This document shows, piece by piece, positions 1 through 64,000 of a DNA stretch of 64,000 nucleotides; within the stretch, counting starts at the first letter, position 1, and each line of letters begins with the position of its first letter. The translations under genes were made by a program, and so were the position numbers. Where the stretch lies: the NCBI GenBank assembly GCA_944380295.1, contig CALWHE010000001.1, forward strand, positions 1,172 through 65,171, written 5' to 3'. The stretch is from an uncultured Christensenellaceae bacterium. Lineage in GTDB: Bacteria > Bacillota > Clostridia > Christensenellales > UBA3700. The notes beneath the pieces were generated by a model that saw nothing but the letters and a program-made list of their open reading frames with translations, had not been told where the DNA came from and did not search any database.

Positions 1-2
1 AC

Positions 3-1304
3 GTGAAAGCGTTCATGAAAGAGCAGCATGCGCCGTTTTTGAATCCGGCAACGCTCAAACCTTGCACCGCCGACGACCTTCGTCCGGTCTTTTGTGACGC
101 GGTGATAGAGCAGGAGCTGAACACCACGGACAAATTTATCGAGATCCCGGACGGCATACGCGAATTTTATCATATGTATCGTCCCTCGCCGCTGTGCCGC
201 GCGTATTTTTTGGAAAAGGCTTTGGACACGCCCGCGCACATCTATTATAAGTTCGAGGGCAACAATACGTCCGGCTCGCACAAGCTCAATTCCGCCATCG
301 CGCAGGTCTATTACGCCAAACAGCAGGGCATAACCTCGCTGACCACGGAAACGGGCGCGGGACAATGGGGCACGGCGCTTTCCATGGCGTGCGCGTTTTA
401 CGGCGTGGATCTGAAAGTTTATATGGTCAAAGTGTCCGCGCAGCAAAAGCCTTACCGCAAAGAAGTCATGCGCACATACGGCGCCGAGGTCATCGCCTCT
501 CCGTCCGACACCACGGAAGTGGGGCGCAGGATACTTGCGCAGATGCCCGATACGGGCGGCAGCCTGGGCTGCGCCATCTCCGAGGCGGTGGAAACGGCGG
601 TGAAAACGCCTAATTGCCGCTATGTGTTGGGCAGCGTGCTCGACCATGTGCTTTTGCACCAGAGCGTCATCGGTTTGGAGAGCAAGATAGCGCTCGACAT
701 GTTCGACGTTACGCCGGACATCGTGATCGGCTGCTGCGGCGGCGGATCCAACTTCGGCGGTTTGATAGCTCCCTTTATGGCGGACAGGCTGGAAGGCAAG
801 ACAAACACCGTCTTTATGGGCGTGGAACCGGCGTCCTGCCCCTCGCTCACGCGCGGCAAGTATGCTTACGACTTCTGCGACACGGGCAAAATGACTCCGC
901 TTGCCAAGATGTATACGTTGGGCAGCGGCTTTATCCCTTCGCCCAACCATGCGGGCGGCTTGCGTTATCACGGCATGAGCCCCATCGTGTCCAAACTGTA
1001 TCACGACGGGTATATCACCGCGCGCAGCGTTATGCAGACGGAAGTTTTCAAGGCGGCGGAACTCTTTGCGCGCACGGAAGGCACCTTCCCCGCGCCCGAA
1101 TCTTCGCACGCCATTGCCGCGGCTATCGACGAGGCGCTCAAATGCAAGGAGAGCGGCGAGGCAAAGGACATTCTCTTCGGGCTGACCGGCACGGGTTACT
1201 TCGACATGGCTGCCTACAAGGCGTTCAACGACGGCACCATGACCGATTACGTGCCCACGGACGACGACCTGAAAGTGGGCTTCGATTCTCTGCCCAAGGT
1301 CTGA
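3..1304 (+). CDS. TrpB-like PLP-dependent enzyme (tryptophan synthase beta-like, TrpB2 type); start at window edge uncertain (GTG 3 or ATG 15)
   Basis: 433-aa ORF. PLP-lysine context NNTSGSHKLN and glycine loop GCCGGGSNFGG are typical of the TrpB family. Hairpin plus T-run follows at 1323-1351. Confidence 0.8.
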   Translation: MKAFMKEQHAPFLNPATLKPCTADDLRPVFCDAVIEQELNTTDKFIEIPDGIREFYHMYRPSPLCRAYFLEKALDTPAHIYYKFEGNNTSGSHKLNSAIAQVYYAKQQGITSLTTETGAGQWGTALSMACAFYGVDLKVYMVKVSAQQKPYRKEVMRTYGAEVIASPSDTTEVGRRILAQMPDTGGSLGCAISEAVETAVKTPNCRYVLGSVLDHVLLHQSVIGLESKIALDMFDVTPDIVIGCCGGGSNFGGLIAPFMADRLEGKTNTVFMGVEPASCPSLTRGKYAYDFCDTGKMTPLAKMYTLGSGFIPSPNHAGGLRYHGMSPIVSKLYHDGYITARSVMQTEVFKAAELFARTEGTFPAPESSHAIAAAIDEALKCKESGEAKDILFGLTGTGYFDMAAYKAFNDGTMTDYVPTDDDLKVGFDSLPKV

Positions 1305-1322
1305 ACCAAGCAAAAACAGGCG

Positions 1323-1351
1323 GGCAGGCGCGATAAAGCGCCTGCCTTTTT
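1323..1351 (+). terminator. rho-independent terminator after the trpB-like gene
   Basis: GGCAGGCGC-GATAAA-GCGCCTGCC followed by T5. Confidence 0.75.
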
Positions 1352-1516
1352 CTTTGCCGAGGCGGAACGGCGCCAAGGTGTGCGGGCATTTTACGCCTGT
1401 CGAGGGGCAAAATGCGGCGGGCGGCTTGCAAAAGAGCGGACTGCTCGCGGGCATAAAGGAAGAGCAGCGCTCCTGTCCGCAAAGATGAGGGCAAAGCAAA
1501 TGCGGCTGCTGCCTGC

Positions 1517-1545
1517 AAAAAAACCGCCGGGCGGCGCCCGGCGGT
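1517..1545 (-). terminator. rho-independent terminator after the EEP gene
   Basis: Minus strand ACCGCCGGGC-GCC-GCCCGGCGGT followed by U7. Confidence 0.75.
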
Positions 1546-1567
1546 CTGTTTTGTTGCTCTGAGTTTA

Positions 1568-2455
1568 TCAGGCTATCGTTTTGAACTTTGCCGTCAGCAT
1601 CAGGTGATCGGAAAGATCGGACTGCGTGTTGAAAACTTCTTCAAGCGTCAAAGTGTTTTTGCTGTAGATCACATTGTCGATATAGGCGGGTTTGTTTTGG
1701 TCGCCGTCCGTGAAGAAAGAGGCAACGGGGTTTTCCGGCGTGCTTGCCGGCGCATATTTATCGCTGTTCATAAAAACGGCAAAGTCGTCCCAGCCGCCCG
1801 CGTTGAAGTCGCCCGTGAGGATCTGATAGGGGCAGGTGTCGGAGAGCATCAGCTCATAGACGAACTGCATCTGCGCCAGCCGCAGCAGCGTGCCGTCCGG
1901 CATGGTGGTGCCCGTATAGTCCAGGTGGGTGTTGTAAGCCGCCACCTGCACGCCGTTGATGGTGATGAGCGAGCGCGTCACCACGCGCGGTTCGATCGTG
2001 GCGTTGAAGAGGGTCATGTGTTCGTAAGGATAAGGCAGGAAGAGGGAAAAGCTGCTTTCCATCTTGTGCCGCGAAGCGGTCATGATGCCGTAATCTTCCC
2101 CGAAGTAATAACTCATCGTGGGCGCAAAGAAATATTCCTTCATCGCTCCGGAAGTGAGCGTGGAGATCATCTTGTCGCCCGCGCGTCCGCTTCCGTCCCT
2201 GTCCACTTCCTGCAAGCCGGCGATGTCCGCGCCCGAGGCGTCTATCTGTTCGCGCGCTTTGTCCATCATATCCTGAGTGGCGCCGCCCGAATGCAGATTA
2301 TAACTCACCACGGTGAACTCGATGTCGCCGCGCGCGCCGGTCACGCCCGCGTTGATGTCGTATTCGCCGCTTTTCGGCACGTCTTTGCAGGCGCAGAGGC
2401 AAAAAGTCAGAAGCGCCAAAAGCGCCGCCAAGCCTGCCGCAAGTTTTTTTCTCAT
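1568..2455 (-). CDS. endonuclease/exonuclease/phosphatase (EEP) family lipoprotein
   Basis: Start moved to ATG 2455. Lipobox signal MRKKLAAGLAALLALLTFCLCAC, SD GGGAGGAA just upstream, and C-terminal SDHLML motif typical of the EEP fold. Confidence 0.7.
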   Translation of the reverse strand: MRKKLAAGLAALLALLTFCLCACKDVPKSGEYDINAGVTGARGDIEFTVVSYNLHSGGATQDMMDKAREQIDASGADIAGLQEVDRDGSGRAGDKMISTLTSGAMKEYFFAPTMSYYFGEDYGIMTASRHKMESSFSLFLPYPYEHMTLFNATIEPRVVTRSLITINGVQVAAYNTHLDYTGTTMPDGTLLRLAQMQFVYELMLSDTCPYQILTGDFNAGGWDDFAVFMNSDKYAPASTPENPVASFFTDGDQNKPAYIDNVIYSKNTLTLEEVFNTQSDLSDHLMLTAKFKTIA

Positions 2456-2671
2456 AAAAATTCCTCCCGCAAGGTATTCGTTAATGATATTATAGCATAC
2501 AAAATTTTTCTTCTCAATAGTAAAATCGTTTTCTCCATAAAAGCGGCTTGACAGGCAAAATATGGCAGTTAAGGGGACCACTTTTGCGATTTTGTCAAAA
2601 ATGGACCCCTTAACTTGATTTTTTTATTGCAACATGGTATAATACAACCGTCCGAAAAAGGAGGGCGGCAT

Positions 2672-3901
2672 ATGAAATTGTTCACTCGTGAAAAGTATCT
2701 CAAAAAGATGCGCGGGTTTTATCATGATACGGAGATCATCAAGGTGATCACCGGCGTCAGACGTTCGGGAAAGTCCTGCCTGATGGAAATGGTCAGAGAG
2801 GAATTGCTGCAAAGCGGAGTTATGCCGGACAACATAATTTTCCTCGATTTAGACAGCAAGGCGCTTAGAAAAATCAAAACGGCGGATCGCTTGGAAGAAA
2901 CCATCGACGCTTTGAGCGCGGCGCAAGGGAAGAAATACCTGTTTATCGACGAGATACAAAACGTGAAAGATTTTGAAGAGGTCGTCAATGCATTCCGCGG
3001 CAGCGGCGAATATTCGATTTTTATCACGGGTTCCAATTCCTATCTGCTCAGCGGCGAACTTGCCACCAAACTCACCGGCAGATATGTGGAATTTGAACTT
3101 TTTCCGCTCAGCTTTGACGAATATTTGGATATGAAGGCTTTTTTGGGAAAAGAGGTGAACGCCAACTTGCAGGTGGAATTGAATAATTATCTGCAAGAAG
3201 GCGGTTTTCCCAAGGCGTTGGAATATGACGATTTTGCCGACAAGCGCACTTATGTCAGATCCGTCATCGGCGAGATATTCGACAAGGATATAAAAAAGCG
3301 CGTCAAATTGCGCAACACGGAAACGTTTGATAACATCAGGAATTTTATCATCAACAATTTCGGCGCGACGATCAGCGTGAGAGGCTTGCAGAAAGCTTTG
3401 TCGAAAAACGGCATAGAGATAAAACGCCCCACGCTGGCAAGATATATGGAAGTGCTCACGCAAAGCAAAATATTATACAGGTGCGACCGCTTTGACATGA
3501 AGTCAAAACGGGCGCTCAGCGGCGAGAAAAAATATTATCTTGCGGATATTTCATTCTATTTTGCCACGAATACCGATAACCGCATCAATTACGGTCCCGC
3601 ACTGGAAAACATGGTGTATATCTATGCAAGAAGCTTGGATTATGCGGTGAGCGTGGGCAGGATAGGTAAGTTGGAGTGCGATTTTATCATGCGCGACGTC
3701 ATGCTGAATTATTCTTACGTCCAAGTTGCATACACGATAAGCGAAAGCAAAAAAACCGAAGACAGGGAATACGCGCCGCTTGAATCGATAGCGGACAATT
3801 ACCCGAAATATGTTCTCACCACAGATTACTTGCTGCAAAACAGGAGCGGAGTGAAGCATGTGAATCTGCTTGAATTTATGAAAAGCCATTCCCGCTTTTG
3901 A
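2672..3901 (+). CDS. AAA+ ATPase of the AAA_14/DUF4143 type (COG1373-like), function unknown
   Basis: Start moved to ATG 2672 behind SD AAAAGGAGGG. Walker A GVRRSGKS, Walker B YLFIDEIQ, and the C-terminal region typical of DUF4143 proteins. Confidence 0.75.
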   Translation: MKLFTREKYLKKMRGFYHDTEIIKVITGVRRSGKSCLMEMVREELLQSGVMPDNIIFLDLDSKALRKIKTADRLEETIDALSAAQGKKYLFIDEIQNVKDFEEVVNAFRGSGEYSIFITGSNSYLLSGELATKLTGRYVEFELFPLSFDEYLDMKAFLGKEVNANLQVELNNYLQEGGFPKALEYDDFADKRTYVRSVIGEIFDKDIKKRVKLRNTETFDNIRNFIINNFGATISVRGLQKALSKNGIEIKRPTLARYMEVLTQSKILYRCDRFDMKSKRALSGEKKYYLADISFYFATNTDNRINYGPALENMVYIYARSLDYAVSVGRIGKLECDFIMRDVMLNYSYVQVAYTISESKKTEDREYAPLESIADNYPKYVLTTDYLLQNRSGVKHVNLLEFMKSHSRF

Positions 3902-3950
3902 GTAAAACGCCTGTGGCGGTCAGCCGCCCGGGGTAAAGTTTGATGAGCGT

Positions 3951-3981
3951 AAAAAAAGACAGGCAAACACCTGTCTTTTTT
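3951..3981. terminator. bidirectional terminator between the AAA+ ATPase gene and dapB
   Basis: A7-GACAGG-CAAACA-CCTGTC-T6. Confidence 0.7.
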
Positions 3982-3999
3982 GTGCACTTTTTGGCAGCA

Positions 4000-4755
4000 T
4001 TACTCGCTCAGCATCATGCTCATGTCATATTTGCCCGCGGGTTTTCCCGCCACATATTTGGCGGCGCGCACCGCGCCCACGGCAAAGATCATGCGGCTTT
4101 GCGCCTCGTGAGAGATGGTTATCACCTCGTCTTTGCCGATGAACATGACGTCGTGCTTGCCCACGATCGTGCCGCCGCGAATGGAATGTATGCCCATTTC
4201 CTGCACTTCACGGCGCTTGTTGTCCTCGTGTCTGCCGTAGACGAACTTTTTGCCGCCCTCGTATTGCGCCGCCACTTCCTTGGCGATGGTGACCGCCGTG
4301 CCGGAAGGGGCGTCCACTTTCATGTTGTGGTGCGCTTCCACTATCTCCACGTCATAGGCAAGCCCCAGCACGTTTGCCGCCCTTTTGGCAAGATCTATCA
4401 AAAGGTTTACGCCCAAAGAGAAGTTGCTTGCCTGGAAAACGGGCACTTTTGTGCTCATGGCGACTATTTTCTCTTGCTGCGCGGCGGAATAGCCGGTGGT
4501 TGCCAGCACCAGGGCGCAGCCTGACTTTTGCGCAAACGCCAGAATGTCTTCCAGTGCGTCGGGGCGGGAAAAGTCTATCAGCACGTCCACGTGCTCATGT
4601 GCGTTTTGTGCACTTTCATATACCGGGACTTTGACGGTGTCGGGAGAAAATTTGTCTACGCCGCACACCGCACGGATACCGTCCGCGTCTTTGAGGGCGG
4701 AGAGCACGTTTGCGCCCATCTTGCCGCCTATGCCGTAAATCAAAACGTCTATCAT
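4000..4755 (-). CDS. dapB: 4-hydroxy-tetrahydrodipicolinate reductase
   Basis: Start moved to ATG 4755. N-terminal Rossmann motif MIDVLIYGIGGKMG and the EAHHNMKVDAPSGTA signature of DapB. Confidence 0.9.
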   Translation of the reverse strand: MIDVLIYGIGGKMGANVLSALKDADGIRAVCGVDKFSPDTVKVPVYESAQNAHEHVDVLIDFSRPDALEDILAFAQKSGCALVLATTGYSAAQQEKIVAMSTKVPVFQASNFSLGVNLLIDLAKRAANVLGLAYDVEIVEAHHNMKVDAPSGTAVTIAKEVAAQYEGGKKFVYGRHEDNKRREVQEMGIHSIRGGTIVGKHDVMFIGKDEVITISHEAQSRMIFAVGAVRAAKYVAGKPAGKYDMSMMLSE

Positions 4756-4796
4756 GGTAACTCCTGTCCAAAAGCCCCGCTGGGCGGGGCGGTTTG

Positions 4797-5684
4797 TTAT
4801 TTTATCAGATCCAGCCCGCGCATGATAGCGGCGAGCTTTTCCGCGTTGCCCTCGCTCATGCGCGTGAGGGGCAGGCGCACCTCGTCCGAGCAGATGCCGA
4901 GCAGCGCGCACGCCTTTTTGGCGGGAATGGGGTTGACCTCGCAAAAGAGCGCGTCAAAGAAGGGTTGCAGCCTGAATTGCAGCGCGCGCCCCTTGTCGTA
5001 ATCGCCCGCAAGGCAGGCGTCTACCAGCTGTTTGGTGAGGGCGGGGGCGGCGTTGGATGCAACGGAGATAAGTCCCTTGCCGCCGGCGGCAAAGATGGGC
5101 AGCGCCAAACCGTCGTCACCCGAATAAAGGGTCATGTTCGAACCTTCTATCAGGCGCGCCGTTTCCAAGATCTGCGCCATGTTGCCGCACGCTTCCTTCA
5201 AGCCGATGAGCCTTGGCAGTTCATCTGCCATTTTTGCCGCCGTTTCCGGCTTTATGTTCACGCCCGTCCTGCCGGGCACGTTATAAGCCAAAACGGGCAG
5301 GTCGGTGGCGTTGCAAGCCGCCCTATAATGCTCCAAAAGCCCTTCCTGCGTGCATTTGTTGTAATAAGGCGTGACCACCAAAAGCGCGTCAGCGCCGTGC
5401 TTGGCGCCGCGTTTGCACGCCTGCACCATGGAGGCGGTGGAGTTGCTCCCCGCGCCCACCAGAACGGGCACGCGGTGGTTTATCTCGCGCACGGCAAACT
5501 CTATCACCTTTTCCTTTTCCTCGTCGGAGAGGGTGGGGGGTTCGCCCGTGGTGCCCAGCACCAAAAGCGCGTCCGCGCCGCCGGCTATCTGATATTCCAG
5601 CAGGCGGGCATAAGCGTCGTAGTCCACTTCGCCCTGCGGGGTGAAGGGGGTTATCAAAGCGGTAGCAAGCCCTTGAAACAGCAT
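4797..5684 (-). CDS. dapA: 4-hydroxy-tetrahydrodipicolinate synthase
   Basis: 295 aa. Motifs ALITPF, GTTGE and YNVPGRTG are typical of DapA. Sits between asd and dapB. Confidence 0.92.
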   Translation of the reverse strand: MLFQGLATALITPFTPQGEVDYDAYARLLEYQIAGGADALLVLGTTGEPPTLSDEEKEKVIEFAVREINHRVPVLVGAGSNSTASMVQACKRGAKHGADALLVVTPYYNKCTQEGLLEHYRAACNATDLPVLAYNVPGRTGVNIKPETAAKMADELPRLIGLKEACGNMAQILETARLIEGSNMTLYSGDDGLALPIFAAGGKGLISVASNAAPALTKQLVDACLAGDYDKGRALQFRLQPFFDALFCEVNPIPAKKACALLGICSDEVRLPLTRMSEGNAEKLAAIMRGLDLIK

Positions 5685-5694
5685 AATTTACTCC

Positions 5695-6732
5695 TTACTT
5701 TGCGCCGTGGATGAGTTCGGGCGCTTCCTTTATCATATATTCCGCTATCTGCACGGCGTTGCTTGCCGCGCCCTTGCGGATGTTGTCTGCCACGCACCAG
5801 ATGTTGCAGCCGCTCTCCACGGTGTCGTCCAGGCGCACTCTGCCCACGTAAACTTCGTCGTGACCGGTGGAGAGGATGGGCATGGGATAAACGTTGTGTG
5901 CGGTATCGTCCATGACCACAAGTCCTTTCTGACCCTTGAAGGCGTCGTATATGCCTTGCAGGGTGCAGGGCTTTTCAAACTCTACGTTGATGCTCTCGGA
6001 GTGGCTGTTGAGCACGGGCACGCGCACGGTGGTGGCGGTGACTTTTATCTTGTCGTCGCCCAGGATCTTTTTGGTTTCGTTGACCATTTTGATCTCCTCT
6101 TTGGTGTATCCGTTCTCCGTGAACACATCTATGTGCGGCAGGCAGTTATTGGCGATCTGGTAGGGGAATTTGACGGTTTTATACTCTTTTCCCGCCACAA
6201 ACGCCTTCAAGCCTTCCAGCAGGTCGTTATAGCCGGCAACGCCCGCGCCGGACACTGCCTGGTATGTGGAATAAACCACTCTTTTGATGCCGAACTTGTC
6301 GTAGAGGGGTTTGAGCGCCACCATCGCCTGAATGGTGGAGCAGTTGGGGTTGGCGATGATGCCGTTGTGCCAAGTTATGTCGCCGGGGTTGACCTCGGGG
6401 ACGACCAGGGGGACGTTTTTGTCCATACGCCACTGGGAGGAATTGTCTATCACCACGGCGCCGTGGGCGGCAAAGACGGGCGCAAAGCGCGCGCTTACGG
6501 AACCGCCTGCGGAGAAGAGAGCGATGTCGACGGGCTGTTTTTTGACGTTTTCTTCCGTCAGCTCTATGATGGTATGTTTTTTGCCCATGAAGTCCACCTG
6601 TTTGCCCGCGCTCTTGGCGGAGGCAAAGAGGTAATAGTTGTCTGCGGGCAAATTCTTTTCCGTGAGCACTTCCAAAAATTTGGAGCCGACCATGCCGGTT
6701 GCGCCTACGACGGCGATGTTGTATTTTTTCAT
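5695..6732 (-). CDS. asd: aspartate-semialdehyde dehydrogenase
   Basis: 345 aa. N-terminal VGATGMVG NAD(P) motif and active-site context NPNCSTI. SD AAAGGAG upstream. Confidence 0.92.
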   Translation of the reverse strand: MKKYNIAVVGATGMVGSKFLEVLTEKNLPADNYYLFASAKSAGKQVDFMGKKHTIIELTEENVKKQPVDIALFSAGGSVSARFAPVFAAHGAVVIDNSSQWRMDKNVPLVVPEVNPGDITWHNGIIANPNCSTIQAMVALKPLYDKFGIKRVVYSTYQAVSGAGVAGYNDLLEGLKAFVAGKEYKTVKFPYQIANNCLPHIDVFTENGYTKEEIKMVNETKKILGDDKIKVTATTVRVPVLNSHSESINVEFEKPCTLQGIYDAFKGQKGLVVMDDTAHNVYPMPILSTGHDEVYVGRVRLDDTVESGCNIWCVADNIRKGAASNAVQIAEYMIKEAPELIHGAK

Positions 6733-6842
6733 AAATATCTCCTTTTTGTCCGCCGCCTTGCGCGGCGGAACGGGTATGCTTTTGAGGTGCGGAGGGCTTA
6801 AAGCCGCGCCGCGGAGGCTGCCTTCTGCGCGGCGCGAGGCGT

Positions 6843-6869
6843 AAAAAAACGCGCTCGGAAGGAGCGCGA
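6843..6869 (-). terminator. riboswitch expression-platform terminator
   Basis: Minus strand CGCGCUC-CUUCC-GAGCGCG followed by U7, immediately 3' of the L-box aptamer. Confidence 0.7.
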
Positions 6870-6887
6870 CGGTAAACTTTTTGCCGG

Positions 6888-7047
6888 CTTATAGTGCTCC
6901 ATCCGCAGATGACAGTTGCAACGTTATTGGCGTTGCACCCAGCTTTCACCTCGTCGGGACGGCGGTAAAAACTTCGGCGGCTTTGCCTTTTTGCGGGGGA
7001 TCCCGACCCCTTTTTCCGCATACTTTTCGCGGCCGCGCCTCTATAAG
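6888..7047 (-). promoter_or_regulatory. lysine riboswitch (L-box) aptamer in the asd-dapA-dapB leader
   Basis: Minus-strand read CUUAUAGAGGCGCG...AGUAUGC...GCCGAAG...GGUGAAAG...ACUGUCAUCUGCGGAUGGAGCACUAUAAG. P1 pairs CUUAUAG with CUAUAAG. The conserved L-box boxes are recalled from memory of RF00168 members. Confidence 0.8.
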
Positions 7048-7054
7048 TAATTCG

Positions 7055-7083
7055 ATGATAACACAATTTTACGCGCTTGTAAA
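7055..7083 (-). promoter_or_regulatory. sigma-70-type promoter of the L-box/asd operon
   Basis: Minus strand TTTACA, 17 nt, TATCAT with upstream TGT. Predicted TSS lies a few nt before the aptamer. Confidence 0.5.
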
Positions 7084-7125
7084 GCGTTTGCCGCACATTT
7101 GGCGAAAAAGCGTGGGCAAATTTAT

Positions 7126-7154
7126 TTGCTTTTGCGGAAAAAATGTTGTAATAT
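7126..7154 (+). promoter_or_regulatory. candidate promoter of the 7225-11675 operon
   Basis: TTGCTT, 17 nt, TG-TAATAT. Confidence 0.4.
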
Positions 7155-7224
7155 CTTATTATCGCGTATAAGCCGCGCGGGAAAAAGCGCGCGGAGAGCG
7201 CGCATTAAATATTCGGAGAAAAAT

Positions 7225-8403
7225 ATGGCAAAAACAACGCAATATCTGGCATCCAAAATCGTCTTGCAGCGCGACCTGGCGCCCAAATCGGAAGACGCTC
7301 ACGGCGCGAGATCGGCGCGTCTGCGTGAAGTTTTGAGCGGCAACACCGCCAAGATGTTCACGCTCAACATTCTGACGATCCTCTTTGCGCTGCCGCTCAT
7401 CTGCGTGCTGATCATCTGGCTGCCCATCGAGGAGAGCAAAGCCGTTGCCGGCATGAATTTTTCCGCCAACCTGGGCATAGGATACGGCGCGGTGGACGAA
7501 ACGCTCGAAGGCATACGCGCCATTTACGACCTCAGGCAGCTGTTTATTTTGTGTTCCGTCACGCCCGGATTTATGATAATGTCCATCGGCGTTGCCGGCG
7601 CCATGCATGTTTTGCGCAACTATATGTGGGGCGTGGACGTCAAGCTGCTGCGCCACTTCGGCAGGGGCATAGCCAAGCATTGGTTCAAATATCTGCCCGT
7701 GTTCACGCTGGGCGGACTTATTTCCACTTCCGCGGGCTATTCGCTGATAGAAGTGTTGAAGCGCGAGGCGCTGTTCGGCTCCGCCGGCGCGGGATATTAC
7801 GTGTGGGTGGTGGTCTCCTTTTTGGCGCTGCTGTTTTTTGCCATGTTCCTGTTCGTATACATGCCCATGGCGGTGGCGTATCGCTTCAAGGCGGGTCAGC
7901 TGCTGAAAAACTGTTTTTATTCGGGGCTGATCGTCTTTGTCACCACGCTCATTCTGGTGCTTATTTTGGCGGGTATCCCGCTCATCGCCATTGCAAGCGA
8001 GATAGTCATGTATCTCATATACGGCTTTTTCCTGCTCTTCGGTTTCACGCTTTATCTGCTCATCATCACCGCATACGGGCAGTATGTGTGTGAAAATCTG
8101 ATAGAAGCGCAGCTGGATCTGCAAGAGGAGCAGGAGGCTAAAAAGGCGGAGCAGGAGCGCAAAGCCGCGGCAAAGCAGCAGGCGGCAAAGCAGCCCGCGC
8201 AGAACAGGAGCGCCGTGGCGGCATACAAGAAAAACCGCAAGGCAAAGCAGCAAAGCGCCCGTCCCGCCGCGCCCGTGCAGACGGAAGGGCAGCCGGCTTT
8301 TATCACGGAAGAAGAGGCGCAAAAGCTGCGCGAGGAGCAGAAGGCGGCGCAAAAGCCCGTCTACAAGGGCGGACCTTACAACAAGGGTAAGAAAAAGCAT
8401 TGA
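7225..8403 (+). CDS. polytopic membrane protein (possibly YesL/DUF624-like) with Lys/Ala/Gln-rich C-terminal tail
   Basis: Start moved to ATG 7225. Several long hydrophobic segments. Low-complexity tail QEEQEAKKAEQERKAAAKQQAAKQ. Family assignment is weak. Confidence 0.55.
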   Translation: MAKTTQYLASKIVLQRDLAPKSEDAHGARSARLREVLSGNTAKMFTLNILTILFALPLICVLIIWLPIEESKAVAGMNFSANLGIGYGAVDETLEGIRAIYDLRQLFILCSVTPGFMIMSIGVAGAMHVLRNYMWGVDVKLLRHFGRGIAKHWFKYLPVFTLGGLISTSAGYSLIEVLKREALFGSAGAGYYVWVVVSFLALLFFAMFLFVYMPMAVAYRFKAGQLLKNCFYSGLIVFVTTLILVLILAGIPLIAIASEIVMYLIYGFFLLFGFTLYLLIITAYGQYVCENLIEAQLDLQEEQEAKKAEQERKAAAKQQAAKQPAQNRSAVAAYKKNRKAKQQSARPAAPVQTEGQPAFITEEEAQKLREEQKAAQKPVYKGGPYNKGKKKH

Positions 8404-9092
8404 TATACGATCGGCTTGCCAAGGTCTACGAAAAGCTCATCGGCTTCGATCATCGCGGATACACGGCGTTCATCGCGCCGTATCTGCACGGGGAGGGGAT
8501 AGACCTTGCCTGCGGCAGCGGCGCGGCGACCCGTCTTTTGGCGGAGCGCGGCTTGAAGATGACGGGCGTGGATATCAGCGCGGAAATGCTGAAAGAGGCG
8601 GCGCGCCGCGGGGGAGCGCAATGGGTGTGCGCGGACATCTCCCGTCTGCGCCTGCCCGCGGAGAGTTATGATTTTGCCGTGTGCGTATGCGACGGCTTTA
8701 ATTATCTTTCGCCGCGCGCTCTCGCGCGCACGATAGCGGGCGTGCGTTCGGCTTTGAAGCCGGGCGGGGTGCTGGCGTTTGACGTGAGCACGCCTTTCAA
8801 GCTGAAAAGTCTTTTGGGCAATAAAGACTTTTTTTACGAAGACGGCGGGATATACCTGGGCTGGAACAACTTTTTAGGGCGCGGCGCGTGCGACGTGCAG
8901 CTCACCTGGTTCGTGCCCGCGGGCGGCGGCAAGTTTGAAAAGCATGAAGAAGACCACCGACTTTACGCGCACGAAAAGGCGTTTTTGCAAAAACTTCTCA
9001 AAGGTTTTGAGATAAAAATATACGACGGAGAAAACTATGGCGCGGTAAAAGCCCGCTGCAAACGCTGGCTTTTTTTGTGCAAAAAGGTCTGA
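8400..9092 (+). CDS. class I SAM-dependent methyltransferase
   Basis: TTG start overlaps the upstream TGA. SAM motif I IDLACGSGAATRLL and post-I acidic residue GVDIS. Confidence 0.75.
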   Translation: MIYDRLAKVYEKLIGFDHRGYTAFIAPYLHGEGIDLACGSGAATRLLAERGLKMTGVDISAEMLKEAARRGGAQWVCADISRLRLPAESYDFAVCVCDGFNYLSPRALARTIAGVRSALKPGGVLAFDVSTPFKLKSLLGNKDFFYEDGGIYLGWNNFLGRGACDVQLTWFVPAGGGKFEKHEEDHRLYAHEKAFLQKLLKGFEIKIYDGENYGAVKARCKRWLFLCKKV

Positions 9093-9093
9093 T

Positions 9094-9957
9094 ATGAAAG
9101 ATGTGATGACACGCGCGCTGCTCTTTGACGGGGCGGCGAGCATAACCGTTTGGAACATAACGCAGGCGGCGCAGCAGGGCGCGCGGCTGCACGGCATGAG
9201 TGACGACGCGGCGGAAGTTTACGGCAAACTTCTCTCCGTCACCGCCTATATGAGCGCCGGTTTGAAGGCGGATACGGACAAGCTCACCGTCATCATGGAA
9301 GGGGACGGCAAGCTGGGCAGGGCGGTGGCTTGCGGCGCGGCGGGCGCCAAAGTGCGCGGCTATGTGTCTGAACCTCTGGCGCGTCTGCGCGCGGGCGAAA
9401 CGCAGGCGGCAATGCTGGGCAGCGGCTTTATCAGCGTGATAAAGGACTTGGGCTTGCAGCAGCCTTACCGCGGCTGGGGAGAGATAGTCAAAGGCGACGT
9501 GACGGGCGATTTTGCCGGTTACTTCATGCTCTCGGAGCAAACGCCCACCGCGCTTTCACTGGCGTGCCGCTTTCAAAACGGCAGGTGCGCGGTGTGCGGC
9601 GGCGCGGCGGCGGCGCCTCTGCCCGGCTGCAAAGAAGAGCATCTGGTGGTGCTTGAAGACATCATGCGCAACTTCACCGATGCGGAAGCGGCGCTGGCGG
9701 GAGCGGAGCCGCGCGAGCTGATAGAAGAGCACTTCGGGCATTTTGCGCCCGCTTATCTGCCGGACGTATATCCCGCTTACGAATGCACTTGCAGCCGCGC
9801 GCGCAGTGCGGGCATGATCCGCGCGCTGGGCGCCAAGGAAGCGCGTTCCGTCCTTGCCGAAAACGGTCGAATAGAGGTAAAATGCGAGTTTTGCGGCAAA
9901 AAATACGTATTTAATGCACAAGATATCGATAAACTGTTTGCAGAGGAAAATAAATGA
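9094..9957 (+). CDS. hslO: Hsp33-family redox-regulated chaperone
   Basis: 287 aa. C-terminal zinc centre CTCS...CEFCGKKY (CXC...CXXC) is characteristic of Hsp33. Confidence 0.85.
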   Translation: MKDVMTRALLFDGAASITVWNITQAAQQGARLHGMSDDAAEVYGKLLSVTAYMSAGLKADTDKLTVIMEGDGKLGRAVACGAAGAKVRGYVSEPLARLRAGETQAAMLGSGFISVIKDLGLQQPYRGWGEIVKGDVTGDFAGYFMLSEQTPTALSLACRFQNGRCAVCGGAAAAPLPGCKEEHLVVLEDIMRNFTDAEAALAGAEPRELIEEHFGHFAPAYLPDVYPAYECTCSRARSAGMIRALGAKEARSVLAENGRIEVKCEFCGKKYVFNAQDIDKLFAEENK

Positions 9958-11675
9958 TAGAAATACCGCGCAGCTGCCTTTATTATCTGGAAGCCTGCCG
10001 TGAGGCGGAGCTGAAAGAAGATCATCCCACCGCCTTGCGCATGCTGGGGCTGGCGCTGCATTATGCGGATAATTCCGACGACGAGTTCGAGTGCATGGCG
10101 GAAAAGCTGCGCATTTTCGATCTGTTGGGCGCGGACGTGCCCGCCGTGTGCTACGAATCCATCGCGCGGCGCGCGGACGGGGACGACATGTATATGGCGC
10201 TTTTCAACAACGCCGTGGTGCATAAAAACGCGGAACAGGCGGCTTATTATCTCGACATTTTGGAATCGGATGACGAAGTTCCGCTCATCACCGCCGTGGA
10301 GCACGGCAAAGCGAAAGAGGACGAAGGCTTGGCGCGCGTGAACAAGCTGATAGCGGGGCTGGAACGCGAATACCGCATGTCGGACATCGGCTTTGCCGAC
10401 GCGGAAGAGGAATACGTGGGCAAGGTTTTGGAAAAAGCCGTATCCCTGCTCATCGCCTCGCACGGCAAGGAGATGAGCGGCGTGGAAGAGGCGCTGCAAC
10501 TGCGCACAGACAGCCCCAAACTGAAAGAGAAGATCAACGAAGTGCTGGCGCAATGCGCGGAGATAGCGGCGGACAGGGCGGATACGCGCGGCATATACGA
10601 GCGGCTTTTGCCCCGCGCCTCTTCCCAGCTCACCGTGATGTGCGCGGGGTGCATGTCGCAGGCGGTGCGGGAAGACGAACGGTTGCTGAGCGCATATGAA
10701 GAGGCGCTCTGCGCCGCGGTGGAGGGCAAACAGCTCACCGCGCGCCAGAAGTGCATTGCCGGCTTCACCTTTTTGGAGCGCGGCAGGGCGCAAAAGGCGC
10801 TGGACATACTGGAAGGGTGCGACGTGTCCCTGGCGGACATCTTTGCGCGCCGCGTTTATATCGCCGCGCTCTTTGCGCTGGGCGAGGAGGAAAAGCGCGC
10901 GCTCGACATGTTGGAAGACACCCTGCTTTTGGAAGAATACGAAGACAGGCTGGTTTGGGAGTTTTATCACCACGCGGGCAGGGAAGCGTGCCTGAAATTC
11001 GGCGACAACATATATTCGTCCGTGCCGCGCGCGGCAATGGAAGAGGCGGAGTCGCTCACGGGCGCGGAGCTTAAAGCTCTGGTGAGCAGCCCTTACGGCA
11101 GATATTTGGCGGAGAGCGTGGCGCACATGTCGCCCCCGGGCTTTTTGCAGCGCGACGTATACAGGCACATTTTTTGCATTTACACCGATTTTCACCCGCG
11201 CGCGGCGCTCAAACTGCTCTACGACCACGAGGTAGATCTGACGGTGAAACGCGCCGTTCTGCACCGCTTTTTATATTGCAACGACGTGTATGAAGTGAAA
11301 AAGGCGGTGTTCATGACCTCGCCCGACCGCAACATCACCGTGGAAGACGAGGGCTACGTTTACCGCAACGACGTCATCTTTGACGAAGAATTCGACGAGT
11401 GGCCCGACCGCGTGCGCGCCGCCGCCTGTTCCGCGGCGGTGGACTGCTGTTTTTATAACAATTATCGGGAAGGGGAGATCTTTGCCGCGATCAAACAGGT
11501 CTATGAAAAAACGCGCCATATGCGCGGCGTGGTCACTTTCAACACCGTTTACCGCGCCGTTGTGCTCACGCTTAATCCCGATATAAGAGATTTTCTCTGC
11601 ATCACCGGCATGGAGCGCTCGGAAATGCGCAAGATAGAGGCGGTGGCGAAAAAATTCGGGATAGAGATCAAGTGA
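9954..11675 (+). CDS. hypothetical protein, 573 aa, no recognisable family
   Basis: ATG overlaps the hslO stop (ATGA). Codon usage looks like neighbouring genes. Composition appears predominantly helical and Leu/Ala/Glu-rich. Confidence 0.6.
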   Translation: MIEIPRSCLYYLEACREAELKEDHPTALRMLGLALHYADNSDDEFECMAEKLRIFDLLGADVPAVCYESIARRADGDDMYMALFNNAVVHKNAEQAAYYLDILESDDEVPLITAVEHGKAKEDEGLARVNKLIAGLEREYRMSDIGFADAEEEYVGKVLEKAVSLLIASHGKEMSGVEEALQLRTDSPKLKEKINEVLAQCAEIAADRADTRGIYERLLPRASSQLTVMCAGCMSQAVREDERLLSAYEEALCAAVEGKQLTARQKCIAGFTFLERGRAQKALDILEGCDVSLADIFARRVYIAALFALGEEEKRALDMLEDTLLLEEYEDRLVWEFYHHAGREACLKFGDNIYSSVPRAAMEEAESLTGAELKALVSSPYGRYLAESVAHMSPPGFLQRDVYRHIFCIYTDFHPRAALKLLYDHEVDLTVKRAVLHRFLYCNDVYEVKKAVFMTSPDRNITVEDEGYVYRNDVIFDEEFDEWPDRVRAAACSAAVDCCFYNNYREGEIFAAIKQVYEKTRHMRGVVTFNTVYRAVVLTLNPDIRDFLCITGMERSEMRKIEAVAKKFGIEIK

Positions 11676-11676
11676 T

Positions 11677-11866
11677 GTCCTGCGCAAGGGCGCAATGAGC
11701 GATAAGCGAAGAAATGCGCCCTTGCTTCGGACGTGAAATTTTTGCGCAGATATAAGTGAGCGGTAAGCGAACATATCTTCTGCGCAAAAGTGAAATGTTT
11801 TTGCTTTATGAAGCAAAAACGTGAAATGTGCCCTCAAACCGCAAGCGACGAGAGGGCACGTGAAAT
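11677..11866 (-). repeat. core unit C1 (ATTTCAC dialect)
   Basis: GTGAAAT at 11733, 11790, 11821 and 11860 on the plus strand. h4-h3-h2-h1 in reverse. Confidence 0.9.
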
Positions 11867-12305
11867 GCACGACGATACAGCTCCGCGCTCGTCGTGCGTG
11901 GCGGCTGGGAGCGCGGGGCGCTCCATCCCTAATCAAGCCTTGAAGTAACTTGTTCGTCTATCCGGCTAATCTCTTCACAATGCTTACACAGCAAAATATA
12001 ATAAAGCGCGGGCAGCGTGACGCTGCACCCTTTATATGCTTCGCAGTAACGGAACCGTCGGTTATCGAGGCTCTTCGAACTAATATTTGTTGGGTATATA
12101 ACGATACTAACGGCATGACCATTCACACAATTATGCATTTGGAAATAAGGGTGCAGCGTCACGCTGCCCTGGCAGGCGCTGTTAAGGGTGCGCGGCTGTA
12201 TCGACTTTCTGTCGCTCTTACTATGTTTATAACATTTAATTTGATGTGCCCACAGCACCGCAACGTCCGCGATGCGCCGTGCTATGCACGGCAGTATGAG
12301 CGGGC

Positions 12306-12496
12306 ATTTCACGTGCTCTTTCGTCGCGGAGCGGTTTAAGAGCACATTTCACGTTTTTGCTTTGTAAAGCAAAAACATTTCACTTTTGCGCGGAAGTAAT
12401 GTTCGCTAGCCGCTCACATATATCCGCGCAAAAATTTCACATCCGGAGCAAGGGCGCATTTCTTCGCTTATCGCTCATTGCGCCCTTGCGCAGGAC
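12306..12496 (+). repeat. core unit C2 (ATTTCAC dialect)
   Basis: Four ATTTCAC linkers. h1 allele GTGCTCTT/AAGAGCAC. Confidence 0.9.
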
Positions 12497-12520
12497 ATAA
12501 AGGGGTGCAGCGTCACGCTG

Positions 12521-12608
12521 CCCGGGCAGGCGCTGTTAAGGGTGCGCGGGAGAGTGATGGATTTGCGTGCAGGTTTGGACGGCGGGGGCGCAGGCAATAC
12601 TCTTGCGG
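12521..12608 (+). repeat. module LH, 5' half only (tandem partial duplicate)
   Basis: Near-identical to 12643-12730. Confidence 0.85.
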
Positions 12609-12642
12609 CTCATAATGATATGCTGTTTCGATAACTATTAAT

Positions 12643-12807
12643 GCCGGGCAGGCGCTATTAAGGGTGCGCGGGAGAGTGATGGATTTGCGTGCAGGTTTGG
12701 ACGGCAGGGGCGCAGGCAATACTCTTGCGGTATTGTCAAGCCCCCGCCGTTCAAAGATGTGCGTAAAGACGCACTCTCCCGCGTGCCCTTGATAGCGCCT
12801 GCCCGGC
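12643..12807 (+). repeat. module LH (165-nt long hairpin, 36-bp basal stem)
   Basis: GCCGGGCAGGCGCTATTAAGGGTGCGCGGGAGAGTG pairs with CACTCTCCCGCGTGCCCTTGATAGCGCCTGCCCGGC. All three non-Watson-Crick positions are T:G or G:T. Confidence 0.85.
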
Positions 12808-12833
12808 AAAAGAAAAAAACTTTTTCATTTCTC

Positions 12834-12863
12834 TTGACATTCGCTTTTATCTTATAGTATACT
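12834..12863 (+). promoter_or_regulatory. candidate promoter of infC-rpmI-rplT
   Basis: TTGACA, 18 nt, TATACT. Confidence 0.5.
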
Positions 12864-12998
12864 GTGCAAGACAGCAAAGCAGAAGCACTTTCTCACCTGC
12901 CGCGCGGGGCGCAGGCACGGTCAATAAAAAGCCATATCGGCGGTGAAAGTATTGTCTGCTTTTGCCGCCTATTTTATTACCTGAGGGAGGGACTACCT

Positions 12999-13517
12999 AT
13001 CAAAGAGCTTGCTATTAACGGACAGATCCGTGCGCGTGAAGTGCGTCTTTTGGACAAAGACGGAAGCCAGCTGGGCATCATGTCTTCGTTGGAGGCGCTG
13101 AGGAGGGCGGAAGAACAAAATTTGGATCTGGTGCTCATATCGCCCGTTGCCAATCCGCCGGTGTGTAAGATCATGGATTACGGAAAATACAAATACGAAA
13201 CCATGAAAAAGGAAAAGGAGAACAAGCGCAACCAAAAGGTAGTGGAAGTCAAGGAAGTGTGGCTGTCTGTGGTCATCGACGTGGGCGATCTGAACACAAA
13301 GGCGCGCCAGGCGGGCAAATTCCTTGAAAGCGGCAATAAGGTCAAGGTATCCATCCGCCTCAAAGGCAGGCAGCAGGCACGCCCGGAGATGGCGGTGAAG
13401 GTGCTGAACGATTTTTATGAGATGGAACAGATAAAAGAAGTGGCGCAAATGGACAAACCGCCCGTTGCAGAGGGCAGGAACGTGACCATGATGCTGCTTC
13501 CGATAAATAAAAAATAA
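12999..13517 (+). CDS. infC: translation initiation factor IF-3, probable non-AUG (AUC) start
   Basis: [22 protein letters not shown] matches the conserved IF-3 N-terminus. SD GAGGGAGGG lies 7 nt upstream of ATC 12999. No in-frame ATG/GTG/TTG sits near the SD. Confidence 0.85.
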
Positions 13518-13537
13518 CTGCAAAGGAGTATAGAGTA

Positions 13538-13729
13538 ATGCCTAAACAGAAATCTCACAGCGGCGCCAAAAAGCGTTTTACGCTCACCGGCGGCGGCAAG
13601 TTGAAAAGAGCAAAGATGAACAGGCGCCACATTCTCACCAAAAAGGCGTCCAAGAGAAAGCGCGGTTTGCGCAAGACCGCCTACGTTTCCGTAACGCAGG
13701 AAAAGACCATTAAGAACATGATAGGATAA
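13538..13729 (+). CDS. rpmI: 50S ribosomal protein L35
   Basis: 63 aa, [14 protein letters not shown]... Classic L35. SD AAAGGAG. Confidence 0.9.
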
Positions 13730-13742
13730 CAGGAGGCGCCAT

Positions 13743-14096
13743 ATGAGGATCAAAAGAGGTGTAAACGCAGTTAAAAAGCGCAGAAAGATATTAAAGCAAG
13801 CCAAGGGTTACCGCGGAGCCAAGTCCAAACTTTACAGGATAGCGCGCCAGGCGGTGATGAAGTCGGGCAATTACGCCTATGTGGGGCGCAAGCTGAAAAA
13901 GCGCGATTTCCGCAGCTTGTGGATAGCGCGTATCAACGCGGCGGCGAGAGCCAACGGACTTTCTTACAGCAAGTTCATGTTCGGACTGAAACAGGCGGGC
14001 ATCATGCTCAACCGCAAGGTGCTGGCGGACATGGCGGTGAACGACGCAAACGCTTTCACCGCGCTGTGCGAACAGGCAAAAGCCAAGCTGGCTTAA
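13743..14096 (+). CDS. rplT: 50S ribosomal protein L20
   Basis: 117 aa, [26 protein letters not shown]... Classic L20. Confidence 0.92.
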
Positions 14097-14106
14097 CGCA
14101 AAACAC

Positions 14107-14132
14107 GGGGGCTGCGCGGCAGCCCCTTTTTT
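14107..14132 (+). terminator. rho-independent terminator after rplT
   Basis: GGGGCTGC-GCG-GCAGCCCC followed by T6. Confidence 0.8.
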
Positions 14133-14139
14133 GTTTGGA

Positions 14140-14898
14140 ATGGAACAATACATCACTTCGTCCGCGGGCGCGGGCGTGAAACGCGTAAAAAGGCTGATGG
14201 CGGAGCGGGCTTTCCGCAGGCAGGAAAACGCCGTGACGGCGGAAGGGGAGCGCCTCATCGCCGATCTTCCCGAGGACGTGGAGATAAGCGTTCTCTATAT
14301 CGACGCGGAGAAAAAAGAAAAGTATGCCCGCCTGGCGCAGAGGGCGAAGCAGGTGATATACTGCACGTCCAACGTCATGCGCGCGCTCAGCGATACCGCC
14401 ACGCCCTGCGGCGTGCTTGCCGTGACGGACATGCCGCACAAAAAGTTCAAAGAGGGCGCGCTGGTGATCGCCGACGGCGTGAGCGATCCGGGCAATCTGG
14501 GCGCCGTGATCAGAACGGCGGCGGCGTGCGGCGCGGGCGGCGTGCTTGCCGTGGAGGGGTGCGACGTGTTCTCTCCCAAGGTGGTGCGCGCTTCCATGGG
14601 CGGCGTTTTCCGCGTGCCGCTCATGCAGATAGGGCGGGAAGAATTGGGAGAATATACGCGCGGATATAAGGTATTCGCGCTTGATATGCACGGCGAAAAC
14701 GTGTATAATATGAAAAAAGAGGATTTTTCGGGGCGTTTTGCCCTTGCCGTGGGCGGCGAGGCTTTCGGGCTGTCCGCGCAGGTGAGGGAAGCGGCGGAGA
14801 GGATAATATCCCTGCCCATGAGCGGCGATATGGAATCGCTCAATGCGGCGGTGAGCCTGTCCGTGGCGCTTTACACGGTGCTTTACGCCCTCAAATAA
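14140..14898 (+). CDS. TrmH/SpoU-family RNA 2'-O-methyltransferase
   Basis: Start placed at ATG 14140, after the terminator. SpoU motifs DGVSDPGNLGAVIRTA and ISLPMSGDMESLNAAVS. Confidence 0.8.
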   Translation: MEQYITSSAGAGVKRVKRLMAERAFRRQENAVTAEGERLIADLPEDVEISVLYIDAEKKEKYARLAQRAKQVIYCTSNVMRALSDTATPCGVLAVTDMPHKKFKEGALVIADGVSDPGNLGAVIRTAAACGAGGVLAVEGCDVFSPKVVRASMGGVFRVPLMQIGREELGEYTRGYKVFALDMHGENVYNMKKEDFSGRFALAVGGEAFGLSAQVREAAERIISLPMSGDMESLNAAVSLSVALYTVLYALK

Positions 14899-14921
14899 AA
14901 TAATTTTCGGAGGAAACAGAC

Positions 14922-15665
14922 ATGTCCGGACACAGCAAATGGGCGAACATCAAAAATAAAAAGGGCGCCGCAGACGCCAAGCGCGGCGCGGTCTTTACCA
15001 AGATAGGCAGAGAGATAGCCGTGGCGGTCAAGGCGGGCGGACCCGATCCCGCGTCCAACTCCAAACTGCGCGACGCCATCGCCAAAGCCAAGGCTGCCAA
15101 CATGCCCGGCGATAACATCGAGCGCAGCATAAAAAAAGCCAGCGGCGAACTCACCGCGGTCAACTATGAAGAAAACGTCTATGAAGGTTACGCGCAGGAA
15201 GGCGTGGCGGTCATCGTGGAAACGCTGACGGATAACACCAACCGCACTTCCGCGGACATCCGCCACATTTTCAGCAAATGCGGCGGCTCTTTGGGCACCA
15301 CGGGCTGCGTGTCTTATATGTTCGACAAAAAAGGTCTGATAGTGGTGGACGGCAGCGGCGAAGATGAAGACGCGCTGATGATGGAAGCCCTGGAAGCGGG
15401 CGCTGACGACGTGGTGGCGCAAGACGGTTATTTTGAGATATACACCTCACCCGGCGATTTTTCCGCCGTGCGCGAGGCGATAGAGGCGAACAAGGATCAC
15501 GTCATTTTGGAAGCGGACGTGCAGATGATCCCTTCCAACACGGTCAAACCCTCTGCGGAAGCGGAAGGCAAGATCCGCCGCCTTTTGGACATGCTCGAAG
15601 ACAACGACGACGTGCAGAACGTCTATCACAACGCCGAACTTTCCGAAGAGGAAGAAGAGGAATAA
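14922..15665 (+). CDS. yebC: YebC/PmpR-family transcriptional regulator
   Basis: MSGHSKWANIKNKK N-terminus is diagnostic of the family. 247 aa. Confidence 0.9.
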   Translation: MSGHSKWANIKNKKGAADAKRGAVFTKIGREIAVAVKAGGPDPASNSKLRDAIAKAKAANMPGDNIERSIKKASGELTAVNYEENVYEGYAQEGVAVIVETLTDNTNRTSADIRHIFSKCGGSLGTTGCVSYMFDKKGLIVVDGSGEDEDALMMEALEAGADDVVAQDGYFEIYTSPGDFSAVREAIEANKDHVILEADVQMIPSNTVKPSAEAEGKIRRLLDMLEDNDDVQNVYHNAELSEEEEEE

Positions 15666-15696
15666 AAGCCGCGCTCTTATGCGGCGGAGGTGGGAT

Positions 15697-16959
15697 ATGA
15701 GCTTGACGGTGGAACAGGTTTGCAAAGCGGCGCATGAGGCGCAATACGCCTTGGCGGGCGCAAGCGCGCAGAGCAAAAACGCAATGTTGCGCGCCGTTGC
15801 CGCGGCGCTCAGAGCTGGAGAAAAACACCTGCTTGAAGTGAATAAAACAGACGTGGAGGCGGCAAAAGCCTCCGGCATGTCCTTTGCCATGGTAGACAGG
15901 CTCACCTTAACGCCGGAGCGCATCGCGCTGATGGCGGAAGGCGTGGAGCAGGTGGCGGAACTGCCCGATCCGGTGGGGCAGGTGACGCGCGAGTGGACGG
16001 TGCCTTCCGGCTTGCATATCAAAAAGGTGCGCGTGCCGCTGGGCGTTATCGGCGTTATTTACGAATCCCGTCCCAACGTCACCGCGGACGTGGCGGCGCT
16101 CTGCCTCAAATCGGGCAACTGCGTGGTGCTGCGCGGCGGCAAAGACGCCATCAATTCCAACCGCGCCATTCACGAACTCATCGTTGCCGCTTTGAAAGAG
16201 AGCGGTTTTTCGCCCGCCTGCGTCGGATTTATCGACGACGTGACGCGCGAGGGCAGCTTTGCGCTCTTAAAGCAGGGCAAGTATGTGGACGTGGTGATCC
16301 CGCGCGGCGGTGACGGACTTAAACATTTTGTGCTGGAAAACGCCGTCATGCCCGTCATTGCCAGCGCGGGCGGCGTGTGCCACCTGTTCGTGGAAAAGAG
16401 CGCGCGCCTGGACAAGTGCGTGGCGGTGATAGAAAACGCCAAAATGCAGCGCCCTTCCACCTGCAACGCGCTCGAACAGCTGCTGGTGCAAAAAGAAGTG
16501 GCGGAAAAATTCCTGCCCGTGTGCATAAAAAATCTCACGGATAAGGGCTGCCGCATCACAGCCTGCCCGCAAGCCAAAGCCATTTTGGACAAGGCGGGGG
16601 TGCCTTGCTCTGCGGCAGACGAGGCGGACTTCAAAAAAGAGCACCAGGATTACGAGCTGACCGTGCGCGTGGTCAAAGACACAAGCGAGGCGATAGAGAT
16701 AATAAACGCCAACAACACTTCCCACTCCGACGGCATTCTCTCCGAGGACAAGGCGGAGATAGCGCGCTTTGAAAAGGGCGTGGACGCGGCGTGCGTATAC
16801 GTCAACGCTTCCACCCGTTTCACGGACGGGTTCCAATTCGGATTCGGGGCGGAGATAGGCATCTCCACGCAAAAGCTGCACGCGCGCGGACCGCTGGGGC
16901 TGGAACAGCTCACCAGTGAAAAATATATCGCCCAAGGCGATTACCTCAGCAGAAAATAA
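15697..16959 (+). CDS. proA: glutamate-5-semialdehyde dehydrogenase
   Basis: Start moved to ATG 15697 behind GGAGGTGGG. Aldehyde dehydrogenase-type core with VIYESRPNV and NASTRFTDG motifs. Confidence 0.9.
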   Translation: MSLTVEQVCKAAHEAQYALAGASAQSKNAMLRAVAAALRAGEKHLLEVNKTDVEAAKASGMSFAMVDRLTLTPERIALMAEGVEQVAELPDPVGQVTREWTVPSGLHIKKVRVPLGVIGVIYESRPNVTADVAALCLKSGNCVVLRGGKDAINSNRAIHELIVAALKESGFSPACVGFIDDVTREGSFALLKQGKYVDVVIPRGGDGLKHFVLENAVMPVIASAGGVCHLFVEKSARLDKCVAVIENAKMQRPSTCNALEQLLVQKEVAEKFLPVCIKNLTDKGCRITACPQAKAILDKAGVPCSAADEADFKKEHQDYELTVRVVKDTSEAIEIINANNTSHSDGILSEDKAEIARFEKGVDAACVYVNASTRFTDGFQFGFGAEIGISTQKLHARGPLGLEQLTSEKYIAQGDYLSRK

Positions 16960-17450
16960 TGCGTATCTTAGGCATAGACCCCGGACTTGCCATTGTCGGT
17001 TACGGCGTGATAGACAGTGAAAAGGGCAAAAACAGCGTGGTGGATTACGGCGTGATCACCACGCCCAAAGAGGAAAAACTGCCCGCGCGCCTGCACCTCA
17101 TCTATGACGGTCTTTCCGCATTGATAGACAAATTCAAGCCCGACTGCATGGCGATAGAGGAGCTGTTTTTCACCAAAAACATCACCACGGGCATCGCCGT
17201 GGCGGAAGCGCGCGGCGTTATCCTGCTGTGCGCCACGCACAAGCTGGGGCACATCTTCGAGTATACGCCCAACCAGATCAAAGAAGCGCTCACCGGTTAC
17301 GGCAAAGCCACCAAAACGCAGATGCAGTTCATGGTCACCCGCCTTTTGGGACTTACCGCCGTGCCCAAGCCGGACGATGCCGCCGACGCTTTGGCGGTGG
17401 CGCTCACGCAGGCGCAGACGGGGAGGTTATCGGGCATTTTCCGAGTTTAA
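16959..17450 (+). CDS. ruvC: crossover junction endodeoxyribonuclease RuvC
   Basis: MRILGIDPGLAIVGYGVI plus the catalytic acidic residues. 163 aa. Confidence 0.9.
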   Translation: MRILGIDPGLAIVGYGVIDSEKGKNSVVDYGVITTPKEEKLPARLHLIYDGLSALIDKFKPDCMAIEELFFTKNITTGIAVAEARGVILLCATHKLGHIFEYTPNQIKEALTGYGKATKTQMQFMVTRLLGLTAVPKPDDAADALAVALTQAQTGRLSGIFRV

Positions 17451-17515
17451 GCGAAAAACAAAAGGGATAGGGCGGATATGGTTTTATGCCATATCTGCCC
17501 TTTTGTTTTTCGCTT
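17449..17515 (+). repeat. module T (66-nt hairpin starting in the ruvC stop codon)
   Basis: AAGCGAAAAACAAAAGGG...CCCTTTTGTTTTTCGCTT. Confidence 0.9.
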
Positions 17516-18240
17516 GCTGAAAGACAACCCCGGCATTCGCAATCGATATTATCATTCCAACATACTTTTATTCAGGGTGCAGCACCGCACTGCTCCGCCT
17601 CTTTGCCGTGAGATCGATTGCTTGAGCCGCGGTTTTCTCTCTTTTTGCGGGCGGCGTAATCTCGTATCGCACTTGGTCTTACCGCAAAAATTCACTCTTT
17701 CCGCCGCCGCGGGCGCGGCGCGCAAGGCAGCCGCCTTGCCCAAGGTGCGCTCACCGAAAAGCGCGGTTTTCGGTGGCGGGATATTTGATAAGCGAAAGAC
17801 AACCCCGGCATTCGCAATCGACATATCATTCCAACATACTTTTACTTGGTGTGCAGCGTTAAGCTGCCTCAGCCACTCTGCCATGAAATCGATTGCTTGA
17901 GCCGTGGTTTTCTCTCTTTTTGCGGAACGGAATAACGCTGTTGTGCGGAGAGATATGTATATTAAAGAATACGCTCTTGCAGGGGAATAAGACAGCGTGG
18001 TCACCACGCCACTCTTTCCGCCCTCATTCGCTTCACAAGTTCCGCTCATTCGGAAAATGCGCACGGCGCATTTTAGAGGTGACGCTTGGCAAAAGTGTGA
18101 TTTTGCCGCGCTTTATTACACTTTATCAGGGTGCAGCGTTACGCTGCCGTTCCGCGCTCCGGGTGCAGCGCTATACTTTGATAGCGCCGCAGGCAACCGC
18201 CACGTTTGCGATGCGCCGCTTTGCGGCAGTATGAGCGGAC

Positions 18241-18434
18241 ATTTCACGTGCCCTCTCGTCGCTTGCGGATTGAGGGCACATTTCACGTTTTTGACAACGA
18301 GTTGGCAAAAACATTTCACTTTTGCGCAGCAGATATACATTCGCTTACCGCTCATTTATATCTGCGCAAAAATTTCACGTCCGGAGCGGCGGCGGATCTG
18401 CTTGGAATAATTGTTATTCCGCCGCCGCGCAGGA
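18241..18434 (+). repeat. core unit C3 (ATTTCAC dialect)
   Basis: Four linkers. h4 allele GGCGGCGGA/TCCGCCGCC. Confidence 0.9.
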
Positions 18435-18440
18435 TATCAC

Positions 18441-18469
18441 TTGACATTCCCCCCGCTCTGTATTATCAT
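18441..18469 (+). promoter_or_regulatory. candidate ruvAB-queA promoter giving a leaderless or near-leaderless mRNA
   Basis: TTGACA, 17 nt, TATCAT. The ATG at 18477 lies 7 nt after the -10 and has no SD. Confidence 0.5.
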
Positions 18470-18476
18470 AATATAT

Positions 18477-19073
18477 ATGTATTCTTACATAACGGGAACG
18501 CTTGCCGGCATGGAAGAGGGCAAGGTGATATTGGACAACAACGGGATAGGTTACGAGCTGAACGTATCCTCGTTCACCTTGTCGCGCGTCGGAGCATTGG
18601 GGAGCAGGGTGAAAATCTTCACGCACCTGGGCGTGACGGACGACGCCATGCGGCTTTACGGCTTTGCCACGGAAGAAGAGCGCGCCATGTTTTTGAAGCT
18701 GATCACGGTTTCCGGCATCGGACCCAAGGTGGCTTTGCAGATACTCTCGGGCATGGACGTGCGCACGCTGGCGCTTGCCATTGTCAATTCTGACGCCAAG
18801 GCGCTGGCGCGCATCAAGGGCATAGGCAAAAAAACCGCCGAACGCGTTATTCTGGAACTGCGCGAGCGGGTGGAGGAAGAGGCGGTAGACAGCGGTTCGC
18901 TCGCCGGCGTATCGGGGGCAAGTCCGATGGGTCAGGAAGCGGCGGCGGTGCTGGTTTCTCTGGGACTTTCGCGCACAGACGCGGTAAAAGCGGTGAACAA
19001 CGTGCTCTCCGGCGGCAAAGCCAAAACGCTGGAAGAGGTGATAACCTTGGCGCTTAGGAGTGTGGACAAATAA
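18477..19073 (+). CDS. ruvA: Holliday junction DNA helicase subunit RuvA
   Basis: Start moved to ATG 18477. [10 protein letters not shown]-terminus and GIGPKVAL / [10 protein letters not shown] helix-hairpin-helix motifs. Confidence 0.88.
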
Positions 19074-20140
19074 TGGACTTTATGCCCGAAGACGAAGAGC
19101 GGTTTTTATCTTCATACAATATCGAACGCGAAGGGGACAACGACGTATCGCTGCGCCCCAAGACCATGTCCGATTATGTGGGGCAGGAAAAGATCAAGCG
19201 CAATCTGGAAGTTTATATCCAAGCCGCCAAGGCGCGCGGCGAGGCGCTCGACCATGTGCTGCTTTACGGACCTCCCGGCTTGGGCAAGACCACGCTGGCG
19301 CACATCATTGCGGGGGAGATGAACTCGCAGATCCGCATAACTTCCGGGCCCGCCATAGAAAAAGCGGCGGATCTTGCCGCCATTCTCACCAATTTGGAAC
19401 AGGGCGACGTGCTGTTTATCGACGAGATACACCGCCTTAACCGCGCGGTGGAAGAGATACTTTATCCCGCCATGGAAGATTTTGCTTTGGACTTTATGGT
19501 GGGCAAGGGACCTTCGGCAAAGAGCATACGTCTGCCGCTCAACCGTTTTACGCTCATCGGCGCCACCACCAAGGCGGGTATGCTCACCTCTCCGCTGCGC
19601 GACAGATTCGGCGTAAATTGCCGTTTGGAGCTTTACACGCCGCAGGAACTGGGCGTGATCGTGCGCCGTTCGGCGGGCATTTTGGGCGTGGAGATCACAG
19701 ACGGCGGCGCGCAGGAGATAGCCTCGCGTTCGCGCGGCACGCCCCGCATAGCCAACCGTATCTTAAAGCGCGTGCGCGACTGGGCGCAGGTGCGCGGCAG
19801 TGGGGTGGTGGATCAAAAAGCGGCGGATGAAGCGCTTGCCGGCATGGAGATAGACAAGCGCGGCTTGGACAATATAGACAGGCTCATCCTCACCACCATG
19901 ATAGACAAATTCGGCGGCGGCCCGGTGGGTCTGGATACGCTGGCGGCGGCGGTGGGGGAAGACTCCGGCACCATAGAAGACGTATACGAGCCTTATCTCA
20001 TGCAGATCACGTTCATCGCGCGCACGCCGCGCGGCAGGATCTGCCTGCCGGACGCTTACAAGCACGTGGGCAGGAAATATTACGGTGCGCCCGGCGGACA
20101 GATGAGCATGTTCGACGCGGGCGGAGGGGAAGATGCTTAA
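19073..20140 (+). CDS. ruvB: Holliday junction DNA helicase RuvB
   Basis: Walker [12 protein letters not shown], Walker B LFIDEIHR. 355 aa. ATG overlaps the ruvA stop. Confidence 0.93.
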
Positions 20141-21188
20141 AACTTCCGATTTTGATTATTATCTTCCTCCCGAACTCATCGCGCAGCACCCCTTGGAGCG
20201 GCGCGATTCTTCACGCCTTGCCGTTTTTCATAAAGACAGCGGAAAGATAGAGCACCGCGTTTTTTCCGACGTGGCGGAATATCTGCGCGCCGGGGACGTG
20301 CTGGTGCTCAACGATACGCGCGTGATACCCGCGCGCCTTTTGGGCGTGCGCATATCTTCCGCCGTGCCGCTCGAAAAGGCGCCCGAACACGAAAAAAATT
20401 GCGAAGCGCTGCTCTTAAAGCGGCTTTCGCTCACGCAGTGGGAATGCCTTGTGCGCCCGGGCAGAAAGCTGCTCACGGGTGCGCAGGTGTGGTTTTCGCC
20501 CCGCCTCAGCGCGCGCGTGCAAGAGGTGCGCGAAGAGGGCGTGAGGGTGCTGGAATTTGCGTGCGACGGCGTGTTCGAAGAGGTGCTTGAAGAGGTGGGA
20601 AGCATGCCGCTTCCGCCTTATATCACAGAAAAATTGCAGGATAACAGCCGTTATAACACCGTTTACGCGCAGGTGAACGGCTCTGCCGCCGCACCCACGG
20701 CGGGACTGCACTTCACACCGGAGCTGCTGCAAAAGCTGAAAGACAAGGGCGTGGCGATCGCGCCCGTGCTGCTGCACGTGGGCTTGGGCACTTTCCGTCC
20801 CGTCAAAGAAGAGGACGCGTCCAAACACAAAATGCACAGCGAATATTACGAGATCTCCGAGCAGAGCGCGCAAATCATCAACGCCGCGCGCAAAAACGGC
20901 GGCAGGGTGGTGTGCGTGGGCACCACGTCCGTGCGCACTCTGGAAAGCGCCGCCGCAGAAGACGGCACGCTCAGCGCCTGCCGCGGCAGCACGCAGATCT
21001 TTATCTATCCCGGCTATAAGTTCAAGTGCACAGACGCGCTCATCACCAACTTCCACCTGCCCAAATCGACCCTAATAATGCTCGTTTCCGCTTTTATCGG
21101 CAGAGAAAACACTTTGCGGCTTTATAACGAGGCGGTGAAGGAGAGGTATAGGTTTTTTTCGTTTGGGGATTCGACTCTTCTTATATAA
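20133..21188 (+). CDS. queA: S-adenosylmethionine:tRNA ribosyltransferase-isomerase
   Basis: [21 protein letters not shown]-terminus and C-terminal FSFGD motif typical of QueA. Confidence 0.92.
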
Positions 21189-21253
21189 GCGAAAGAGAAA
21201 AAGGATAAGGCGGGTCCCGTTTTCAACGGGATCTGCCTTTTCCTCTTTCGCTT
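21187..21253 (+). repeat. module T (covarying copy starting in the queA stop codon)
   Basis: AAGCGAAAGAGAAAAAGG...CCTTTTCCTCTTTCGCTT. Confidence 0.9.
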
Positions 21254-21862
21254 GCTGAAAGACAACCCCGGCATTGGAGATAGGCGCCGAGTGAAAGTGC
21301 CGTGCGATAAAGCATTTTAATGTTCTAACGATATCGGCGCACAGCACTTTGCGCCTACGTGTGAGGGGCAAACCCGACACGCTCCGCTGCGGTTTTCCCC
21401 TCGTTTTGCGGCGAGATATAGGAAAGCGTGCAAGCCTTAGCCGCAAAACTTCACCCCTTTCCGCCGCCGCGGGAGCGGCGCGCAAGGCAGTCGCCTTGCC
21501 CAAGGTGCGCTCACCGAAAAGCGCGGTTTTCGGTGGCGGGAAGTTGCACTTTTAGTTTGGGGTGCAGCGGCACGCTGCCGCTCCACAAGTTCCGCTCAAT
21601 CGGAAAATGCGCACGGCGCATTTTAGAGGTGTGCTCACCGAAAAGCGCGGTTTTCGGTGGCAGGATATTACAACATGTTTTTCAGTTTTTGGCAAGGGCG
21701 TTCTGTCCACTAAAGTGGACACTTCAAAAGGAGAGCAAAGGTATTGTCTGTTTATTAGATTTGTCCACTTTTGTGGACAGCTGTTTTTGTGGATAGCGGT
21801 ATATTCCAATAGCGCCGCAGGCAGCCGCCACGCACGACGAGCGCGGAGCTGTATCGTCGTGC

Positions 21863-22051
21863 ATTTCACGTGCCCTCTCGTCGCTTGCGGTTTGAGGGCA
21901 CATTTCACGTTTTTGCCTTGCAAGGCAAAAACATTTCACTTTTGCGCGGAAGTTATGCTCGCTGGGCGCTCACATATATCCGCGCAAAAATTTCACGTCC
22001 GTAGCGGCACGGCGCACTTTCATTTATAGATTTTGCCGTGCCGAGCAGGAC
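21863..22051 (+). repeat. core unit C4 (ATTTCAC dialect)
   Basis: Four linkers. h4 allele GGCACGGC/GCCGTGCC. Confidence 0.9.
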
Positions 22052-22196
22052 ATAAAGGGGTGGAGCGCCCCGCGCTCCCGTCACGCTGCCGATTTTGTGG
22101 ACAGCTGTTTTTGTGGATAGCGGTATATTTCAATAGCGCCGCAGGCAGCCGCCACGTCTGCGATGCGCCGTGCTGTGCGCGGCAGTATGAGCGGAC

Positions 22197-22389
22197 ATTT
22201 CACGTGCCCTCTCGTCGCTTTGCGGTTTGAGGGCACATTTCACGTTTTTGCCAATGTGTTGGCAAAAACATTTCACTTTTGCGCAGCAGTATACGTTCGC
22301 TTACCGCTCACTTGTATCTGCGCAAAAATTTCACGTCCGGAGCGGCACGGCACTCTCTCGCTTATAGATTTTGCCGTGCCGCGCAGGAC
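22197..22389 (+). repeat. core unit C5 (ATTTCAC dialect), representative copy
   Basis: Linkers at 22197, 22237, 22270 and 22328. Hairpins h1 22204-22236, h2 22244-22269, h3 22277-22327, h4 22335-22389. Confidence 0.9.
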
Positions 22390-22396
22390 ATTTTTC

Positions 22397-22425
22397 TTTA
22401 CTTTTTCCGCATTTTCCGTTAGAAT
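22397..22425 (+). promoter_or_regulatory. candidate tgt promoter, near-leaderless
   Basis: TTTACT, 17 nt, TAGAAT. The ATG at 22435 lies 9 nt after the -10 and has no SD. Confidence 0.4.
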
Positions 22426-22434
22426 GATATCGTT

Positions 22435-23553
22435 ATGTTCAAGTATGAAGTTTTACACGTATGCAAGCAAAGCGGCGCGCGCGTGGGCAGGCTGACCACG
22501 CCGCACGGTGAGATTATCACGCCGGTATACATGCCCGTGGGCACCAATGCGGGCGTAAAAGGGCTGACTCCGGAGCAGGTGGAGCAGGCGGGCGCGCAGA
22601 TCGTGCTTGCCAACACATATCATCTTTATCTGCGCCCGGGCAGCGGGATCGTGGAGCGTGCGGGCGGCTTGCACAAGTTCATGAATTGGAATAAGCCCAT
22701 TTTGACGGACAGCGGCGGTTTTCAGGTGTTTTCTCTCTCGTCCATGCGCAAGGTGACGGACGAGGGGGTGAAGTTTTCTTCGTATTACGACGGTTCGGCG
22801 CACTATCTCACGCCGGAAGACGCCATCAAGATAGAAGAGCAGTTGGGCGCGGACATCGTGATGGCGTTTGACGAGTGCACAGCCGCGGGCACGAATTACC
22901 GCAAATCGGCGGCGGCGATGCAGCGCACTCTGCAATGGCTGGAACGCTGCAAAAATGCGCACAAGCGGGAAGATCAGATGCTTTTCCCCATCGTGCAGGG
23001 CAATCTTTTTGAGGATCTGCGCCTGGAAAGCGTGAAAGCCACCGCGCCTTACGCGCGCTGCGGCATGGCGATAGGCGGGCTGTCCGTGGGAGAGCCGAAA
23101 GAGGTCATGTATAAAATGCTGGACGTGATGCGCCCTTATTATCCGCAGGACCAGCCCATATATCTGATGGGCGTGGGTTCGCCCGACTGCATAGTGGAAG
23201 GGGTGCTGCGCGGCGTGGACATGTTCGACTGCGTGCTGGCAACGCGCATGGCGCGCAACGGCGCGGCGTTCACGCGCAGGGGCAACATCACGGTGCGCAA
23301 CGGCAAATACAAGGAGGACTTTGCGCCGGTGGAAGAGGGGTGCGACTGTTATTGCTGCCGCAATTATTCGCGCGCCTATGTGCGGCATATGCTCAACGTG
23401 GGGGAGATAGGCGGCGGACAGCTCTTGTCCGTGCACAATATCCGCCACCTCACGCGGCTGACGGAAGAGATAAGGCAGGCGATATGGGAAGACAGGTTCG
23501 GCGACTTTGTGCGCGACTTCCGCGCCGGTTACGATTGGAGCGTAAAAGGCTGA
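22435..23553 (+). CDS. tgt: queuine tRNA-ribosyltransferase
   Basis: 372 aa. TDSGGFQV and zinc site CDCYCC...H typical of Tgt. Confidence 0.93.
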   Translation: MFKYEVLHVCKQSGARVGRLTTPHGEIITPVYMPVGTNAGVKGLTPEQVEQAGAQIVLANTYHLYLRPGSGIVERAGGLHKFMNWNKPILTDSGGFQVFSLSSMRKVTDEGVKFSSYYDGSAHYLTPEDAIKIEEQLGADIVMAFDECTAAGTNYRKSAAAMQRTLQWLERCKNAHKREDQMLFPIVQGNLFEDLRLESVKATAPYARCGMAIGGLSVGEPKEVMYKMLDVMRPYYPQDQPIYLMGVGSPDCIVEGVLRGVDMFDCVLATRMARNGAAFTRRGNITVRNGKYKEDFAPVEEGCDCYCCRNYSRAYVRHMLNVGEIGGGQLLSVHNIRHLTRLTEEIRQAIWEDRFGDFVRDFRAGYDWSVKG

Positions 23554-23702
23554 GCGGGCGCGGATAATCGGCAAAAAGCGCGGATAGTGTATATAAAATG
23601 TAAGTCAATTTTACATTGCCGCGGAAAAAACAGTTGCAATTTACGCTTAAATACTATATCATAGGGATATAATTGCGTTATAGCGCAAAACAGGAGACAT
23701 TT

Positions 23703-24383
23703 ATGAAGAAAAAACTTTTGACGGCGCTTGCCGTGCTGGGCACTCTCGTCACGATGGTGGCGCTGCTTGCCGGCTGTGCGGGCACTACCGAGGAAAAAAA
23801 TGAAAACAGCTGGGTGATGTTGGTGATCCTCGGCGTGATGGTGGTGTTCTTTGTGCTGATGTCCATTATCCCCAACCGGAAGAGGCAGAAAAAAGCCCAG
23901 GAGATGATGAACAGCATTCGTGTGGGCAGCAAGATCAAGACCATCGGCGGCTTTATCGGCGAGATCAAAGCCATCAATAACGACCGCAACGAATTTGTGG
24001 TGGACATTTCCGCCAACGGCGACAGCAGCATGCTGGTCACCATAGACAGGGCGGCGGTTTATACCGTGCTCAATCCCGCCACTCCCGCGCCCGAGACCGT
24101 TTCTGCGGCAGACGATCTGCAACAGGACATAAAGGCGGAGGAAAAAGCGGAAGAAAAAGCCGAAGAAAAGGCGGAGAAAAAGAAGAAGCGCGGCAAAAAG
24201 CACAGGGAAGAGGGCGTGGACATAGACTCTCTGCCCGCCGACGACGCCGAAGCGGAACGCTCCAGACGGCAGAAGAGGGAAGAAAAGGAGATCTTCGAAC
24301 TCTCTTCCGACGCGCAAGAGGCGGAAACCGCTGCGGAAGCCAAGCCGGAAAACGACAAGCAGGACGAAAATCCCGATATGTGA
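23703..24383 (+). CDS. yajC: preprotein translocase subunit YajC with lipoprotein-like signal and long acidic/lysine-rich tail
   Basis: Start moved to ATG 23703 behind CAGGAG. Core VFFVLMSIIPNRKRQKKAQEMMNSIRVGSKIKTIGGFIGEI is YajC. About 110 aa of EKAEEK-type tail follows. Confidence 0.8.
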   Translation: MKKKLLTALAVLGTLVTMVALLAGCAGTTEEKNENSWVMLVILGVMVVFFVLMSIIPNRKRQKKAQEMMNSIRVGSKIKTIGGFIGEIKAINNDRNEFVVDISANGDSSMLVTIDRAAVYTVLNPATPAPETVSAADDLQQDIKAEEKAEEKAEEKAEKKKKRGKKHREEGVDIDSLPADDAEAERSRRQKREEKEIFELSSDAQEAETAAEAKPENDKQDENPDM

Positions 24384-24405
24384 CAACAAACGAATTTATT
24401 CGGCA

Positions 24406-24430
24406 AAAGCGGCCTTCGGGTCGCTTTTTT
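24406..24430 (+). terminator. rho-independent terminator after yajC
   Basis: AAAGCGGCC-TTCG-GGTCGCTTT followed by a T-run. Confidence 0.6.
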
Positions 24431-24524
24431 GCTGCCCTGAGGCGTTCGGACAAGGCATATCCCGCTTTTGCGGCGCATATCTTAATAGCGCAAGGCGGCA
24501 GGCGCCGCCAAAGGAGGACAGGCT

Positions 24525-24893
24525 ATGACCAAAATAGCAAAAACGGATATATTCGACTTGCTGCGCGCGCTGCTGATCGCGCTGCTCTTTTCCGTGGCGG
24601 GAGTGATAGTGCTCGCCGTGATCGCCAAATTCGCCGATCTGAGCGCGGGCGTGGTGGGCGGCGTCAATATCGCCGTCAGAATGCTGGCGCTGCTCACGGG
24701 CGTTTTGCTGGGCGTAAAGGGCGGACGCGCCGCGATCAAGGGCGTGCTGACGGGACTTTTGTTCGCGCTGTGCACTTATTTTATCTCCGTCATCGTGGCG
24801 GGCGGCTTTTCCGCCTCTTCCATGACCGTGTTCGACGCGCTCGCCTGCGCGCTAGCCGGGCTTATCAGCGGCGGGATAAAGGCGATGGCGTAG
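24525..24893 (+). CDS. small four-helix membrane protein (TIGR04086-like, the type usually found beside SCIFF loci)
   Basis: 122 aa, Gly/Ala/Leu-rich hydrophobic helices, SD AAAGGAGGA. Family call is from memory of the yajC-TIGR04086-scfA-scfB context. Confidence 0.6.
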   Translation: MTKIAKTDIFDLLRALLIALLFSVAGVIVLAVIAKFADLSAGVVGGVNIAVRMLALLTGVLLGVKGGRAAIKGVLTGLLFALCTYFISVIVAGGFSASSMTVFDALACALAGLISGGIKAMA

Positions 24894-25199
24894 CGTGACG
24901 CTGCACTCTGATATGCTCTGAAATTGCAAAAAAATAGCAACGCATCATAACGCTTCGCACAAATAATATGTATTGACATGCGGACGTTTCACGTGCCTTT
25001 TCCGTGAGTGCGTAAGCGTTTTGCATTGCGGTCACATATATCGGGGTGGAGCGCCCTGCGCTCCCCGCCACGCACGACGAGCGCGGAGCTGTATCGTCTT
25101 TCTGTCGCTCTTGCTATGTTTTGTAACATTCTATTTAATGTGCCCACAGCACCGCCACGTCCGCGATGCGCCGTGCCGTGCACGGCTGTATGAGCGGAC

Positions 25200-25389
25200 A
25201 TTTCACGTGCCCTCTCGTCGCTTGCGGTTTGAGGGCACATTTCACGTTTTTGCCTTGTGAGGCAAAAACATTTCACTTTTGCGCGGAAGTAATGTTCGCT
25301 AGCCGCTCACATATATCCGCGCAAAAATTTCACGTCCGGAGCCGCCGAACACACTTGCGCTTATTTGATTTTGTTCGGCGGCGCAGGAC
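25200..25389 (+). repeat. core unit C6 (ATTTCAC dialect)
   Basis: Four linkers. h4 allele CGCCGAACA/TGTTCGGCG. Confidence 0.9.
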
Positions 25390-25393
25390 ATAA

Positions 25394-25540
25394 AAGGGTG
25401 CCCAGAAGGGCGATGGATTTGCGTGTGATTTTGGACAAAGGTGCCGCAGGCAATACTCTTGCGGTATTGTCAAGGCGCATTTGTGCAAAAGCGCGCGTAA
25501 AGACGCACTCTCATGCGTGCCCGCATAGCGTCTGCCCGGC
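25394..25540 (+). repeat. module LH, copy with degenerate 5' arm
   Basis: Shares GATGGATTTGCGTG...GCAGGCAATACTCTTGCGGTATTGTCAAG...GTAAAGACGCACTCTC with the other copies. Confidence 0.8.
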
Positions 25541-25554
25541 AGAGAAAAAAATTC

Positions 25555-25583
25555 TTGCTTTTTTTCTTTATATCATTTATAAT
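25555..25583 (+). promoter_or_regulatory. candidate scfAB promoter
   Basis: TTGCTT, 17 nt, TATAAT. Confidence 0.5.
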
Positions 25584-25612
25584 AATGGCAGAAAACAATA
25601 GGGAGGTGCGTT

Positions 25613-25783
25613 ATGCATATCAATTCCATCGTTAAAAAGACCATTCGCAAAGAAGGCAAAATAGGTTGCGGCGAGTGCCAGTCCAGCTGCCAGTCCGCTT
25701 GCAAGACCAGTTGCACCGTGGGCAACCAGAGCTGCAAAAACAACGGCGAAAAGGTGAACGTCATCCGCAAGCCCCTCATCTGA
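25613..25783 (+). CDS. scfA: SCIFF (six-cysteines-in-forty-five) ranthipeptide precursor, 56 aa; absent from the ORF track
   Basis: MHINSIVKKTIRKEGKIGCGECQSSCQSACKTSCTVGNQSCKNNGEKVNVIRKPLI. SD GGGAGG 6 nt upstream. Conserved GCGECQ-SCQSACKTSCTV-NQ-C core. Confidence 0.85.
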   Translation: MHINSIVKKTIRKEGKIGCGECQSSCQSACKTSCTVGNQSCKNNGEKVNVIRKPLI

Positions 25784-27144
25784 TGGTCCACACGTTTGAT
25801 TTTACCTATCGGGGCAAAACGCATTATTTTGCCTGGGATACGGAAAGCGGCAGTCTGCACAATGTTGACAGGGTCGCTTTTCTTATCGTCCGCCGTCTTT
25901 ACGGGCGCGAGCCTTTGAGCGCGGCGGAAGAGGCGGAGCTTGCCGCGGTAGACGGCGGGGAATACGAGGGCATTGTTTCCGAGCTGAAAAATCTGGAAGC
26001 GGAGGGCGCGCTCAACGCTCCTTGCACCACTTATGCGGAAAAAAAGCGCACGGGCGAGATCAAGGCGCTCTGCCTGAACGTGTGTTACGACTGCAATTTG
26101 CGCTGCAAGTATTGCTTTGCCGAGGAAGGCACATACCACACCGCCTCCCGCGCGCACATGAGCGCGGAAGTGGGCAGGGCGGCGATAGACTGGCTGATCG
26201 CAAAAAGCGGCGGACGGCATAATTTGGAAGTGGACTTTTTCGGCGGCGAACCGCTTTTGTGCTGGGACACGGTGCAAAAAACGGTGGAATACGCCCGTTC
26301 GCGCGAAAAGGAAACGGGCAAGACCTTTTCCTTTACCATGACCACCAACTGTCTGCTTTTGGACGAAGAAAAGGCAAAGTGGCTGGATGAGAACATGAGC
26401 AACGTGGTGCTCTCTCTTGACGGCAGGAAGGAAGTGCACAACCGCATGCGCCCCACGGCAAACGGCAAAGACGTTTATGAGCTGATCCGCAAAAACGCGC
26501 TTTACATGGCAAAGCTGCGCGGGAAGAAGTTTTATTACGTGCGCGGCACTTTCACGCACGAAAACCTTGATTTTGCCGACGACGTGCGCGCCATGGTGGA
26601 AGCGGGCTTTGACAGCGTGTCCGTGGAACCGGTGGTGACGGACATTCCCGGCATTGCCATCACGGAAGAAGATCTGCCCCGCATCAAGGAAGAATACGAC
26701 AAGCTGGCGCGTTATTATCTGCAAAGGCGGGAAGAGGGCAGAGGCTTCACCTTTTTCCATTATTTCATCGATCTGCAAACTTCACCCTGCATGGTCAAGC
26801 GGCTCACCGGCTGCGGCAGCGGCTGCGAATACGTGGCGGTATCGCCCGAGGGCAGGATATATCCCTGCCACCAGTTCTGCGAGCAGGAAGAATATTGCAT
26901 GGGCGACGTGTGGGGCGGCAGCGGCAAAGAGGGCGTGGAAGACTTTTTTGCCGGCAACATCGTCACGCGCAAGAGCGAGTGCAAAAACTGCTTTGCCAAA
27001 TATTATTGCAGCGGCGGCTGCGCGGCAAACAACATCAAGTTCGGCGGCGGCATGGACAAGGTCACGCCGCTCACCTGCGAGATGATGAAAAAACGCTTGG
27101 AAAACGCGCTGTTCATCGCGGCGTTCGAGCTGAGCGGGGAATAA
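25783..27144 (+). CDS. scfB: SCIFF radical SAM/SPASM maturase
   Basis: ATG overlaps the scfA TGA by 1 nt. Radical SAM CNLRCKYC and C-terminal SPASM cysteines CKNCFAKYYCSGGC. Confidence 0.88.
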   Translation: MVHTFDFTYRGKTHYFAWDTESGSLHNVDRVAFLIVRRLYGREPLSAAEEAELAAVDGGEYEGIVSELKNLEAEGALNAPCTTYAEKKRTGEIKALCLNVCYDCNLRCKYCFAEEGTYHTASRAHMSAEVGRAAIDWLIAKSGGRHNLEVDFFGGEPLLCWDTVQKTVEYARSREKETGKTFSFTMTTNCLLLDEEKAKWLDENMSNVVLSLDGRKEVHNRMRPTANGKDVYELIRKNALYMAKLRGKKFYYVRGTFTHENLDFADDVRAMVEAGFDSVSVEPVVTDIPGIAITEEDLPRIKEEYDKLARYYLQRREEGRGFTFFHYFIDLQTSPCMVKRLTGCGSGCEYVAVSPEGRIYPCHQFCEQEEYCMGDVWGGSGKEGVEDFFAGNIVTRKSECKNCFAKYYCSGGCAANNIKFGGGMDKVTPLTCEMMKKRLENALFIAAFELSGE

Positions 27145-27232
27145 AAACTCTTGCGCGCGGCGCGCGTGTTTTTCCGCCGCGCGTTTCTGATTAAAATGCG
27201 CTTTTTTGCGCGGGTATTTTCGCTTTTTTTCG

Positions 27233-27261
27233 TTGACTTATATATATAAAAATATTATAAT
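27233..27261 (+). promoter_or_regulatory. candidate secDF promoter
   Basis: TTGACT, 17 nt, TATAAT. Confidence 0.55.
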
Positions 27262-27294
27262 GATTATAACTATGTAGTAAAGGAGGCGATCCTC

Positions 27295-28785
27295 TTGGCA
27301 GGTTCTAAGGGAAAAGACGTCAAAAAGAGGAGATCGGGCGCCGCGGAGGGCGGAAAAGGCAAGTCCAAGCGCACCAGATCCATCGTATTTTTGACCGTTC
27401 TTTCTGTTTTGATAGTATTTGCCGCGGTGTTTGCGTTCGTATCTTTCGACCTCAACGCCACGGACGAATATCACGGCTATGTGAACACCATTTCGCTGGG
27501 CTTGGATCTGAGCGGCGGCGTTTATGCCGTTTATAACGTAGACACGGATTCAGAAGAATACACTTCCATGACCGCAGACGAGCAAAAAGCCGCCATCAAC
27601 GGCACGGCGGAGACCATGCAGCGTCTGCTCTTCAACCGCGGTTACACGGAAGCGCAGGTCACCGTTTACAACAACACCATTCGTGTGGAAGTGCCGGACG
27701 TGGAAGATCCGGAGCGCATTTTCGATCTGGTGGGACGTCCGGCGTCTTTGTGGTTGCAGGGCAGCTCTTCCCAGCTTTCCGACAGCAGCGCTTACGACGA
27801 GGACGCTGACGGCATGGACGGCAGCCACATTGCCAATGCCGGTCTGAGCCTTGACAGCTCCACGGGCGAATACGTGGTGGTGCTGGAATTCGACGACGAG
27901 GGCACGCAGATGTTCTCCGATCTGACCACCGATTATTCCGGTAAATACATCGGCATTTTCGTCAACCGCGAACTGCTCATCTGCCCCAGCGTGAACGAAG
28001 CCATCACTTCCGGTCAGTGCACCATCACCGGCGGCTGGACGGGCACGGAAGGCTATCAGAGCGCATACGAGCTGGCGGTGCAGATCATGGCAGGCTCTTT
28101 CGCCGTGCCGCTCGACATGGCTGAAAGCGGCGTTATCTCCGCCACGCTGGGCAGCAGCGCCATCACGGCAGGTATCATCTCCGGCGCGGTGGGCTTGGCG
28201 CTTATCGTCATATACATGATAATTTTGTATCGCATGATGGGCGTTGCCTCTGCGCTTTCGCTCATTTATTATTCATTCACTTATCTCTTCTTCCTGGCGG
28301 TGTTCCCCTGGGTGCAGCTTACGCTCTCCGGTATTGCGGGCGTGTTGCTCTCCATAGGCATGGCGGTGGACGCCAACGTGATCATCTTTGAAAGGATAAA
28401 GGAAGAAAGCGCCACGGGCAAGGCTTTGCAAACGGCGTGCTCTTTGGGCTTCAAGCGTTCCGCCGGCGCCATCATAGACGGCAACGTGACCACCATTTTC
28501 GGCGCGATCATTCTGATAGTGGTGGGTTCGTTCGGCGCTTCCGCGCTGCAAGGCTTCGGTATCACGCTGCTCATCGGTATCGTGCTCTCGCTTTTGTGCT
28601 CCATGCTGCTCACCAGGGTGATCCTGGCGGCGATCCGCATCCTCACGGAAGGGGACGAGGACAAGCTCAAAGCCAAAGACGAAAAATACGCCGGCTATGC
28701 GGAAAGGCTGTTCGGCGTGCACAGGGGCAAGCCTGTGAGTGAAGAAGAACTGCTTGCCGAAAATCTTGCAAAGGAGGCGGAATAA
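27295..28785 (+). CDS. secD: protein translocase subunit SecD
   Basis: TTG start 7 nt after GGAGG. N-terminal TM, periplasmic domain and C-terminal six-TM block with GMAVDANVIIFERIKEE. Confidence 0.9.
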   Translation: MAGSKGKDVKKRRSGAAEGGKGKSKRTRSIVFLTVLSVLIVFAAVFAFVSFDLNATDEYHGYVNTISLGLDLSGGVYAVYNVDTDSEEYTSMTADEQKAAINGTAETMQRLLFNRGYTEAQVTVYNNTIRVEVPDVEDPERIFDLVGRPASLWLQGSSSQLSDSSAYDEDADGMDGSHIANAGLSLDSSTGEYVVVLEFDDEGTQMFSDLTTDYSGKYIGIFVNRELLICPSVNEAITSGQCTITGGWTGTEGYQSAYELAVQIMAGSFAVPLDMAESGVISATLGSSAITAGIISGAVGLALIVIYMIILYRMMGVASALSLIYYSFTYLFFLAVFPWVQLTLSGIAGVLLSIGMAVDANVIIFERIKEESATGKALQTACSLGFKRSAGAIIDGNVTTIFGAIILIVVGSFGASALQGFGITLLIGIVLSLLCSMLLTRVILAAIRILTEGDEDKLKAKDEKYAGYAERLFGVHRGKPVSEEELLAENLAKEAE

Positions 28786-30239
28786 TGGCGAACAATAAGA
28801 ACAAGAACTATCAGCCGCCTTACAAAAAGAAAAAGACTCAAAAGCCCGCGCCCGCGGAAGAGCTCTTGCAGGCGCAGGACGTGACCGCGGCGGAAGAGAG
28901 CGCCGCCGAGGCGCCCGCGGAAAACATCGCTCCCGTGGCGGGACCCGCGGAAAACATCGCTCCCGCAGAGCAAGCGCCCGCGGAAAAAGCCGCAGAGCAG
29001 GCGCCCGCGGAAGCCGCCGAGCAAGCCGCACCGCAGGAAGCCGCGGCTGCCGGCAAGCCGCTCAAAGGCGGCAGTCTGGCAGACAAGTGGAGCCGCTTCC
29101 GTCTGACCTCTTTCTGGCGCATTTGGGTGAGCATACCCTTTGTGGTGATAGCCATCGCCATCATCTGTTTCGGCGCTTACGCCGGGCAGGGCGGCGCGTT
29201 TGAAAACGGTATCAATATCGGTATCGACTTCAAGGGCGGCACCATCATCACCACCAAACTGGGCGAAGACATCGTGCAGAACGATTACGACGAATATTAC
29301 GACATTATCGAGGGTGCCATCAACGATGCGGCGATAGCGGACGAGGTGATCGCATACGCGCAGGAAAACGAAATATCTTCCTCGCTCACGCAGAACGTGG
29401 TGATCCCCAACATCAACTATACGCAGACTTCCGGCGTGGGAGAAGAGATGGCTATCGTGTTCAAGATAGACAACATCTCCTCTTCTTTCGACAACGAAGC
29501 CAACGACATCACTCGTTACCGCAACGGGCTTATCCTGGAAAAGATAGCCGCGGACATCAACGCGCGTTTCGGGGAAAAAGAGGTGTCCGACCGCGTTTAC
29601 GTGAACGAAGACATCACGTCCGAATATATCGGCGCTTCCGCAAGTTCGCGTCTGCTCATGCTGGGCGGTATCGCGCTTTTGGTGGCGATCGTGGTGATAC
29701 TTGTTTACGTCATGATCAGGTTCGAAGTGTTCAGCGGTCTGTCCGCGGTGATAGCGCTGATACATGACGTTGCCATCATGTTCTGCATCACCATCATCTT
29801 CCGCATCCAGGTGAACGCGGCGTTCGTATCGGCGATAATCACCATCGTGGCTTACTCCATCAACAATACGATAGTCATTTTCGACCGCGTGCGTGAGAAC
29901 AACAAGATAGCCAAAAAGCTGGCGGAGAACAACGCCGCGCTGAGCGCGTCTTCCACGCTGCGCCCCCTGGTGGACAGGTCGGTGCGCGAAACCACTCTGC
30001 GCAACTTCAACTCCACGATAACCACCTTGGTGATGATCTTGCTCTTCTCCATCATCGGCACTTCTTCCGTGCGCGAGTTCGGCGTGCCGGTCATAGCGGG
30101 ACTGGTGGGCGGTTTCTATTCGTCCATGTTCCTCTCTCCTTCGCTCTATATCCTGATGAAGGAAGCGGACGAAAAACGCAAAGCCAAAAAGGCGGCGAAA
30201 AAGGCAGCCGCTCCAACGGCGCAAAAAGCAAAGGCTTGA
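28785..30239 (+). CDS. secF: protein translocase subunit SecF with about 100-aa Pro/Ala/Glu-rich N-terminal extension
   Basis: TAATG overlap with secD. Core GIDFKGGT...AYSINNTIVIFDRVREN is SecF. Confidence 0.9.
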   Translation: MANNKNKNYQPPYKKKKTQKPAPAEELLQAQDVTAAEESAAEAPAENIAPVAGPAENIAPAEQAPAEKAAEQAPAEAAEQAAPQEAAAAGKPLKGGSLADKWSRFRLTSFWRIWVSIPFVVIAIAIICFGAYAGQGGAFENGINIGIDFKGGTIITTKLGEDIVQNDYDEYYDIIEGAINDAAIADEVIAYAQENEISSSLTQNVVIPNINYTQTSGVGEEMAIVFKIDNISSSFDNEANDITRYRNGLILEKIAADINARFGEKEVSDRVYVNEDITSEYIGASASSRLLMLGGIALLVAIVVILVYVMIRFEVFSGLSAVIALIHDVAIMFCITIIFRIQVNAAFVSAIITIVAYSINNTIVIFDRVRENNKIAKKLAENNAALSASSTLRPLVDRSVRETTLRNFNSTITTLVMILLFSIIGTSSVREFGVPVIAGLVGGFYSSMFLSPSLYILMKEADEKRKAKKAAKKAAAPTAQKAKA

Positions 30240-30240
30240 C

Positions 30241-30267
30241 AAAAAAGCGGCGCGAGCCGCTTTTTTT
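30241..30267 (+). terminator. rho-independent terminator after secF
   Basis: A6-GCGGC-GCGA-GCCGC-T7. Confidence 0.8.
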
Positions 30268-30472
30268 GTCCTGCGCGGCACGGCAATGAGCGTAAGCGAA
30301 AGGATGCCGTGCCGCTCCGGACGCGATATATTTTGCCTTTGCAATCATTTACATAAGTCAAACACTCCTAACGGCAAAATGCGATATGTCGGCTTTGCCG
30401 ACGCGATATGTCCTGCGCGGCGGCGGAATAACATTTGCCCCATCGGATCCGCCGCCGCTCCGGACGCGATAT
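30268..30472 (-). repeat. core unit C11 (ATATCGC dialect)
   Basis: GCGATAT at 30323, 30381, 30403 and 30466 on the plus strand. Confidence 0.9.
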
Positions 30473-30569
30473 ATTTTGCCGTGCCAAACATTTAGAATAA
30501 GCGTAAAAGCACCAAACGGCAAAATGCGGCGGTATCTTGCGGCATTCTGCCGCAAATCAAAATCATATA

Positions 30570-30721
30570 TTGTTGTTGCGAAGAGTAACGCTTATCGGTA
30601 TTTTATATTGCTGCGAAGCATATCAAGGGTGCAGCGTCACGCTGCTTGTTGTTGCGAAGAGTAACGCTTATCGGTATTTTATATTGCTGCGAAGCATATC
30701 AAGGGTGCAGCGTCACGCTGC
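30570..30721 (+). repeat. perfect tandem duplication, 76 bp x2, inside island I5
   Basis: TTGTTGTTGCGAAGAGTAACGC...GGGTGCAGCGTCACGCTGC occurs twice without a mismatch. Confidence 0.9.
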
Positions 30722-30923
30722 CGCCGCAGGCAGCCATTACATTTTGCCGTTGACATATCTTATGTGCTTGTTTATGATGATAATTATGCCGGACAGGCGC
30801 TATGCGGGCACGCAGTAGAGCGCGGCTTTACGCACATCTTTGGACGGTGGGGTATTCAAATAGCGCCGCAGGCAGCCGCCACGTCCGCGATGCGCAGTGC
30901 TATGCACGGCAGTATGAGCGGAC

Positions 30924-31115
30924 ATTTCACGTGCCCTCTCGTCGCTTGCGGATTGAGGGCACATTTCACGTTTTTGCCTTGCTAGGCAAAAACATTTCAC
31001 TTTTCGGCAGAAAGAGTAGCGGCGCTTGTGCAACCGCTATATCTGCCGAAAAATTTCACGTCCGGAGCGGCGGCGGATTTGTTTGGAATATTGTTTTTCC
31101 GCCGCCGAGCAGGAC
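30924..31115 (+). repeat. core unit C7 (ATTTCAC dialect)
   Basis: Four linkers. h3 allele TTTTCGGCAGA/TCTGCCGAAAA. Confidence 0.9.
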
Positions 31116-31126
31116 ATAACGCCGCC

Positions 31127-31155
31127 TTGCATTCGGCGGAGATTTGTGTTAGAAT
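31127..31155 (+). promoter_or_regulatory. candidate recJ operon promoter, near-leaderless
   Basis: TTGCAT, 17 nt, TAGAAT with upstream TGT. The ATG at 31167 has no SD. Confidence 0.45.
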
Positions 31156-31166
31156 ATATATAATTT

Positions 31167-33416
31167 ATGGAAAGCGCAAGAGAAAGAGAGATAATAAACA
31201 GCCTGCTGGCGGAGCGGGGGATAAAGAGCGAGGAAGAAAAGATAAATTTCTTTTCCCCGTCGCTCGGCGCGCTCACGCCGCTCAAAGCGTATCAGGGCTT
31301 GGCGCAGGCGGCGGAGCGGGTGAAGCAGGCGCTGGACGAGCGGCAAAAGATAGTCATATACGGCGATTACGACTGCGACGGGCTGTGCGCCACCGCCATT
31401 TTATACGAATATCTCACTTCCCGCGGCGCGGACTGCGGCTACTATATCCCCAACCGGCACACAGAGGGATACGGGCTTAATTTCGACGCGCTGGCGGACA
31501 TAGCGGAGCGCGAATTTCCCGATCTCATCATCAGCGTGGACTGCGGCGTGACCTCTGTGGACGAGGTGCGCTTTGCCGTGGAGGATCTGGGCATGGACGT
31601 GGTGGTGACCGACCATCATGAGCCGGGCGCGGAGCTGCCGGACTGCGTGGTGTTCGACCCCAAACTCAGTGAAAACGTCTGCCGCGATCTGTGCGGCGCG
31701 GGCGTGGCGCTCAGGCTGGTGGAAGCGCTGGGCGGACGCGCGGCGGCGGAGAATTTTTTGGACATTGCCGCCATCGCCACGGTGGCGGACGTGGTGCCGC
31801 TCACGGGCGACAACCGGGTGATAACCTCTTTGGGGCTGGTGCAGCTGAACAAGCGGCGCAGGCGCGGGCTGAACATGCTCATGGACAGCTGCGTGAAAGG
31901 GCGGGTCACCGCGCGTGACATCGCCTTTAAGCTGGGACCGCGCATAAACGCCACGGGCAGGGTGGACACGGCATATGAAACGGTGGCGCTCTTTTATGAA
32001 AAAGACGCCTTTGTGCTGGAAACGCTGGTCAAGAACATCAACGAATGCAACGAGCGGCGCAAGCAGTTCACGCGCGATCTGACGGCGGCATGCATAGAAA
32101 AACTGCAAGAAGAAGACATTTCGCAGCGGCGCGTGCTGGTGCTCTACGACCCTTATTGGGACGACGGCGTGCTGGGCATAACCGCCTCGCGCCTGGTGGA
32201 GCTTTACGACCGCCCCGTGATCCTCATCACAGACAGCGGCAAAGAAGCGAAAGGCTCCGGCAGGAGCGTTGAAGGCATAGACATCCTCAAATGCGTGAGT
32301 GCCTGTTCCTCTTATCTGATCCGTTGCGGCGGGCACAAGCGCGCCTGCGGACTGACGATAAAAAAGTCGCTCATCAAGGAATTTGCCTACATCCTCGACC
32401 GTTTTATCGCCACGGAATATCCGCATTTTCAGCCGCACTTCAAGCGCCGCACGGGCATAGAACTTGACTTGCCCGTGAGCGCGGAATTTGCCTTGCAGCT
32501 GCAACGCTTCGAGCCGTGCGGCGAGGGAAATCCGCGCCCCGTGTTCAGCGCCTGTTTGGAGCGCGGCGCGTTCACGCGCATGGGCGGCGGCGCGCACCTC
32601 AAAGAAAACGTGGGCGAGGGGTGCGAGATGGTGCACTTTTTTGCCGGAGAAAACGTGCAGTGGTATAACAGCGCGGCAAAAAAGGATTTTGTGTTCAACG
32701 TGGAGTATTCCCTCTTCAACAATATGGAGCGCGCCACGCTGGACGTGACGGCGGCATATCCTCTGCAAGCGCCGCCCGGACAGCTGCTGCTGCTTTCTCA
32801 TCTGGCTTTGAGCGCGGGCGGAGAGGAGAGTTCCGTGTTCGAGCCGCAGCCGATAGGGGCGGAGGAGATAGCCGCGCTTAAAGGCGGAGTCTGCCTGCTG
32901 GCATGCTCGCAGGAGGGCGCGCAGGCGGCGGAGCGCTTTGCCGGGCAGTTTATCCGCGCCGTGGGTAAGCCTTATACGCCTTGCCCTTACGACACCGTTT
33001 TATACTGTCCCGACCCGCAGGCGGATCTTGCCGGGTTCGCGCACGTGGTCTTTATGCAAAAACCGCTGCTTGCGGGCGGCATAGACCTGATGAAATTGGG
33101 CAAAAACTGCCGCGTGCATTATCTGGACGTCAAGCCGCGCGGCTTGCTCGTCCCGTCCTATGCGGAGCTGGGGGAGGCATACAAAGGCGTGCGCGCGGCG
33201 CTGCGCGTGAAGGCGGGCGCGAGCGCGGCGGGGCTTTACAACGCGGCGGGAAAAGCGCTGGGCTGGGAAAAATTTATCGCCGCCTTGTTTACCTTTGTCG
33301 ATTTAGGTATTATAATATATAAAGAAGGCGGCTTCGAGCTGCCCGAACAAGTGCAAAAACGCGAATTGTCCGCAAGCAGGTTATTCAGGCGTTTGCAAGA
33401 GGAATACGATGGATAA
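31167..33416 (+). CDS. recJ: single-stranded-DNA-specific exonuclease RecJ
   Basis: DHH-family motifs IYGDYDCDG, SVDCG and VTDHH. 749 aa. Confidence 0.9.
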   Translation: MESAREREIINSLLAERGIKSEEEKINFFSPSLGALTPLKAYQGLAQAAERVKQALDERQKIVIYGDYDCDGLCATAILYEYLTSRGADCGYYIPNRHTEGYGLNFDALADIAEREFPDLIISVDCGVTSVDEVRFAVEDLGMDVVVTDHHEPGAELPDCVVFDPKLSENVCRDLCGAGVALRLVEALGGRAAAENFLDIAAIATVADVVPLTGDNRVITSLGLVQLNKRRRRGLNMLMDSCVKGRVTARDIAFKLGPRINATGRVDTAYETVALFYEKDAFVLETLVKNINECNERRKQFTRDLTAACIEKLQEEDISQRRVLVLYDPYWDDGVLGITASRLVELYDRPVILITDSGKEAKGSGRSVEGIDILKCVSACSSYLIRCGGHKRACGLTIKKSLIKEFAYILDRFIATEYPHFQPHFKRRTGIELDLPVSAEFALQLQRFEPCGEGNPRPVFSACLERGAFTRMGGGAHLKENVGEGCEMVHFFAGENVQWYNSAAKKDFVFNVEYSLFNNMERATLDVTAAYPLQAPPGQLLLLSHLALSAGGEESSVFEPQPIGAEEIAALKGGVCLLACSQEGAQAAERFAGQFIRAVGKPYTPCPYDTVLYCPDPQADLAGFAHVVFMQKPLLAGGIDLMKLGKNCRVHYLDVKPRGLLVPSYAELGEAYKGVRAALRVKAGASAAGLYNAAGKALGWEKFIAALFTFVDLGIIIYKEGGFELPEQVQKRELSASRLFRRLQEEYDG

Positions 33417-35562
33417 GCAGGAATTTCTCGAAAAAGCCAAAGAGGTCTACAAGCCGGCATCCTACGCGCGCATAGTCAAAGCCTTTGAGTATGCGGAGGA
33501 GCGGCACAAGGACCAATACCGCCTCTCGGGTGAGCCTTATATAGCCCACCCCGTGGAAGTTGCCGCCATTCTGATGGATCTGGGCATGGACAAAAACAGC
33601 ATCATCGCCGCGCTTTTGCACGACGTGGTGGAAGACACCGGCGCCAAGGAAGGGGAGATAAAGGAGCACTTCGGCAGCACGGTGGCGTCACTGGTGCACG
33701 GCGTGACCAAGCTGAGCATGCTCAACTTCAAATCCAAAGAAGAGGCGCAGGCGGAAAATTACCGCCGCATGTTCCTTGCCATGTCCAACGATATCCGCGT
33801 CATCATCATCAAGCTGGCGGACAGGCTGCACAACATGCGCACGCTTTCCTTCAAAGATCCCGCCTCGCAGCTGCGCATAGCGCAGGAAACGCTGGACATC
33901 TATGCGCCCATCGCCGCCCGCCTGGGTATCGCGGGCATAAAAGGCGAGCTGGAAGATCTTTCGCTCAAATATCTGCACCCGCAGGACTTCAAATATATCA
34001 CTTCTAAGGTGGCTGCCACCAGGGACGAGCGCGTGCAATTCGTCAATCGCATCATTGCGCGCATAGACGCCAAGTTAAAAGAGCTGGGCATAAAAGCGGA
34101 GATAAACGGGCGTCCCAAGCATTATTACAGCATTTGGCGCAAGATGCAAAAGGGCAAATCTTTTGAAGAGATATACGATCTGCACGCCATCCGCATCATC
34201 GTGGACACGGTCAAGGACTGTTACGAGGTGCTGGGGACGATCCACACCATGTGGAAGCCCCTGCCTTACCGCTTCAAGGATTATATCTCCGTGCCCAAAG
34301 CCAACCTTTATCAGTCTTTGCACACCACGGTGCTCAGCAGCGTGGGCGTGCCCTTTGAGATACAGATACGCACACACGAGATGCACCGCGTTGCCGAATA
34401 CGGTATTGCGGCGCATTGGAAGTATAAGCAGGGCGAGAAGTTCTCCACCGACTCCAACGACCGCAAACTGGCGTGGATACGCAACGTGATGGAGCTGCAA
34501 AGCGAGGTGGACGACTCTTCCGAATTTTTGGACATGCTCAAACTCGACCTTTATCAGGATCAGGTGTATGTGTTCACGCCGGCGGGGGATGTGGTCAACC
34601 TGCCCAGCGGTTCCACGGGCATAGACTTTGCTTACAGCGTGCACAGCGAGGTGGGCAACAAGTGCGTGGGCATCAAGATAAATTCCAAGATGGCGCACCT
34701 CAACACCAAGCTGGAAAACGGCGACGTGGTGGAAGTGATCACGTCGAGCGCGTCCCGCGGACCTTCGCGCGACTGGCTCAACTTTGTGGTCACGCCGGGC
34801 GCCAAATCCAAGATACGCGCCTTCTTCAAAAAGGAGATGAAGGAAGAAAACGAGCGCCGCGGCAAAGACATGCTGGAAAAAGAGGTCAAGCGGCGCGGTT
34901 ACAATCTCTCCGAGCTTTTGTCCTGCGACGACTGGAAGAGCTATATCCTCAAAAAGTATAACACCACGCGTCAGGAAGAGATCTTCGCCATGATAGGTTA
35001 CGGCGGTCTGACCACCAACCAGGTGGCGGTGAAGATGATAGACTGCTTCAAAAACCAGATGTCCAAAGAAAACGTTTTGGACATCAAGCCCGTGCAGGCG
35101 CAGGGGGCGGAAGGGGGCGGCAGCGGCGTGCTCATCAAGGGCTACGACGGCTTTCTCATCCGCTTTTCACACTGCTGCAACCCTCTGCCGGGCGACAAAA
35201 TTGTGGGCTATGTGTCGCGCGGGCGCGGCGTTTCCATTCACAGGGCAGACTGTCCCAACGTGGCTGGTTATGAGCCGGAGCGGCTGATAGAGGCGTCCTG
35301 GCCGGCGGGGATCGGAGAAAAGTTCACCGCTTCCGTCAACATAGAAGGGGACGACCGCACCGGACTGTTCAGCGACGTTGCCACCGCGCTCAACAACATG
35401 AAGATATACATGACGGGCATTTCCGCCAAGGCGGACAAAGAGGTGGGCACTGCCGTGGTCACCGTCACCATGGAAGTGGACAATCTGGAAACGCTCGACC
35501 ACGTCATCAACAAACTGCGCTCGGTCAAGGGCGTTTACAAAGTGTATAGGAAGAGCAAATAA
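33409..35562 (+). CDS. relA: bifunctional (p)ppGpp synthetase/hydrolase RelA/SpoT family
   Basis: HD hydrolase motif HPVEVA...LHDVVED, synthetase domain, then TGS and ACT regions. 717 aa. Confidence 0.92.
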   Translation: MDKQEFLEKAKEVYKPASYARIVKAFEYAEERHKDQYRLSGEPYIAHPVEVAAILMDLGMDKNSIIAALLHDVVEDTGAKEGEIKEHFGSTVASLVHGVTKLSMLNFKSKEEAQAENYRRMFLAMSNDIRVIIIKLADRLHNMRTLSFKDPASQLRIAQETLDIYAPIAARLGIAGIKGELEDLSLKYLHPQDFKYITSKVAATRDERVQFVNRIIARIDAKLKELGIKAEINGRPKHYYSIWRKMQKGKSFEEIYDLHAIRIIVDTVKDCYEVLGTIHTMWKPLPYRFKDYISVPKANLYQSLHTTVLSSVGVPFEIQIRTHEMHRVAEYGIAAHWKYKQGEKFSTDSNDRKLAWIRNVMELQSEVDDSSEFLDMLKLDLYQDQVYVFTPAGDVVNLPSGSTGIDFAYSVHSEVGNKCVGIKINSKMAHLNTKLENGDVVEVITSSASRGPSRDWLNFVVTPGAKSKIRAFFKKEMKEENERRGKDMLEKEVKRRGYNLSELLSCDDWKSYILKKYNTTRQEEIFAMIGYGGLTTNQVAVKMIDCFKNQMSKENVLDIKPVQAQGAEGGGSGVLIKGYDGFLIRFSHCCNPLPGDKIVGYVSRGRGVSIHRADCPNVAGYEPERLIEASWPAGIGEKFTASVNIEGDDRTGLFSDVATALNNMKIYMTGISAKADKEVGTAVVTVTMEVDNLETLDHVINKLRSVKGVYKVYRKSK

Positions 35563-35999
35563 TGCGGGCGATCGTGCAGAGGATAAACCGTTGCGCGCTG
35601 AGTGTGGACGGCAAGCAGATAAGTTCCTGCGGCTTCGGCTATCTGGTGCTGGTGGGCTTCACGCAGGGGGACACGCGCGAGCAGGCGGACTACATCGTGC
35701 GCCGCATCGTCAACATGCGCATTTTCCGCGACGGGGAGGGCAAACTCAACCTCTCGCTGGCGGACGTGGGCGGGCAGGTGATGTGCGTGTCCAACTTCAC
35801 CATATATGCCGACCCTTCCACGGGCAGAAGACCCAATTTTGCGCATGCGCTCGCCCACGACGAGGCGCTGCCCCTTTACGAGTATACGGTAAACAAATTC
35901 AAGGAGTTGCTGGGCGAATGCGCGCAGGGCGCCTTCGGGGAGCACATGCACCTCGACTGCGATCTGGACGGTCCGGTGACGGTGGTGTTTGAAAAATGA
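35562..35999 (+). CDS. dtd: D-aminoacyl-tRNA deacylase
   Basis: MRAIVQRI...VSNFTIYAD... Typical Dtd. 145 aa. Confidence 0.9.
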   Translation: MRAIVQRINRCALSVDGKQISSCGFGYLVLVGFTQGDTREQADYIVRRIVNMRIFRDGEGKLNLSLADVGGQVMCVSNFTIYADPSTGRRPNFAHALAHDEALPLYEYTVNKFKELLGECAQGAFGEHMHLDCDLDGPVTVVFEK

Positions 36000-36619
36000 T
36001 AGAAGTCAAAACTCTCACGCTCGGTTTTATGGCGGTGAATTGTTATGTGGTGCGGCGGGAAGAGAGCCGCGAATGCGTGGTGATAGATCCCGGAGACAGG
36101 TTTTCCAAGATCAAAAAATTTATAGACGAAACGGGACTCTCCGTGCGCGGCATTTTGCTCACGCACGGGCATTTCGACCACATCGGCGCCTGCGCCGCGC
36201 TGCGCGAGGAAACGGGCGCCAAGGTGTATATCCACGCCCTTGACGCCGACAAACTTGCCGATCCGCAAAAGTCCCTGGCGGCTTATTCCATGGCAAAGTG
36301 CCCGCCTTTTGAAGCGGACGTGCTGCTCAAAGGCGGAGAAACGCTTGACCTTGCCGGCATGCGGATAGAGGTGCTGCACACGCCCGGGCACTCCGCCGGC
36401 GGAGCGACTTATTTCATAGAAGAGAGCGCCTTTTGCGGCGACACGCTCTTCTGCGGTTCCTTCGGCAGATACGATTTTTACGACGGCGACCTGTCCGCGC
36501 TCGTATCTTCCGTGCAGAACATTTTGGCGCGGGAAGGGGACTTTGACATTTATCCCGGGCACGGGCAGAAGAGCAGCGCAAGTTTTGAACGGGCGCAAAA
36601 CCCGCTGAGGAAAAGATGA
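35996..36619 (+). CDS. MBL-fold metallo-hydrolase
   Basis: THGHFDH zinc motif. 207 aa. Confidence 0.8.
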   Translation: MIEVKTLTLGFMAVNCYVVRREESRECVVIDPGDRFSKIKKFIDETGLSVRGILLTHGHFDHIGACAALREETGAKVYIHALDADKLADPQKSLAAYSMAKCPPFEADVLLKGGETLDLAGMRIEVLHTPGHSAGGATYFIEESAFCGDTLFCGSFGRYDFYDGDLSALVSSVQNILAREGDFDIYPGHGQKSSASFERAQNPLRKR

Positions 36620-38031
36620 AGTTTTATTGCAACATAGAAAATTTCACCGCGGACATCGCGGAGGTGATCCGCGCCTTTACGCCCCGCGCCTTGGAAGAAG
36701 AGGGTGGCGGAGAGCTTTTTTTGCAAATTTTGCAGCGGGAGGACAATTCCGCCGCCATAACGCTGACTTTTCAAGGCGAAAAAGGGCGTCAGACCTCTGA
36801 AAAAACCCTCGGCAGCGCGGAATTTTCCGACCCTTTGGAGCAGACAAGGCGCGTAAAACGCGCCGCCAAAGTGCTGGTCTACGACTTTATGAGCGCGCAT
36901 TGCGGCGCCACTTTGCCATACGGTTCGCTCACGGGCGTGCGCCCCACCAAACTTTTTCACGACCTTACGGCAAGGGGAGAAGACGCTTTTGCCCTCTTCA
37001 CCCGCGATTTGCGCGTGAGTGAAGACAAGGCAAAACTCATCCAAAGCGTGTGCCGCGCCCAGCAGGGCTTGAAGAGGGAGCGGAATGACAGCGCGGACAT
37101 CTTTGTCAACATCCCTTTCTGCACCACGCGGTGCAGTTACTGCTCCTTCATCTCCGCGGAGATAGGCAGGGTCAAGCGCTTTATCCCCGCTTACGTGGAG
37201 CTACTTGTCAGGGAGATAGAAGCCGCGCGGGAGATAATAAGAGAGCGCGGTTTCACCCTGCGCGCCGTGTATGTGGGCGGCGGCACGCCCACCTCGCTCT
37301 CCGATGAAGACTTTGCCCGCGTGCTGGGTGCGCTCAAAGGCTTGGACGCGGAGTTCACCGTGGAGGCGGGCAGACCGGATACCATCTGCGCGTCCAAGCT
37401 GGACATTATGGACAAAACGGGGGTGACGCGCATTTCCGTCAATCCCCAGTCACTCAACGATAAGACGATCGCGCTCATCGGCAGGAAGCACACCGCAAAA
37501 GACTTTCTCCGCGCATATGACTTGGCGCGGAAGTATCCGTTCGACGTCAACTGCGACCTCATCGCCGGGCTGCCCGGAGAGGACGAGGCGGACTTTGCCC
37601 GCAGCGCGGACGGCGTTTTCCGCTTGCTGCCGGACAACGTGACCGTGCACACGCTGGCGCTGAAAAAGGGCTCGGGGCTGAAACTCGCCGGCTTTGACAA
37701 TTCCTCGGGCGCCACCGCCGGCATGGTGGACTATGCCCGCGCGCTGGCGGAAAGGCGGGGCTATATCCCTTACTACATGTATCGGCAGAAGTATATGAGC
37801 GGCAATCTGGAAAACGCGGGATACTGCCTGCCCGGCAAGCAGTGCTTATACAATATAGACGTCATGGAAGAGTGCGCCAACATCATCGCCTGCGGCGCGG
37901 GCGGGATCAGCAAACTTTATCTGCCCGAGCAAAACCGTCTGGAACGGCTCGCCGACCCCAAGGGCTTGGACGTATATCTCGAACGCGGAGAGCGGCTCAT
38001 TGCCGCCAAGCGGGCGTTTTTCGGGCTGTGA
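36616..38031 (+). CDS. hemZ: HemN-like radical SAM protein, HemZ type
   Basis: Radical SAM CTTRCSYC. Position after recJ-relA-dtd-MBL is typical of clostridial hemZ. Confidence 0.8.
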   Translation: MKFYCNIENFTADIAEVIRAFTPRALEEEGGGELFLQILQREDNSAAITLTFQGEKGRQTSEKTLGSAEFSDPLEQTRRVKRAAKVLVYDFMSAHCGATLPYGSLTGVRPTKLFHDLTARGEDAFALFTRDLRVSEDKAKLIQSVCRAQQGLKRERNDSADIFVNIPFCTTRCSYCSFISAEIGRVKRFIPAYVELLVREIEAAREIIRERGFTLRAVYVGGGTPTSLSDEDFARVLGALKGLDAEFTVEAGRPDTICASKLDIMDKTGVTRISVNPQSLNDKTIALIGRKHTAKDFLRAYDLARKYPFDVNCDLIAGLPGEDEADFARSADGVFRLLPDNVTVHTLALKKGSGLKLAGFDNSSGATAGMVDYARALAERRGYIPYYMYRQKYMSGNLENAGYCLPGKQCLYNIDVMEECANIIACGAGGISKLYLPEQNRLERLADPKGLDVYLERGERLIAAKRAFFGL

Positions 38032-38238
38032 GGCGGGGCGATTTTTGAAAAACCGCGCGGCAGGGCGCGGTTTTTTCTGCCGCGCGGGCGCAAAATTCTT
38101 TTATCCGCCTTTATTTTTTCGATTTTTATGCGTTTTTTCTTAAAGGCGGCGGGGCGCGCGCAGGGCAGCAGTGCAAAGTTTGAGTAAAATTTTTTTGCTC
38201 CGAACCGCATTTATCCCCACAAATGCCCGAAATTACTA

Positions 38239-38267
38239 TTGACATTTATTTTTGCGTATAATATAAT
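38239..38267 (+). promoter_or_regulatory. candidate promoter of the giant repeat-protein gene
   Basis: TTGACA, 17 nt, TATAAT. Confidence 0.55.
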
Positions 38268-38317
38268 TATATTAACGTGGGGACAGGACCGCGTAGTTTA
38301 TGTTAAGAGGTTCGATT

Positions 38318-41300
38318 ATGAGGGAAAGCGTAAAGTTGCATTCGTCTTTCAAATTCGTGGTGGCGATGATTTTGGTGGCCGCGCTTTGCGTCGCGGCTTT
38401 TTCTCCGCTCTTCGCGCCCGCGTCCGCCGCGGCGGAAGCCTGGCAGGGCACGGCGACGTATCAGCTCGGCAACGGCTACACACAGGATACAGTCATTCCC
38501 GGCGCGTATAAAGTGGTATGCGACGGCGTTACATACGATTCCGGCGTGCCCGAAGTCTTGGGCGAGATAGCGCCGAATGCGGGCTATAAATTCGTCGGCT
38601 TCCAAGATAACGGCGGCACTTTGGTGGCTGAGTTCGACGGCGACGATACCTTTACCGTGACGGAAGCGTTCATCAATGCGACCGGCACTTATACTCTGAT
38701 CCCCGCCTTCGAAGTGATAGAATACAAAATAACTTACGATCTGAACGTGCCGAGCGGCGTGACGGCGCAGCCCTCCAACCCCAACACGGCAAAAACTTAC
38801 ACGGTCGAGGATAACCCCGTCGCTTTGGCGGTGCCCACGCTGGCGGGCTGGGAATTCGGCGGCTGGCAGCTGCCGAACGACGACATCGTGCAGCAGATAG
38901 ACTCTTCCCTGATAGCTGCTCTGACAGCGGACGGCGAGCTGCCCGGTAACGAGTTGGTTCTTACGGCGCAGTGGGCGGAACAGACCTTCACGCTCACCGT
39001 GATGATAGATCAGACCAAAATAGAATACGAAGCCATCCCCGGCGTGTCGATCGGTAACTATATCGGCGCTCTCACTCCCGAAGACAAGGGCGACTCCGAA
39101 CAATTTTTGGGCTGGGAGATGGACGGCAAGATCATCGATGTGATGACCACGCTCATGCCTGAGAAAAACACCACGGTCAACGCCAAATTCGGCATTCCCT
39201 CAGTTCACGTGAGCTTTATCGTTAAAAAAGCCACGGTGGAAGACGCAAACAAGTTCGATACAAAAAATGATATATTTATCGAAGTCACGGAAGGAACATA
39301 TACTCCCGAAGCGCTTGCCGCGCAAGCGGGTAGCAAGCTTAACTATACCGGATTCACCCGCACGTCGGTCACCTGGGAAGACGGCACCGATGCAGCCAAA
39401 GAGGTGAGCGGTTCGTGCTCCGTAGTGTGCATTTATGAGCGCGACCAATGCAATCTGCTCATCCATTATCGTTACGACCTCAACGGCGACGGCATTCCCG
39501 ACGACATAGACGGCGACGGCGAGGCGGACATCGCGGCGTTCGATGTGCGTGACAGCGGCGTTTACGGCGACAGATACGAAAAGTCTTCTCCGCAGATAAA
39601 GGGCATGCAGGCGCTCACGGGCACGGTGGCGGGCATATATGACAGAGATTTCACGGAAGTGACCGTGCTTTACACCACCGCTCCGGACAAGCGCAAGGCG
39701 GAACTGGGCGGCATAGGCGGCACGGTCACCAATGACGAAGGCGGCTTGATAGACGCCGCCGTCAGCGTCACCTGGGATCCGGCGGCTGCGGGCGCGCACA
39801 GTGCCATGGCGGCAGGCACGGGCAACGAAGCTTACGGCGTGCTCTCCGTGGAGATAGCGGAAGCGGAAGGCGCGGTGTTCGGCGCCCGCGGCGTTTACAC
39901 TCTCACCGTGGACCTGGGCGAGAGCATGGCGGACAAGACTTATTATAATGTATATAAAATAAATGACGACGGCACATACGCGCCCATCTCCGTCAGATAC
40001 AGCGGCAGCACTCTGGTGCTCACGGTAGACGCCGCCGGCGATTATCTGGTCACCGGCACGCCCGTGCAGGACAACACGCTGCTTTGGGTGCTCATCGCGC
40101 TACTCATCCTGCTGCTCATCCTGCTGATAGTGCTGTTGCTCGTCCTGTTGCTGCTGAGCAAAAAGACGGTCAGCTTTGAAGTGAACGGCGGCGAAGAAGT
40201 GGATAAGATAAAAGCCAAGAAGGGCAACGTGATAGAACTGCCTCTGCCCGAACGCGAAGGTTACGAATTTGCCGGCTGGTATCTGGACGAAGAGTGCACG
40301 ATCCCCGCGCCGCTCGAACCGGGAGAGGCGGACAAAGACGAAGCGCCCGCCGAGGACAAAAAGGGCAAAAAGGATAAAAAAGCCAAAAAGGACAAGAAAG
40401 GCAAAAAGGCGGCGCCCGTAGAAGCGCCCGCGGAAGAAGCCCCTGCGCAAGAAGCCCCTGCGGAAGAAACGCCGGCAGAGGAAGCGCCCGCGGCAGAAGC
40501 CCCGGCGGACGAGGCTCCGGCAGAGGAAACCCCTGCCGAAGAAGCTCCCGTGGAAGCGCCTGCGGAAGAAGCCCCGGCAGAAGCGCCTGCGGAAGAAGCC
40601 CCGGCAGAAGCGCCTGCGGAAGAAGCCCCGGCGGAAGCGCCTGCGGAAGAAGCCCCGGCGGAAGCGCCTGCGGAAGAAGCCCCGGCGGAAGCGCCTGCGG
40701 AAGAAGCCTCGGCAGACGAGGCTCCCGCAGAGGAAGCGCCCGCGCAAGAGCAAAGCGAAGAGATCAGGATATATGACGAGCCGGACGGCAAAGACGTCAC
40801 CGACGAACAAAAAGGAGGAGGCACCACCGATACCATGAGTTCCAAACGCGCCAAAAAGGCAAAAAACAATAAGCCGGCGGCTCCCGCCGCGGCAGAGGAA
40901 CAAGCCCCTGCGGAAACTCCCGCCGAGGAAGTCCCTGCCCAAGCGCCCGCGGAAGAAACTCCCGCAGAGGACGCCCCCGCGGCAGACGCGCCCGTGGAAG
41001 AAACTCCCGCCGAGGACGCCCCCGCGGCAGACGCTCCCGTCGAGGAAGTCCCCGCGGAAGAAGCGCCGGCGGAAGTCCCCGCGGAAGAAGTTCCCGCAGC
41101 TGACGCCCCCGCAGAAGCTCCTGCGGAAGACGCTCCCGCAGCGCCCGCTGAATTTGTGTTGCCGGAGGTCATGCGCTTCAAGGTGACGGGCAGCGTAAAA
41201 CTTTACGCCAAGTGGAAAGAGATAGTGCCGGAAGAGGCGCACGCGGTCAACTTTGTCGCCTGCGGCGTTATCCAGAGCACGGTCAAAACGATGGGCAAAG

Positions 41301-42949
41301 AGCCTGTTGCCGTGCCCGCGGCGCCCGCGTTGCCCGGATACGCCTTTGCCCGCTGGATCTTCAAGGACAAAAAGGGAGAAGAGGTCGCCTTTACGGAAAG
41401 CACGCTGGCGGACAAATATCTGCTGGAAGATCTCAACGTCATCGCCGATTACATCAAGGTGGTGCCCAAGATCAGATTTTATGCCTGCGGCGTGTTGCAG
41501 CGCACGCTGGAAGTGCAGGGCATCTGCGCCGTGCAGCTTCCCGAAGCGCCCGCGCTGGAAGAATACCGCTTCTGCAACTGGTATACCCTGCAAAACGGCG
41601 CGCAGGTGCCGTTCACGGGCAGAGAGACCGCGCAGAGTTATCTGACGGAAGATCTGAACGTCTATGCCGAATATATCAAGCCGGTGCCCGTGGCGGAAGC
41701 GCCCGAACCTCACCTCATCACCTTTATGGCGGACGGCGAGGTGGTGGCTACCATAGAAACCGCCGGCAGGGACGCGCTCGATCTGCCCGCCGCGCCCGTC
41801 AAGGAAGGCTTTGTCTTCCGCGGCTGGTTCACGGACGAAGAAAAGCACAACGAGGTGGTGGAAGAGAGCAGTTATGTGGATAAGGATCTTGAAGAGGATC
41901 TGATCCTTTACGCCTTCTATGAAGAAGAGAAGGAGCCGGAAAAGGAAGAAGATTTTGCCGCGGCTGCCATCTTGCCGGAAGAAGACGATGAAGAGCCGGA
42001 GGAAGAGCCGGAAGAAGAGGACGAAACCCCCGAAGTGGAAGAGAAAGAAGACGACGAAGAAGAGCCGGAAGAAGAGCTCGAACCGGGCGCGCCCAGGATG
42101 ATCACGGCGGCGGACGCCATCAAGCGCCGCACGTCCACCATGCGCGGACGTCTGAGATACGGTTCGGACGTGAACAAAGCCATATACGAAGAGCTGGTCA
42201 ACCACCTGTTGCAGTTCAAGAACGTGTCCCGTTCGCTCACCAACAGGGCGGACAACTTCAAGAGCAAGGGCGCGCTGCTTGCCAAGATCACGCTCACGGG
42301 CAAAACGCTCAAACTCTATCTGCCTCTGGACGCTGAGCAATACGATTACGACAAGTATCATCAGCTCATCACGGAAAAGAAGGGCTATGAAGAAGTGCCT
42401 TTCACCATCAAGGTCAAATCCAACCGCGGCTTGAAATATGCCAAGGAACTGATAGACGAAGCCATGGCGCAGGCGGGCGTGGAACGCAAGAAGAAGGCGG
42501 GCGAGAAGAAGAGCTTCAAGGAGCTGATCCTGCTGCAAAAGGGCAGCCTGCTCATCAAGAACAAAAAGACGGAAAAGCTGCGCTCGCGCGTAGACTCGCA
42601 GGACGCCAACGCCCAGCTCACGGACGCGGAGGCGCAGGAGCTGATCAGGATCAAATACGTGCCCGTGTCCGACGAGGTGAAAAAGACGGCTTTCGTGGGC
42701 TTGGACAAGATAGAAGATCTTTACAACGACTGCGACATGGTCAACATCAAAACGCTGCGCAAGCGCGGGCTGGTCAAAGACGAGCATAACCGCGTGAAGA
42801 TAATCGGCGGCGGCACGCTGACCAAATCGCTCAAAGTTTATGCGGACGAATATTCGCTCACGGCGGTCAAGATGATCGTGCTTTTGGGCGGCAAAGTGGT
42901 CAAAAACGTGGAAGAAAGCGTGGAAAAACCGGAAGAGGGCAAGCAATAA
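38318..42949 (+). CDS. about 1543-aa repeat protein: signal peptide, Listeria-Bacteroides (Flg_new-type) repeats, central hydrophobic helix, further Flg_new-type repeats, Pro/Ala/Glu tandem repeats, acidic tract, uL15-like C-terminal segment
   Basis: Start moved to ATG 38318 behind AAGAGG. Repeat signatures such as GYKFVGF, LAGWEFGGW, REGYEFAGWY, LPGYAFARW and KEGFVFRGWF. Terminator at 42971-42996. Confidence 0.75.
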   Translation: MRESVKLHSSFKFVVAMILVAALCVAAFSPLFAPASAAAEAWQGTATYQLGNGYTQDTVIPGAYKVVCDGVTYDSGVPEVLGEIAPNAGYKFVGFQDNGGTLVAEFDGDDTFTVTEAFINATGTYTLIPAFEVIEYKITYDLNVPSGVTAQPSNPNTAKTYTVEDNPVALAVPTLAGWEFGGWQLPNDDIVQQIDSSLIAALTADGELPGNELVLTAQWAEQTFTLTVMIDQTKIEYEAIPGVSIGNYIGALTPEDKGDSEQFLGWEMDGKIIDVMTTLMPEKNTTVNAKFGIPSVHVSFIVKKATVEDANKFDTKNDIFIEVTEGTYTPEALAAQAGSKLNYTGFTRTSVTWEDGTDAAKEVSGSCSVVCIYERDQCNLLIHYRYDLNGDGIPDDIDGDGEADIAAFDVRDSGVYGDRYEKSSPQIKGMQALTGTVAGIYDRDFTEVTVLYTTAPDKRKAELGGIGGTVTNDEGGLIDAAVSVTWDPAAAGAHSAMAAGTGNEAYGVLSVEIAEAEGAVFGARGVYTLTVDLGESMADKTYYNVYKINDDGTYAPISVRYSGSTLVLTVDAAGDYLVTGTPVQDNTLLWVLIALLILLLILLIVLLLVLLLLSKKTVSFEVNGGEEVDKIKAKKGNVIELPLPEREGYEFAGWYLDEECTIPAPLEPGEADKDEAPAEDKKGKKDKKAKKDKKGKKAAPVEAPAEEAPAQEAPAEETPAEEAPAAEAPADEAPAEETPAEEAPVEAPAEEAPAEAPAEEAPAEAPAEEAPAEAPAEEAPAEAPAEEAPAEAPAEEASADEAPAEEAPAQEQSEEIRIYDEPDGKDVTDEQKGGGTTDTMSSKRAKKAKNNKPAAPAAAEEQAPAETPAEEVPAQAPAEETPAEDAPAADAPVEETPAEDAPAADAPVEEVPAEEAPAEVPAEEVPAADAPAEAPAEDAPAAPAEFVLPEVMRFKVTGSVKLYAKWKEIVPEEAHAVNFVACGVIQSTVKTMGKEPVAVPAAPALPGYAFARWIFKDKKGEEVAFTESTLADKYLLEDLNVIADYIKVVPKIRFYACGVLQRTLEVQGICAVQLPEAPALEEYRFCNWYTLQNGAQVPFTGRETAQSYLTEDLNVYAEYIKPVPVAEAPEPHLITFMADGEVVATIETAGRDALDLPAAPVKEGFVFRGWFTDEEKHNEVVEESSYVDKDLEEDLILYAFYEEEKEPEKEEDFAAAAILPEEDDEEPEEEPEEEDETPEVEEKEDDEEEPEEELEPGAPRMITAADAIKRRTSTMRGRLRYGSDVNKAIYEELVNHLLQFKNVSRSLTNRADNFKSKGALLAKITLTGKTLKLYLPLDAEQYDYDKYHQLITEKKGYEEVPFTIKVKSNRGLKYAKELIDEAMAQAGVERKKKAGEKKSFKELILLQKGSLLIKNKKTEKLRSRVDSQDANAQLTDAEAQELIRIKYVPVSDEVKKTAFVGLDKIEDLYNDCDMVNIKTLRKRGLVKDEHNRVKIIGGGTLTKSLKVYADEYSLTAVKMIVLLGGKVVKNVEESVEKPEEGKQ
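40562..40712 (+). repeat. intragenic perfect tandem repeat, 27-nt unit x5 plus a partial unit (AEEAPAEAP)
   Basis: GCGGAAGAAGCCCCGGC(A/G)GAAGCGCCT repeated head-to-tail. Units differ only at one synonymous position. Confidence 0.9.
40952..41041 (+). repeat. intragenic tandem repeat, 45-nt unit x2 (EETPAEDAPAADAPV)
   Basis: Two adjacent 45-nt units differ at 3 synonymous positions. Confidence 0.85.
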
Positions 42950-42970
42950 GCAGCTTGTGAAGGAGAGGAA

Positions 42971-42996
42971 AGCCCGCCGCCGAGGCGGGCTTTTTT
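42971..42996 (+). terminator. rho-independent terminator after the giant gene
   Basis: AGCCCGCC-GCCGA-GGCGGGCT followed by T6. Confidence 0.8.
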
Positions 42997-43053
42997 CACG
43001 CCGCGATTTTGCGCCGCGCGGGGTAAAGCGCGCACTTTACCCCTTCAATTTGC

Positions 43054-43082
43054 TTGCATAAACTTTTTTATTGTGTTAAAAT
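43054..43082 (+). promoter_or_regulatory. candidate rpsO promoter
   Basis: TTGCAT, 17 nt, TG-n-TAAAAT. Confidence 0.5.
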
Positions 43083-43170
43083 AACATACGTACCTGCGGC
43101 TGGGTCTTGCAAACACTCCGATGTATCACTCGGCGGCAGGCAAATAAATTTTCCGACGGAGGTAAAAACA

Positions 43171-43434
43171 ATGGAAAAAATGGAGAAGAAGGACATCATC
43201 GCCACATACGGCGTCAAGGAAGGCGACACCGGCTCGCCCGAAGTGCAGATAGCGTTGCTCACCGCGCGCATAGAGCTGCTCAACGAGCACCTCAAACAGC
43301 ACCCCAACGATCTTCACTCCAAGAGAGGACTTCTCAAACTGGTCAGCAGAAGGCGCAGAATGCAGAATTATCTGAAAAAGAACGATATCGAGCGTTATCG
43401 TGCCATCAACGCCAAGCTGGAATTGAGAAAGTAA
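43171..43434 (+). CDS. rpsO: 30S ribosomal protein S15
   Basis: Start moved to ATG 43171 behind [22 protein letters not shown]...[14 protein letters not shown] is classic S15. Confidence 0.9.
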
Positions 43435-43436
43435 GC

Positions 43437-43466
43437 ATAAGGCGGCGTTTTTGCCGCCTTATTTTT
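43437..43466 (+). terminator. terminator/attenuator between rpsO and pnp
   Basis: ATAAGGCGGC-GTTTTT-GCCGCCTTAT followed by TTTT. Confidence 0.75.
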
Positions 43467-43523
43467 AACGGTCACAAAAAAAAGAGAATATATTCACACA
43501 TTGAACGGAGGTATAGTGATCTG

Positions 43524-45605
43524 ATGGAAAGACACGTGTTCAAAACCACCATCGGCGGCAGAGAAGTTGTCGTGCAGTCGGGCGCATATTGCGGTCAGGC
43601 GGGCGGCAGCTGCATGGTGCAATGCGGAGATACGGTGGTGATGGTCAATGCGACCATGGCAAAACAACCCCGCGACGGGATAGACTTTTTCCCGCTCGGC
43701 GTGGATTTTGAAGAAAAAATGTATTCCGTGGGCAAGATCCCCGGAGGCTTTAAGAAGAGAGAAGGCCGTCCCAGCGACAAGGCTATCCTCACTTCTCGTC
43801 TGATAGACAGACCCCTGCGCCCGCTCTTCCCCAAGGGCTTTTATAACGACGTGGCGGTGGTCGCCACCTGCCTTTCGGTAGACCCGGACATTCCCCCGGA
43901 GATCTATGCGATGATAGGCAGTTCCGTGGCGCTGAGCATATCGGAGATCCCCTTTGCCGGTCCCACCGGTTCCGTGGTCGTGGGCATGGTAGACGGCGAA
44001 TACGTCATCAACCCCAACTCCGAACAGCGCGACAGGAGCAGACTGCACCTTTCTCTGAGCGGCACCAAAGAGGCTATCCTGATGGTGGAAGCCGGCGCCA
44101 ACGAAGTCACGGAAGAAGAGATGATAGGCGCCATCTTGTTCGGTCATGAAGAGATCAAAAAGATAGTCACCTTTATCGAAGGCATTCAGGCGGAGATAGG
44201 CAAAAAGAAGATAGATCCGGAGCTTTATCACCCCGCCGCCGACGTGGAAGAAGCCGTCAAGGCATACGCGGACGCCAAGATGGACAAGGTCTTGGAAAAT
44301 TACGACCGCCAGGAGCGTGAAAAGGCGGAAGAAGAGCTGGAAGCCGACGTATACGATCATTTTGCCGAGGAATTCCCCGAGGGCAGAAAAGACATAGGCG
44401 AAGTGCTTTACGCCATGAAAAAAGCCAAAGTGCGCAGCAAGATACTGGACAAGGGCATTCGTCCCGACGGCAGGAGCCTGACGGAGATCCGTCCCATCTG
44501 GTGCGAAGCGGGCATACTCCCCCGCGTGCACGGCAGCGGCGTGTTCACCCGCGGTCAGACGCAGGTGCTCACCACCTGCACGCTCGGCAGCATTTCCGAA
44601 GTGCAAAAGCTGGAAGGCTTGGACGATGAGATGTTCAAGAGGTATATCCATCATTACAACATGCCCCCTTACAGCACGGGCGAAGCCAAGCCCATGCGCA
44701 GCCCCGGCAGGCGTGAGATAGGTCACGGCGCCCTGGCAGAGCGCGCCTTGGAGCCTATGCTGCCCAGTGAAGAGGCGTTCCCTTACGCCATCCGCACCGT
44801 GTCCGAAGTGCTGTCCAGTAACGGTTCCACTTCCCAGGCGAGCGTGTGCGGTTCCACCCTGGCGCTCATGGACGCCGGCGTGCCCATCAAGCGTCCCGTG
44901 GCGGGCGTTGCCATGGGTCTTATCTCCAATGAAGACAAGAGCAAGATAGCCGTGCTCACGGATATCCAGGGCTTGGAAGACTTCTTCGGCGACATGGACT
45001 TCAAAGTTGCCGGCACCACGGAAGGCATCACCGCCATCCAGATGGACATCAAGATCAAGGGCATCAACGAAGAGATCCTGCGCAAAGCGCTGGCTCAGGC
45101 GCATGACGGCAGAATGTTCATTTTGGGCAAGATGCTGGAAGTGCTGCCCAAATACCGCGATCATCTCTCGCAATACGCGCCCAAGATAGAGTCCTTCAAG
45201 ATAAATCCCGACAAGATAAAAGACGTGATCGGCAGCGGCGGCAAGACCATCAATAAGATAATCGACGCCACCGGCGTGAAGATAGACATCAGCGATAACG
45301 GCGACGTGTTCATCGCGGGCGTAGATCCGGAAATGCTGGACAAGGCAAAGAAGATGATCGAACTCATCGTCAACGATCCCGCCATCGGCGAAGTGCTGGA
45401 AGGCACGGTGGTGCGCACCATCGCCTGCGGCGCGTTCGTGGAATTCTGCCCCGGCAAAGACGGCATGATCCACATCTCCAAGCTCGCCAATAAAAAGGTG
45501 GACAAGGTGGAAGACGTGGTCAACATCGGCGACAAAGTCAAAGTGGAAGTGCTGAAAATCGACGCCAAGGGCATCGGCTTGAAGCTTTTGGAAAAGCTCG
45601 ACTGA
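43524..45605 (+). CDS. pnp: polyribonucleotide nucleotidyltransferase (PNPase)
   Basis: Start moved to ATG 43524 behind GGAGG. Two RNase PH domains, then KH (GSGGKTINKI) and S1 domains. Confidence 0.93.
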   Translation: MERHVFKTTIGGREVVVQSGAYCGQAGGSCMVQCGDTVVMVNATMAKQPRDGIDFFPLGVDFEEKMYSVGKIPGGFKKREGRPSDKAILTSRLIDRPLRPLFPKGFYNDVAVVATCLSVDPDIPPEIYAMIGSSVALSISEIPFAGPTGSVVVGMVDGEYVINPNSEQRDRSRLHLSLSGTKEAILMVEAGANEVTEEEMIGAILFGHEEIKKIVTFIEGIQAEIGKKKIDPELYHPAADVEEAVKAYADAKMDKVLENYDRQEREKAEEELEADVYDHFAEEFPEGRKDIGEVLYAMKKAKVRSKILDKGIRPDGRSLTEIRPIWCEAGILPRVHGSGVFTRGQTQVLTTCTLGSISEVQKLEGLDDEMFKRYIHHYNMPPYSTGEAKPMRSPGRREIGHGALAERALEPMLPSEEAFPYAIRTVSEVLSSNGSTSQASVCGSTLALMDAGVPIKRPVAGVAMGLISNEDKSKIAVLTDIQGLEDFFGDMDFKVAGTTEGITAIQMDIKIKGINEEILRKALAQAHDGRMFILGKMLEVLPKYRDHLSQYAPKIESFKINPDKIKDVIGSGGKTINKIIDATGVKIDISDNGDVFIAGVDPEMLDKAKKMIELIVNDPAIGEVLEGTVVRTIACGAFVEFCPGKDGMIHISKLANKKVDKVEDVVNIGDKVKVEVLKIDAKGIGLKLLEKLD

Positions 45606-45630
45606 GCGCCAAAATCACAATAACAGGCAG

Positions 45631-45657
45631 AGCGGTCCGGCAACGGACCGCTTTTTG
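45631..45657 (+). terminator. rho-independent terminator after pnp
   Basis: AGCGGTCCG-GCAA-CGGACCGCT followed by T5. Confidence 0.8.
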
Positions 45658-45913
45658 TTTGCCGCCCGGCGAGCAAAAGCCCTGTGGTAAACGACATATG
45701 CGTCAAAATAAACGGGCAAGAAAAGCCTTATTTATCGCAAATGCGACATGCCCGTCCGCTAAGGCGGACAAGCAATAGTAAAACGCATTTAAGCGTAAAC
45801 GGTAAAACCGTCCGCAAAAGCGGACAAAAGCAAAATGAGCAAGTGTTTTTTCGGCGTAAATATATCGCAGGCAAAGCGCCAAGGCGTTCAAGACGGAACA
45901 AAAACGGTGGGCG

Positions 45914-46588
45914 TCACGCAAGGGAGAGAGCGTGGCTTTCAAAGAGAGTTATCACGTCTTCCAGGCTGTCGCAGACGGCAAAGAGGTTCTCGCGCAGATA
46001 GGGGGTGGGCGGAGTGAGATCGGGGACCATCACGCCGATAAAGCCGCCGTTGACGGCAGCTTCGTTGCCTTGCAGGCTGTCTTCCAGCACAAGGCAGTTT
46101 TGCGGCTTTTCACCCAATTTTTCCGCCGCCAGCAAAAAGATGTCGGGGGCGGGCTTGCCGCGGGAAACCATGTCGCCGTAAACGCAGAGGCGGAAAAAAT
46201 TCTTGGTATTTGAGCGTTCCAGATTGCCTTGCGTCCATTCGCGGCTGGAAGAGGTGGCAACGGCGGCGGGAACATCGTGCGCTTTCAGATAAGAGAGCAG
46301 TTCCTTCAAACCCTTTTTGACGGGTATGCCGAACTTGTTCACGTATTCGTAAGTGCGGCGGCGCTTTTCCATGTTCATCTCGTCAAAGGGGGCGTCTTGA
46401 CCGTAATGCGCCAAAAAGGCGGCTTTGATCTCCGCCACGCTTCTGCCGCGCACGCTTTTGAGAAAATCTTCGTTCACGTCGTAACCGAATTTTTTGCCGG
46501 CATAAGCCCAGCCTTCGGCAACCAGACGTTCGCTGTCGAACATCAAGCCGTCTTGATCGAATATCACCGCTTTGACAAGTTTTTTCAT
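45914..46588 (-). CDS. HAD-family hydrolase (beta-phosphoglucomutase-like subfamily)
   Basis: Start moved to ATG 46588. Motif I VIFDQDGLMFDSE and later HAD motifs. Confidence 0.8.
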   Translation of the reverse strand: MKKLVKAVIFDQDGLMFDSERLVAEGWAYAGKKFGYDVNEDFLKSVRGRSVAEIKAAFLAHYGQDAPFDEMNMEKRRRTYEYVNKFGIPVKKGLKELLSYLKAHDVPAAVATSSSREWTQGNLERSNTKNFFRLCVYGDMVSRGKPAPDIFLLAAEKLGEKPQNCLVLEDSLQGNEAAVNGGFIGVMVPDLTPPTPYLRENLFAVCDSLEDVITLFESHALSLA

Positions 46589-46749
46589 ATGCACCTCGCT
46601 ATATATAATATATTTTCCGCGCTTATAAGTCAAGAAAACGGCGGCAAAAGCGGCTTGCTAAATCATGCCGCTTTCGGCATATGTGCGGCGCGATAAGTGC
46701 GGCAAAAGCGCGTTTTCATAATATACGCGCACAGGGCATAAGATGTGAT

Positions 46750-47496
46750 ATGAAAGAGAGAAAAAGATCTGAAAAAGCGCCCTTGAAAGTGCGGCGCTTC
46801 CGCCGCGTGAGCAATGTGCTGATCGTGTGCACCTTGGTTGCGTTGGTGGCGGTGACCATGGGCGCGGGCGGCGCGGGCGGCGTGCTTGCCATGAACAGGG
46901 AGGACGTCTATTACTCGGGCAGGACAGACACCTCTTCCGTGGCGGTGATGATAAACGTGTATTGGGGAGAAGAATATCTGCCGCAGATCTTGCAGACGCT
47001 GCAAGACGCAGGCGCCAAAGCCACGTTTTTTATCGGCGGCAGTTGGGCGGACGACCACAACGGGGAGCTTTTGAGCATTGTTAGGGCGGGTCACGAAGTG
47101 GGAAGCCACGGTTATTTCCACAAAGACGGCAACAAGTTGGACTTGCAGGGGAACTTGCGAGAGGTGCGCTCTGCCAACGCGCTTTTGCAGGCGATCACGG
47201 GAGAAAAGCCGCAATTATTCGCGCCGCCCTCCGGCGCATACGGAGAAGACACCTTGCAGGCGTGCCGGCAGGAGGGCATGAAGGTGATCATGTGGAGCAA
47301 AGACACCATCGACTGGCGCGATAAAGACGAGGAACTGGTCTATGCACGGGCAACGGATGGAGTGAAGGCGGGAGATCTGATCCTCATGCACCCCACCGCG
47401 CACACGGCAAACGCGCTGCCGCGCATTTTGCGTGCCTATGAGCGGGCGGGGCTGAAAGCGGTGACGGTGAGCGAGCTTGTGGACATAAAAATATAA
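46750..47496 (+). CDS. polysaccharide deacetylase (NodB domain) with N-terminal membrane anchor
   Basis: Start moved to ATG 46750. Motifs ATFFIGG...GHEVGSHGYFH and TIDWRD. Confidence 0.8.
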   Translation: MKERKRSEKAPLKVRRFRRVSNVLIVCTLVALVAVTMGAGGAGGVLAMNREDVYYSGRTDTSSVAVMINVYWGEEYLPQILQTLQDAGAKATFFIGGSWADDHNGELLSIVRAGHEVGSHGYFHKDGNKLDLQGNLREVRSANALLQAITGEKPQLFAPPSGAYGEDTLQACRQEGMKVIMWSKDTIDWRDKDEELVYARATDGVKAGDLILMHPTAHTANALPRILRAYERAGLKAVTVSELVDIKI

Positions 47497-47759
47497 TGTA
47501 TGTTTTATGCACTTGCATGTGCGCCGGCGCCACTCGCCTGCCGGCGGCGGGGAGATAAAGCCGCGCGCCTTTTTTGTTCGGCGTGCGGACAAAGCGCTGC
47601 AATGTGCAGGCGTTGCACGGCAAAATGCGCTGCATATATCCGAATAATTTCGCCATGCGCTCCGATAAAGGGCGGTAAAGCGCTTTGCGGAGCGGCGCGC
47701 CGATATGCTTGCGGAGGAGCGCCGCTTACACTGCAAGTGCAGATAACATACACTTTTTT
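47497..47759 (+). repeat. GC-rich non-coding segment closed by an imperfect roughly 25-nt inverted repeat and followed by a T-run
   Basis: TGTATGTTTTATGCACTTGCATGTG (47497-47521) pairs with CACTGCAAGTGCAGATAACATACAC (47729-47753), then TTTTTT. Confidence 0.6.
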
Positions 47760-47865
47760 GCCGTTTTCTTTTCCCCGCCGCACCCTGCGGCATAAAAACA
47801 TTTTATTCGCATTATTAAAATAAAGGTAATATTTGGGCGCATAATATAATTTAAGGGCAACTTTC

Positions 47866-47894
47866 TTGACATTCTGTCGAAAAAAGTATATATT
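47866..47894 (+). promoter_or_regulatory. candidate promoter of the small membrane protein/ABC genes
   Basis: TTGACA, 17 nt, TATATT. Confidence 0.5.
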
Positions 47895-47908
47895 ATCGGT
47901 AAGGGAAA

Positions 47909-48343
47909 ATGAATGCGATAATAGCCGACTTCGGTTGGATAATAAAAAGTCCTTATAGTTTGCTCGTGCTCACGGCATTGTGCGTCTGCTTCAAAGATAC
48001 GCTTGCCGATATGTTTTCGAGCGTCTTTTCTTTTACAAAATCATTTCTCTGTGTCGTTTTCAGGCTCTGCATGGTCGCTCTCGCCGTTATGGCAGGCGCC
48101 ATGGCGCTCGCCTTCGGACAAAGTTTCGTGCATTTTACGGATAAGCTGATCGCCGCCCTGGTGATAGCCTTTCTCATCGTGCTGGTGGACATGTTCGTTC
48201 TGCTTGCAAAAAGAGTGCTGATGTTGTTCATCGGCGGCTTTATGAGAAGGGAAAGGGCGGAACAAGCGCGTGAATTTACCGTCGGCACACCCGTATTTGC
48301 GGCGGCGGGCACCCGGTTCGCGGGGCTGAGAATGAGGCAGTAA
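47909..48343 (+). CDS. hypothetical small membrane protein
   Basis: 144-aa ORF with 3-4 hydrophobic segments, weak SD AAGGGA, AT-richer than surroundings. No family recognised. Confidence 0.45.
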   Translation: MNAIIADFGWIIKSPYSLLVLTALCVCFKDTLADMFSSVFSFTKSFLCVVFRLCMVALAVMAGAMALAFGQSFVHFTDKLIAALVIAFLIVLVDMFVLLAKRVLMLFIGGFMRRERAEQAREFTVGTPVFAAAGTRFAGLRMRQ

Positions 48344-48396
48344 GATCCTTTTTCCACCCGCTCGTGCGGGACAAATAAAGGAAAAAGGAGAATAAT

Positions 48397-50982
48397 ATGT
48401 TAAGACTTGAAAATATCACCAAAGACTATGTGGTGGAGAAAAACGTTACCCATGCCCTCAAAGGCATAAACATAGAGTTCAGACCCGGCGAATTCGTGGC
48501 GGTGCTCGGTCCTTCCGGCTGCGGCAAGACCACGCTTTTGAACATCATCGGCGGTTTGGACAGATACACGGACGGCGATCTTTATGTGAACGGCCGTTCC
48601 ACCAAGGAATACGAAGATTACGACTGGGACCGTTACCGCAACAAGACCATCGGTTTCATCTTCCAAAATTACAATCTCATCATGCACCAGACCATCCTCT
48701 CCAATGTGGAGCTGGCGCTCACGCTCATCGGCGTGGGCAGGGCGGAGCGCAAGCGGCGCGCCATGGCGGCGTTGGAAAGCGTGGGACTTGCCGACCAGGT
48801 CTACAAAAGGCCCAACCAGCTCTCCGGCGGTCAGATGCAGCGTGTGGCGATCGCGCGCGCCATCGTCAACGATCCCAAGATACTTCTGGCAGACGAACCC
48901 ACCGGCGCGCTGGACAGTGAAAGCTCCAAGCAGGTGATGGACATTCTCAAAGATTTGTCCAAAGACAGGCTGGTCATCATGGTCACGCACAACGACGATC
49001 TGGCGGAACAATACGCAGACAGGATAGTGCGCATAAAAGACGGGGTGGTGCAGAGCGATTCCAACCCTTACGAAAGCGGCATAGAACCCGAACCCGCCAA
49101 GCCGCGCGAAAAAAATCTCATCAAGCGCATACAAAACTTTTTCAAGCACGACAAGGCGGAAAAACACACGTCGATGTCCTATGAGAGCGCGATCCGCCTT
49201 TCGGCAAACAACCTTTCCACCAAAAAGATGCGCACGGCGCTCACCTCGTTTGCCGGCAGCATAGGCATAATCGGCATAGCGATAGTTTTGTCGCTCTCTT
49301 CCGGTTTTTCCGGTTACATAGCTTCGATGGAAGAGGGCGCGCTGGCGTCTTATCCCATCGTGGTGGGCGCGGAATCGGGCTTCAACCTGCAACAGGCGAT
49401 GAGTTCCGTGCTGCAAAGTTCAAACCAAAAAGAAGAAGATCTGCCGCCGCTGTTCTCCGACATGGACGATCTGTATATCCAAAACGTGTTGGGCGTGGTG
49501 GGCATGCAATATCTGACCGATTCTTTGACGGGCAAGAACACCGATCTGACCGATTTCACCAAATATTTGGACGAGAATTGGGACGCGAGCCTGGGGTATT
49601 ACAAGTATAATTACAACGTGGGCTTGCAGCTTTGGTCGGACAACGTGAGGAACGCGGACGGCACGCAGATCAAAGACGGCAATTACACGCGCATATATCC
49701 CTTTGCGGACCTGATGGAAGGGACGGATTTCGAATCTTATATAGACATGGTATCCAACATGACCGTGATAGAAGAGATGCCGTCGAGCGAAACCATGAAC
49801 GCGCAATACGACGTCATATACGGGCGCATGCCGAGCGAAGAAGCCGCCGACGAAGTGGTGCTGTTTGTGGACAGCCGCAACCAGATAGTGGACTTCATGC
49901 TGTTGGCGCTGGGCATCGTGGAGATAGACACCAACACGTCCGTGTTCAAAATAGCCACGGAACTGGACAAATTCAAAGACGGGCTGGACTTTGAAAACCT
50001 GGTCTTTGACGGAGAAGGGGACAAGGCATATTTGGAATACAAAGTGACCACCACCGGCGACGGTTATGCGCGCGCGGCGGGGGATCAGGAGAGATTCGTG
50101 CTCAAAGACGAGTCCCTGCGCGCGTCCGAGGCGGCGGGCAGTGAAATGACGCTCAGAGTCGTGGGCGTGGCGCGCGTGAAAGACGGTGTGGAAAACACTT
50201 CCATGTCCGGTGTGCTGGGATATACCAACAAATTGACCGAATGGCTGATAACGCATAATAACGCCACGGAAGTGGTGCAGGCGCAGCTTGCCAGCAAAGG
50301 CAGGAGCGTGATCTATTCCACCAACAGCGACGGTTATTGGACGAACGAAGAAACCAAGCAGACCGATTACGAAAACGCTTTGGCAACGCTGGGTTATTCC
50401 ATTTACGGCAAGCCTTCCACGATCAACATCTTTGCCGCTTCCATAGACAGCAAGGATAAGATCATCGCCATGATAGACGGGTATAACGACGGCGCTTTGA
50501 ACGAAAAAGGTCGTGAAGCCATTCCGTATACCGACATGCTCGGAGAAATGATGGAATTCATCAACAGCCTCTCCGACACCGTCACCTATGTGCTGGTGGG
50601 CTTCTCCGCCATCTCGCTGATAGTGTCGTGTATCATGATAGGCATCATCACTTACATCTCCGTGCTCGAACGCACCAAAGAAATAGGTATATTGCGCAGC
50701 ATAGGCGCGCGCAAACGCGACATCGCGCGCGTATTCAATGCGGAAACCTTTATGATAGGTCTGCTCTCCGGCATCATCGGCGTGGTGTTCACCTGCATAG
50801 TTTACTTCCCCGCCAACGCCATTCTCAACGCCGTGCTGGGCATAGCCAACCTCTTCCAACTGGTGTGGTGGCAGCTGGTGGGACTTGTCATCATCAGCGT
50901 GGTGCTTACGCTCATCTCCGGCTTTATCCCGGCGCATATGGCGGCAAAGAAGGATCCGGTGATCGCGCTGAGAAGCGAATAA
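48397..50982 (+). CDS. fused ABC transporter ATP-binding protein/FtsX-type permease (MacB-like)
   Basis: Walker A GPSGCGKTT, signature LSGGQMQR, Walker B LLADEPT. Large extracytoplasmic domain and C-terminal FtsX helices. Confidence 0.85.
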   Translation: MLRLENITKDYVVEKNVTHALKGINIEFRPGEFVAVLGPSGCGKTTLLNIIGGLDRYTDGDLYVNGRSTKEYEDYDWDRYRNKTIGFIFQNYNLIMHQTILSNVELALTLIGVGRAERKRRAMAALESVGLADQVYKRPNQLSGGQMQRVAIARAIVNDPKILLADEPTGALDSESSKQVMDILKDLSKDRLVIMVTHNDDLAEQYADRIVRIKDGVVQSDSNPYESGIEPEPAKPREKNLIKRIQNFFKHDKAEKHTSMSYESAIRLSANNLSTKKMRTALTSFAGSIGIIGIAIVLSLSSGFSGYIASMEEGALASYPIVVGAESGFNLQQAMSSVLQSSNQKEEDLPPLFSDMDDLYIQNVLGVVGMQYLTDSLTGKNTDLTDFTKYLDENWDASLGYYKYNYNVGLQLWSDNVRNADGTQIKDGNYTRIYPFADLMEGTDFESYIDMVSNMTVIEEMPSSETMNAQYDVIYGRMPSEEAADEVVLFVDSRNQIVDFMLLALGIVEIDTNTSVFKIATELDKFKDGLDFENLVFDGEGDKAYLEYKVTTTGDGYARAAGDQERFVLKDESLRASEAAGSEMTLRVVGVARVKDGVENTSMSGVLGYTNKLTEWLITHNNATEVVQAQLASKGRSVIYSTNSDGYWTNEETKQTDYENALATLGYSIYGKPSTINIFAASIDSKDKIIAMIDGYNDGALNEKGREAIPYTDMLGEMMEFINSLSDTVTYVLVGFSAISLIVSCIMIGIITYISVLERTKEIGILRSIGARKRDIARVFNAETFMIGLLSGIIGVVFTCIVYFPANAILNAVLGIANLFQLVWWQLVGLVIISVVLTLISGFIPAHMAAKKDPVIALRSE

Positions 50983-50986
50983 GAAT

Positions 50987-51053
50987 AAGCGAAAAACAAA
51001 AGGGATAGGGCGGATATGGTTTTATGCCATATCTGCCCTTTCGTTTTTCGCTT
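50987..51053 (+). repeat. module T (copy after the ABC gene; its TAA is an in-frame second stop)
   Basis: Nearly identical to the I2 copy. Confidence 0.9.
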
Positions 51054-51589
51054 GTTTGAGGGGACACCCCGCCATTCAAAAATAAAACGAACAAGCGGAG
51101 ATATAGGCGCAATATATCGCCGTTTTATTTTTTTGAGGCGTAGTTTCCCCTCTTTTTGCGGGCGGCATAATCTCGTATCGCACTTGGTCTTACCGCAAAA
51201 ATTCACCCTTTCCGCCCTCATTCGCTCCGCGTGCTCCGCTCACTCGGAAAATGCGCACGGCGCATTTTAGAGGTGACGCTTGGCAAAAGTGTGATTTTGC
51301 CGCGCTTTATTACACTTTATTGTGTAAGCATTGCAAAGAGTTCAGCTGAAAATACGGAAAAGTTACTTCAAGGCTTTATCAGGGATGGAGCGCCCCGCGC
51401 TCCGGGTGCAGCGTCACGCTGCCGCTCGTCCAAAAGTGCGATTTTGGACGGCGGGATATTACACTTTATCGTGTAAGTATTGCAGAGAGATTAGCCGGAA
51501 AACGAACAAGTTACTTCGAGGCACGATCGGGGGTGGAGCGCCCCGCGCTCCCCGCCACGCACGACGAGCGCGTAGCTGTATCGTCGTGC

Positions 51590-51831
51590 ATTTCACGTGC
51601 CCCTCTGTGAGCGCGCAAGTTCTTCACATTGCGGTCACATATGATCGGGGTGCAGCGTCACGCTGCTTTGAGGGCACATTTCACGTTTTTGCCAATGTGT
51701 TGGCAAAAACATTTCACTTTTCGGCGTTTGTCATGTTCGCTTTTCGCTCACATTGGCAACGCCGAAAAATTTCACGTCCTGAACAAGGGCGCACACTTTC
51801 GTTTATCGCTCATTGCGCCCTTGTGCAGGAC
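51590..51831 (+). repeat. core unit C8 (ATTTCAC dialect) with 64-nt h1 loop
   Basis: The h1 arms at 51597-51605 and 51670-51677 enclose other modules. h3 allele TTTTCGGCGTT/AACGCCGAAAA. Confidence 0.9.
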
Positions 51832-51836
51832 ATTTC

Positions 51837-51863
51837 TTGACTTTTTCCCGCATTGCATATAAT
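51837..51863 (+). promoter_or_regulatory. candidate promoter of the M16 peptidase gene, near-leaderless
   Basis: TTGACT, 15 nt (short), TATAAT. The ATG at 51873 has no SD. Confidence 0.35.
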
Positions 51864-51872
51864 ATATCTGTT

Positions 51873-53150
51873 ATGGAAAAGAATTTTTACACATTCCCGG
51901 ACGGGCTTAAATTGGTGCATTGCAGGGCGGACGGCGTTTATTCCGCCGCGCTCACCGTGATGACGGGGGCGGGCAGCGGTAACGAAACCGCGGAGAACAA
52001 CGGCATTTCCCATTGCGTGGAGCACATGCTCTTCAAGGGCACGGGCAGGCGCACGGCGTTTGAGATCAGCAACGACATAGACAAGCTGGGCGCGCAGTCC
52101 AACGCCTTCACTTCCAAACTTGCCACCGGTTATTACACGGTGGGGCTTGCCGAGCATTTGGAAGAGTGCGCGGACGTTTTATCCGACATACTCACAAACA
52201 GCACTTTCGATGACAAGGAGTTGGACAAAGAGCGCAAGGTGATAGACGAAGAGATCTCCATGAGCGAAGACGACGGCGCGGATCTGTGCCTGGACGAACT
52301 TTCGCGCGTTTATTTCGGCGATCACGCCTTGGGGCGCACCATTTTGGGACCGCGCGAAAACGTGGCGCGCTTCAAGGGCGCGGATCTGAGAAAATACGTT
52401 GCGGAGAATTACGCGTCCGACAGCACGGTGGTGTGCATTGCCGGCAATGTGGAGTTCGAGCGCGCCAAGGCGGTGGCGGAGCGCTATTTTGCGGGAAAAC
52501 TGCCGCGCCTGGGGCGCAGATGGCAGGACGAAAAGGCGCAGACCAAGCCCGGGCGCTTTGTGCGTGAAAAAGCGGACGAGCAGGCGCACCTCGGCATGGC
52601 TTTTCCCTCGCTGCCTTATAAGCACGAAAAAGACGCGGCGCTGGCGGTGTTCAACGCGGTGCTCGGGGGCAGCATGAGCAGCAGACTTTTCCAGGAAGTG
52701 CGGGAAAAAGAGGGCTTGGCATACAGCGTTTTTTCCGCCATGTCCACCTATATAAATAACGGCTATATGTGCGTTTACGCGGGCATAAATCCCGCCAATG
52801 CGGAAAGGGCGGCGCACACGATAGCGCGCGTGATCAAGGAGATAAAAACCACCCGTCCCATCACCCGGGAAGAGCTGGAGAGGGGCAAGGAACAGATAAA
52901 AACCGCTTACGCGCTCTCCGGAGAAAACATGGGCGGCTGCGCTTCGCTCTACTCTAGATACGCCCTCTATACCGGCGAACTTTTGGACACGGGCAGGGAG
53001 ATAGAGCGCGTGCAAAAGGTGACTTTGGACGATATGGCTTGGCTGGCGGAACACATTTTGCGCCCTGAAGCGGCAAGCATATCTTACGTGGGCAAAAACG
53101 CCGAGGGGAAAGGGGAAAGGTTGTCCTGCGCGGCACGGCAATGGCGATAA
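51873..53150 (+). CDS. M16-family (pitrilysin/insulinase-like) zinc peptidase
   Basis: Start moved to ATG 51873. Inverted zinc motif HCVEH. The last 9 codons and the stop lie inside a repeat module. Confidence 0.8.
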   Translation: MEKNFYTFPDGLKLVHCRADGVYSAALTVMTGAGSGNETAENNGISHCVEHMLFKGTGRRTAFEISNDIDKLGAQSNAFTSKLATGYYTVGLAEHLEECADVLSDILTNSTFDDKELDKERKVIDEEISMSEDDGADLCLDELSRVYFGDHALGRTILGPRENVARFKGADLRKYVAENYASDSTVVCIAGNVEFERAKAVAERYFAGKLPRLGRRWQDEKAQTKPGRFVREKADEQAHLGMAFPSLPYKHEKDAALAVFNAVLGGSMSSRLFQEVREKEGLAYSVFSAMSTYINNGYMCVYAGINPANAERAAHTIARVIKEIKTTRPITREELERGKEQIKTAYALSGENMGGCASLYSRYALYTGELLDTGREIERVQKVTLDDMAWLAEHILRPEAASISYVGKNAEGKGERLSCAARQWR

Positions 53151-53191
53151 GCGAAAGTGTGCCGTGCCGCTCCGGACGTGAATTTTTCTCT

Positions 53192-53355
53192 GCCGGACAG
53201 ACGCTATGCGGGCACGCAGTAGAGCGCGGCTTTACGCACGCCTTTGCACAAATGCGCCTTGACAATACCGCAAGAGTATTGCCTGCGGCACCTTTGTCCA
53301 AATCCGCACGCAAATCCATCGCCCTCCCGCGCACCCTTATAGACGTCTGTCCGGC
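53192..53355 (-). repeat. module LH, inverted copy
   Basis: Reverse complement aligns with 12643-12807. Same GGGTGCGC/GCGTGCCC wobble pair positions. Confidence 0.85.
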
Positions 53356-53395
53356 ATAATTATCATCATAAACAAACACATAAGATATACCAACT

Positions 53396-53509
53396 TCGCA
53401 AAAGTGAAATGTTTTGCCTGCAAGGCAAAACGTGAAATGTGCTCTTAAACCGCTCCGCGACGAAAGAGCACGTGAAATGCACGACGATACAGCTCCGCGC
53501 TCGTCGTGC
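53396..53509 (-). repeat. truncated core unit C9 (ATTTCAC dialect)
   Basis: GTGAAAT at 53404, 53432 and 53472. h4 and half of h3 are missing. Confidence 0.85.
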
Positions 53510-53771
53510 GTGGCGGTGCTGTGGGCACATTAAATAAAGTGTTATAAAACATAGCAAGAGCGACAGAAAGACGATACAGCTGCACGCTCGTCGTGCGTGG
53601 CGGGCAGCGTGCCACTGCACCCCCAATCGTGCCTTGAAGTCACTTTTCCGTTTGTTCGGCTTACCTCTTCGCAATGCTTACACGATAAAGTGTAATAAAG
53701 CGCCTCAGGCAGCCTTTACATTTTGCCGTTCGGCACAGTGCGGTTACTCAATACGTTTGTTACGGCAAAAT

Positions 53772-53977
53772 ATATCGCGTCCGGAGCCGCCGAACATTTT
53801 TATCGCTATTCGCTTTTGTTCGGTGGCGCAGGACATATCGCGTCGGCGCAGCCGACATATCGCTTTTGCGCAGCAGATATAAGTTTGCTAGCCGCTCACA
53901 TATATCTGCGCAAAAATATCGCGTCCGGAGCGGCACGGCACACTTTCGCTTATCGCCATTGCCGTGCCGCGCAGGAC
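53772..53977 (+). repeat. core unit C10 (ATATCGC dialect)
   Basis: ATATCGC at 53772, 53835, 53857 and 53916. Order is h4, GTCGGC-GCA-GCCGAC, h3, h4. Confidence 0.9.
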
Positions 53978-54000
53978 ATAAAATATTATTTATTATATAC

Positions 54001-54030
54001 TTGTATTTTCCCGCACGTATGTGTTATAAT
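54001..54030 (+). promoter_or_regulatory. candidate ftsK promoter
   Basis: TTGTAT, 18 nt, TG-n-TATAAT. Confidence 0.45.
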
Positions 54031-54064
54031 TTTTATACACAATTAAAGCAGGGAGTATAGCCCG

Positions 54065-57019
54065 TTGAAAAGAAAAGATCCTAACAACACACAACCGCAG
54101 GAAGAAAAGCAGGAAAAGGAGATAAGCAACTCTCTCTTCACCGCGCTCATTTGTTTGGGCGTGTCCGTGCTTTGCATGCTCATCTTGTTCGGAGCGTTCG
54201 GCAGGGCGGGCGATTACGTCAACAGATATTTCTTTTTGGGGATATTCGGTTTTGCCTCATACGGCGCGGCGGTGGCGCTGTTTGTCGTGGGCATTCTCAA
54301 ATTGTTCAAGGTGCGCGTGAAGGTTTCTCTCGGTATGACGGCTTTGTATATCGTCACGCTTTGCGTGGTGATCCTCATGTGTCACCTTGCCACGGCGCGC
54401 GGACACGCGACCATGGACGAAAGCCGCAGCTGGGGCGATTACATCAAAAATTGTTATCTTGGCGCGGATACGGCGGGCGGAGTGCTGTTTTCTCTGCTCA
54501 CATATCCCTTGCTGCTGTCCGATTTCATGTATATTTTCAGCATGGTGGTGCTGGGACTTGTGGTGGGCGGACTGGTCGCGCTCATCGTGGTGTGCATGTT
54601 CAACCTGGACAAGCTGGTGGCGCAGCGCCGCGCGGCAAAGCTGGGCAAGATAAGCTCCGCGGGCGACTACATGACTTACGAAAAGCCCGAGCAGGACGGC
54701 TTGCGCAGCGTGGGCACAGAGATGTATAACGGCACGGTGTCGGGCAAAAAGCTGGAAGACACCTTCCGCACCGGCTGGTTCAAGCGTCCCACGGACGTCA
54801 AACCGATAGAAAAACTGGACGAAAACGCTCCGCAGGAAGATCCCGTGCCCGACGTGCGGGGGACGGTGGAGATGTATAAAGGTCTGGACAGGGCGCAGGC
54901 GATGGGGCTGTTATACGGCGAGCGCGAGCCGCGCGAGGCGGCGGAGCGCCGCGAAGTGACGCGTGACGACGCGGGCAGGATCTTATACGGTAAAGAGGAA
55001 GAAGCGCCCGCGCCTCCGCCTTACGAAAAGCCCGCGGGCATAGACATGGATCTGTATTTCACCGCCACGCGTGAAGAAAACCTCAAACGCAACCTGGAAA
55101 AGATGTATTCCGGCAGGGAAGAGGAAAAGAGCGATTCGGACAGGGAGATAGACGAATTCATCAACAATGCCGTGCACGGCGCATTCGGCGCGAAAAAGGA
55201 GCAAACACCGCCCGAAGAGCCGCAGGACAAGGCGGAGGAACCGGAGGACAAGTCCGACCGCAGCGAGCGCGTTTTTGAAGATTTTTCCGAGCTGTTCGGC
55301 AAGAACAAAAAAGCGGAAACTCCCGAACCGCCCGCGCCCGAACCGCCCGCGCCGGAGCCTGTCAAGCCGGAGCCGGTCAAGCCCGCGCCCCAGCCCAAAC
55401 CGGAGCCGGTCAGACCCGAACCGGTAAAGCCGGCGTTCACGCCGCCCGAACCTTCCAAGCCCGTCAAGGCGGAGGAGAAGAAGGAAGAAAAAGAAGAAGA
55501 CGACGCCAACAAATTCAACGGCATACCTATCTTTGTGCCGGTGCGCACGCGCAAATACGTGCCGCCCAAGCTGGAATTGATGGCGGACTATGAAGAAAAG
55601 GTGAGCAATAACGTCAATTTCAGCGCCATGGTGGAAGAGCTTGAACGCACGCTGGAAGACTTCAAGGTGCCCGCCAAGGTGGTCAACATCGTGCAGGGAC
55701 CGGCGTTTTCGCGCTTTGAGCTGCAAATGCCGCGTTCGGTGTCCGTCAAGGAGATACCCAAGCTGGAAGAGGACATACGCGCCTGCCTGATGGTGGACAG
55801 CATTCGTATCGAAGCGCCCATTCGCGGCAAAAACCTGGTGGGCATAGAAGTGCCCAACAAGGCGAGAGGCAAGGTGGGCTTGAAGAGCGTGATAAACTCC
55901 ACGGAATTTATCCGCGCGGACAAGAATAAGGGGCTTTATTTTGCATTGGGCAAAGACATAGACAACGTCAATTACGTGTGCAACATCTGCGACTTCCCGC
56001 ACGCGTTGGTGGCGGGCTCGAGCGGTTCGGGCAAGAGCGTGTTCCTCAACTGCCTCTTGTGCAGCATGGTGTATAAGTATTCTCCGCAGGACGTGCGCTT
56101 TTTGCTGATAGACCCCAAGGTGGTGGAATTCAAGCGTTATTCGGGCTTGCCGCACATGCTTTTGCCCTATGCGCTTTCCGACGAGCGCATGGCTATCAAG
56201 GCGTTGGAATGGCTGGTCAACGAGATGGAATACCGCTACTCGCTCTTCGGCGACAGCATGGTGAGCAATCTCACGGAATACAACGCCGCGCACCCGGAGG
56301 GCAAACTGCCCAGCATAGTGCTGATAGTGGACGAGGTGGGCGACATCATGTCCTCGCCGGTGAGCAAGGACTTTGAGATACTCATCAAGCGCCTGGCGCA
56401 AAAGGCGCGCGCCGCGGGCATCAGTATTATTTTGGCGACCCAGCGCCCCTCCGTGGACGTGATCACGGGCACGATAAAAGCCAACCTGCCCACGCGCATC
56501 GCCTTTGCCGTTACCTCCGCGGTGGACTCCAAGACCATTTTGGACACGGTGGGCGCGGAAAAGCTGCTGCGTTACGGCGACATGCTTTATAAAGAGGGCA
56601 GTAAGCCCAACATGGTCAGGGTGCAGGGCGCGCTGATCCAGAACAGCGAAATAAACGCCATCGTGGACGACGTCAAGGCGCACAACGAGGCAAAGTTCGA
56701 CGCGGAGATAGAAAAATACATCACCACGGTGGAAGAAGAAAAGCCCGCCGCCTCTGCCGACGGGGCGGACGCGAACGCCTCGCCCGCGGACGATCCTTAC
56801 TTTGTGCGCGTGCTCAAATATGCGGTGGAAGCGGGCAGCATATCCACTTCCAAGGTGCAGCGCGTGTTCGGTTTGGGATATCCGCGCGCGGCAAAGCTGG
56901 TGGATATGATGATCGCCCAGGGCTATGTGGAAGCCACCAGCACGGGCAATAAAGAAAAGGGCGTGCTCATCACCTTGGAGCAGTTCAAAGCCCTTTACGG
57001 AGAAGACGATGCAAGCTGA
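54065..57019 (+). CDS. ftsK: DNA translocase FtsK/SpoIIIE
   Basis: TTG start behind AGGGAG. N-terminal TM helices, Pro/Glu/Lys linker, motor domain with GSSGSGKS, and C-terminal gamma winged helix. Confidence 0.9.
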   Translation: MKRKDPNNTQPQEEKQEKEISNSLFTALICLGVSVLCMLILFGAFGRAGDYVNRYFFLGIFGFASYGAAVALFVVGILKLFKVRVKVSLGMTALYIVTLCVVILMCHLATARGHATMDESRSWGDYIKNCYLGADTAGGVLFSLLTYPLLLSDFMYIFSMVVLGLVVGGLVALIVVCMFNLDKLVAQRRAAKLGKISSAGDYMTYEKPEQDGLRSVGTEMYNGTVSGKKLEDTFRTGWFKRPTDVKPIEKLDENAPQEDPVPDVRGTVEMYKGLDRAQAMGLLYGEREPREAAERREVTRDDAGRILYGKEEEAPAPPPYEKPAGIDMDLYFTATREENLKRNLEKMYSGREEEKSDSDREIDEFINNAVHGAFGAKKEQTPPEEPQDKAEEPEDKSDRSERVFEDFSELFGKNKKAETPEPPAPEPPAPEPVKPEPVKPAPQPKPEPVRPEPVKPAFTPPEPSKPVKAEEKKEEKEEDDANKFNGIPIFVPVRTRKYVPPKLELMADYEEKVSNNVNFSAMVEELERTLEDFKVPAKVVNIVQGPAFSRFELQMPRSVSVKEIPKLEEDIRACLMVDSIRIEAPIRGKNLVGIEVPNKARGKVGLKSVINSTEFIRADKNKGLYFALGKDIDNVNYVCNICDFPHALVAGSSGSGKSVFLNCLLCSMVYKYSPQDVRFLLIDPKVVEFKRYSGLPHMLLPYALSDERMAIKALEWLVNEMEYRYSLFGDSMVSNLTEYNAAHPEGKLPSIVLIVDEVGDIMSSPVSKDFEILIKRLAQKARAAGISIILATQRPSVDVITGTIKANLPTRIAFAVTSAVDSKTILDTVGAEKLLRYGDMLYKEGSKPNMVRVQGALIQNSEINAIVDDVKAHNEAKFDAEIEKYITTVEEEKPAASADGADANASPADDPYFVRVLKYAVEAGSISTSKVQRVFGLGYPRAAKLVDMMIAQGYVEATSTGNKEKGVLITLEQFKALYGEDDAS

Positions 57020-58340
57020 AACAAAAAAGTTGGGCGTCATCTCCCTGGGGTGCGATAAAAACCGCGTGGACACGGAAAACGCCTTGGCGTATTTTGCGGA
57101 CGCGGGCTGGGCGGCGGTATCCGATCTGTCGCAGGCGGACGCCATTTTGGTCAACACCTGCGCCTTTATAGACCCGGCAAAGCAGGAGAGCATAGACGCC
57201 GTTTTGGAAGCGGCGGAATATAAAAAGAGCGACAAGTGCAAGGTGCTTGCCGTGAGCGGTTGTCTGCCGCAGCGTTACTTTGCGCAGCTCAAAGAGGGCT
57301 TGCCGGAGATAGACGTGCTTGCCGGCACGGACAGATACAAAGATCTGCCCGCGGCGGTGGAGGCGGCGCTGGCGGGCAGCGGCGGCGCGGAGCTTGCCAA
57401 CGATAAAAACTCCCGCAGCTTCACCTGCAAGCGCGTGCTCACCACGCCCCGGCATTACGCCTATTTGAAGATAGCGGAAGGCTGTTCCAACCGCTGCACT
57501 TATTGCGCGATCCCCGCCATCCGCGGCGATTACACTTCGCGCGCGGAAGAGGAACTGACGGCGGAGGCGCGCACGCTCGCGCAGGAGTGGGGCGTGAAAG
57601 AACTGATCCTGGTGGCGCAGGACGTTTCCCGTTACGGCACGGACGGGGGAGAAAAGCGGCTGATCCCGCTTTTGGACAAACTCTCCGCGCTGCCGTTTGA
57701 ACGCATTCGTCTTTTGTATCTCTACCCGGAGCAGGTGGACGACGAATTGATCGAATACATTGCAAAAAATGACAAAATTTGCAAATATGTTGACATACCT
57801 TTGCAACATATAAGCGATAAGATATTAAAGAGGATGGGCAGGCGCGTGAACGGCGCCTACATCAGAGAGCTTACGGAAAAGCTGCGCGCCAAGGGCATAT
57901 TCATGCGTTCGGCGTTCATCGTGGGCTTTCCGGGGGAGAGCGAAGAGGACTTTGAGGAGTTGCTCGGCTTTTTGCGGGAAGCGCGGCTTTACGCCTGCGG
58001 ATTTTTTGCCTATTCCAAAGAAGACGGCACCGCCGCGGCGCGTTTGGACGGGCAGCTGCCGGAGCGGGTGAAAAAGGCGCGGCGCAAGCGCGCTTATCAG
58101 GTGCAGGCGCAGGTTTCCGCAAGAAGCAAAGCCGAACTCATCGGCAAGGTGTTCGACGTCATCTATGAAGACATAGATTACGAAAAGCAGCTCTTCTGCG
58201 GCAGGACGGGTTTTCAGACCCCGGACGTAGACGGAGTTACATATTTCACTTCCGGGCAGCCGTTGGACGTGGGCGGCACATACCGCGTGCGCATAACGGG
58301 CGTGTCGGGTGAAGATCTGTTGGGAGAGGTAACGGAGTAA
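57009..58340 (+). CDS. rimO: ribosomal protein S12 methylthiotransferase RimO
   Basis: Start moved to ATG 57009, overlapping the ftsK end. UPF0004 N-domain, radical SAM CSNRCTYC, and TRAM domain. Confidence 0.9.
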   Translation: MQAETKKLGVISLGCDKNRVDTENALAYFADAGWAAVSDLSQADAILVNTCAFIDPAKQESIDAVLEAAEYKKSDKCKVLAVSGCLPQRYFAQLKEGLPEIDVLAGTDRYKDLPAAVEAALAGSGGAELANDKNSRSFTCKRVLTTPRHYAYLKIAEGCSNRCTYCAIPAIRGDYTSRAEEELTAEARTLAQEWGVKELILVAQDVSRYGTDGGEKRLIPLLDKLSALPFERIRLLYLYPEQVDDELIEYIAKNDKICKYVDIPLQHISDKILKRMGRRVNGAYIRELTEKLRAKGIFMRSAFIVGFPGESEEDFEELLGFLREARLYACGFFAYSKEDGTAAARLDGQLPERVKKARRKRAYQVQAQVSARSKAELIGKVFDVIYEDIDYEKQLFCGRTGFQTPDVDGVTYFTSGQPLDVGGTYRVRITGVSGEDLLGEVTE

Positions 58341-58341
58341 A

Positions 58342-59007
58342 ATGGGAAAGATACATATCAATTTACCCACAAAGATAACGATAGCGCGCCTGGCGCTCAT
58401 ACCGCTGATCATCGCGGCTTATTGCGTGCAGGAGGCGTTCAAGGCGGAGTCAAACTGGCTGTGCGCCGTCACGGCGGGGCTGTTCTGCCTGGCGGGGTGG
58501 ACGGACTTTTTTGACGGTTACATCGCGCGCAAATACCACATGGTCACGGACCTGGGCAAGTTTTTGGACCCCATCGCGGACAAGATCCTGGTAATCGCGG
58601 GGCTTGCCTTTGTGATGGACGGGCAGTATTTTGCCGCCATCGGCGTGCCCTATGCGGCGATGATATGTTCCGTGATCATCATCGCGCGCGAATTCATCAT
58701 CGGACTTTTGCGGCAGATAGCGGCGCTCAAAAGTTTTGTGATAGCGGCAGACAAGATGGGCAAGCTCAAAACCATCGCCACGCTCTCCGCGCTCACCACG
58801 CTTCTGTTTTCGCCGCTGCACGTGGTGATATGCTGGCTGGGCTTTGCGGAGCTTTTGGTGGCAACGCTGCTCACCGTCATCTCCGGCGCGCATTATATTT
58901 ACAAAAACCGCGCCCTTTTTGCGGAAGACAGAGGGGCGGAGCAAGGCGCCGCGGCGGAAAACGATTTGAACGGGGCGGAAAGTTCCGCGCATGATAAGGA
59001 GGAATAA
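58342..59007 (+). CDS. pgsA: CDP-diacylglycerol-glycerol-3-phosphate 3-phosphatidyltransferase
   Basis: CDP-alcohol phosphatidyltransferase motif DFFDGYIARK...GKFLDPIADK. Confidence 0.88.
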   Translation: MGKIHINLPTKITIARLALIPLIIAAYCVQEAFKAESNWLCAVTAGLFCLAGWTDFFDGYIARKYHMVTDLGKFLDPIADKILVIAGLAFVMDGQYFAAIGVPYAAMICSVIIIAREFIIGLLRQIAALKSFVIAADKMGKLKTIATLSALTTLLFSPLHVVICWLGFAELLVATLLTVISGAHYIYKNRALFAEDRGAEQGAAAENDLNGAESSAHDKEE

Positions 59008-59010
59008 AAC

Positions 59011-59727
59011 ATGATGGAAGAAGAGGACTTTCGCAATTATTGCGTGATAAAGACCTTCGGGGTGAGGACGAGCGACATGCAGCCTTACCTGCAAACGGGC
59101 GGCGTGAGCGTGGAGTTTACCGAGGACTGCCTCGACGGCACCGTGCGCGTGGTCAACACGGAAGGGGACAGAGAGCAGTTCAACGCCGTGGTGGCGGAGA
59201 TAACCGCGGCTTTCAAAGACAAGGTATACGCGGAGGGGGAAACCTCTCTGGCGGAGAGGCTGGTGGAAGAGTGCCGCAACAGGGGTATCACGCTGGCGGT
59301 GGCGGAATCGCTCACGGGCGGCATGATCTGTTCTGCCATCGTGGACGTGCCGGGAGCCAGCGCCGTGCTCAGCGAGGGCTTTGTCACATACACCAACGCG
59401 GCAAAGGTGAGGCGTCTGCACGTCAGACTTTCCACCATAGAGAGCGAGGGCGCCGTTTCCGCCAAAACCGCGGGCGAGATGGCAAAGGGACTTATCGAAG
59501 ACAGGACGGCGGACGTGGCGATATCCACCACCGGCTGCGCCGGTCCGGACAGCGACGAAAACGATACGCCCGTAGGACTGGCGTTTGTGGGCGTGACCAC
59601 GCGCACGGGCGGCAAGGTGTATCGGCTTAATTTGTCGGGAGAGCGGAATTACATCAGAAAATGCGTGGCGAACACCGCCATGTTTTATGCGCTGAAATGC
59701 GTGGAGAACAAAGACAAGGAGATTTGA
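59011..59727 (+). CDS. cinA: CinA-family protein, PncC (nicotinamide-nucleotide amidase) domain with short N-terminal extension, no MoCF domain
   Basis: AESLTGGMI motif and position between pgsA and recA. Confidence 0.8.
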
Positions 59728-59728
59728 T

Positions 59729-60739
59729 ATGGCAAACGAAGAGCCTAAGAAGAGCAAGGATAAGAGCGATCTGCTGGATGAGGCGATCGCCAAGATAGAA
59801 AAGCAATACGGCAAGGGCGCCATCATGAAGTTGGGCGACGAGAACGTGGAACCGATAGAGGTCATCAGCACCGACTGTCTGACCTTAGACTTTGCCCTGG
59901 GCGTGGGCGGCTTGCCCCGCGGCAGGATAGTGGAGATATACGGACCGGAATCTTCCGGCAAGACCACGGTGGCGCTGCACGCGATAGCGTCCTGCCAGCG
60001 CGGCGGCGGCACGGCGGCGTTCATAGACGCGGAGCACGCGCTCGATCCCGTTTATGCGGAAAATCTGGGCGTGAACATACGCGATCTTTACGTGTCCCAG
60101 CCGGACAACGGCGAACAGGCGCTGGACATTGCGGAAATGCTGGTGCGCAGCAACGCGGTGGACATCATCGTCATCGACTCCGTGGCGGCGCTCACTCCGC
60201 GCGTGGAGATAGAGGGTGAGATGGATCAATCCACCGTGGGCGCGCAGGCGAGGCTGATGTCCAAGGCGCTGCGCAAGCTCACCGGCATCGTGAACAAGGC
60301 AAAGACCTGCATCATCTTCATCAACCAGCTGCGCGAAAAGGTGGGCGTGATGTTCGGCAATCCGGAAACCACCACGGGCGGCAGGGCGCTCAAATTTTAT
60401 TCGAGCGTGCGCATAGAGATACGCAAGGGCGACACCATCAAAAACGGTTCGGAGATCGTGGGCAGCCGCACGCGCGCCAAGGTGGTGAAAAACAAGCTGG
60501 CTCCGCCCTTCAAAACGGCGGAATTCGACATCATCTTCGGCAAAGGCATCTCCGCAAACGGCTGTCTGATAGACCTGGCGCAGGAGAAGGGCGTGGTGGT
60601 CAAATCCGGCTCCTGGTTCAGCTATAACGGCGACAAGATAGGACAGGGCAGAGAAAAGACCATCCAATTCTTGGACGACAATCCGGAAGTTGCGGCGGAG
60701 ATCAAGGGAAAGCTGGTGGAGCTGATGAAGCAGCAATGA
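59729..60739 (+). CDS. recA: recombinase RecA
   Basis: GPESSGKTT Walker A and overall RecA sequence. 336 aa. Confidence 0.95.
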
Positions 60740-60795
60740 GCGGCGTTTGCGCAAAATAAGGCGCGCAAAAAGCGGTTTTTCGCAAAAGTTATTGA

Positions 60796-60820
60796 AAAAG
60801 CGGCGGTTTTGCCGCTTTTT
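60796..60820 (+). terminator. rho-independent terminator after recA
   Basis: AAGCGGC-GGTTTT-GCCGCTT followed by a T-run. Confidence 0.7.
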
Positions 60821-60897
60821 CTTTTGCTTTTCCGCCGGAAGGGCGCGGACGCACGGCGGGCGCGGGAAAAGGGCGCGTTTTCTTTTTTCCAAATGCC

Positions 60898-60926
60898 TTG
60901 ACATATCTGTTCAGTTAATATATAAT
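60898..60926 (+). promoter_or_regulatory. candidate rny promoter
   Basis: TTGACA, 17 nt, TATAAT. Confidence 0.55.
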
Positions 60927-61026
60927 AATTATAATGTAATAAGTGCAGGCGCCCGCGCGCTTGCGCAGAACATTATAACAACAATATAAAGCGCCGCTTC
61001 GGCGGCGTTCAACGGGAGGAATCGAA

Positions 61027-62631
61027 ATGTTTAATTCGTTAAGCTTTCTCCTTGGTAGTGTCTCAACCGGCGGCGTCATCGGACTCGCCGTAGGCATACC
61101 GGCAGCACTCATCTTGGGTGCGGTCGTGGGTTACGTAATATTCAGATACGGCGCGCGCAAAAAGCTCGGCTCCATCAAGGAAGAGTGCGCGCGGCTTTTG
61201 GACAGCGCAAGATCCAACGCGGACACTTACTTGAAGGAAGCAAGGCTGGAGATCAAAGAAGAACAGCACAAAATGCGTTCCGATCTGGACAAAGAATCCA
61301 GGGAGCGCAGAGCGGAATTGCAGCGCACGGAAAACAGGCTTTCCCAGAGGGAAGATCAGCTCTCTTCCAGAGAGCTGCTGTTGGACAAGAAGTCCGCTTA
61401 TTTGGACGATCGCAAAAAGGCGATAGAAGTCAAAGAACAGCAGGTGGGCGAGTTGCAGACCGAACTTTCGCGCGCGCATGACAAGATGATAGAGCAGCTG
61501 GAAAAAGCCGCTCAGCTCACGCAGGAAGAGGCAAAGGCGCAGCTGATGGAACAGCTGCTCGACCAGGTGCGCAAAGACGCGGGCGAAAAGGCGCGCGAAA
61601 TTGAGCAGACCGCCAAAGACGAGGCGGAAAAGAAAGCCAAAAACATCGTGGGGCTTGCCGTGCAGCGCTGTGCGGCGGATCACGCCTCGGAGATAGCCGT
61701 ATCCACCGTGGCGTTGCCCAGCGATGAGATGAAAGGGCGCCTGATAGGCAGAGTGGGGCGCAACATCCGTTCGATAGAAAACTGCACGGGCGTGGACCTC
61801 ATCATAGACGACACCCCGGACGTGGTCACGGTGTCCGCCTTCGACCCGGTGCGCAGAGAAGTTGCCAAGCTGGCGATAGAGCGCCTGGTGGCGGACGGAC
61901 GCATCCACCCCGCACGCATAGAAGAAACGGTGGAAAAGGTCAGGCGCGAACTGGACAACCAGATGAAGGAAGCGGCGGAAAACGCGGCGTTCGACGCGGG
62001 CGTTTACGGCTTGCACCCGGAAGTCATCAAGCTGCTGGGCAGGCTCAAATACCGCACCAGTTACGGGCAGAACGTGCTCAAACACTCGCTTGAAGTCAGT
62101 TATCTCGCCGGCGCCATGGCGTCGGAGCTGGGCGCGGACTTCAAGGTGTGCAGAAGGGCGGGACTTTTGCACGACATCGGCAAGGCGGTGGACCATGAAG
62201 TGGAGGGCACGCACGTGTCCATCGGCGTGGAGATATTAAAGCGCTTCAAAGAATCTCCCGCGGTCATCCACGCGGTGGAAGCGCACCATAACGACGTGGA
62301 ACCTGCCACCATAGAGGCGATCATCGTGCAGGCGGCGGACTCCATCTCCGGCGCACGTCCCGGCGCGAGAAGGGAATCGATAGAAAATTACGTCAAGCGT
62401 CTGGAAAAGATAGAAAACGTGGCAAATTCCTTTGCCGGCGTGGAGCAGTCTTATGCCATTCAGGCGGGCAGAGAGATCCGCGTGATGGTCAAACCGGACG
62501 AAGTGGACGACGCAGCCACCATGTTTATGGCAAAAGAGATAGCAAGCAAGCTGGAAGCGGAGCTCGATTATCCCGGACAGATAAAAGTCAACGTCATCAG
62601 AGAACTGCGCAGCGTGGAATACGCCAAGTGA
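61027..62631 (+). CDS. rny: ribonuclease Y
   Basis: N-terminal TM, coiled-coil, KH domain and HD domain (LLHDIGKA). 534 aa. Confidence 0.93.
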
Positions 62632-62646
62632 AAAGCAGAGCTTTTC

Positions 62647-62677
62647 GCGCCCGCCTCAAAGCGGGCGCTTTTTTTTT
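62647..62677 (+). terminator. rho-independent terminator after rny
   Basis: GCGCCCGC-CTCAAA-GCGGGCGC followed by T9. Confidence 0.85.
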
Positions 62678-62774
62678 GCCTTTGCGGCAAAAAGATCCGT
62701 TCTTGACTCACGCGCGCATATATAGTATCATATAATCAAGGTTTTGCGCCGCGCGTGCGGCGAAGAGGGAAATT

Positions 62775-64000
62775 ATGAAAGAAAAACTTCAAAACATGTG
62801 GCTGACCGTCCGCCGTTATTGGCAGCGCCCGCAAAAGGGCGAAACGGTGGCATACAAGGAAGTGGCGGCATACTCCGTGGGCGCGATGGGCGTGAAATCG
62901 TTCGGCTCTTTGCTCACTTACATACAGATGGCGCCCACCTGCCTTTTGATCGCCTCCGTTTACGGGCTTAGTCCCACAGACATCATGTGGCTGTTCATCG
63001 TCACCAACGTGGTGGGCGTGATAAAAACGCCCTTTGTGAGCATGTTGCAGGACAACACAAACACGCCTCTGGGCAAATTCCGCCCTTACATGCTGTGGGC
63101 GGGCATCCCCTGCGTGATCAGCACGGTGGCGCTCACCTGGCTGATCCCGTGCAACGCCTCGGTCATTCCCTTTGACGTATCGCAGATGGATCCGGAAACG
63201 GTGCGTATCCTCAAAATCGTGCTCATCGCCGTCTTTTTCAACCTGTTCAGCATCGCCCAGCCGCTGCTCACCAATGCGTTCACGGCGATCTCGCAGGTGA
63301 TAAGCCCCAACTCCAAAGAGCGCACGCGCGTGATGGGCATTTCGGAATTTTTGGGCAATCTGGGACCCAGTATCGTTCAATTCCTGCTGCCCACGCTGGG
63401 GCTTATCTGCTTTGGCAGCGAATCGTTGGAAAACATCTGGACTTACCGCATATTCATGCCCATTCTGGCGCTGACAGGCTTTTTGCTCGGGCTTTTGGTG
63501 ATGACCGGCTCGCACGAGCGGGTGGTGCTGCCCAAGAGTTACGTGAACAAGGTCAAGTTCACGGACGGCATGAGGATACTTGCCAAAAACAAGGAGTTCT
63601 GGCTGATGACCATGACCAAGTTTTTCGGCGGGTTCCAGGGCGTGCTCACCACGCTTTTGCCTTGGGTGTGCGCTTATCAGCTGGGCAACAGCGGACTTAC
63701 CGGCATTGTGCAGACCATCACTTCCGTGGGCTTTACGCCCGGCATCATCCTTGCCCCGATCATCATCGCCAAACTGGGCGCGCGCAAGGGCGGTTTCATC
63801 TTTGCCATGGGCAACGCCGTGGCGGCGGCGATCATGTTTTTCACCTTCCGGCAGGGCTTTGCCTTTTTTGTCATCTCGCTGTTCATCTATAATTTTGCGC
63901 TGGGACCGCAATATATCATGCAGACCACGGTCATGTCGGACGGCTTCGACGCCCAGCAGCTGAAAGAGGACGCCAGGATAGAAGGTTTTGCCAACAACTT
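62775..64000 (+). CDS. MFS transporter, glycoside-pentoside-hexuronide (GPH)-like; 3' end beyond window
   Basis: Frame is open from ATG 62775 to the window end and is absent from the track because it has no stop. Translation MKEKLQNMWLTVRRYWQRPQKGETVAYKEVAAYSVGAMG... has repeated hydrophobic helices. The 391-aa minus ORF opposite is an Arg/His-rich shadow. Confidence 0.7.
   Translation, partial: MKEKLQNMWLTVRRYWQRPQKGETVAYKEVAAYSVGAMGVKSFGSLLTYIQMAPTCLLIASVYGLSPTDIMWLFIVTNVVGVIKTPFVSMLQDNTNTPLGKFRPYMLWAGIPCVISTVALTWLIPCNASVIPFDVSQMDPETVRILKIVLIAVFFNLFSIAQPLLTNAFTAISQVISPNSKERTRVMGISEFLGNLGPSIVQFLLPTLGLICFGSESLENIWTYRIFMPILALTGFLLGLLVMTGSHERVVLPKSYVNKVKFTDGMRILAKNKEFWLMTMTKFFGGFQGVLTTLLPWVCAYQLGNSGLTGIVQTITSVGFTPGIILAPIIIAKLGARKGGFIFAMGNAVAAAIMFFTFRQGFAFFVISLFIYNFALGPQYIMQTTVMSDGFDAQQLKEDARIEGFANN

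Follow-up and report, generated by a model that had tools for sequence, protein, structure and literature searches.

Seven intergenic islands of shuffled hairpin modules in an uncultured gut Christensenellales genome: candidate REP/BIME-like mosaics with a Gut-1-like core

What kind of element are the repeated hairpins that fill long gaps between housekeeping operons in an uncultured gut lineage of Christensenellales (Clostridia), and how might they spread? The stretch analysed here is 64,000 nt of one strand (the window). Self-BLAST of the islands against the window confines repeated DNA to seven islands (11675-12817, 17449-18437, 21187-22391, 24892-25549, 30263-31122, 50984-51833 and 53122-53983), and repeat families D4-D20 agree with these extents. 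This confirms the seven gaps filled with shared modules reported in the preliminary description, and the flanking genes are indeed housekeeping ones (infC, ruvC/ruvA, queA/tgt, DUF3792/SCIFF, secF/recJ, an ABC exporter, an M16 peptidase and ftsK). The high density noted there stands only in part: the islands make up 10.2% of the window, but they are clustered and are missing from 1-11.6 kb, from 54-64 kb and from the ~9 kb that follow the window downstream. By a modest balance of probability, we regard the islands as clusters of REP/BIME-like non-coding interspersed palindromes that spread and are homogenised as DNA and that are tolerated, and in part used, as operon-boundary punctuation. The islands would then belong to a known kind, the interspersed extragenic palindromic mosaics.

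Island modules occur far above chance frequency. Their core is an array of hairpins with a 7-mer separator, present 11 times in the islands (nine arrays of the ATTTCAC/GTGAAAT type and two of the ATATCGC/GCGATAT variant), which matches the eleven copies of a four-hairpin core counted earlier. The main module consists of five hairpins, h0-h4, spaced by four ATTTCAC 7-mers (or close variants of that sequence); 28 of the 33 ATTTCAC copies in the window, and 7 of the 9 GTGAAAT copies, lie in the 10.2% that is island. The other units listed in the preliminary description were also recovered: the 66-nt hairpin T in three copies (family D16), the 165-nt hairpin LH in four full or partial copies, and small hairpins that all exceed expectation, namely GGGTGCAGCGTCACGCTGCC (12 copies versus 0.01 expected), GGAGCGCCCCGCGCTCC (5 versus 0.05), CACCGAAAAGCGCGGTTTTCGGTG (3 versus 0) and GTCCAC-N4-GTGGAC (2 versus 0.05). 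The modules are multi-copy and occur in both orientations, with arrays and LH on either strand, and the reading as a shuffled library holds. CRISPR arrays have direct repeats of ~23-50 nt, unique spacers and cas genes. A CRISPR array was rejected here, as the repeat is only 7 nt, the apparent spacers are palindromes common to several copies, and cas genes are lacking.

Modules fill the space that separates an operon's stop codon or terminator from the promoter of the following operon. Island 1 (11676..12810) lies between a 573-aa gene of unknown identity and infC. It begins directly 3' of the TGA stop with a reversed Gut-1-like long-form array (11675..11911, ATTTCAC on the minus strand; h0-h4, four 7-mers; 34.2 bits against the Gut-1 model), followed by a central part that holds small hairpins and a promoter-like site, a forward long-form array (12261..12498, plus strand; 35.4 bits), LH (12525..12810, plus strand; family D13) and the infC promoter. 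This LH, an imperfect palindrome of ~165 nt, has a left arm partially duplicated in tandem and a right arm that adjoins the promoter. Island 2 (17449..18434), between ruvC and ruvA, runs from a T module, a terminator-like hairpin followed by a T-run (17449..17515, plus strand) that includes the TAA stop of ruvC, through accessory palindromes to a forward long-form array adjoining the ruvA -35 box (18196..18437, plus strand; 33.1 bits). Island 3 (21187..22389), between queA and tgt, holds a T module with variant stems (21187..21253, plus strand) that includes the queA TAA stop, accessory palindromes, the GTCCAC-N4-GTGGAC pair among them, and two forward long-form arrays in tandem (21818..22053, 28.1 bits; 22152..22391, 34.9 bits; both plus strand). 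In island 4 (24890..25540), between the DUF3792 gene and SCIFF, a small hairpin overlaps the upstream gene's stop codon and is followed by a forward long-form array (25155..25391, plus strand; 28.4 bits) and LH (25394..25540, plus strand; family D13). Island 5 (30268..31115), between secF and recJ, contains a reversed variant array (~30268-30530, minus strand, reading GCGATAT on the plus strand; 7-mers at 30323, 30381, 30403 and 30466), duplicated small-hairpin modules, a promoter-like module, an LH fragment (~30790-30850) and a forward long-form array (30879..31117, plus strand; 31.6 bits). Island 6 (50987..51831; 22.3 bits), between the ABC exporter and the M16 peptidase, comprises a T module (50987..51053, plus strand), accessory palindromes and a forward array (~51545-51833) with a ~70-nt nested insertion in its h1 loop. 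Island 7 (53123..53977; 25 bits), between the M16 peptidase and ftsK, carries two identical h4 hairpins in inverted orientation at its two ends; its interior holds a reversed LH (53190-53370), a partial reversed long-form array (53393..53516, minus strand; three 7-mers) and a forward ATATCGC-type array (53760..53977, plus strand; four copies). Inverted h4 hairpins also close island 1, but the remaining islands open with T or a small hairpin.

The earlier view that the modules resemble no known Rfam RNA does not stand. The core shows the Gut-1 layout of hairpins spaced by GUGAAAU, and nine arrays match RF01706 over its full length (positions 1-77 of 77) at 22.3-35.4 bits (E = 5e-5 to 0.35), all below the Rfam gathering threshold of 50 bits, at which a scan of the window returned none. 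These sub-threshold scores arise because loops and stems are expanded in the window arrays; among island modules, Gut-1 is the only Rfam match. Short-form Gut-1 arrays are present in many copies in MAGs of other gut Clostridia, scoring 51-78 bits and so above threshold, with expanded-loop intermediates between short and long forms at two loci (L153 and L176) and near-identical long forms in Candidatus Caccalectryoclostridium. Nor is the family particular to a single genome: it is widespread among uncultured gut Clostridia. On sequence and layout, the array core is best read as a long form derived from the Gut-1 hairpin array. Gut-1 was placed among RNAs on covariation grounds (Rfam RF01706; Weinberg et al. 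2010, PMC2864571) and was described as a stand-alone sRNA whose host was not known (Weinberg et al. 2010, PMC2864571). Like the window arrays, Gut-1 consists of hairpin runs spaced by the 7-mer GUGAAAU with stems that vary with compensation; its seed likewise contains the 7-mer variants GUGAUAU and GCGAUAU and shows adjacent inverted arrays, and its source was gut-associated. Unlike in Gut-1, the window hairpins are expanded to 24-56 nt each, their loops bear additional conserved motifs (TTCGCTTAYCGCTCA), the arrays form part of mosaics that include other modules, the loop bias favours the strand opposite to Rfam's annotation, and the arrays behave as an interspersed, strain-variable repeat rather than as a stand-alone sRNA.

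Hairpin structure is retained in the modules, and their stems vary with strong compensation. Across 19 copies, 98.7% of cells in 50 pairs are paired and 18 of the 50 pairs are altered on both sides; no shuffle in 500 did as well, and slid controls were only 39-52% paired. The folds have z-scores of -7.7 and -8.1. Wobble pairs are scarce and symmetric (G:T 6/716, A:C 6/716) and GC<->CG exchanges in stems are many, as would be expected of DNA palindromes rather than of stepwise RNA covariation. Stems are free to vary, and the 7-mer is conserved across distant Clostridia; on the GUGAAAU strand, neighbouring 7-mer ends lengthen each hairpin by A-U and U.G pairs. In short-form arrays, C-G closes 31 of 32 GNA triloops and all 14 GNRA loops, triloops outnumber tetraloops, and loops are A-rich on one strand. 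Relative to the Rfam orientation, this bias (C-GNA-G, A-rich) falls on the opposite strand; the window's long-form loops show no GNA bias. The loop pattern of the short forms would be the signature of very stable single-strand DNA mini-hairpins.

Turnover between strains is very fast. It proceeds by hairpin exchange between copies, by inversion of the interiors of palindromes, by duplication in tandem, by deletion and by nested insertion into loops. Strains whose genes are 97-98.5% identical differ at orthologous junctions, which often have their best matches in other islands, and one junction spans 288 to 1304 nt across nine strains. The h4, h0 and T hairpins are exchanged between strains with fully compensated stems, flipped versions of the h2 loop and LH interior are found, and further differences consist of duplications and nested insertions. 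LH is oppositely oriented in one strain (L262), and matched h4 ends of the island 1/7 type are lost in another (L260). The presence/absence variation raised in the preliminary description is strong, as is variation in content, which excludes vertically conserved UTRs. In a sister species, the DUF3792/SCIFF junction is empty (90 nt), yet islands occur at other junctions, and window-type modules are absent from them. Array modules are ~90% identical between two genera in which an orthologous gene is only ~70% identical; this cross-genus identity, together with the conserved 7-mer, suggests a sequence-specific function or partner beyond plain recombination.

REP, BIME and REPIN elements of Proteobacteria are short extragenic palindromes associated with RAYT transposases and carry GTAG at the 5' foot of the palindrome. 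The islands resemble them in being short extragenic palindromes in many copies, located 3' of genes, in gaps between co-directional or convergent neighbours, with inverted pairs, mosaic clusters, conserved short linkers, strain variability and possible roles as terminators or mRNA stabilisers. Unlike in REP, stem sequence is not conserved from copy to copy and the conserved element is the 7-mer between hairpins; GTAG is absent from the islands, where the conserved flanking motif is ATTTCAC/GTGAAAT, no RAYT was found, and the host is a Clostridia lineage. BOX of Streptococcus pneumoniae has the structure boxA-boxB(n)-boxC, and Correia/NEMIS and ERIC are similar modular repeats. The islands share with BOX a modular, non-coding, hairpin-forming and intergenic nature with variable module number and order, and the proposed BIME/BOX-like design holds for these mosaics of intergenic hairpins. 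They differ from BOX, Correia/NEMIS and ERIC in their much larger library, shuffled orientation and single conserved 7-mer as delimiter, and the module sequences are unrelated on available evidence (Gut-1 being the only Rfam match). Island ORFs have no Pfam match and no coding potential was seen, consistent with the earlier statement that no reading frame is kept between copies, and searches of PLSDB and INPHARED (distant mode) returned no plasmid or phage match.

Two alternatives, both of which we consider rather unlikely, assign the arrays to RNA function or to transposition. On the first, each array would be a gene, or a 3'-UTR element, of a structured RNA present in many copies (the Gut-1 sRNA); the conserved single-stranded 7-mers, or GAA linkers, between its hairpins would bind a protein or another RNA in a sponge-like manner, and the other modules would supply promoters and terminators. 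Gut-1 is classed as RNA by covariation (Rfam; Weinberg et al. 2010), and here the 7-mer is conserved while stems vary freely and its ends extend the hairpins on the GUGAAAU strand, but G.U pairs are nearly absent, content is hypervariable between strains, and loops and palindrome interiors are found flipped. Among single short-form arrays, 18 of 26 lie 0-40 nt past a stop codon and are oriented so that the mRNA would read GUGAAAU, yet arrays as a whole occur in both orientations relative to flanking genes, typically as inverted pairs, and 11 copies sit within 42 kb. Promoter-like sites are present within islands 1 and 5, but neither array strand has a consistent promoter or terminator (8/32 and 5/32). 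The GNRA loops, although frequent, sit on the other strand; the bias opposes the Rfam orientation, and triloops predominate. As proxies for a discrete RNA from the GUGAAAU strand, these sequence features conflict. As non-autonomous mobile elements (REPIN/MITE/PATE-like), the modules would instead be moved by a transposase that acts on single-strand DNA and whose gene lies elsewhere in the genome; tentatively, IS200/IS605 TnpA, RAYT or a new enzyme would recognise the hairpin and flanking 7-mer on the ATTTCAC strand. A hairpin with a conserved flanking short motif is the recognition logic of REP/RAYT and IS200/IS605, and database look-up shows that Y1/RAYT genes do occur in Clostridia. Searches of the window, ~9 kb beyond it and ~48 loci of other genomes revealed no Y1/RAYT gene, other transposase or recombinase near any copy, a weak test because RAYTs are single-copy; the earlier report of no transposase, integrase, RT or cas gene in or near the islands holds within the window. 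The C-G-closed, A-rich, triloop-dominated loops favour mobility, but long-form loops of the window lack the GNA bias. Inverted h4 hairpins bound islands 1 and 7, nested insertions sit in hairpin loops, the same array is found at different loci (L170/L231/L240 and L220/L225), and the taxonomy is patchy, with ~90% module identity across genera and absence from sister species' islands; against these stand the absence of target-site duplications or direct repeats at island or module borders and of clean empty/filled pairs with defined ends. The copies are also mosaics rather than near-identical copies of one defined unit, and in this, as in the missing target-site duplication, they differ from MITEs.

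That the islands or their strain differences are artefacts of short-read metagenome assembly is scarcely credible. Assembly is difficult for modules 60-250 nt long that share 80-95% identity, and one contig (L258) has an N-run within island 1, but two independent assemblies from other samples give 99.97% identity over 20.5 kb, including four islands, and 99.99% over 8.7 kb. Variant haplotypes are common to several contigs (L256/L258/L259), and identical module types recur in MAGs of other species from other studies. The islands are no assembly artefacts; some strain differences could be enlarged by short-read assembly errors in repeats.

For the REP/BIME-like reading, we infer that propagation and homogenisation act at the DNA level. 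They probably run through recombination or gene conversion between copies at scattered sites and through template switching inside palindromes, by which stems would also stay perfect, and a trans-acting single-strand DNA enzyme may take part. Against this reading stand the negative search for an enzyme gene in the stretches covered, the lack of GTAG and of target-site duplications, the conserved 7-mer and the cross-genus identity noted above, the classing of Gut-1 as RNA by Rfam curators, and the share of strain variation that assembly errors could account for. The modules would be tolerated and partly used: they could stop read-through, protect 3' ends and, in places, give stop codons or promoter-like sequence. 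Arrays adjoin the 3' ends of genes, with few between divergent ones (5/53), and head-to-head inverted array pairs enclose an AT-rich centre. The top-ranked and second-ranked plus-strand terminator-like sites are the T modules starting in the queA and ruvC stop codons, respectively. T is in effect a hairpin of good intrinsic-terminator type, with a GC-rich stem and a T-run 3' of a gene. It shares these features, and its position directly past stop codons, with intrinsic terminators; unlike ordinary terminators, T recurs as an exchangeable module whose stems vary, and at one orthologous site it shows many compensated changes between strains.

The repeated DNA lies in seven islands (islands 1 to 7: 11676-12810, 17449-18434, 21187-22389, 24890-25540, 30268-31115, 50987-51831 and 53123-53977) that together make up 10.2% of the window. 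A preliminary description had placed repeat islands in these gaps, and comparing the gaps with the whole window bears this out, as the repeats are confined to them. A repeat finder sorts the repeats into families D4-D20 with 3-9 copies each, and the small hairpins named earlier are present in 12, 5, 3 and 2 copies, where at most 0.05 would be expected. The islands are clustered: none lies before 11.6 kb, in the final 10 kb of the window or in the ~9 kb downstream of it. The GC content of the window is ~55%, and nearly all real genes lie on the plus strand. Neighbors of the islands are ordinary housekeeping genes of a Clostridia-type Firmicute, including infC-rpmI-rplT, ruvC / ruvAB, queA / tgt, SCIFF and its maturase, secDF / recJ, relA, pnp, ftsK, recA and rny. 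The ORFs within the islands that were searched have no Pfam match.

Each island lies between the stop codon of one gene and a sigma-70-like promoter of the next co-directional operon. The 66-nt T hairpin starts within the stop codon of ruvC and likewise of queA, and T copies rank first among the terminator-like sites of the region. The DUF3792 stop codon lies inside a copy of a small hairpin (window 24889-24908; around 5440 in loci L245 and L248), and a TAG/CAG polymorphism within it yields products of 122 or 128 aa depending on the strain, so the repeat module provides both the C-terminus and the stop codon. Islands with two core arrays carry them head-to-head, with the h4 hairpins at the ends facing outward and adjoining the stop codon upstream or the -35 box downstream. 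Both ends of islands 1 and 7, and of the inner part of island 5, carry one and the same variable h4 stem; this matching fails in strain L260 and is thus no rule. Sigma-70-like promoter sequences matching at 11 of 12 positions are found within island 1 (11974-12002, plus strand) and island 5 (30750-30778, plus strand), the latter as part of a repeated module with a reversed copy in island 7 (about 53345-53390). These strong matches suggest that the islands may start transcripts of their own.

The main module was previously described as a four-hairpin core; it is indeed a repeated core, with a revised count of five hairpins (h0-h4) separated by four 7-mers. The 7-mer is ATTTCAC (reverse complement GTGAAAT), with the variant ATATCGC/GCGATAT in two arrays of islands 5 and 7, and the islands contain 28 of the 33 ATTTCAC and 7 of the 9 GTGAAAT occurrences in the window. 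On either strand, the core folds far beyond shuffled sequence (z = -7.7 as DNA, -8.1 as RNA). The hairpin structure of the arrays is maintained. In an alignment of 19 distinct copies with expanded loops (hereafter the long form) from the window, other strains and Caccalectryoclostridium, the five hairpins are formed with the 7-mers unpaired; 98.7% of cells are paired over 50 pairs, and 18 of these pairs are altered on both sides. None of 500 shuffles reaches the observed pairing and covariation values, and pairing falls to 39-52% when partners are slid by 1-3 columns. Variation is greatest in the distal stem of h4, where 8 of 11 pairs are compensated. On inspection, CRISPR-like, transcription-factor operator (Rex/CRP-like half sites) and integron attC readings were rejected: the 7-mers recur directly with varying distances between them, and the segments that separate them conserve palindromy, not sequence.

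At Rfam gathering thresholds, a lysine riboswitch is the sole match in the window. With E-value reporting, the Gut-1 model (RF01706; gathering score 50 bits) matches nine arrays over its entire length at 22-35 bits, with large loop insertions. The Gut-1 consensus consists of three hairpins with GUGAAAU between them, the same grammar as in the window arrays, and its seed already has the variants GUGAUAU and GCGAUAU as well as neighboring inverted arrays. Loci L153 and L176 from other genomes bear arrays with a single expanded loop, linking the long form to the short form that scores as Gut-1. The shared grammar, full-model matches and intermediates identify the window core, on sequence grounds, as a long-form relative of Gut-1 that falls below Rfam's own membership threshold. 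Gut-1 was known from human-gut metagenome sequence only, with 43 examples, and was termed an RNA from covariation, with no function proposed (Weinberg et al. 2010, PMC2864571). No later papers citing Gut-1 were found in the literature searched. What the preliminary description reported is real and well described, and its interpretation is largely right; it had not recognized the modules as any Rfam RNA and missed both this link and the wider distribution of true arrays in gut Clostridia MAGs.

When one genome per GTDB species was scanned for the array pattern, at least 112 stretches matched. Under a stricter pattern, matches on genome contigs of unrelated phyla proved on reading to be plain tandem repeats and were set aside, and a generic pattern of three GTGAAAT in viral contigs gave only chance matches and plain tandem repeats. 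The listed matches from gut Clostridia MAGs are true arrays, in which ATTTCAC separates 3-5 short hairpins with 4-8-bp stems; there are several arrays per genome, and the stems differ from copy to copy; labels among these matches include Eubacteriales, Candidatus Coproplasma, Oscillospiraceae, Ruminococcus and Pygmaiobacter. When 12 short-form loci were rescanned, 11 arrays exceeded the Gut-1 gathering score (51-78 bits). Near-identical long forms occur in Candidatus Caccalectryoclostridium excrementigallinarum (order Christensenellales). On the ATTTCAC strand, many short-form arrays (L133, L170, L231, L236, L240 and others) have ahead of them a conserved CTTCCTTAACG (or YAACG) together with a small GAAAACCGC...GCGGTTTTC hairpin set in AT-rich sequence; long forms retain CCGC[AC]ACG ahead of h0. 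JGI metagenomes gave only five true array matches and IMG/VR contigs only two. The latter, on the 'viral' contigs L263 (1514-1588) and L271 (6849-6960), are true Gut-1 arrays, one scoring 59 bits; the L271 array fits the strict pattern and scores below the gathering threshold. Both contigs may be prophage or misclassified Clostridia DNA.

Three groups are seen among contigs encoding identical RuvC, L20 or SCIFF proteins. One is the same strain, one comprises other strains whose genes are 97-98.5% identical in nucleotides, and one is a sister species at 77-82%. Orthologous islands in other strains differ in content, and their pieces often match another window island best. Across nine strains, the junction preceding infC varies in length between 288 and 1304 nt, always beginning with h4 directly after the TGA and ending with the right arm of the ~165-nt long hairpin LH and the promoter. 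At single sites, h4, h0 and T are swapped for variants whose stems differ at many positions with complete complementarity, and next to a swapped h4, ATTTCAC gives way to ATATCGC as the 7-mer. The h2 loop (CGAG or CTCG) and the LH interior are found in flipped orientation, the LH left arm is tandemly duplicated, and the h1 and h3 loops host insertions of other modules. In the sister species, the DUF3792 / SCIFF junction is a 90-nt gap with a promoter and no island, and islands of 0.7-2 kb with a partly shared library lie at yajC / DUF3792 and scfB / secD. Between the window and Caccalectryoclostridium, array modules reach 90% identity, compared with ~70% for an orthologous ABC transporter gene. 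This turnover between strains and species, together with modules more alike than an orthologous gene, excludes vertically conserved UTRs, the case that the preliminary description had named as refuting.

The ~20 kb of sister-species island sequence contains no 7-mer arrays. The sister-species islands (L251 4590-4900; L246 11500-11900) include ~9 tandem units of ~34 nt with the perfect palindrome TGTCCACAAAAGTGGACA and, in the secF / recJ gap, a tandem repeat of ~60 nt; both look like operator-type or satellite arrays.

Signals for the strand and molecule conflict. Favoring a GUGAAAU-strand RNA, the Rfam structure closes the hairpins by A-U and U.G pairs from neighboring 7-mer ends, and 18 of 26 single short-form arrays place GUGAAAU in the mRNA sense 0-40 nt past a stop codon. 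On the ATTTCAC strand, the loops of 126 short hairpins are 48% A and 17% T, with 32 GNA triloops (31 closed by C-G), 14 GNRA tetraloops (all closed by C-G) and an excess of triloops over tetraloops (73 versus 46). C-GNA-G is a classic DNA mini-hairpin of very high stability, and the dominance of triloops is unusual in RNA; this loop bias and triloop dominance suggest ATTTCAC-strand DNA. Assigning the strand by G:T versus A:C mismatches failed, as short forms have 6 of each among 716 pairs and the long forms' count (about 19 G:T versus 4 A:C cells) stems from few independent events. Many pair changes are GC<->CG. Terminators accompany 8 of 32 arrays on one strand and 5 of 32 on the other, neither consistent enough to assign a strand, and a promoter scan of array-pair centers gave no consistent sites. 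Arrays occur in either orientation, mostly as inverted pairs, and rarely between divergent genes (5 of 53).

The best-supported interpretation is a REP/BIME-like family of interspersed palindromic repeats with the long-form Gut-1 array as its main module. Its elements lie at operon boundaries, maintain their hairpins and are dispersed in multiple copies in several Clostridia lineages, and their modules are rapidly exchanged, inverted, duplicated and nested. An assembly artefact would be a rival explanation. Islands 1-4 recur in two metagenome assemblies made independently from other samples, with matches of 99.97% (20.5 kb) and 99.99% (8.7 kb), and their structures are therefore not artefacts. 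A multi-copy sRNA family would accord with the signals for a GUGAAAU-strand RNA, whereas the rare, symmetric wobbles, GC<->CG changes, lack of a consistent terminator or promoter and occurrence in both orientations are more in keeping with a DNA-level element than with a conventional sRNA gene. Non-autonomous elements moved by a transposase are a further rival. Y1/RAYT genes are on record in Clostridia; neither the window nor the sequence immediately past it carries a transposase, integrase, RT or cas gene, and ORF clustering at ~48 array loci found no transposase, the only recurrent families being ABC transporters and ilv genes (ilvB region). Plasmid and phage records gave no matches (0 and 0).

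A more specific and rather doubtful proposal is that Gut-1-type arrays are not sRNAs but very stable ssDNA hairpin cassettes reshuffled by a putative ssDNA-acting enzyme. The cassettes would have C-GNA-G and C-GNRA-G loops on the ATTTCAC strand and the 7-nt core site as delimiter, the enzyme would recognize them, and the system would be a Clostridia counterpart of REP/RAYT with another grammar, driving the hypervariable operon-boundary islands. For the REP/BIME-like family as such, recombination between copies, along with template switching inside palindromes, could bring about spread and homogenization, perhaps with the help of a putative ssDNA enzyme. In palindromic modules, homology exists in direct as well as inverted orientation, which would account for deletions, duplications and flips together. 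At operon boundaries, the repeats may serve in termination, insulation, 3'-end protection and, at times, stop-codon supply.

An orphan Rfam motif, in 2010 seen in human-gut metagenome reads only, gains hosts in Christensenellales and other uncultured gut Clostridia, where it is not a single sRNA gene but an interspersed repeat that is multi-copy and varies between strains. The islands also document a REP/BIME-like system in Clostridia, a group for which descriptions of such systems are poor. Among strains with ~98% identical genes, the regions between operons vary several-fold in length and content; they are possible strain markers, a source of regulatory variation and a hazard to metagenome assembly and binning. 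The islands offer a tractable case for palindrome maintenance and exchange, and the conflict between loop bias and the Rfam strand makes the choice between RNA and ssDNA directly testable.

Several other features of the window lie outside the islands. The lysine riboswitch (6884-7051, minus strand, 85.4 bits, full model) is upstream of a minus-strand gene ending at 5695-6732. Between island 1 and infC, the model of the ribosomal protein L20 leader matches weakly (12871-12982, plus strand; 27.3 bits, with the gathering score at 58.7), and the mechanical infC ORF start at 12864 is probably too early. An ORF of 1549 aa (38300-42949, plus strand) contains long tandem Glu/Ala/Pro-rich coding repeats at 40380-41160, with periods of 12, 15 and 27 nt and Listeria-Bacteroides repeat matches, and secF has a similar short APAE-type repeat (28900-29040). 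The long minus-strand ORF at 62736-63911 is probably spurious; on related contigs, the gene called at this position is a plus-strand MFS transporter of 665-670 aa.

Follow-up and report, generated by a model that had tools for sequence, protein, structure and literature searches.

Two arrays of hairpins face each other within positions 11677-12496 of the window (the whole 64-kb stretch of DNA analysed here), and several of their stems differ in sequence from one array to the other while both arms remain complementary, which raises the question of what these arrays are and how both sides of a stem come to change together. The left array, C1 (11677-11897, minus strand), and the right array, C2 (12265-12496, plus strand), are inverted copies of one hairpin array with the order h0-ATTTCAC-h1-ATTTCAC-h2-ATTTCAC-h3-ATTTCAC-h4, i.e., an identical 7-base linker at every joint (GTGAAAT on the plus strand in C1). 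The repeat is ca. 190-230 bases long, with four or five hairpins per copy. An initial annotation had described the two cores as facing each other across 439 bp, and the outermost linkers (11860-11866 and 12306-12312) are indeed 439 nt apart; a repeat finder delineates arms at 11675-11842 and 12331-12498 (168 nt, 92% complementary). Its comparison of the individual hairpins holds as well: the h4 hairpins mismatch at positions 1 and 6 only and share an identical final 50 nt, h1 differs by two compensated pairs (GTGCCCTC/GAGGGCAC versus GTGCTCTT/AAGAGCAC) and h3 by one (GCGCAGA/TCTGCGC versus GCGCGGA/TCCGCGC). C1 h4 starts 2 nt past the TGA stop codon (11673-11675) of a gene of 573 amino acids. 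Features are listed in Table 1.

Table 1. Hairpin arrays, their parts and associated features in the window
Feature	Position	Strand	Description
C1 h4	11677..11732	-	GTCC clamp, internal loop, 9-bp inner stem AAGGGCGCA/TGCGCCCTT, 20-nt loop
Gut-1 sub-threshold match in C1	11731-11871	+	34.2 bits
C1 linkers and h3-h1	11733..11866	-	linkers at 11733, 11790, 11821, 11860
C1 h3	11740-11789	-	
C1 h2	11797-11820	-	
C1 h1	11828-11859	-	
C1 h0, type 1	11867..11897	-	GCACGACGA...TCGTCGTGC
MITE-like unrelated module	12010..12169	.	23-nt perfect inverted ends GGGCAGCGTGACGCTGCACCC around 114 nt; within the 439-nt spacer
C2 h0, type 2	12265..12305	+	GTCCGC...GCGGGC, inner GCCGTGC/GCACGGC
Gut-1 sub-threshold match in C2	12301-12442	-	35.4 bits
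C2 linkers and h1-h3	12306..12440	+	ATTTCAC at 12306, 12346, 12377, 12434
C2 h1	12313-12345	+	
C2 h2	12353-12376	+	
C2 h3	12384-12433	+	
C2 h4	12441..12496	+	inner stem and loop as in C1 h4
Core copy	18241..18435	+	h4 allele GGCGGCGGA; after 7 nt TTGACA-17-TATTAT upstream of ruvA
Core copy	21863..22051	+	h4 allele GGCACGGCG; h2 GTTTTTGCCTTGCAAGGCAAAAAC
Core copy	22197..22389	+	h4 allele GGCACGGCA
Core copy	25200..25389	+	h4 allele CGCCGAACA; h3 identical to C2 h3
Sister-family array, linker ATATCGC	30268..30523	-	h4 cassettes GGCGGCGGA and GGCACGGCA re-used; intrinsic terminator at end
Core copy	30924..31115	+	h3 allele CGGCAGA; h4 allele GGCGGCGGA
Core copy	51590..51831	+	h3 allele CGGCGTT; then TTGACT-17-TATAAT
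Truncated core	53396..53509	-	h0 type 1, h1 allele B, short h2, broken h3
ATATCGC-family array	53720..53977	+	h4 (CGCCGAACA), small GTCGGC hairpin, h3 (GCGCAG), h4 (GGCACGGCA)

The pair does not stand alone. Nine ATTTCAC cores with the same module order are present in the window together with two sister arrays, ATTTCAC occurs 42 times (8.35 expected) and the frame pattern of h4 eight times (0.01 expected). The genes flanking the arrays are housekeeping genes (Hsp33, IF3/L35/L20, RuvCAB, RecJ, FtsK), and promoter-like hexamers lie 5-7 nt past h4 in two copies and ca. 22 nt past it in a third. Several cores have a terminator (Module T) on one side and the next promoter on the other, a setting in which little may be transcribed. 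Core orientation relative to flanking genes is mixed: judged from rough ORF calls, most cores of the window run with their neighbours and most of those in DVNJ01 run against them. Module T, with arms separated by 31-32 nt, is distinct from the cores and fits a Rho-independent terminator. Covariation had been attributed to it as well; the module is found at 17456, 50994 and 21195, but its GAGAAAAAGG/CCTTTTCCTC form contains one A.C mismatch. No tRNA genes are found in the window.

The known family that these arrays most resemble is Gut-1 (RF01706), a motif reported from human-gut sequences with no function given (Weinberg et al. 2010, PMC2864571). It has been an orphan since 2010, resting on a one-sentence description; a literature search on Gut-1 and the linker words returned nothing beyond the 2010 paper, and a 2026 preprint on intergenic features is silent on it. 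Gut-1 and the window cores both consist of consecutive hairpins joined by GUGAAAU (ATTTCAC on the other strand), and the window has at least three consecutive hairpins with (G)UGAAAU linkers throughout, with four or five linkers in each of the nine cores. Gut-1 and the window also share a hairpin, GUUUU(U)GC...GCAAAA(A)C (h2 of the window), along with the linkers on either side of it. When the whole window was scanned against Rfam at E up to 0.1, the sole matches were a lysine riboswitch, which is the only one at gathering threshold, and five of the cores to Gut-1 (31.6-35.4 bits, E 0.0035-0.032), none of them reaching the Gut-1 gathering score of 50 bits. In the cmscan alignments all four linkers and the stem bases are matched, with insertions of 14-38 nt in the loops. 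Since the linkers provide much of the Gut-1 score, homology rests on the architecture and the one shared hairpin.

There are also differences from Gut-1. Hairpins of the window measure 24-56 nt, whereas those of Gut-1 measure 9-18 nt with tetraloops (stems of 5-8 bp and loops of 3-5 nt such as UUCG); the window loops are 4-30 nt, long and partly conserved, and UUCG/CUUG-type loops are kept only in h2 of the DVNJ01 copies. The long loops carry a conserved TTCGCTTATCGCTCA motif with no Gut-1 counterpart, the conserved loop of the array being UUCGCUUAUCGCUCA. Gut-1 loci are stand-alone, unlike the at least nine copies per 64 kb found here in a mosaic of other repeats, and the sister family with the ATATCGC linker is set apart from Gut-1 too. 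Relatives occur in MAGs of Oscillospiraceae, Acutalibacteraceae and Eubacteriales from ruminant, chicken and human gut, and a small canonical form, scoring above the Gut-1 threshold (52-75 bits), is present in many Oscillospirales MAGs. Its hairpins covary across species (e.g., UA:26/CG:11 and GC:21/AU:14), its loops are UUCG or GAAA, terminators follow it, and its native locus of ca. 290 nt consists of a GUGAAAU array and then an AUUUCAC array. In L075 such an array lies between tRNA genes on the same strand, but linkage to tRNA genes is only occasional and was rejected as a rule, and no conserved neighbour gene was found for the small form (the flanks encode metallo-beta-lactamase-fold proteins, MFS transporters, GH43, oxidoreductases and esterases). 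A metagenome scan for the large core found it on one contig only, and no match turned up among viral contigs, plasmids or phages. The window family appears to be a lineage-specific derivative of the Gut-1 motif, enlarged and amplified.

That pairing is kept while the sequence changes, as the initial annotation held, is confirmed by 16 full cores from two genomes, in which 93.1% of stem cells pair, both sides have changed in 19 of the 46 pairs and 77 cells are doubly changed. This is far above chance: no shuffle of 500 attains these figures, and slid controls reach 3-7 pairs. Uncompensated changes make up ca. 2% of cells outside the internal loop of h4 (e.g., a chimeric h1 in L013). Variation in stems is roughly half that in loops (pi 0.20 versus 0.35), and the stems remain paired. 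Four h3 variants had been listed (GCGCAGA, GCGCGGA, CGGCAGA and CGGCGTT) and all four were found. The four inner stems given for h4 (AAGGGCGCA, GGCGGCGGA, GGCACGGCA and CGCCGAACA) are likewise present and fully complementary, but calling them unrelated was partly wrong, as GGCACGGCA and GGCGGCGGA differ at only 3 of 9 positions. The supposedly fixed flanks of h4 did not stand up: the 5' flank varies (GGAGC, GTAGC, GAAGC, TGCGC, TGTGC, TGAAC) and forms with GCGCA an internal loop of three positions in 13 of the 16 cores. Cores of the window and of DVNJ01 are 80-90% identical, whereas alignable coding DNA is 67-71% identical; hairpins that are better conserved than coding DNA mean that either a folding constraint or continual templated correction must act on them.

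The variation itself is organised in discrete cassette alleles, about four for h1, four for h3 and five for h4, and cassette alleles are common to the window genome and Ca. Caccalectryoclostridium, in which they are combined differently; core diversity within a genome is about the same as between genomes. We compared the spacer with that of ten other assemblies that encode an identical L20 protein, bearing in mind that metagenome assemblies such as these may be mis-threaded at repeats of 50-200 nt. Their flanking DNA is 97-99.95% identical and their spacers span 509-1304 bp, each of the main arrangements recurring in at least two independent samples. An h4 is always present 2 nt past the stop codon in these ten (AAGGGCGCA or CGCCGAACA), the position of C1 h4 being occupied in nine strains with differing alleles, and the linkers there are of the GTGAAAT or the GCGATAT type, strain by strain. 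Strains with ca. 98% identical flanking DNA thus bear different cassettes at one and the same position, as at another place in the array that is GGCGGCGGA, CACCGAACA or GGCACGGCA depending on the strain, and L093 carries a hybrid ATTTCAC/ATATCGC array with its junction at h3.

A clustered replacement separates the window from strain L095. Over 12,354 sites that span both repeat-rich spacers the two differ at 6; five of these cluster within 8 nt (11805-11812) in the C1 h2 apex, where a T-A pair is replaced by C-G. The L095 hairpin, a variant known from a single assembly, is identical to the paralogous h2 at 21909-21932 of the window, i.e., to GTTTTTGCCTTGCAAGGCAAAAAC of the core at 21863..22051. 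Other changes look like DNA-level events within a stem: the h2 apex occurs as CGAG and, flipped, as its reverse complement CTCG, in two assemblies each, and the outer stem has been perfected to GTCCTGCGC/GCGCAGGAC in four strains. Other modules have been inserted into hairpin loops, such as the 49-nt insertion with a GGGTGCAGCGTCACGCTGC module in the h1 loop of the core at 51590..51831. The compensated differences are thus mostly not independent mutations; whole hairpins have been swapped between copies by recombination. Of the earlier proposal that selection or templated repair acts on a folded single strand, templated repair is directly supported, but chiefly from paralogue to paralogue and not within a strand.

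We lean, with modest confidence, towards the arrays being an enlarged Gut-1 derivative whose cassettes are exchanged among copies and kept foldable as a working single strand, probably RNA. C1 and C2 would be two copies of a dispersed intergenic repeat whose unit is a hairpin preceded by ATTTCAC, with a small number of old cassette alleles, each internally complementary, at every hairpin position. Whole cassettes or hairpin tops would move between copies by homologous recombination or short-patch gene conversion, for which the identical linkers and clamps serve as homology, so that "compensated" pairs would arise in a single step; stem-mediated DNA events (the loop flips and the perfecting of an outer palindrome) would also occur. 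We propose that the long-term retention of the hairpins reflects a function of the element in folded, single-stranded form. The anatomy, the Gut-1-type architecture, the allele structure, the replacement of cassettes from strain to strain and the clustered replacement are seen directly in the sequences, whereas we infer that the folding is under selection, that the folded strand is RNA and that it acts as an insulator or stabiliser. RNA is the strand we favour on sequence grounds: by homology, the small form would be a transcribed, terminator-bounded array with UUCG/GNRA loops, and the one h4 of the window that lies 2 nt past a stop codon would be carried on an mRNA. The likely role would be that of a structured spacer or a 3'-end/insulator module between transcription units; stop codons or terminators immediately precede the arrays, and promoters immediately follow them.

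Two further leads were set aside. G:T exceeds A:C in the ATTTCAC sense (9:2 in the h4 inner stems and 22:8 in all inter-linker hairpins, counts that are not independent), an asymmetry that is suggestive but does not orient the folded strand, as strand-biased deamination could produce it without any tolerance of wobble pairs. The 3' strand of h0 type 2 (ATGAGCGG/ATGAGCAA) seemed to covary across genomes with the loops of h3 and h4 (CCGCTCA, CGCTCAT / TTGCTCG, TGCTCAT); this pairing is unproven, as both h0 alleles occur in the species of the window and the h0 allele of a core does not predict its loops.

A possible, though clearly less probable, alternative is a purely DNA-level palindromic repeat, comparable to the REP/BIME and REPIN elements, in which the folded unit is single-stranded DNA recognised by a trans-acting HUH/Y1 enzyme (of RAYT or IS200/IS605 type) encoded elsewhere, so that only foldable copies are propagated, and in which intrastrand template switching during replication keeps the palindromes perfect, RNA being incidental. 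REP elements of Proteobacteria are extragenic palindromes in many copies that form mosaics, often past stop codons, and whose stems pair while changing; both folding of single-stranded DNA and protection of mRNA 3' ends have been proposed for them. The window repeats are likewise many short, imperfect palindromes, strictly intergenic, mosaic and hypervariable between strains, and the constant short motif beside each hairpin resembles the GTAG of REP. The loop flip, the perfected outer palindrome, the foreign modules inside hairpin loops, the mixed orientation with respect to genes and the copies between terminators and promoters all fit this alternative too. However, the foot of the hairpins is the 7-nt linker ATTTCAC or ATATCGC and not GTAG, the units stand head-to-tail and do not alternate as in BIMEs, each array contains four or five different hairpins in a fixed order, and the hosts are Clostridia. 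No Y1 (RAYT) transposase, other transposase or integrase was found among the 37 ORFs of the window, and target-site duplications and empty sites were not identified among the compared versions of the spacer. The asymmetric internal loop of h4 persists uncorrected in 13 of the 16 cores, and relatives conserved across many species, small, low in copy number and with RNA-type tetraloops, terminators and a tRNA-operon context, are unlike the species-specific REPs.

Template switching at quasi-palindromes and short-patch gene conversion can produce multi-nucleotide compensated stem changes in one event, and loop inversions as well; such work is reportedly due to Ripley, to Lovett and to Monttinen and Loytynoja (PNAS, 2022). 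Both signatures are present here, although template switching is a mutational mechanism and not an element family, and the best-documented donor at this locus is a paralogous copy and not the opposite arm. BOX elements of Streptococcus pneumoniae and the intergenic mosaic elements of neisseriae also combine ordered sub-modules, strong predicted folding and a variable number of modules; the window arrays share no sequence similarity with them and differ in that their modules are individually exchangeable hairpin cassettes in an invariant linker frame. Integron attC sites conserve structure over sequence and hold a variable palindromic centre between conserved flanks, but the flanking 7-mers here are direct repeats where attC has an inverted R''/R' pair, GTGAAAT departs from GTTRRRY, and there are no ORFs between the hairpins. 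A CRISPR array was rejected, as the repeat is only 7 nt long and the "spacers" are conserved hairpins that recur between arrays. So were Rho-independent terminators, as only the A+T-rich h2 was flagged and h1, h3 and h4 have no U tract, and a MITE or foldback transposon, as single cores have no terminal inverted repeats and the C1/C2 pair is strain-specific.

It is also conceivable, though rather improbable, that Gut-1-type arrays are a modular self-pairing RNA in which complementary linkers of opposed arrays pair in cis or in trans (GUGAAAU may pair with AUUUCAC, and GCGAUAU with AUAUCGC). RNAalifold predicts such long-range GUGAAAU-AUUUCAC pairing in the small form; these columns are invariant, so covariation neither supports nor refutes it. 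If true, the pairing could take place in cis in the native locus and in trans between the copies scattered through this genome, arrays could build four-way-junction ladders or multimeric RNA assemblies with the hairpins as exchangeable "beads", and the concerted switch of linkers in the sister family, together with linkers that are invariant across species, would amount to covariation of the whole array.

Less probable again is classical RNA covariation alone, with each copy evolving in place by independent compensatory substitutions. The strong pair statistics, the covariation of the small form across species and the AAGGGCGCA allele, in which G-C, G.T and A-T are all seen at one position, are what it would predict. 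Many stem differences, however, are transversion swaps (GC to CG, AT to TA) with no wobble intermediate, which argues against stepwise independent compensation. The differences come as clustered multi-nucleotide blocks and as discrete alleles common to both genomes, near-identical strains differ in their alleles at the same site, nearly all of the change between the window and L095 lies in one patch matching a paralogue, and diversity within genomes equals that between them.

That the pair is itself the functional unit, i.e., a 168-bp foldback that acts as long dsRNA or forms a cruciform in DNA, or a composite foldback transposon with the two cores as its terminal inverted repeats, is very unlikely. 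Its long and highly complementary arms would suit such a unit, as would the same topology in the small Gut-1 loci. Yet among the 11 versions of the spacer (the window and ten other assemblies) the foldback is limited to the window, L095 and L100, the left copy of L100 carries other alleles, the spacers of the other strains hold different arrays, and the seven other cores of the window are solitary; the C1/C2 foldback is not a conserved functional pair. An artefact of chance palindromes or chimeric repeat assembly is hardly credible, even though metagenome assembly is the probable origin of the window and of most comparison loci and the array of L098 contains a run of N, given that motif counts far exceed those of shuffles, that modules recur in independent samples and in a different species and that 12,348 of 12,354 sites are identical between the window and L095.

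Of a locus of ca. 290 nt with two oppositely oriented hairpin arrays, the Gut-1 model in Rfam spans no more than about one third, and the Gut-1 architecture has been amplified more than once. In this lineage of chicken-gut Clostridia it has given rise to an enlarged intergenic repeat that is cassette-like and differs between strains of ca. 98% identity. Covariation statistics are strongly positive here though the compensated differences come from the copying of paralogues, which calls for caution when covariation is used to discover RNAs in repeat families. The hypervariable spacers beside housekeeping genes could serve strain typing, and their hypervariability could modulate the expression of their neighbours, i.e., infC-rpmI-rplT, ruvAB and ftsK.

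The 1,188-bp spacer between the stop codon of the gene for a conserved 573-aa protein (9954-11675, plus strand; no match in a Pfam search) and the downstream infC-rpmI-rplT operon houses, at 11677-12496, two inverted copies of one element. In the ATTTCAC orientation these cores, C1 and C2, read h0, h1, h2, h3 and h4 with ATTTCAC between successive hairpins; their outer linkers lie 439 nt apart, and a repeat search places the inverted arms at 11675-11842 and 12331-12498 (168 nt, 92% complementary). RNA folding of C2 predicts five independent hairpins whose linkers stay single-stranded (-106 kcal/mol, z = -6.6). Nine cores are present in the window, at 11.7k (minus), 12.3k, 18.2k, 21.9k, 22.2k, 25.2k, 30.9k, 51.6k and 53.4k (minus, truncated), where ATTTCAC occurs 42 times (8.35 expected) and the h4 frame eight times (0.01 expected).

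The last codons and stop of the 573-aa gene overlap ATCACTTGA, a sequence found again after h4 at 18436. A hairpin module of MITE-like look, GGGTGCAGCGTCACGCTGCCC, occupies 12010-12169 (114 nt bounded by perfect inverted ends of 23 nt); its recurrence inside the h1 loop of the core at 51590-51831 and, in other strains (L093, L094 and L096 versions of the spacer), within the h3 loop of arrays suggests an element targeting hairpin loops. Within 12522-12808 lies a direct repeat of 87 nt (copies 12522-12608 and 12644-12730, 98% identical; inverted partner 12772-12808), found in one to three copies depending on the strain.

From compensated stem changes between copies, the initial annotation had proposed that pairing is maintained on a folded RNA or ssDNA. 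All the stems it quoted are found in the window, h4 of C1 and C2 is the same over the final 50 nt, and the two cores differ by two compensated pairs in h1 and one in h3. Across the four outer stems of 16 aligned full cores (eight from the window, seven from the Ca. Caccalectryoclostridium excrementigallinarum genome DVNJ01 and one metagenome copy), 93.1% of stem cells are paired and both-sided changes occur at 19 of 46 pairs (77 doubly changed cells). None of 500 shuffles matched the observed pairing values, and sliding the partner by 1-3 columns left only 3-7 doubly changed pairs. The stems are not frozen (pairwise diversity 0.20 versus 0.35 in loops), and some are broken, e.g., the chimeric h1 of locus L013, which takes its 5' arm from one allele and its 3' arm from another. 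The h4 flanks, described as fixed, include a variable 5' flank that in 13 of the 16 cores opposes GCGCA as an internal loop of three positions, and the variants taken as covariation in Module T, a terminator-like repeat, do exist, the second with an A.C mismatch. The proposal is partly borne out: pairing persists and templating does occur, but the compensations come down to a handful of block events spread from copy to copy by recombination, and C1 and C2 face each other only incidentally.

The stem variants are discrete alleles rather than scattered substitutions: about four for h1 (GTGCCCTC, GTGCCCTA, GTGCTCTT, GCGCTCTT), four for h3 and five for the h4 inner stem. The same alleles are common to the window and DVNJ01 in differing combinations; alignable coding DNA of the two is 67-71% identical and the cores 80-90%, and cores are as diverse among copies within one genome as between genomes. 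Ten contigs, retrieved among many samples, encode an L20 identical to that of the window residue for residue, with flanking DNA 97-99.95% identical to the window and the same spacer ranging from 509 to 1,304 bp. All strain comparison sequences are metagenome assemblies, in which repeats can be mis-threaded; each major array arrangement is present in at least two independent samples. In all nine strains retaining the 573-aa gene an h4 begins 2 nt past its stop codon, with a AAGGGCGCA stem in some and CGCCGAACA in others. Downstream of it, three spacer versions (window, L095 and L100) carry GTGAAAT-linked arrays and the remaining ones arrays of a sister family with linker ATATCGC (read GCGATAT), one position of which holds three different h4 alleles across strains. 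The ruvC-ruvA spacer behaves likewise from strain to strain, and L093 has a hybrid array whose linker type switches at a shared h3 cassette.

Contig L095 and the window align over 12,354 bases without an indel and disagree at six sites. Five of these lie within 11805-11812 (C1 h2 apex) and include a pair change from T-A to C-G, and the L095 version of this h2 is identical to the one at 21909-21932. This patch, present in one assembly, represents a single templated event, for which short-patch gene conversion from a paralogue is the simplest explanation. Events mediated by the stems occur as well: the h2 apex is CGAG in two assemblies and the reverse complement, CTCG, in two others, and the h4 outer stem has been perfected to GTCCTGCGC/GCGCAGGAC in four strains. 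Within a single h4 allele, one position shows a stepwise series (G-C, G.T, A-T), which implies that in-place compensation, or recombination within loops, also contributes.

With h2 and its linkers as query, a scan of one genome per species recovered at least 91 stretches of DNA, and the matches listed are spread across many Oscillospirales MAGs (ruminant, chicken and human gut). Most of these loci have a small form, rows of hairpins, each 13-18 nt long and capped by UUCG, GAAA or a similar loop, with the same 7-mer between them, whose left part Rfam assigns to Gut-1 (RF01706; 52-75 bits, cut-off 50), a motif described in 2010 from human-gut sequences as confidently RNA, no function being stated (PMC2864571). 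As the Gut-1 consensus runs UGAAAU-hairpin-GUGAAAU-hairpin-GUGAAAU-hairpin-GUGAAAU, the core has the same architecture read from the other strand. An Rfam scan of the window (E up to 0.1) returned only a lysine riboswitch, to the left of which an ORF is called on the opposite strand (5707-6801, plus), and five cores matching Gut-1 below the cut-off (31.6-35.4 bits, E 0.0035-0.032), with all linkers and stem bases matched and 14-38-nt insertions in each loop. This makes the cores enlarged relatives of Gut-1 that fall short of formal membership; as a whole, the element represents a new and amplified form of the Gut-1 kind, set in a REP/BIME-like mosaic. Among the genomes and metagenomes scanned, the large form occurs only in the species of the window, DVNJ01 and one metagenome contig; a search of viral contigs, plasmids and phages did not find it.

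Alignment of 38 small loci (including L016, 4140-4440) defines a conserved unit of ~290 nt in which two hairpin arrays run in opposite orientations and of which the Rfam model spans the left part only: a covarying 5' hairpin (CG:23/GC:9), four GUGAAAU-linked hairpins, GGGCAAAUUUC, three or four AUUUCAC-linked hairpins, the final one being the h2 homologue, then a variable 3' domain and usually an intrinsic terminator. Several hairpins of the small form covary across species (UA:26/CG:11, GC:21/AU:14). The central GGGCAAAUUUC has its complement in a 5' segment, GAAAUUUGCCC; pairing of the two would compete with the first local hairpin, which makes a conformational switch possible as judged from complementarity. 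No conserved flanking genes were found around the small form; in locus L075 an array lies between same-strand tRNA genes, so one transcript would hold both linker senses. Several genomes have multiple small-form loci, and independent amplifications are seen in SIG652 (L005, L027, L036, L062, L080), whose terminal hairpin mirrors h4 in its constant outer stem (GCATAA/TTATGC) and alternative inner stems (CGC/GCG vs GGGC/GCCC), and at L076 449-842 (three tandem copies, 181-bp period).

Recombination accounts for the differences between copies, but not for every old allele staying a hairpin, nor for why the element outlasts coding-sequence divergence; the natural answer is selection on a folded single strand. 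Alternatively, a hairpin-recognising enzyme could maintain the hairpins by element-level selection. A search of the 37 ORFs of the window found no transposase or integrase; they are housekeeping genes (DapB, Hsp33, IF3, L20, RuvC, RuvA, QueA, RecJ, RelA/SpoT, PNPase, FtsK, RNase Y). A 1549-aa ORF (38300-42949, plus) with Listeria-Bacteroides repeat domains and a C-terminal ribosomal protein L15 match (PF00828), is probably a run-on across two genes.

For selection on a folded strand, we favour RNA, given the homology to Gut-1, the tetraloops in the small form and in h2 of the DVNJ01 copies, the h4 right after a stop codon, which must be on mRNA, and the asymmetric h4 internal loop, uncorrected to a perfect palindrome. 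In the ATTTCAC sense G:T exceeds A:C (9:2 in h4, 22:8 overall), in counts that are non-independent and for which leading-strand deamination could equally be the source. This reading is further limited by the mixed orientation of cores relative to genes and by several cores lying between a terminator module and the following promoter. Type-2 h0 has in its 3' strand (e.g., 12293-12302, ATGAGCGG) a complement to the conserved loop motifs of h3 (CCGCTCA) and h4 (CGCTCAT), with ATGAGCAA, TTGCTCG and TGCTCAT as DVNJ01 counterparts; as h0 and loop alleles do not co-vary within cores, this candidate loop-tail interaction is unproven.

In the sister family (window, L093-L099) ATATCGC replaces ATTTCAC at all positions, the h3 and h4 cassettes are re-used, and a small GTCGGC hairpin and a ATTTTGCCG...CGGCAAAAT hairpin are added. 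Module T is a repeated, predicted bidirectional intrinsic terminator, with alleles differing between strains at the same site and a chimera with an unpaired outer stem in L094. Because the copies at 22390 and 51832 have the next 20 nt in common, a promoter module, too, seems from its sequence to belong to the mosaic.

Coordinates of cores, arrays and associated features in the window
Feature	Position	Strand	Details
Lysine riboswitch	6884-7051	minus	RF00168, 85.4 bits
C1	11677-11897	minus	core
C2	12265-12496	plus	core
Module T	17451-17513		after ruvC stop
Promoter-like TTGACA-17-TATTAT	18443-18471		7 nt after h4; upstream of ruvA
Module T	about 21190-21255		after queA stop
Sister-family array	30268-30523	minus	linker ATATCGC
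Module T	about 50989-51052		after ABC/FtsX gene stop
Promoter-like TTGACT-17-TATAAT	51837-51865		5 nt after h4
Sister-family array	53720-53977	plus	linker ATATCGC
Promoter-like TTGTAT	about 54000-54030		about 22 nt after h4; 17-nt gap; upstream of ftsK

Arrays are thus placed directly past stop codons or Module T and directly ahead of promoter-like hexamers. Based on this placement, we favour a role as structured spacers, which would protect 3' ends and/or insulate transcription units from one another, similar to what has been proposed for REP/BIME elements.

Follow-up and report, generated by a model that had tools for sequence, protein, structure and literature searches.

A high-copy mosaic hairpin repeat threaded on ATTTCAC in a gut Christensenellales bacterium is an enlarged relative of the Gut-1 motif

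The 194-nt unit at positions 22197-22390 (plus strand) represents a single copy of an intergenic repeat, dispersed and mosaic, in an uncultured gut Christensenellales bacterium, and is part of a wider family of hairpin arrays threaded on AT(T/A)TCA(C/T), the short form of which is Gut-1 in Rfam. It is an enlarged relative of the Gut-1 RNA motif and no new class. In this lineage, one array arm ('arm B' type) has grown to long hairpins and multiplied to a density of about one copy per 7 kb. The amplification is REP/BIME-like, and modules are shuffled at the heptamers. Gut-1 dates from 2010, when it was reported as a series of hairpins connected through GUGAAAU, and was classed on covariation as a probable non-coding RNA with no known function (Rfam; Weinberg et al. 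2010, PMC2864571). The motif, which came from gut metagenomes alone, has been an orphan since then, and nothing on the heptamer or on Gut-1 was found in the literature beyond the 2010 discovery paper.

The window, that is, the whole 64-kb stretch of DNA analysed, contains ATTTCAC 42 times, compared with a mean of 8.35 and a maximum of 17 in shuffled sequences, none of which (0/100) reached 42. Thirty-five of these heptamers lie inside clusters, made up of eight full units and one truncated unit, and the other seven are singletons at chance level. The ATTTCAC-threaded four-hairpin unit of the original prediction is therefore real (42 heptamers against about 8 expected, 35 of them within units), and its eight full copies and one truncated copy were all recovered, with the order h1-h4 fixed and the heptamers invariant among 15 aligned full-length copies. 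Comparison of the copies also revealed a fifth hairpin, h0, upstream of h1, which was absent from the earlier description. The representative copy, with linkers starting at 22197, 22237, 22270 and 22328, and its surroundings are laid out as follows:

22156-22196, plus strand: h0, the upstream hairpin, version A
22197-22203, plus strand: linker 1, ATTTCAC, invariant in 15 copies
22204-22236, plus strand: h1, whose fold has an outer stem of 8 bp, then an internal loop, and at the apex a small CGC/GCG hairpin
22237-22243, plus strand: linker 2, ATTTCAC, invariant in 15 copies
22244-22269, plus strand: h2, GTTTTTGCC...GGCAAAAAC, matching the GTTTTGC..GCAAAAC hairpin of short-array arm B
22270-22276, plus strand: linker 3, ATTTCAC, invariant in 15 copies
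22277-22327, plus strand: h3, with a 10-bp basal stem (TTTTGCGCAG/CTGCGCAAAA) and discrete sequence variants
22328-22334, plus strand: linker 4, ATTTCAC, invariant in 15 copies
22335-22390, plus strand: h4, with GTCC/GGAC at its base, then an internal loop, and an upper stem of 11 bp for which four or more variants exist
22397-22425, plus strand: promoter-like site TTTACT-17-TAGAAT, just 3' of the unit and upstream of tgt
22435-23553: tgt, identified by Pfam TGT

The remaining copies in the window are:

11676-11866, minus strand: full copy, its h4 end abutting the stop codon of the convergent gene 9954-11675
12306-12497, plus strand: full copy, upstream of infC
18241-18436, plus strand: full copy between ruvC and ruvA, with ATATCAC after h4 and TTGACA immediately behind it
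21863-22052, plus strand: full copy in the queA-tgt spacer, in tandem with the representative copy
25200-25390, plus strand: full copy, upstream of SCIFF/radical-SAM genes
30924-31116, plus strand: full copy, upstream of recJ and followed by TTGCAT-17-TAGAAT
51590-51832, plus strand: full copy, downstream of an ABC/FtsX transporter gene
about 53394-53478, minus strand: truncated copy with h0-h1-h2, the start of h3 and three linkers
53768-53837, plus strand: solo h4 module with the degenerate linker ATATCGC in front (repeat family D11)

The copies at 11676 (minus) and 12306 (plus) form a divergent pair, and the copy at 51590 carries an insertion of about 48 nt inside h1 that contains another hairpin module. 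In other copies h0 version A is replaced by version B (GCACGACGA...TCGTCGTGC), both versions being common to the window and Ca. Caccalectryoclostridium, in which the long unit is also present. Sister-species h2 loops are shorter. Two details of the predicted architecture stood in part. A heptamer on both sides of every hairpin is found for h1-h3 and not for h4, which has no full 3' ATTTCAC and is followed by AT and variable bases (ATATCAC in one copy, ACATCAC in another). Likewise, the outer part of the h4 stem (GTCCGGAGC/GCGCAGGAC) pairs partly, through GTCC/GGAC and GC/GC with G.A and A.G positions between them.

In the minimum-free-energy fold of every copy, four separate hairpins form and the 7-nt linkers stay unpaired. 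Across 15 distinct copies from two species, 98.3% of the stem cells are paired, compared with 38-52% when the partners are slid, and compensatory changes on both sides were found for 17 of 46 stem pairs, compared with 2-5 in the slid controls. These include 3 of 8 pairs in the h1 outer stem, 4 of 10 in the h3 basal stem and 8 of 11 in the h4 upper stem, while all four heptamers are invariant in the same copies. The h3 sequence variants are common to both species, and the h4 variant at the queA-tgt locus differs between strains (locus L014 and the window). As the original prediction required, conservation of the heptamers greatly exceeds that of the hairpins, within the lineage as well as between phyla, and hairpins of unrelated sequence stand between constant heptamers. 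To judge from these alignments, the hairpins are probably selected as structure and the heptamers as sequence.

The relationship to Gut-1 was assessed with the family covariance model, for which membership is set by the Rfam gathering threshold of 50 bits. Seven of the eight full units match RF01706 with 28.1-35.4 bits, below that threshold, all on the GTGAAAT strand, and the model aligns P1-P3 to h3-h1 of the window unit together with all four linkers; other Rfam families gave no repeated matches to the units. Short arrays at loci L047, L022, L023 and L020 score 58-80 bits and thus exceed the threshold. Like Gut-1, which has at least three hairpins separated by GUGAAAU (ATTTCAC on the other strand), the window unit is a row of variable hairpins on invariant linkers, four of each per unit, with compensatory changes in the hairpins, and both are intergenic and come from gut bacteria. 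The window unit differs in having hairpins of 26-56 nt rather than 11-19 nt, two extra hairpins (h0 and h4), a single arm where the standard element has two divergent arms adjoining a tRNA gene, a REP-like copy number, and loop statistics that favour the strand opposite to the Rfam annotation. Membership of a longer known element, which had been named at the outset as a finding that would count against the proposal, applies in part, the unit lying within a longer mosaic and being a relative of Gut-1 (RF01706).

A generic three-heptamer scan yielded 56 true hairpin arrays among 120 loci, mostly in metagenome-assembled genomes (MAGs) of gut Clostridia and some in Akkermansia. In the standard array, two arms diverge from a centre with about 10 nt between them, and the number of hairpins per array varies by lineage from 3 to 6; folding of a whole two-armed element gave arm-arm pairing mixed with local hairpins. 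The Rfam model of Gut-1 covers one arm of this element. The standard array lies between a tRNA-gene terminator and a promoter, and at many independent loci the outer end of short arrays is 1-3 nt from the T-run of locus-specific terminator hairpins. Among viral contigs, the three-heptamer pattern gave 2 true arrays in 119 loci, the rest being mostly chance or tandem-repeat matches, and a phage origin is therefore unlikely; a plasmid collection contained no similarity to the unit.

The position of promoters behind the arrays raises the possibility that an array is a double-stranded control region, in which the heptamers would bind a transcription factor or nucleoid protein acting on the promoter behind it and the palindromes would be incidental or serve other factors. 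In 11 of 73 short arrays, a promoter-like site begins no more than 10 nt from the last heptamer, compared with 1.2% of random positions, an enrichment that is overstated because the random-position control is mostly coding sequence. The -35 box often directly abuts a heptamer (ATTTCAC|TTGAAA in short arrays, ATATCAC|TTGACA in the window), the heptamers upstream of genes for PF05635 proteins keep a fixed register of 24-25 bp, and in the window promoter-like sites upstream of ruvA, tgt, recJ and an M16 peptidase gene have a unit in front of them. Binding to a duplex nevertheless explains neither the compensatory stem changes nor the strand-specific G...A loops closed by C-G, and several units have the stop codon of a convergent gene or a terminator at their end and no promoter close by. 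We consider such a control region distinctly unlikely.

The window units appear to have dispersed within the lineage rather than to be ancestral to the tgt locus, as far as comparison of neighbourhoods indicates; the tgt neighbourhoods of 80 related species contained no such array. Sister-species copies lose, replace or interrupt modules exactly at heptamer boundaries, from which we infer that the linkers act as joints over evolutionary time. The original prediction had listed three origins with no choice among them: serial insertion, one protein that reads a hairpin together with its single-stranded flank, and a multi-hairpin RNA whose linkers bind protein. In serial insertion, each hairpin would be a tiny mobile element duplicating the 7-bp target ATTTCAC and the unit would be the outcome of four independent insertions. 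Joints at which a hairpin is missing or exchanged and a heptamer persists, and the varying hairpin number between lineages, would suit this process. As a current process it is not supported, given the order h1-h2-h3-h4, invariant in the 15 distinct full copies from two species, and the lack in the window of any solo hairpin between two heptamers, isolated heptamers there being at chance level. Moreover, h4 has no full 3' heptamer, and unequal exchange between 7-nt direct repeats yields the same joints with no insertion, so that serial insertion is very improbable.

Mobilization by a single-strand DNA transposase (HUH/RAYT or IS200/IS605-type), with the unit as its REP/REPIN-like substrate, is a better candidate, albeit a doubtful one. 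The enzyme would recognize hairpin plus heptamer and cut at or near ATTTCAC, the unit spreading while its modules shuffle at the linkers. This reading agrees with the DNA-minihairpin-type loops on one strand and with a recent spread into many housekeeping spacers in which relatives have no array. Modules have been gained, lost or replaced precisely at the heptamers, an insertion is nested within a hairpin loop, and short-array ends lie next to terminator T-runs, as if hairpin-adjacent sites were targeted. The + strand is probably the leading-strand sequence, because GC skew is positive throughout the window, and ATTTCAC is on the + strand in 7 of 9 units, so the ATTTCAC strand is mostly the presumed lagging-strand template, as the transposase reading would have it. 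This bias with respect to replication is confounded with gene direction. Several observations speak against a transposase: the hairpins vary in sequence from one position or species to another, unlike those of REPs, which RAYTs read; arrays run head-to-tail rather than as REPIN-like inverted pairs; and three species share an array position downstream of the ABC/FtsX gene, which argues for long retention and not for turnover. No transposase-like family, and no HUH/RAYT gene, recurred within 2.5 kb of the arrays at 67 loci, a weak argument given that RAYTs are single-copy.

The loops provide evidence on the strand that folds. On the ATTTCAC strand GAA (29), GCA (22) and GCAA (17) are frequent, in contrast to their complements TTC (2), TGC (2) and TTGC (0); C-GNA-G triloops account for 49 of 85, and the tetraloops, of the form C-GNNA-G, do not favour a purine at position 3. 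This bias points to the ATTTCAC strand as the probable folding strand, and the loop statistics lean towards DNA-type loops. The alternative is that the arrays act as RNA, either as free-standing small RNAs of the Gut-1 type or as part of read-through or 3'-UTR transcripts, in which AUUUCAC/GUGAAAU linkers could sponge an RNA-binding protein, load Rho, or protect or insulate neighbouring transcripts. Besides the classification of Gut-1 as a probable non-coding RNA, this is consistent with strong covariation in the window-type units too, intrinsic terminators 3' of 17 of 83 short-array arms read in the ATTTCAC direction, and some GNRA-type loops (GCAA, GTAA). Units of Ca. Caccalectryoclostridium and the window copy at 11676 also abut stop codons of convergent genes, as 3'-UTR elements do; the ORF-based orientation analysis, noisy because of shadow ORFs in GC-rich DNA, was limited to four such cases. 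Against RNA, promoter-like sites were found neither within the arrays nor ahead of them, the two arms being only about 10 nt apart, and the stems are almost purely Watson-Crick (1153 standard pairs versus 23 wobble-type). The wobble pairs carry no clear strand signal (14 versus 9; in the 15-copy set, 9 versus 5 plus one invariant U.G). Triloops dominate, the tetraloops differ from RNA GNRA loops at position 3, the loop bias points to the strand opposite the Rfam model, and copy number and mosaic shuffling are repeat-like rather than like those of an sRNA gene. We regard RNA as a somewhat unlikely explanation, though one to be taken seriously.

The protein-coding neighbourhood of the arrays offers a candidate partner. 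Clustering of ORFs around 67 array loci identified two recurrent genes, one for a PF05635 protein and one for the ABC/FtsX transporter, with PF05635 genes directly behind the arrays in 6 generic loci. When sampled from the protein side, 30 of 69 PF05635 loci had at least three ATTTCAC upstream, typically at about -130/-105/-80/-59, with three GTGAAAT further upstream and a promoter behind the array that drives the PF05635 gene; the remaining loci had the same layout with variant linkers. PF05635 is an Avd-like four-helix-bundle family, resembling Avd, a nucleic-acid-associated accessory protein of diversity-generating retroelements (DGRs; PDB 2RLD relative). Its genes have long been known inside 23S rRNA intervening sequences, and to our knowledge this large family ('23S rRNA intervening sequence protein') has no known function outside DGRs. 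On the basis of gene linkage, the small PF05635 protein is the best candidate partner of the heptamers. As the array lies upstream of the PF05635 promoter at canonical loci, an ordinary double-stranded operator or a co-inherited cassette fits the linkage equally well. The 64-kb window contains no PF05635 gene.

As the best explanation of the whole, held tentatively and with less than even confidence, we propose that hairpins on the ATTTCAC strand present the heptamers to one protein. The hairpins would fold within that single strand and serve as sequence-free spacers, so that the invariant heptamers stay accessible one after another, and one trans-acting protein would dock on them, the PF05635 protein, whose gene stands in fixed register directly behind the standard array, being the candidate. 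The folded molecule may be DNA rather than RNA, a lean that is barely better than even, with the ATTTCAC strand exposed either in the wake of RNA polymerase or as lagging-strand template. The heptamers would double as joints for the gain, loss and exchange of modules, and the copies, in gaps between transcription units and ending at or beside promoters and terminators, are probably kept as tolerated or mildly useful spacers. Against this explanation stand the judgement of the Rfam curators that Gut-1 is an RNA of the opposite (GUGAAAU) strand and the slightly better in silico fold of that strand (-83.6 kcal/mol, versus -79.4 kcal/mol for the ATTTCAC strand).

A more ambitious joint reading, which we consider unlikely but worth stating, is that the Avd-like PF05635 protein and the heptamer hairpin arrays are the two parts of one module that had not been recognized before. 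A pentameric four-helix-bundle protein would read about five single-stranded heptamers between DNA mini-hairpins, and the module would lodge just beyond the terminators of tRNA and tmRNA genes, which by analogy would parallel the PF05635 genes inside 23S rRNA intervening sequences. The array part could break loose and amplify to REP-like abundance, as in the window. If true, this would give Gut-1 and the '23S rRNA IVS protein' family their first shared function, one linked to stable RNAs.

Several known systems share features with the arrays. Like REP/BIME elements of enterobacteria and pseudomonads, they are abundant intergenic hairpin repeats forming mosaics with conserved short linker motifs, with a short conserved single-stranded motif beside the hairpin (GTAG in REPs), and are located between transcription units in both orientations; nine copies in 64 kb, with many other hairpin modules, match the abundance of such mosaic palindromes. 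REP hairpins, however, are conserved within a genome, the same hairpin recurring genome-wide beside the motif, whereas here the hairpin differs from one array position to the next, the heptamer alone is conserved across species, and the arrays run head-to-tail with no RAYT gene within 2.5 kb (67 loci). The BOX element of Streptococcus pneumoniae, boxA-boxB(n)-boxC, has modules that are missing or repeated and a predicted stable secondary structure. It is likewise a modular intergenic repeat of variable module number, with shuffling comparable to that of window-type units, but its modules have no constant short linker, the sequences are not similar, and it occurs in another bacterial class. CsrB/RsmZ sponge RNAs display several copies of a motif on or between hairpins, which suggests a possible similarity in mode and not membership; the sponges come from a single expressed gene or a few, each with promoter and terminator, rather than from hundreds of mosaic copies, and carry the motif GGA, while the present arrays are known from sequence. 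In DGRs, strand-specific DNA hairpins in homing were reportedly described by Guo and colleagues in 2011, and the linkage of an Avd-like PF05635 gene to GC-rich one-strand hairpins with G...A loops recalls the hairpin at DGR target sites. A DGR has one hairpin and not an array, and the immediate surroundings of the arrays showed neither a reverse transcriptase nor a template or variable repeat, so that the resemblance is a lead rather than membership.

Other element types were considered and rejected. In a MITE with target-site duplication the ends would be inverted repeats, which the h0 side and CAGGACA are not, nor is there a solo hairpin between two heptamers in the window. Intrinsic terminators do not fit, since h1-h3 are followed by AUUUCAC with no U-run and h2/h3 have the T-run 5' and the A-run 3'; a T-rich tail follows h4 in two copies only. 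The constant part of only 7 nt and the absence of cas genes speak against a CRISPR array, misfitting core sites and housekeeping neighbours speak against integron attC sites, and ATTTCAC resembles parS/Noc half-sites with the palindromic full sites absent. The heptamers are direct and not inverted repeats, unlike Rex or CRP operators, and type III antitoxin repeats were set aside in view of non-identical units and no toxin gene.

Gut-1-type arrays are now placed in named lineages, namely Christensenellales, other gut Clostridia and Akkermansia, with a fixed order of tRNA terminator, array and promoter and a link to a specific protein gene (PF05635). The question of Gut-1 function has thereby become directly testable with one protein and one oligonucleotide series. 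In one lineage, the high-copy mosaic repeat splits the classical gene clusters ruvC-ruvA, queA-tgt and secDF-recJ. In addition, these repeats disrupt metagenomic assembly, many arrays lying at contig ends, and may therefore distort MAG quality in these gut taxa.

The heptamer ATTTCAC occurs 42 times in the window, whereas dinucleotide-preserving shuffles average 8.35 occurrences and never exceed 17. Of the 42 occurrences, 35 fall into nine clusters, bearing out the original description of eight full copies and one truncated copy with ATTTCAC linkers. The other seven are isolated and at chance level.

Copies of the unit in the window
12306 (first heptamer), plus strand: full unit
18241 (first heptamer), plus strand: full unit
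21863 (first heptamer), plus strand: full unit
22197 (first heptamer), plus strand: full unit, representative copy
25200 (first heptamer), plus strand: full unit
30924 (first heptamer), plus strand: full unit
51590 (first heptamer), plus strand: full unit
11676-11866, minus strand: full unit
about 53394-53478, minus strand: truncated unit
53768-53837: separate h4 module with a degenerate linker

The core of four hairpins (h1-h4) was confirmed, and an additional hairpin, h0, was found upstream of linker 1.

Parts of the representative copy
22156-22196: h0, hairpin ahead of the first linker, in two alternative versions
22197-22203: linker 1
22204-22236: h1
22237-22243: linker 2
22244-22269: h2
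22270-22276: linker 3
22277-22327: h3
22328-22334: linker 4
22335-22390: h4

Each distinct copy is predicted in silico to fold into four independent hairpins with the 7-nt linkers unpaired. Contrary to the first description, the basal part of h4 pairs incompletely. Likewise, the claim that every hairpin lies between two identical 7-mers holds along linkers 1-4 but fails at the 3' end, since h4 is followed only by AT and variable bases (copy 18241 reads ATATCAC there, and copy 11676 ACATCAC).

Fifteen distinct copies were aligned, namely seven from the window, one strain variant and seven from the sister species Ca. Caccalectryoclostridium excrementigallinarum. Across these two species the four heptamers are without any change, while the hairpin stems vary with pairing kept: compensatory two-sided changes were found in 17 of 46 stem pairs (2-5 in slid controls), and 98.3% of stem cells are paired, compared with 38-52% when partners were slid by 1-3 columns. 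These patterns indicate selection on structure in the hairpins and on sequence in the heptamers, and the hairpin variation is evidently not random drift. A few discrete h3 and h4 variants are common to both species. In a second metagenomic strain (L014), 99.5% identical to the window over 3.7 kb, the h4 upper stem of the tgt-proximal unit differs in both arms (window 22335-22390, L014:923-978), a concerted swap that would reflect either gene conversion between copies or an assembly chimera.

Sister-species copies have lost, exchanged or interrupted modules, with the breaks falling precisely at heptamers. A GGGTGCAGCG..CGCTGCC hairpin takes the place of h1 at three loci (L004, L011, L012), h4 is absent from L005 and L004 with a promoter immediately after heptamer 4, h3 of L003 carries internal insertions, and linker 4 of L008 reads ATATCAC. 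In window copy 51590, a foreign hairpin of the GGGTGCAGCG..CGCTGCC type is nested in the h1 loop. The comparison thereby marks the heptamers as module joints. Serial insertion of hairpin elements with a 7-bp target duplication, one of the origins originally proposed for the flanking 7-mers, is scarcely credible.

Exact-pattern scans of one genome per species located the long unit in at least 10 places in Ca. Caccalectryoclostridium, and related short arrays in two further MAGs. In a generic scan for three heptamers spaced 14-34 nt, 56 of the 120 loci listed were true hairpin arrays, which is a lower bound, as are all locus counts from scans. Among the matches listed, the hosts are mostly gut Clostridia, Eubacteriales, Christensenellaceae and Ruminococcaceae MAGs, with some Akkermansia. 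Hairpins of the short arrays are 11-19 nt long and mutually unrelated in sequence, the heptamer being constant. Rfam identifies the short arrays as Gut-1 RNA (RF01706) with 58-80 bits. As to whether the unit belongs to a known element, seven of the eight full window units match Gut-1 with 28-35 bits, supporting kinship at scores below the 50-bit threshold; h3, h2 and h1 align onto P1-P3 and all four linkers are aligned. No other Rfam family gave repeated matches among the window units. The sequence comparison identifies the unit as a dispersed, mosaic, lineage-amplified relative of Gut-1, and not as a new class, because Rfam already contains this architecture. The relatives all come from MAG or metagenome contigs, often broken at these repeats, and exact-heptamer searches skew the sample to conserved linkers, a bias from which the long-unit alignment and the protein-side sample described below are free.

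The 2010 report of Gut-1, based on 43 sequences from human-gut metagenomes, judged it a probable non-coding RNA and assigned neither organism nor function (PMC2864571). No later publication on Gut-1 was found in the literature searched. The Gut-1 seed alignment includes GUGAUAU/AUAUCAC versions, ATTTCAT is the linker in some loci, and an Akkermansia locus has ATCTCGT-threaded arrays beside ATTTCAC arrays, showing that heptamers other than ATTTCAC can act as linker; the linker is therefore a family of related heptamers, uniform within an array. At this locus (L020:2150-3500, from an Akkermansia sp. MAG), every tandemly repeated segment of about 440 bp contains an ATCTCGT (x4) array followed by an ATTTCAC (x3-4) array.

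The Rfam model spans only one of the two arms of the full element. Along the direction of the flanking genes, the standard element consists of an upstream gene, a locus-specific intrinsic terminator, a spacer of 1-3 nt, arm A (the arm of the Gut-1 model, reading GUGAAAU), a centre of about 10 nt (GGATTTATTTC), arm B (reading ATTTCAC, with hairpins about 18 nt long), and a promoter or terminator. The arms diverge, with ATTTCAC reading outward on both sides, and all adjacent arm pairs at the loci examined are divergent; the sole convergent pair lies 2.3 kb apart at opposite ends of a short contig (L091). In 15 of 58 generic loci a tRNA or tmRNA gene occupies the upstream position, the order never varying. 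The window unit resembles arm B, and its h2 (GTTTTTGCC..GGCAAAAAC, then ATTTCACT) corresponds to the final hairpin of arm B in L007, L010, L033, L110 and L370. The stem of the first arm-B hairpin keeps tandem G.A/A.G mismatches across many species, in the forms ATC-GA-AC..GT-GA-GAT and CC-GA-GG..CC-GA-GG (for example L338, L341, L347, L375; L010, L033, L110), and this conserved non-Watson-Crick feature may be a recognition point. In 11 of 73 arrays, a promoter-like site starts no more than 10 nt after the final heptamer, compared with 1.2% of random positions, an enrichment that is overstated because the random positions were mostly coding sequence. A duplex operator array, which these adjoining promoters would fit but the preserved stem pairing would not, appears distinctly improbable.

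Clustering of ORFs within 2.5 kb of the arrays at 67 loci gave no transposase. A role of the arrays as a REP/RAYT-like substrate of single-strand transposition is considered improbable. A PF05635 gene ('23S rRNA intervening sequence protein', a four-helix bundle) stands immediately behind arm B at five loci (L023, L056, L072, L041, L067) and is flanked by two inverted long units in L002; none lies within the 64-kb window. The protein-side sample comprises at least 80 loci from a metagenome scan with a PF05635 subfamily profile (including L336-L415). Among the matches listed, 30 of the 69 loci with at least 150 nt upstream carry at least three exact ATTTCAC on the coding strand, typically at -130, -105, -80 and -59 relative to the start codon, and three GTGAAAT at about -200, -181 and -161; variant linkers occupy the identical layout at loci without exact matches. 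Of 45 loci scanned, 25 have a co-oriented tRNA gene whose end precedes the PF05635 start by 230-330 nt. At least 12 tRNA identities are represented, with the array and PF05635 gene about 250-300 nt beyond the tRNA gene, and the genes that follow PF05635 vary by locus, so the tRNA-terminator-array-PF05635 cassette occurs in many genomic contexts. The layout indicates a fixed register between the standard element and the tRNA terminators, promoters and PF05635 gene linked to it. In the PDB, the array-linked protein matches 2RLD, an uncharacterised structure whose entry has five chains, and PF05635 is regarded as a relative of Avd, the accessory protein of diversity-generating retroelements.

The stems of 185 distinct short hairpins are nearly all Watson-Crick (1153 standard pairs), with 14 G.T-type pairs on the ATTTCAC strand and nine on the opposite strand. 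Loops on the ATTTCAC strand are GAA (29), GCA (22), GCAA (17) and GTA (8), and the complements are rare (TTC 2, TGC 2, TTGC 0). One strand bears the loop signal, suggesting with fair confidence that the folding strand is the ATTTCAC strand, opposite to the Rfam annotation. C-GNA-G accounts for 49 of 85 triloops, and the tetraloops are C-GNNA-G with a pyrimidine at position 3 as often as a purine. C-GNA-G is reportedly the rule of Hirao and Yoshizawa for unusually stable DNA mini-hairpins, and the GNRA loops of RNA must have a purine at position 3; the loop rule points weakly to DNA as the folded molecule. The GUGAAAU strand folds marginally better in silico, partly because AU...GU can lengthen each stem. 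Many arms, read in the ATTTCAC direction, are followed by terminators, which fits transcription of the ATTTCAC strand. A role as RNA (sRNA, sponge, Rho loading or 3'-end protection), which these terminators would fit better than the loops, is rather unlikely.

We tentatively favour, at somewhat under even confidence, a model in which DNA would be the folded molecule and the hairpins would be spacers holding a row of heptamers out to one protein, possibly the PF05635 product. As far as the searched literature shows, the enlarged high-copy version with five hairpins, the two-armed build of the standard Gut-1 element, its placement behind tRNA/tmRNA genes, the apparent link to PF05635 and the proposed strand reassignment are new.

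In the window, the units occupy enlarged intergenic spacers amid other repeated hairpin modules. The plus-strand genes form a housekeeping run (infC, ruvC, ruvA, ruvB, queA, tgt, SCIFF with its radical-SAM gene, secDF, recJ, and genes for an ABC/FtsX transporter and an M16 peptidase, then ftsK). GC skew is positive throughout, so the plus strand is probably leading-strand sequence and the parental plus strand the lagging-strand template; ATTTCAC is on the plus strand in 7/9 units and 7/9 are co-oriented with the genes, so that strand bias is confounded with gene direction. Promoter-like sites lie within about 5-40 nt after several units: TTTACT-17-TAGAAT before tgt, ATATCAC directly followed by TTGACA before ruvA, and TTGCAT-17-TAGAAT before recJ. 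Copy 11676 adjoins the stop codon of a convergent gene, as do three sister-species units. Around tgt in 80 related species (652 kb in total), no array of at least three heptamers was found, and in the closest species (72% TGT identity) ruvB-queA-tgt is preserved and its 400-bp spacer lacks the unit; by this comparison, the units are not an ancient component of the tgt locus. An array 3' of the ABC/FtsX gene recurs in the window, Ca. Caccalectryoclostridium (L006) and Clostridia bacterium RGIG7350 (L007), being the short two-armed form in the last.

At least eight more repeated-hairpin families in varying order, such as GGGTGCAGCGTCACGCTGCC and GGGGTGGAGCGCCCCGCGCTCCCC, fill spacers 12136-12800, 21280-21700, 25394-25522 and 51100-51590, and the core unit is only part of a larger mosaic. 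A long hairpin module, TAAGCGAAAAACAAAAGGGA...TTTTTCGCTTG (window 17448-17537, 21186-21275 and 50986-51075; L006:4650-4740), begins at the stop codons of ruvC, queA and the ABC transporter gene, is kept behind the orthologous transporter gene in the sister species, and is probably a repeat-borne terminator. TGTCCAC/GTGGACA palindromes are repeated at 21700-21800 and 22094-22124 together with TTTTGTGGACAGCTGTTTTTGTGGATAGC, which resembles DnaA boxes (TGTGGATAA) and is duplicated upstream of both tgt-proximal units. A lysine riboswitch (6884-7051, minus strand, 85 bits) is the sole window Rfam match over the gathering threshold. An L20-leader match (12871-12982, plus strand) with 27 bits, below its threshold of 58.7, covers the start of the ORF called infC; the true start is probably further downstream, since the IF3_N domain starts at residue 51. 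Long in-frame tandem repeats of 12-15 nt, at 40381-41157 in a 1549-aa ORF (38300-42949) and at 28899-29040 in the SecDF-like ORF, encode low-complexity Ala/Pro/Glu-rich stretches.
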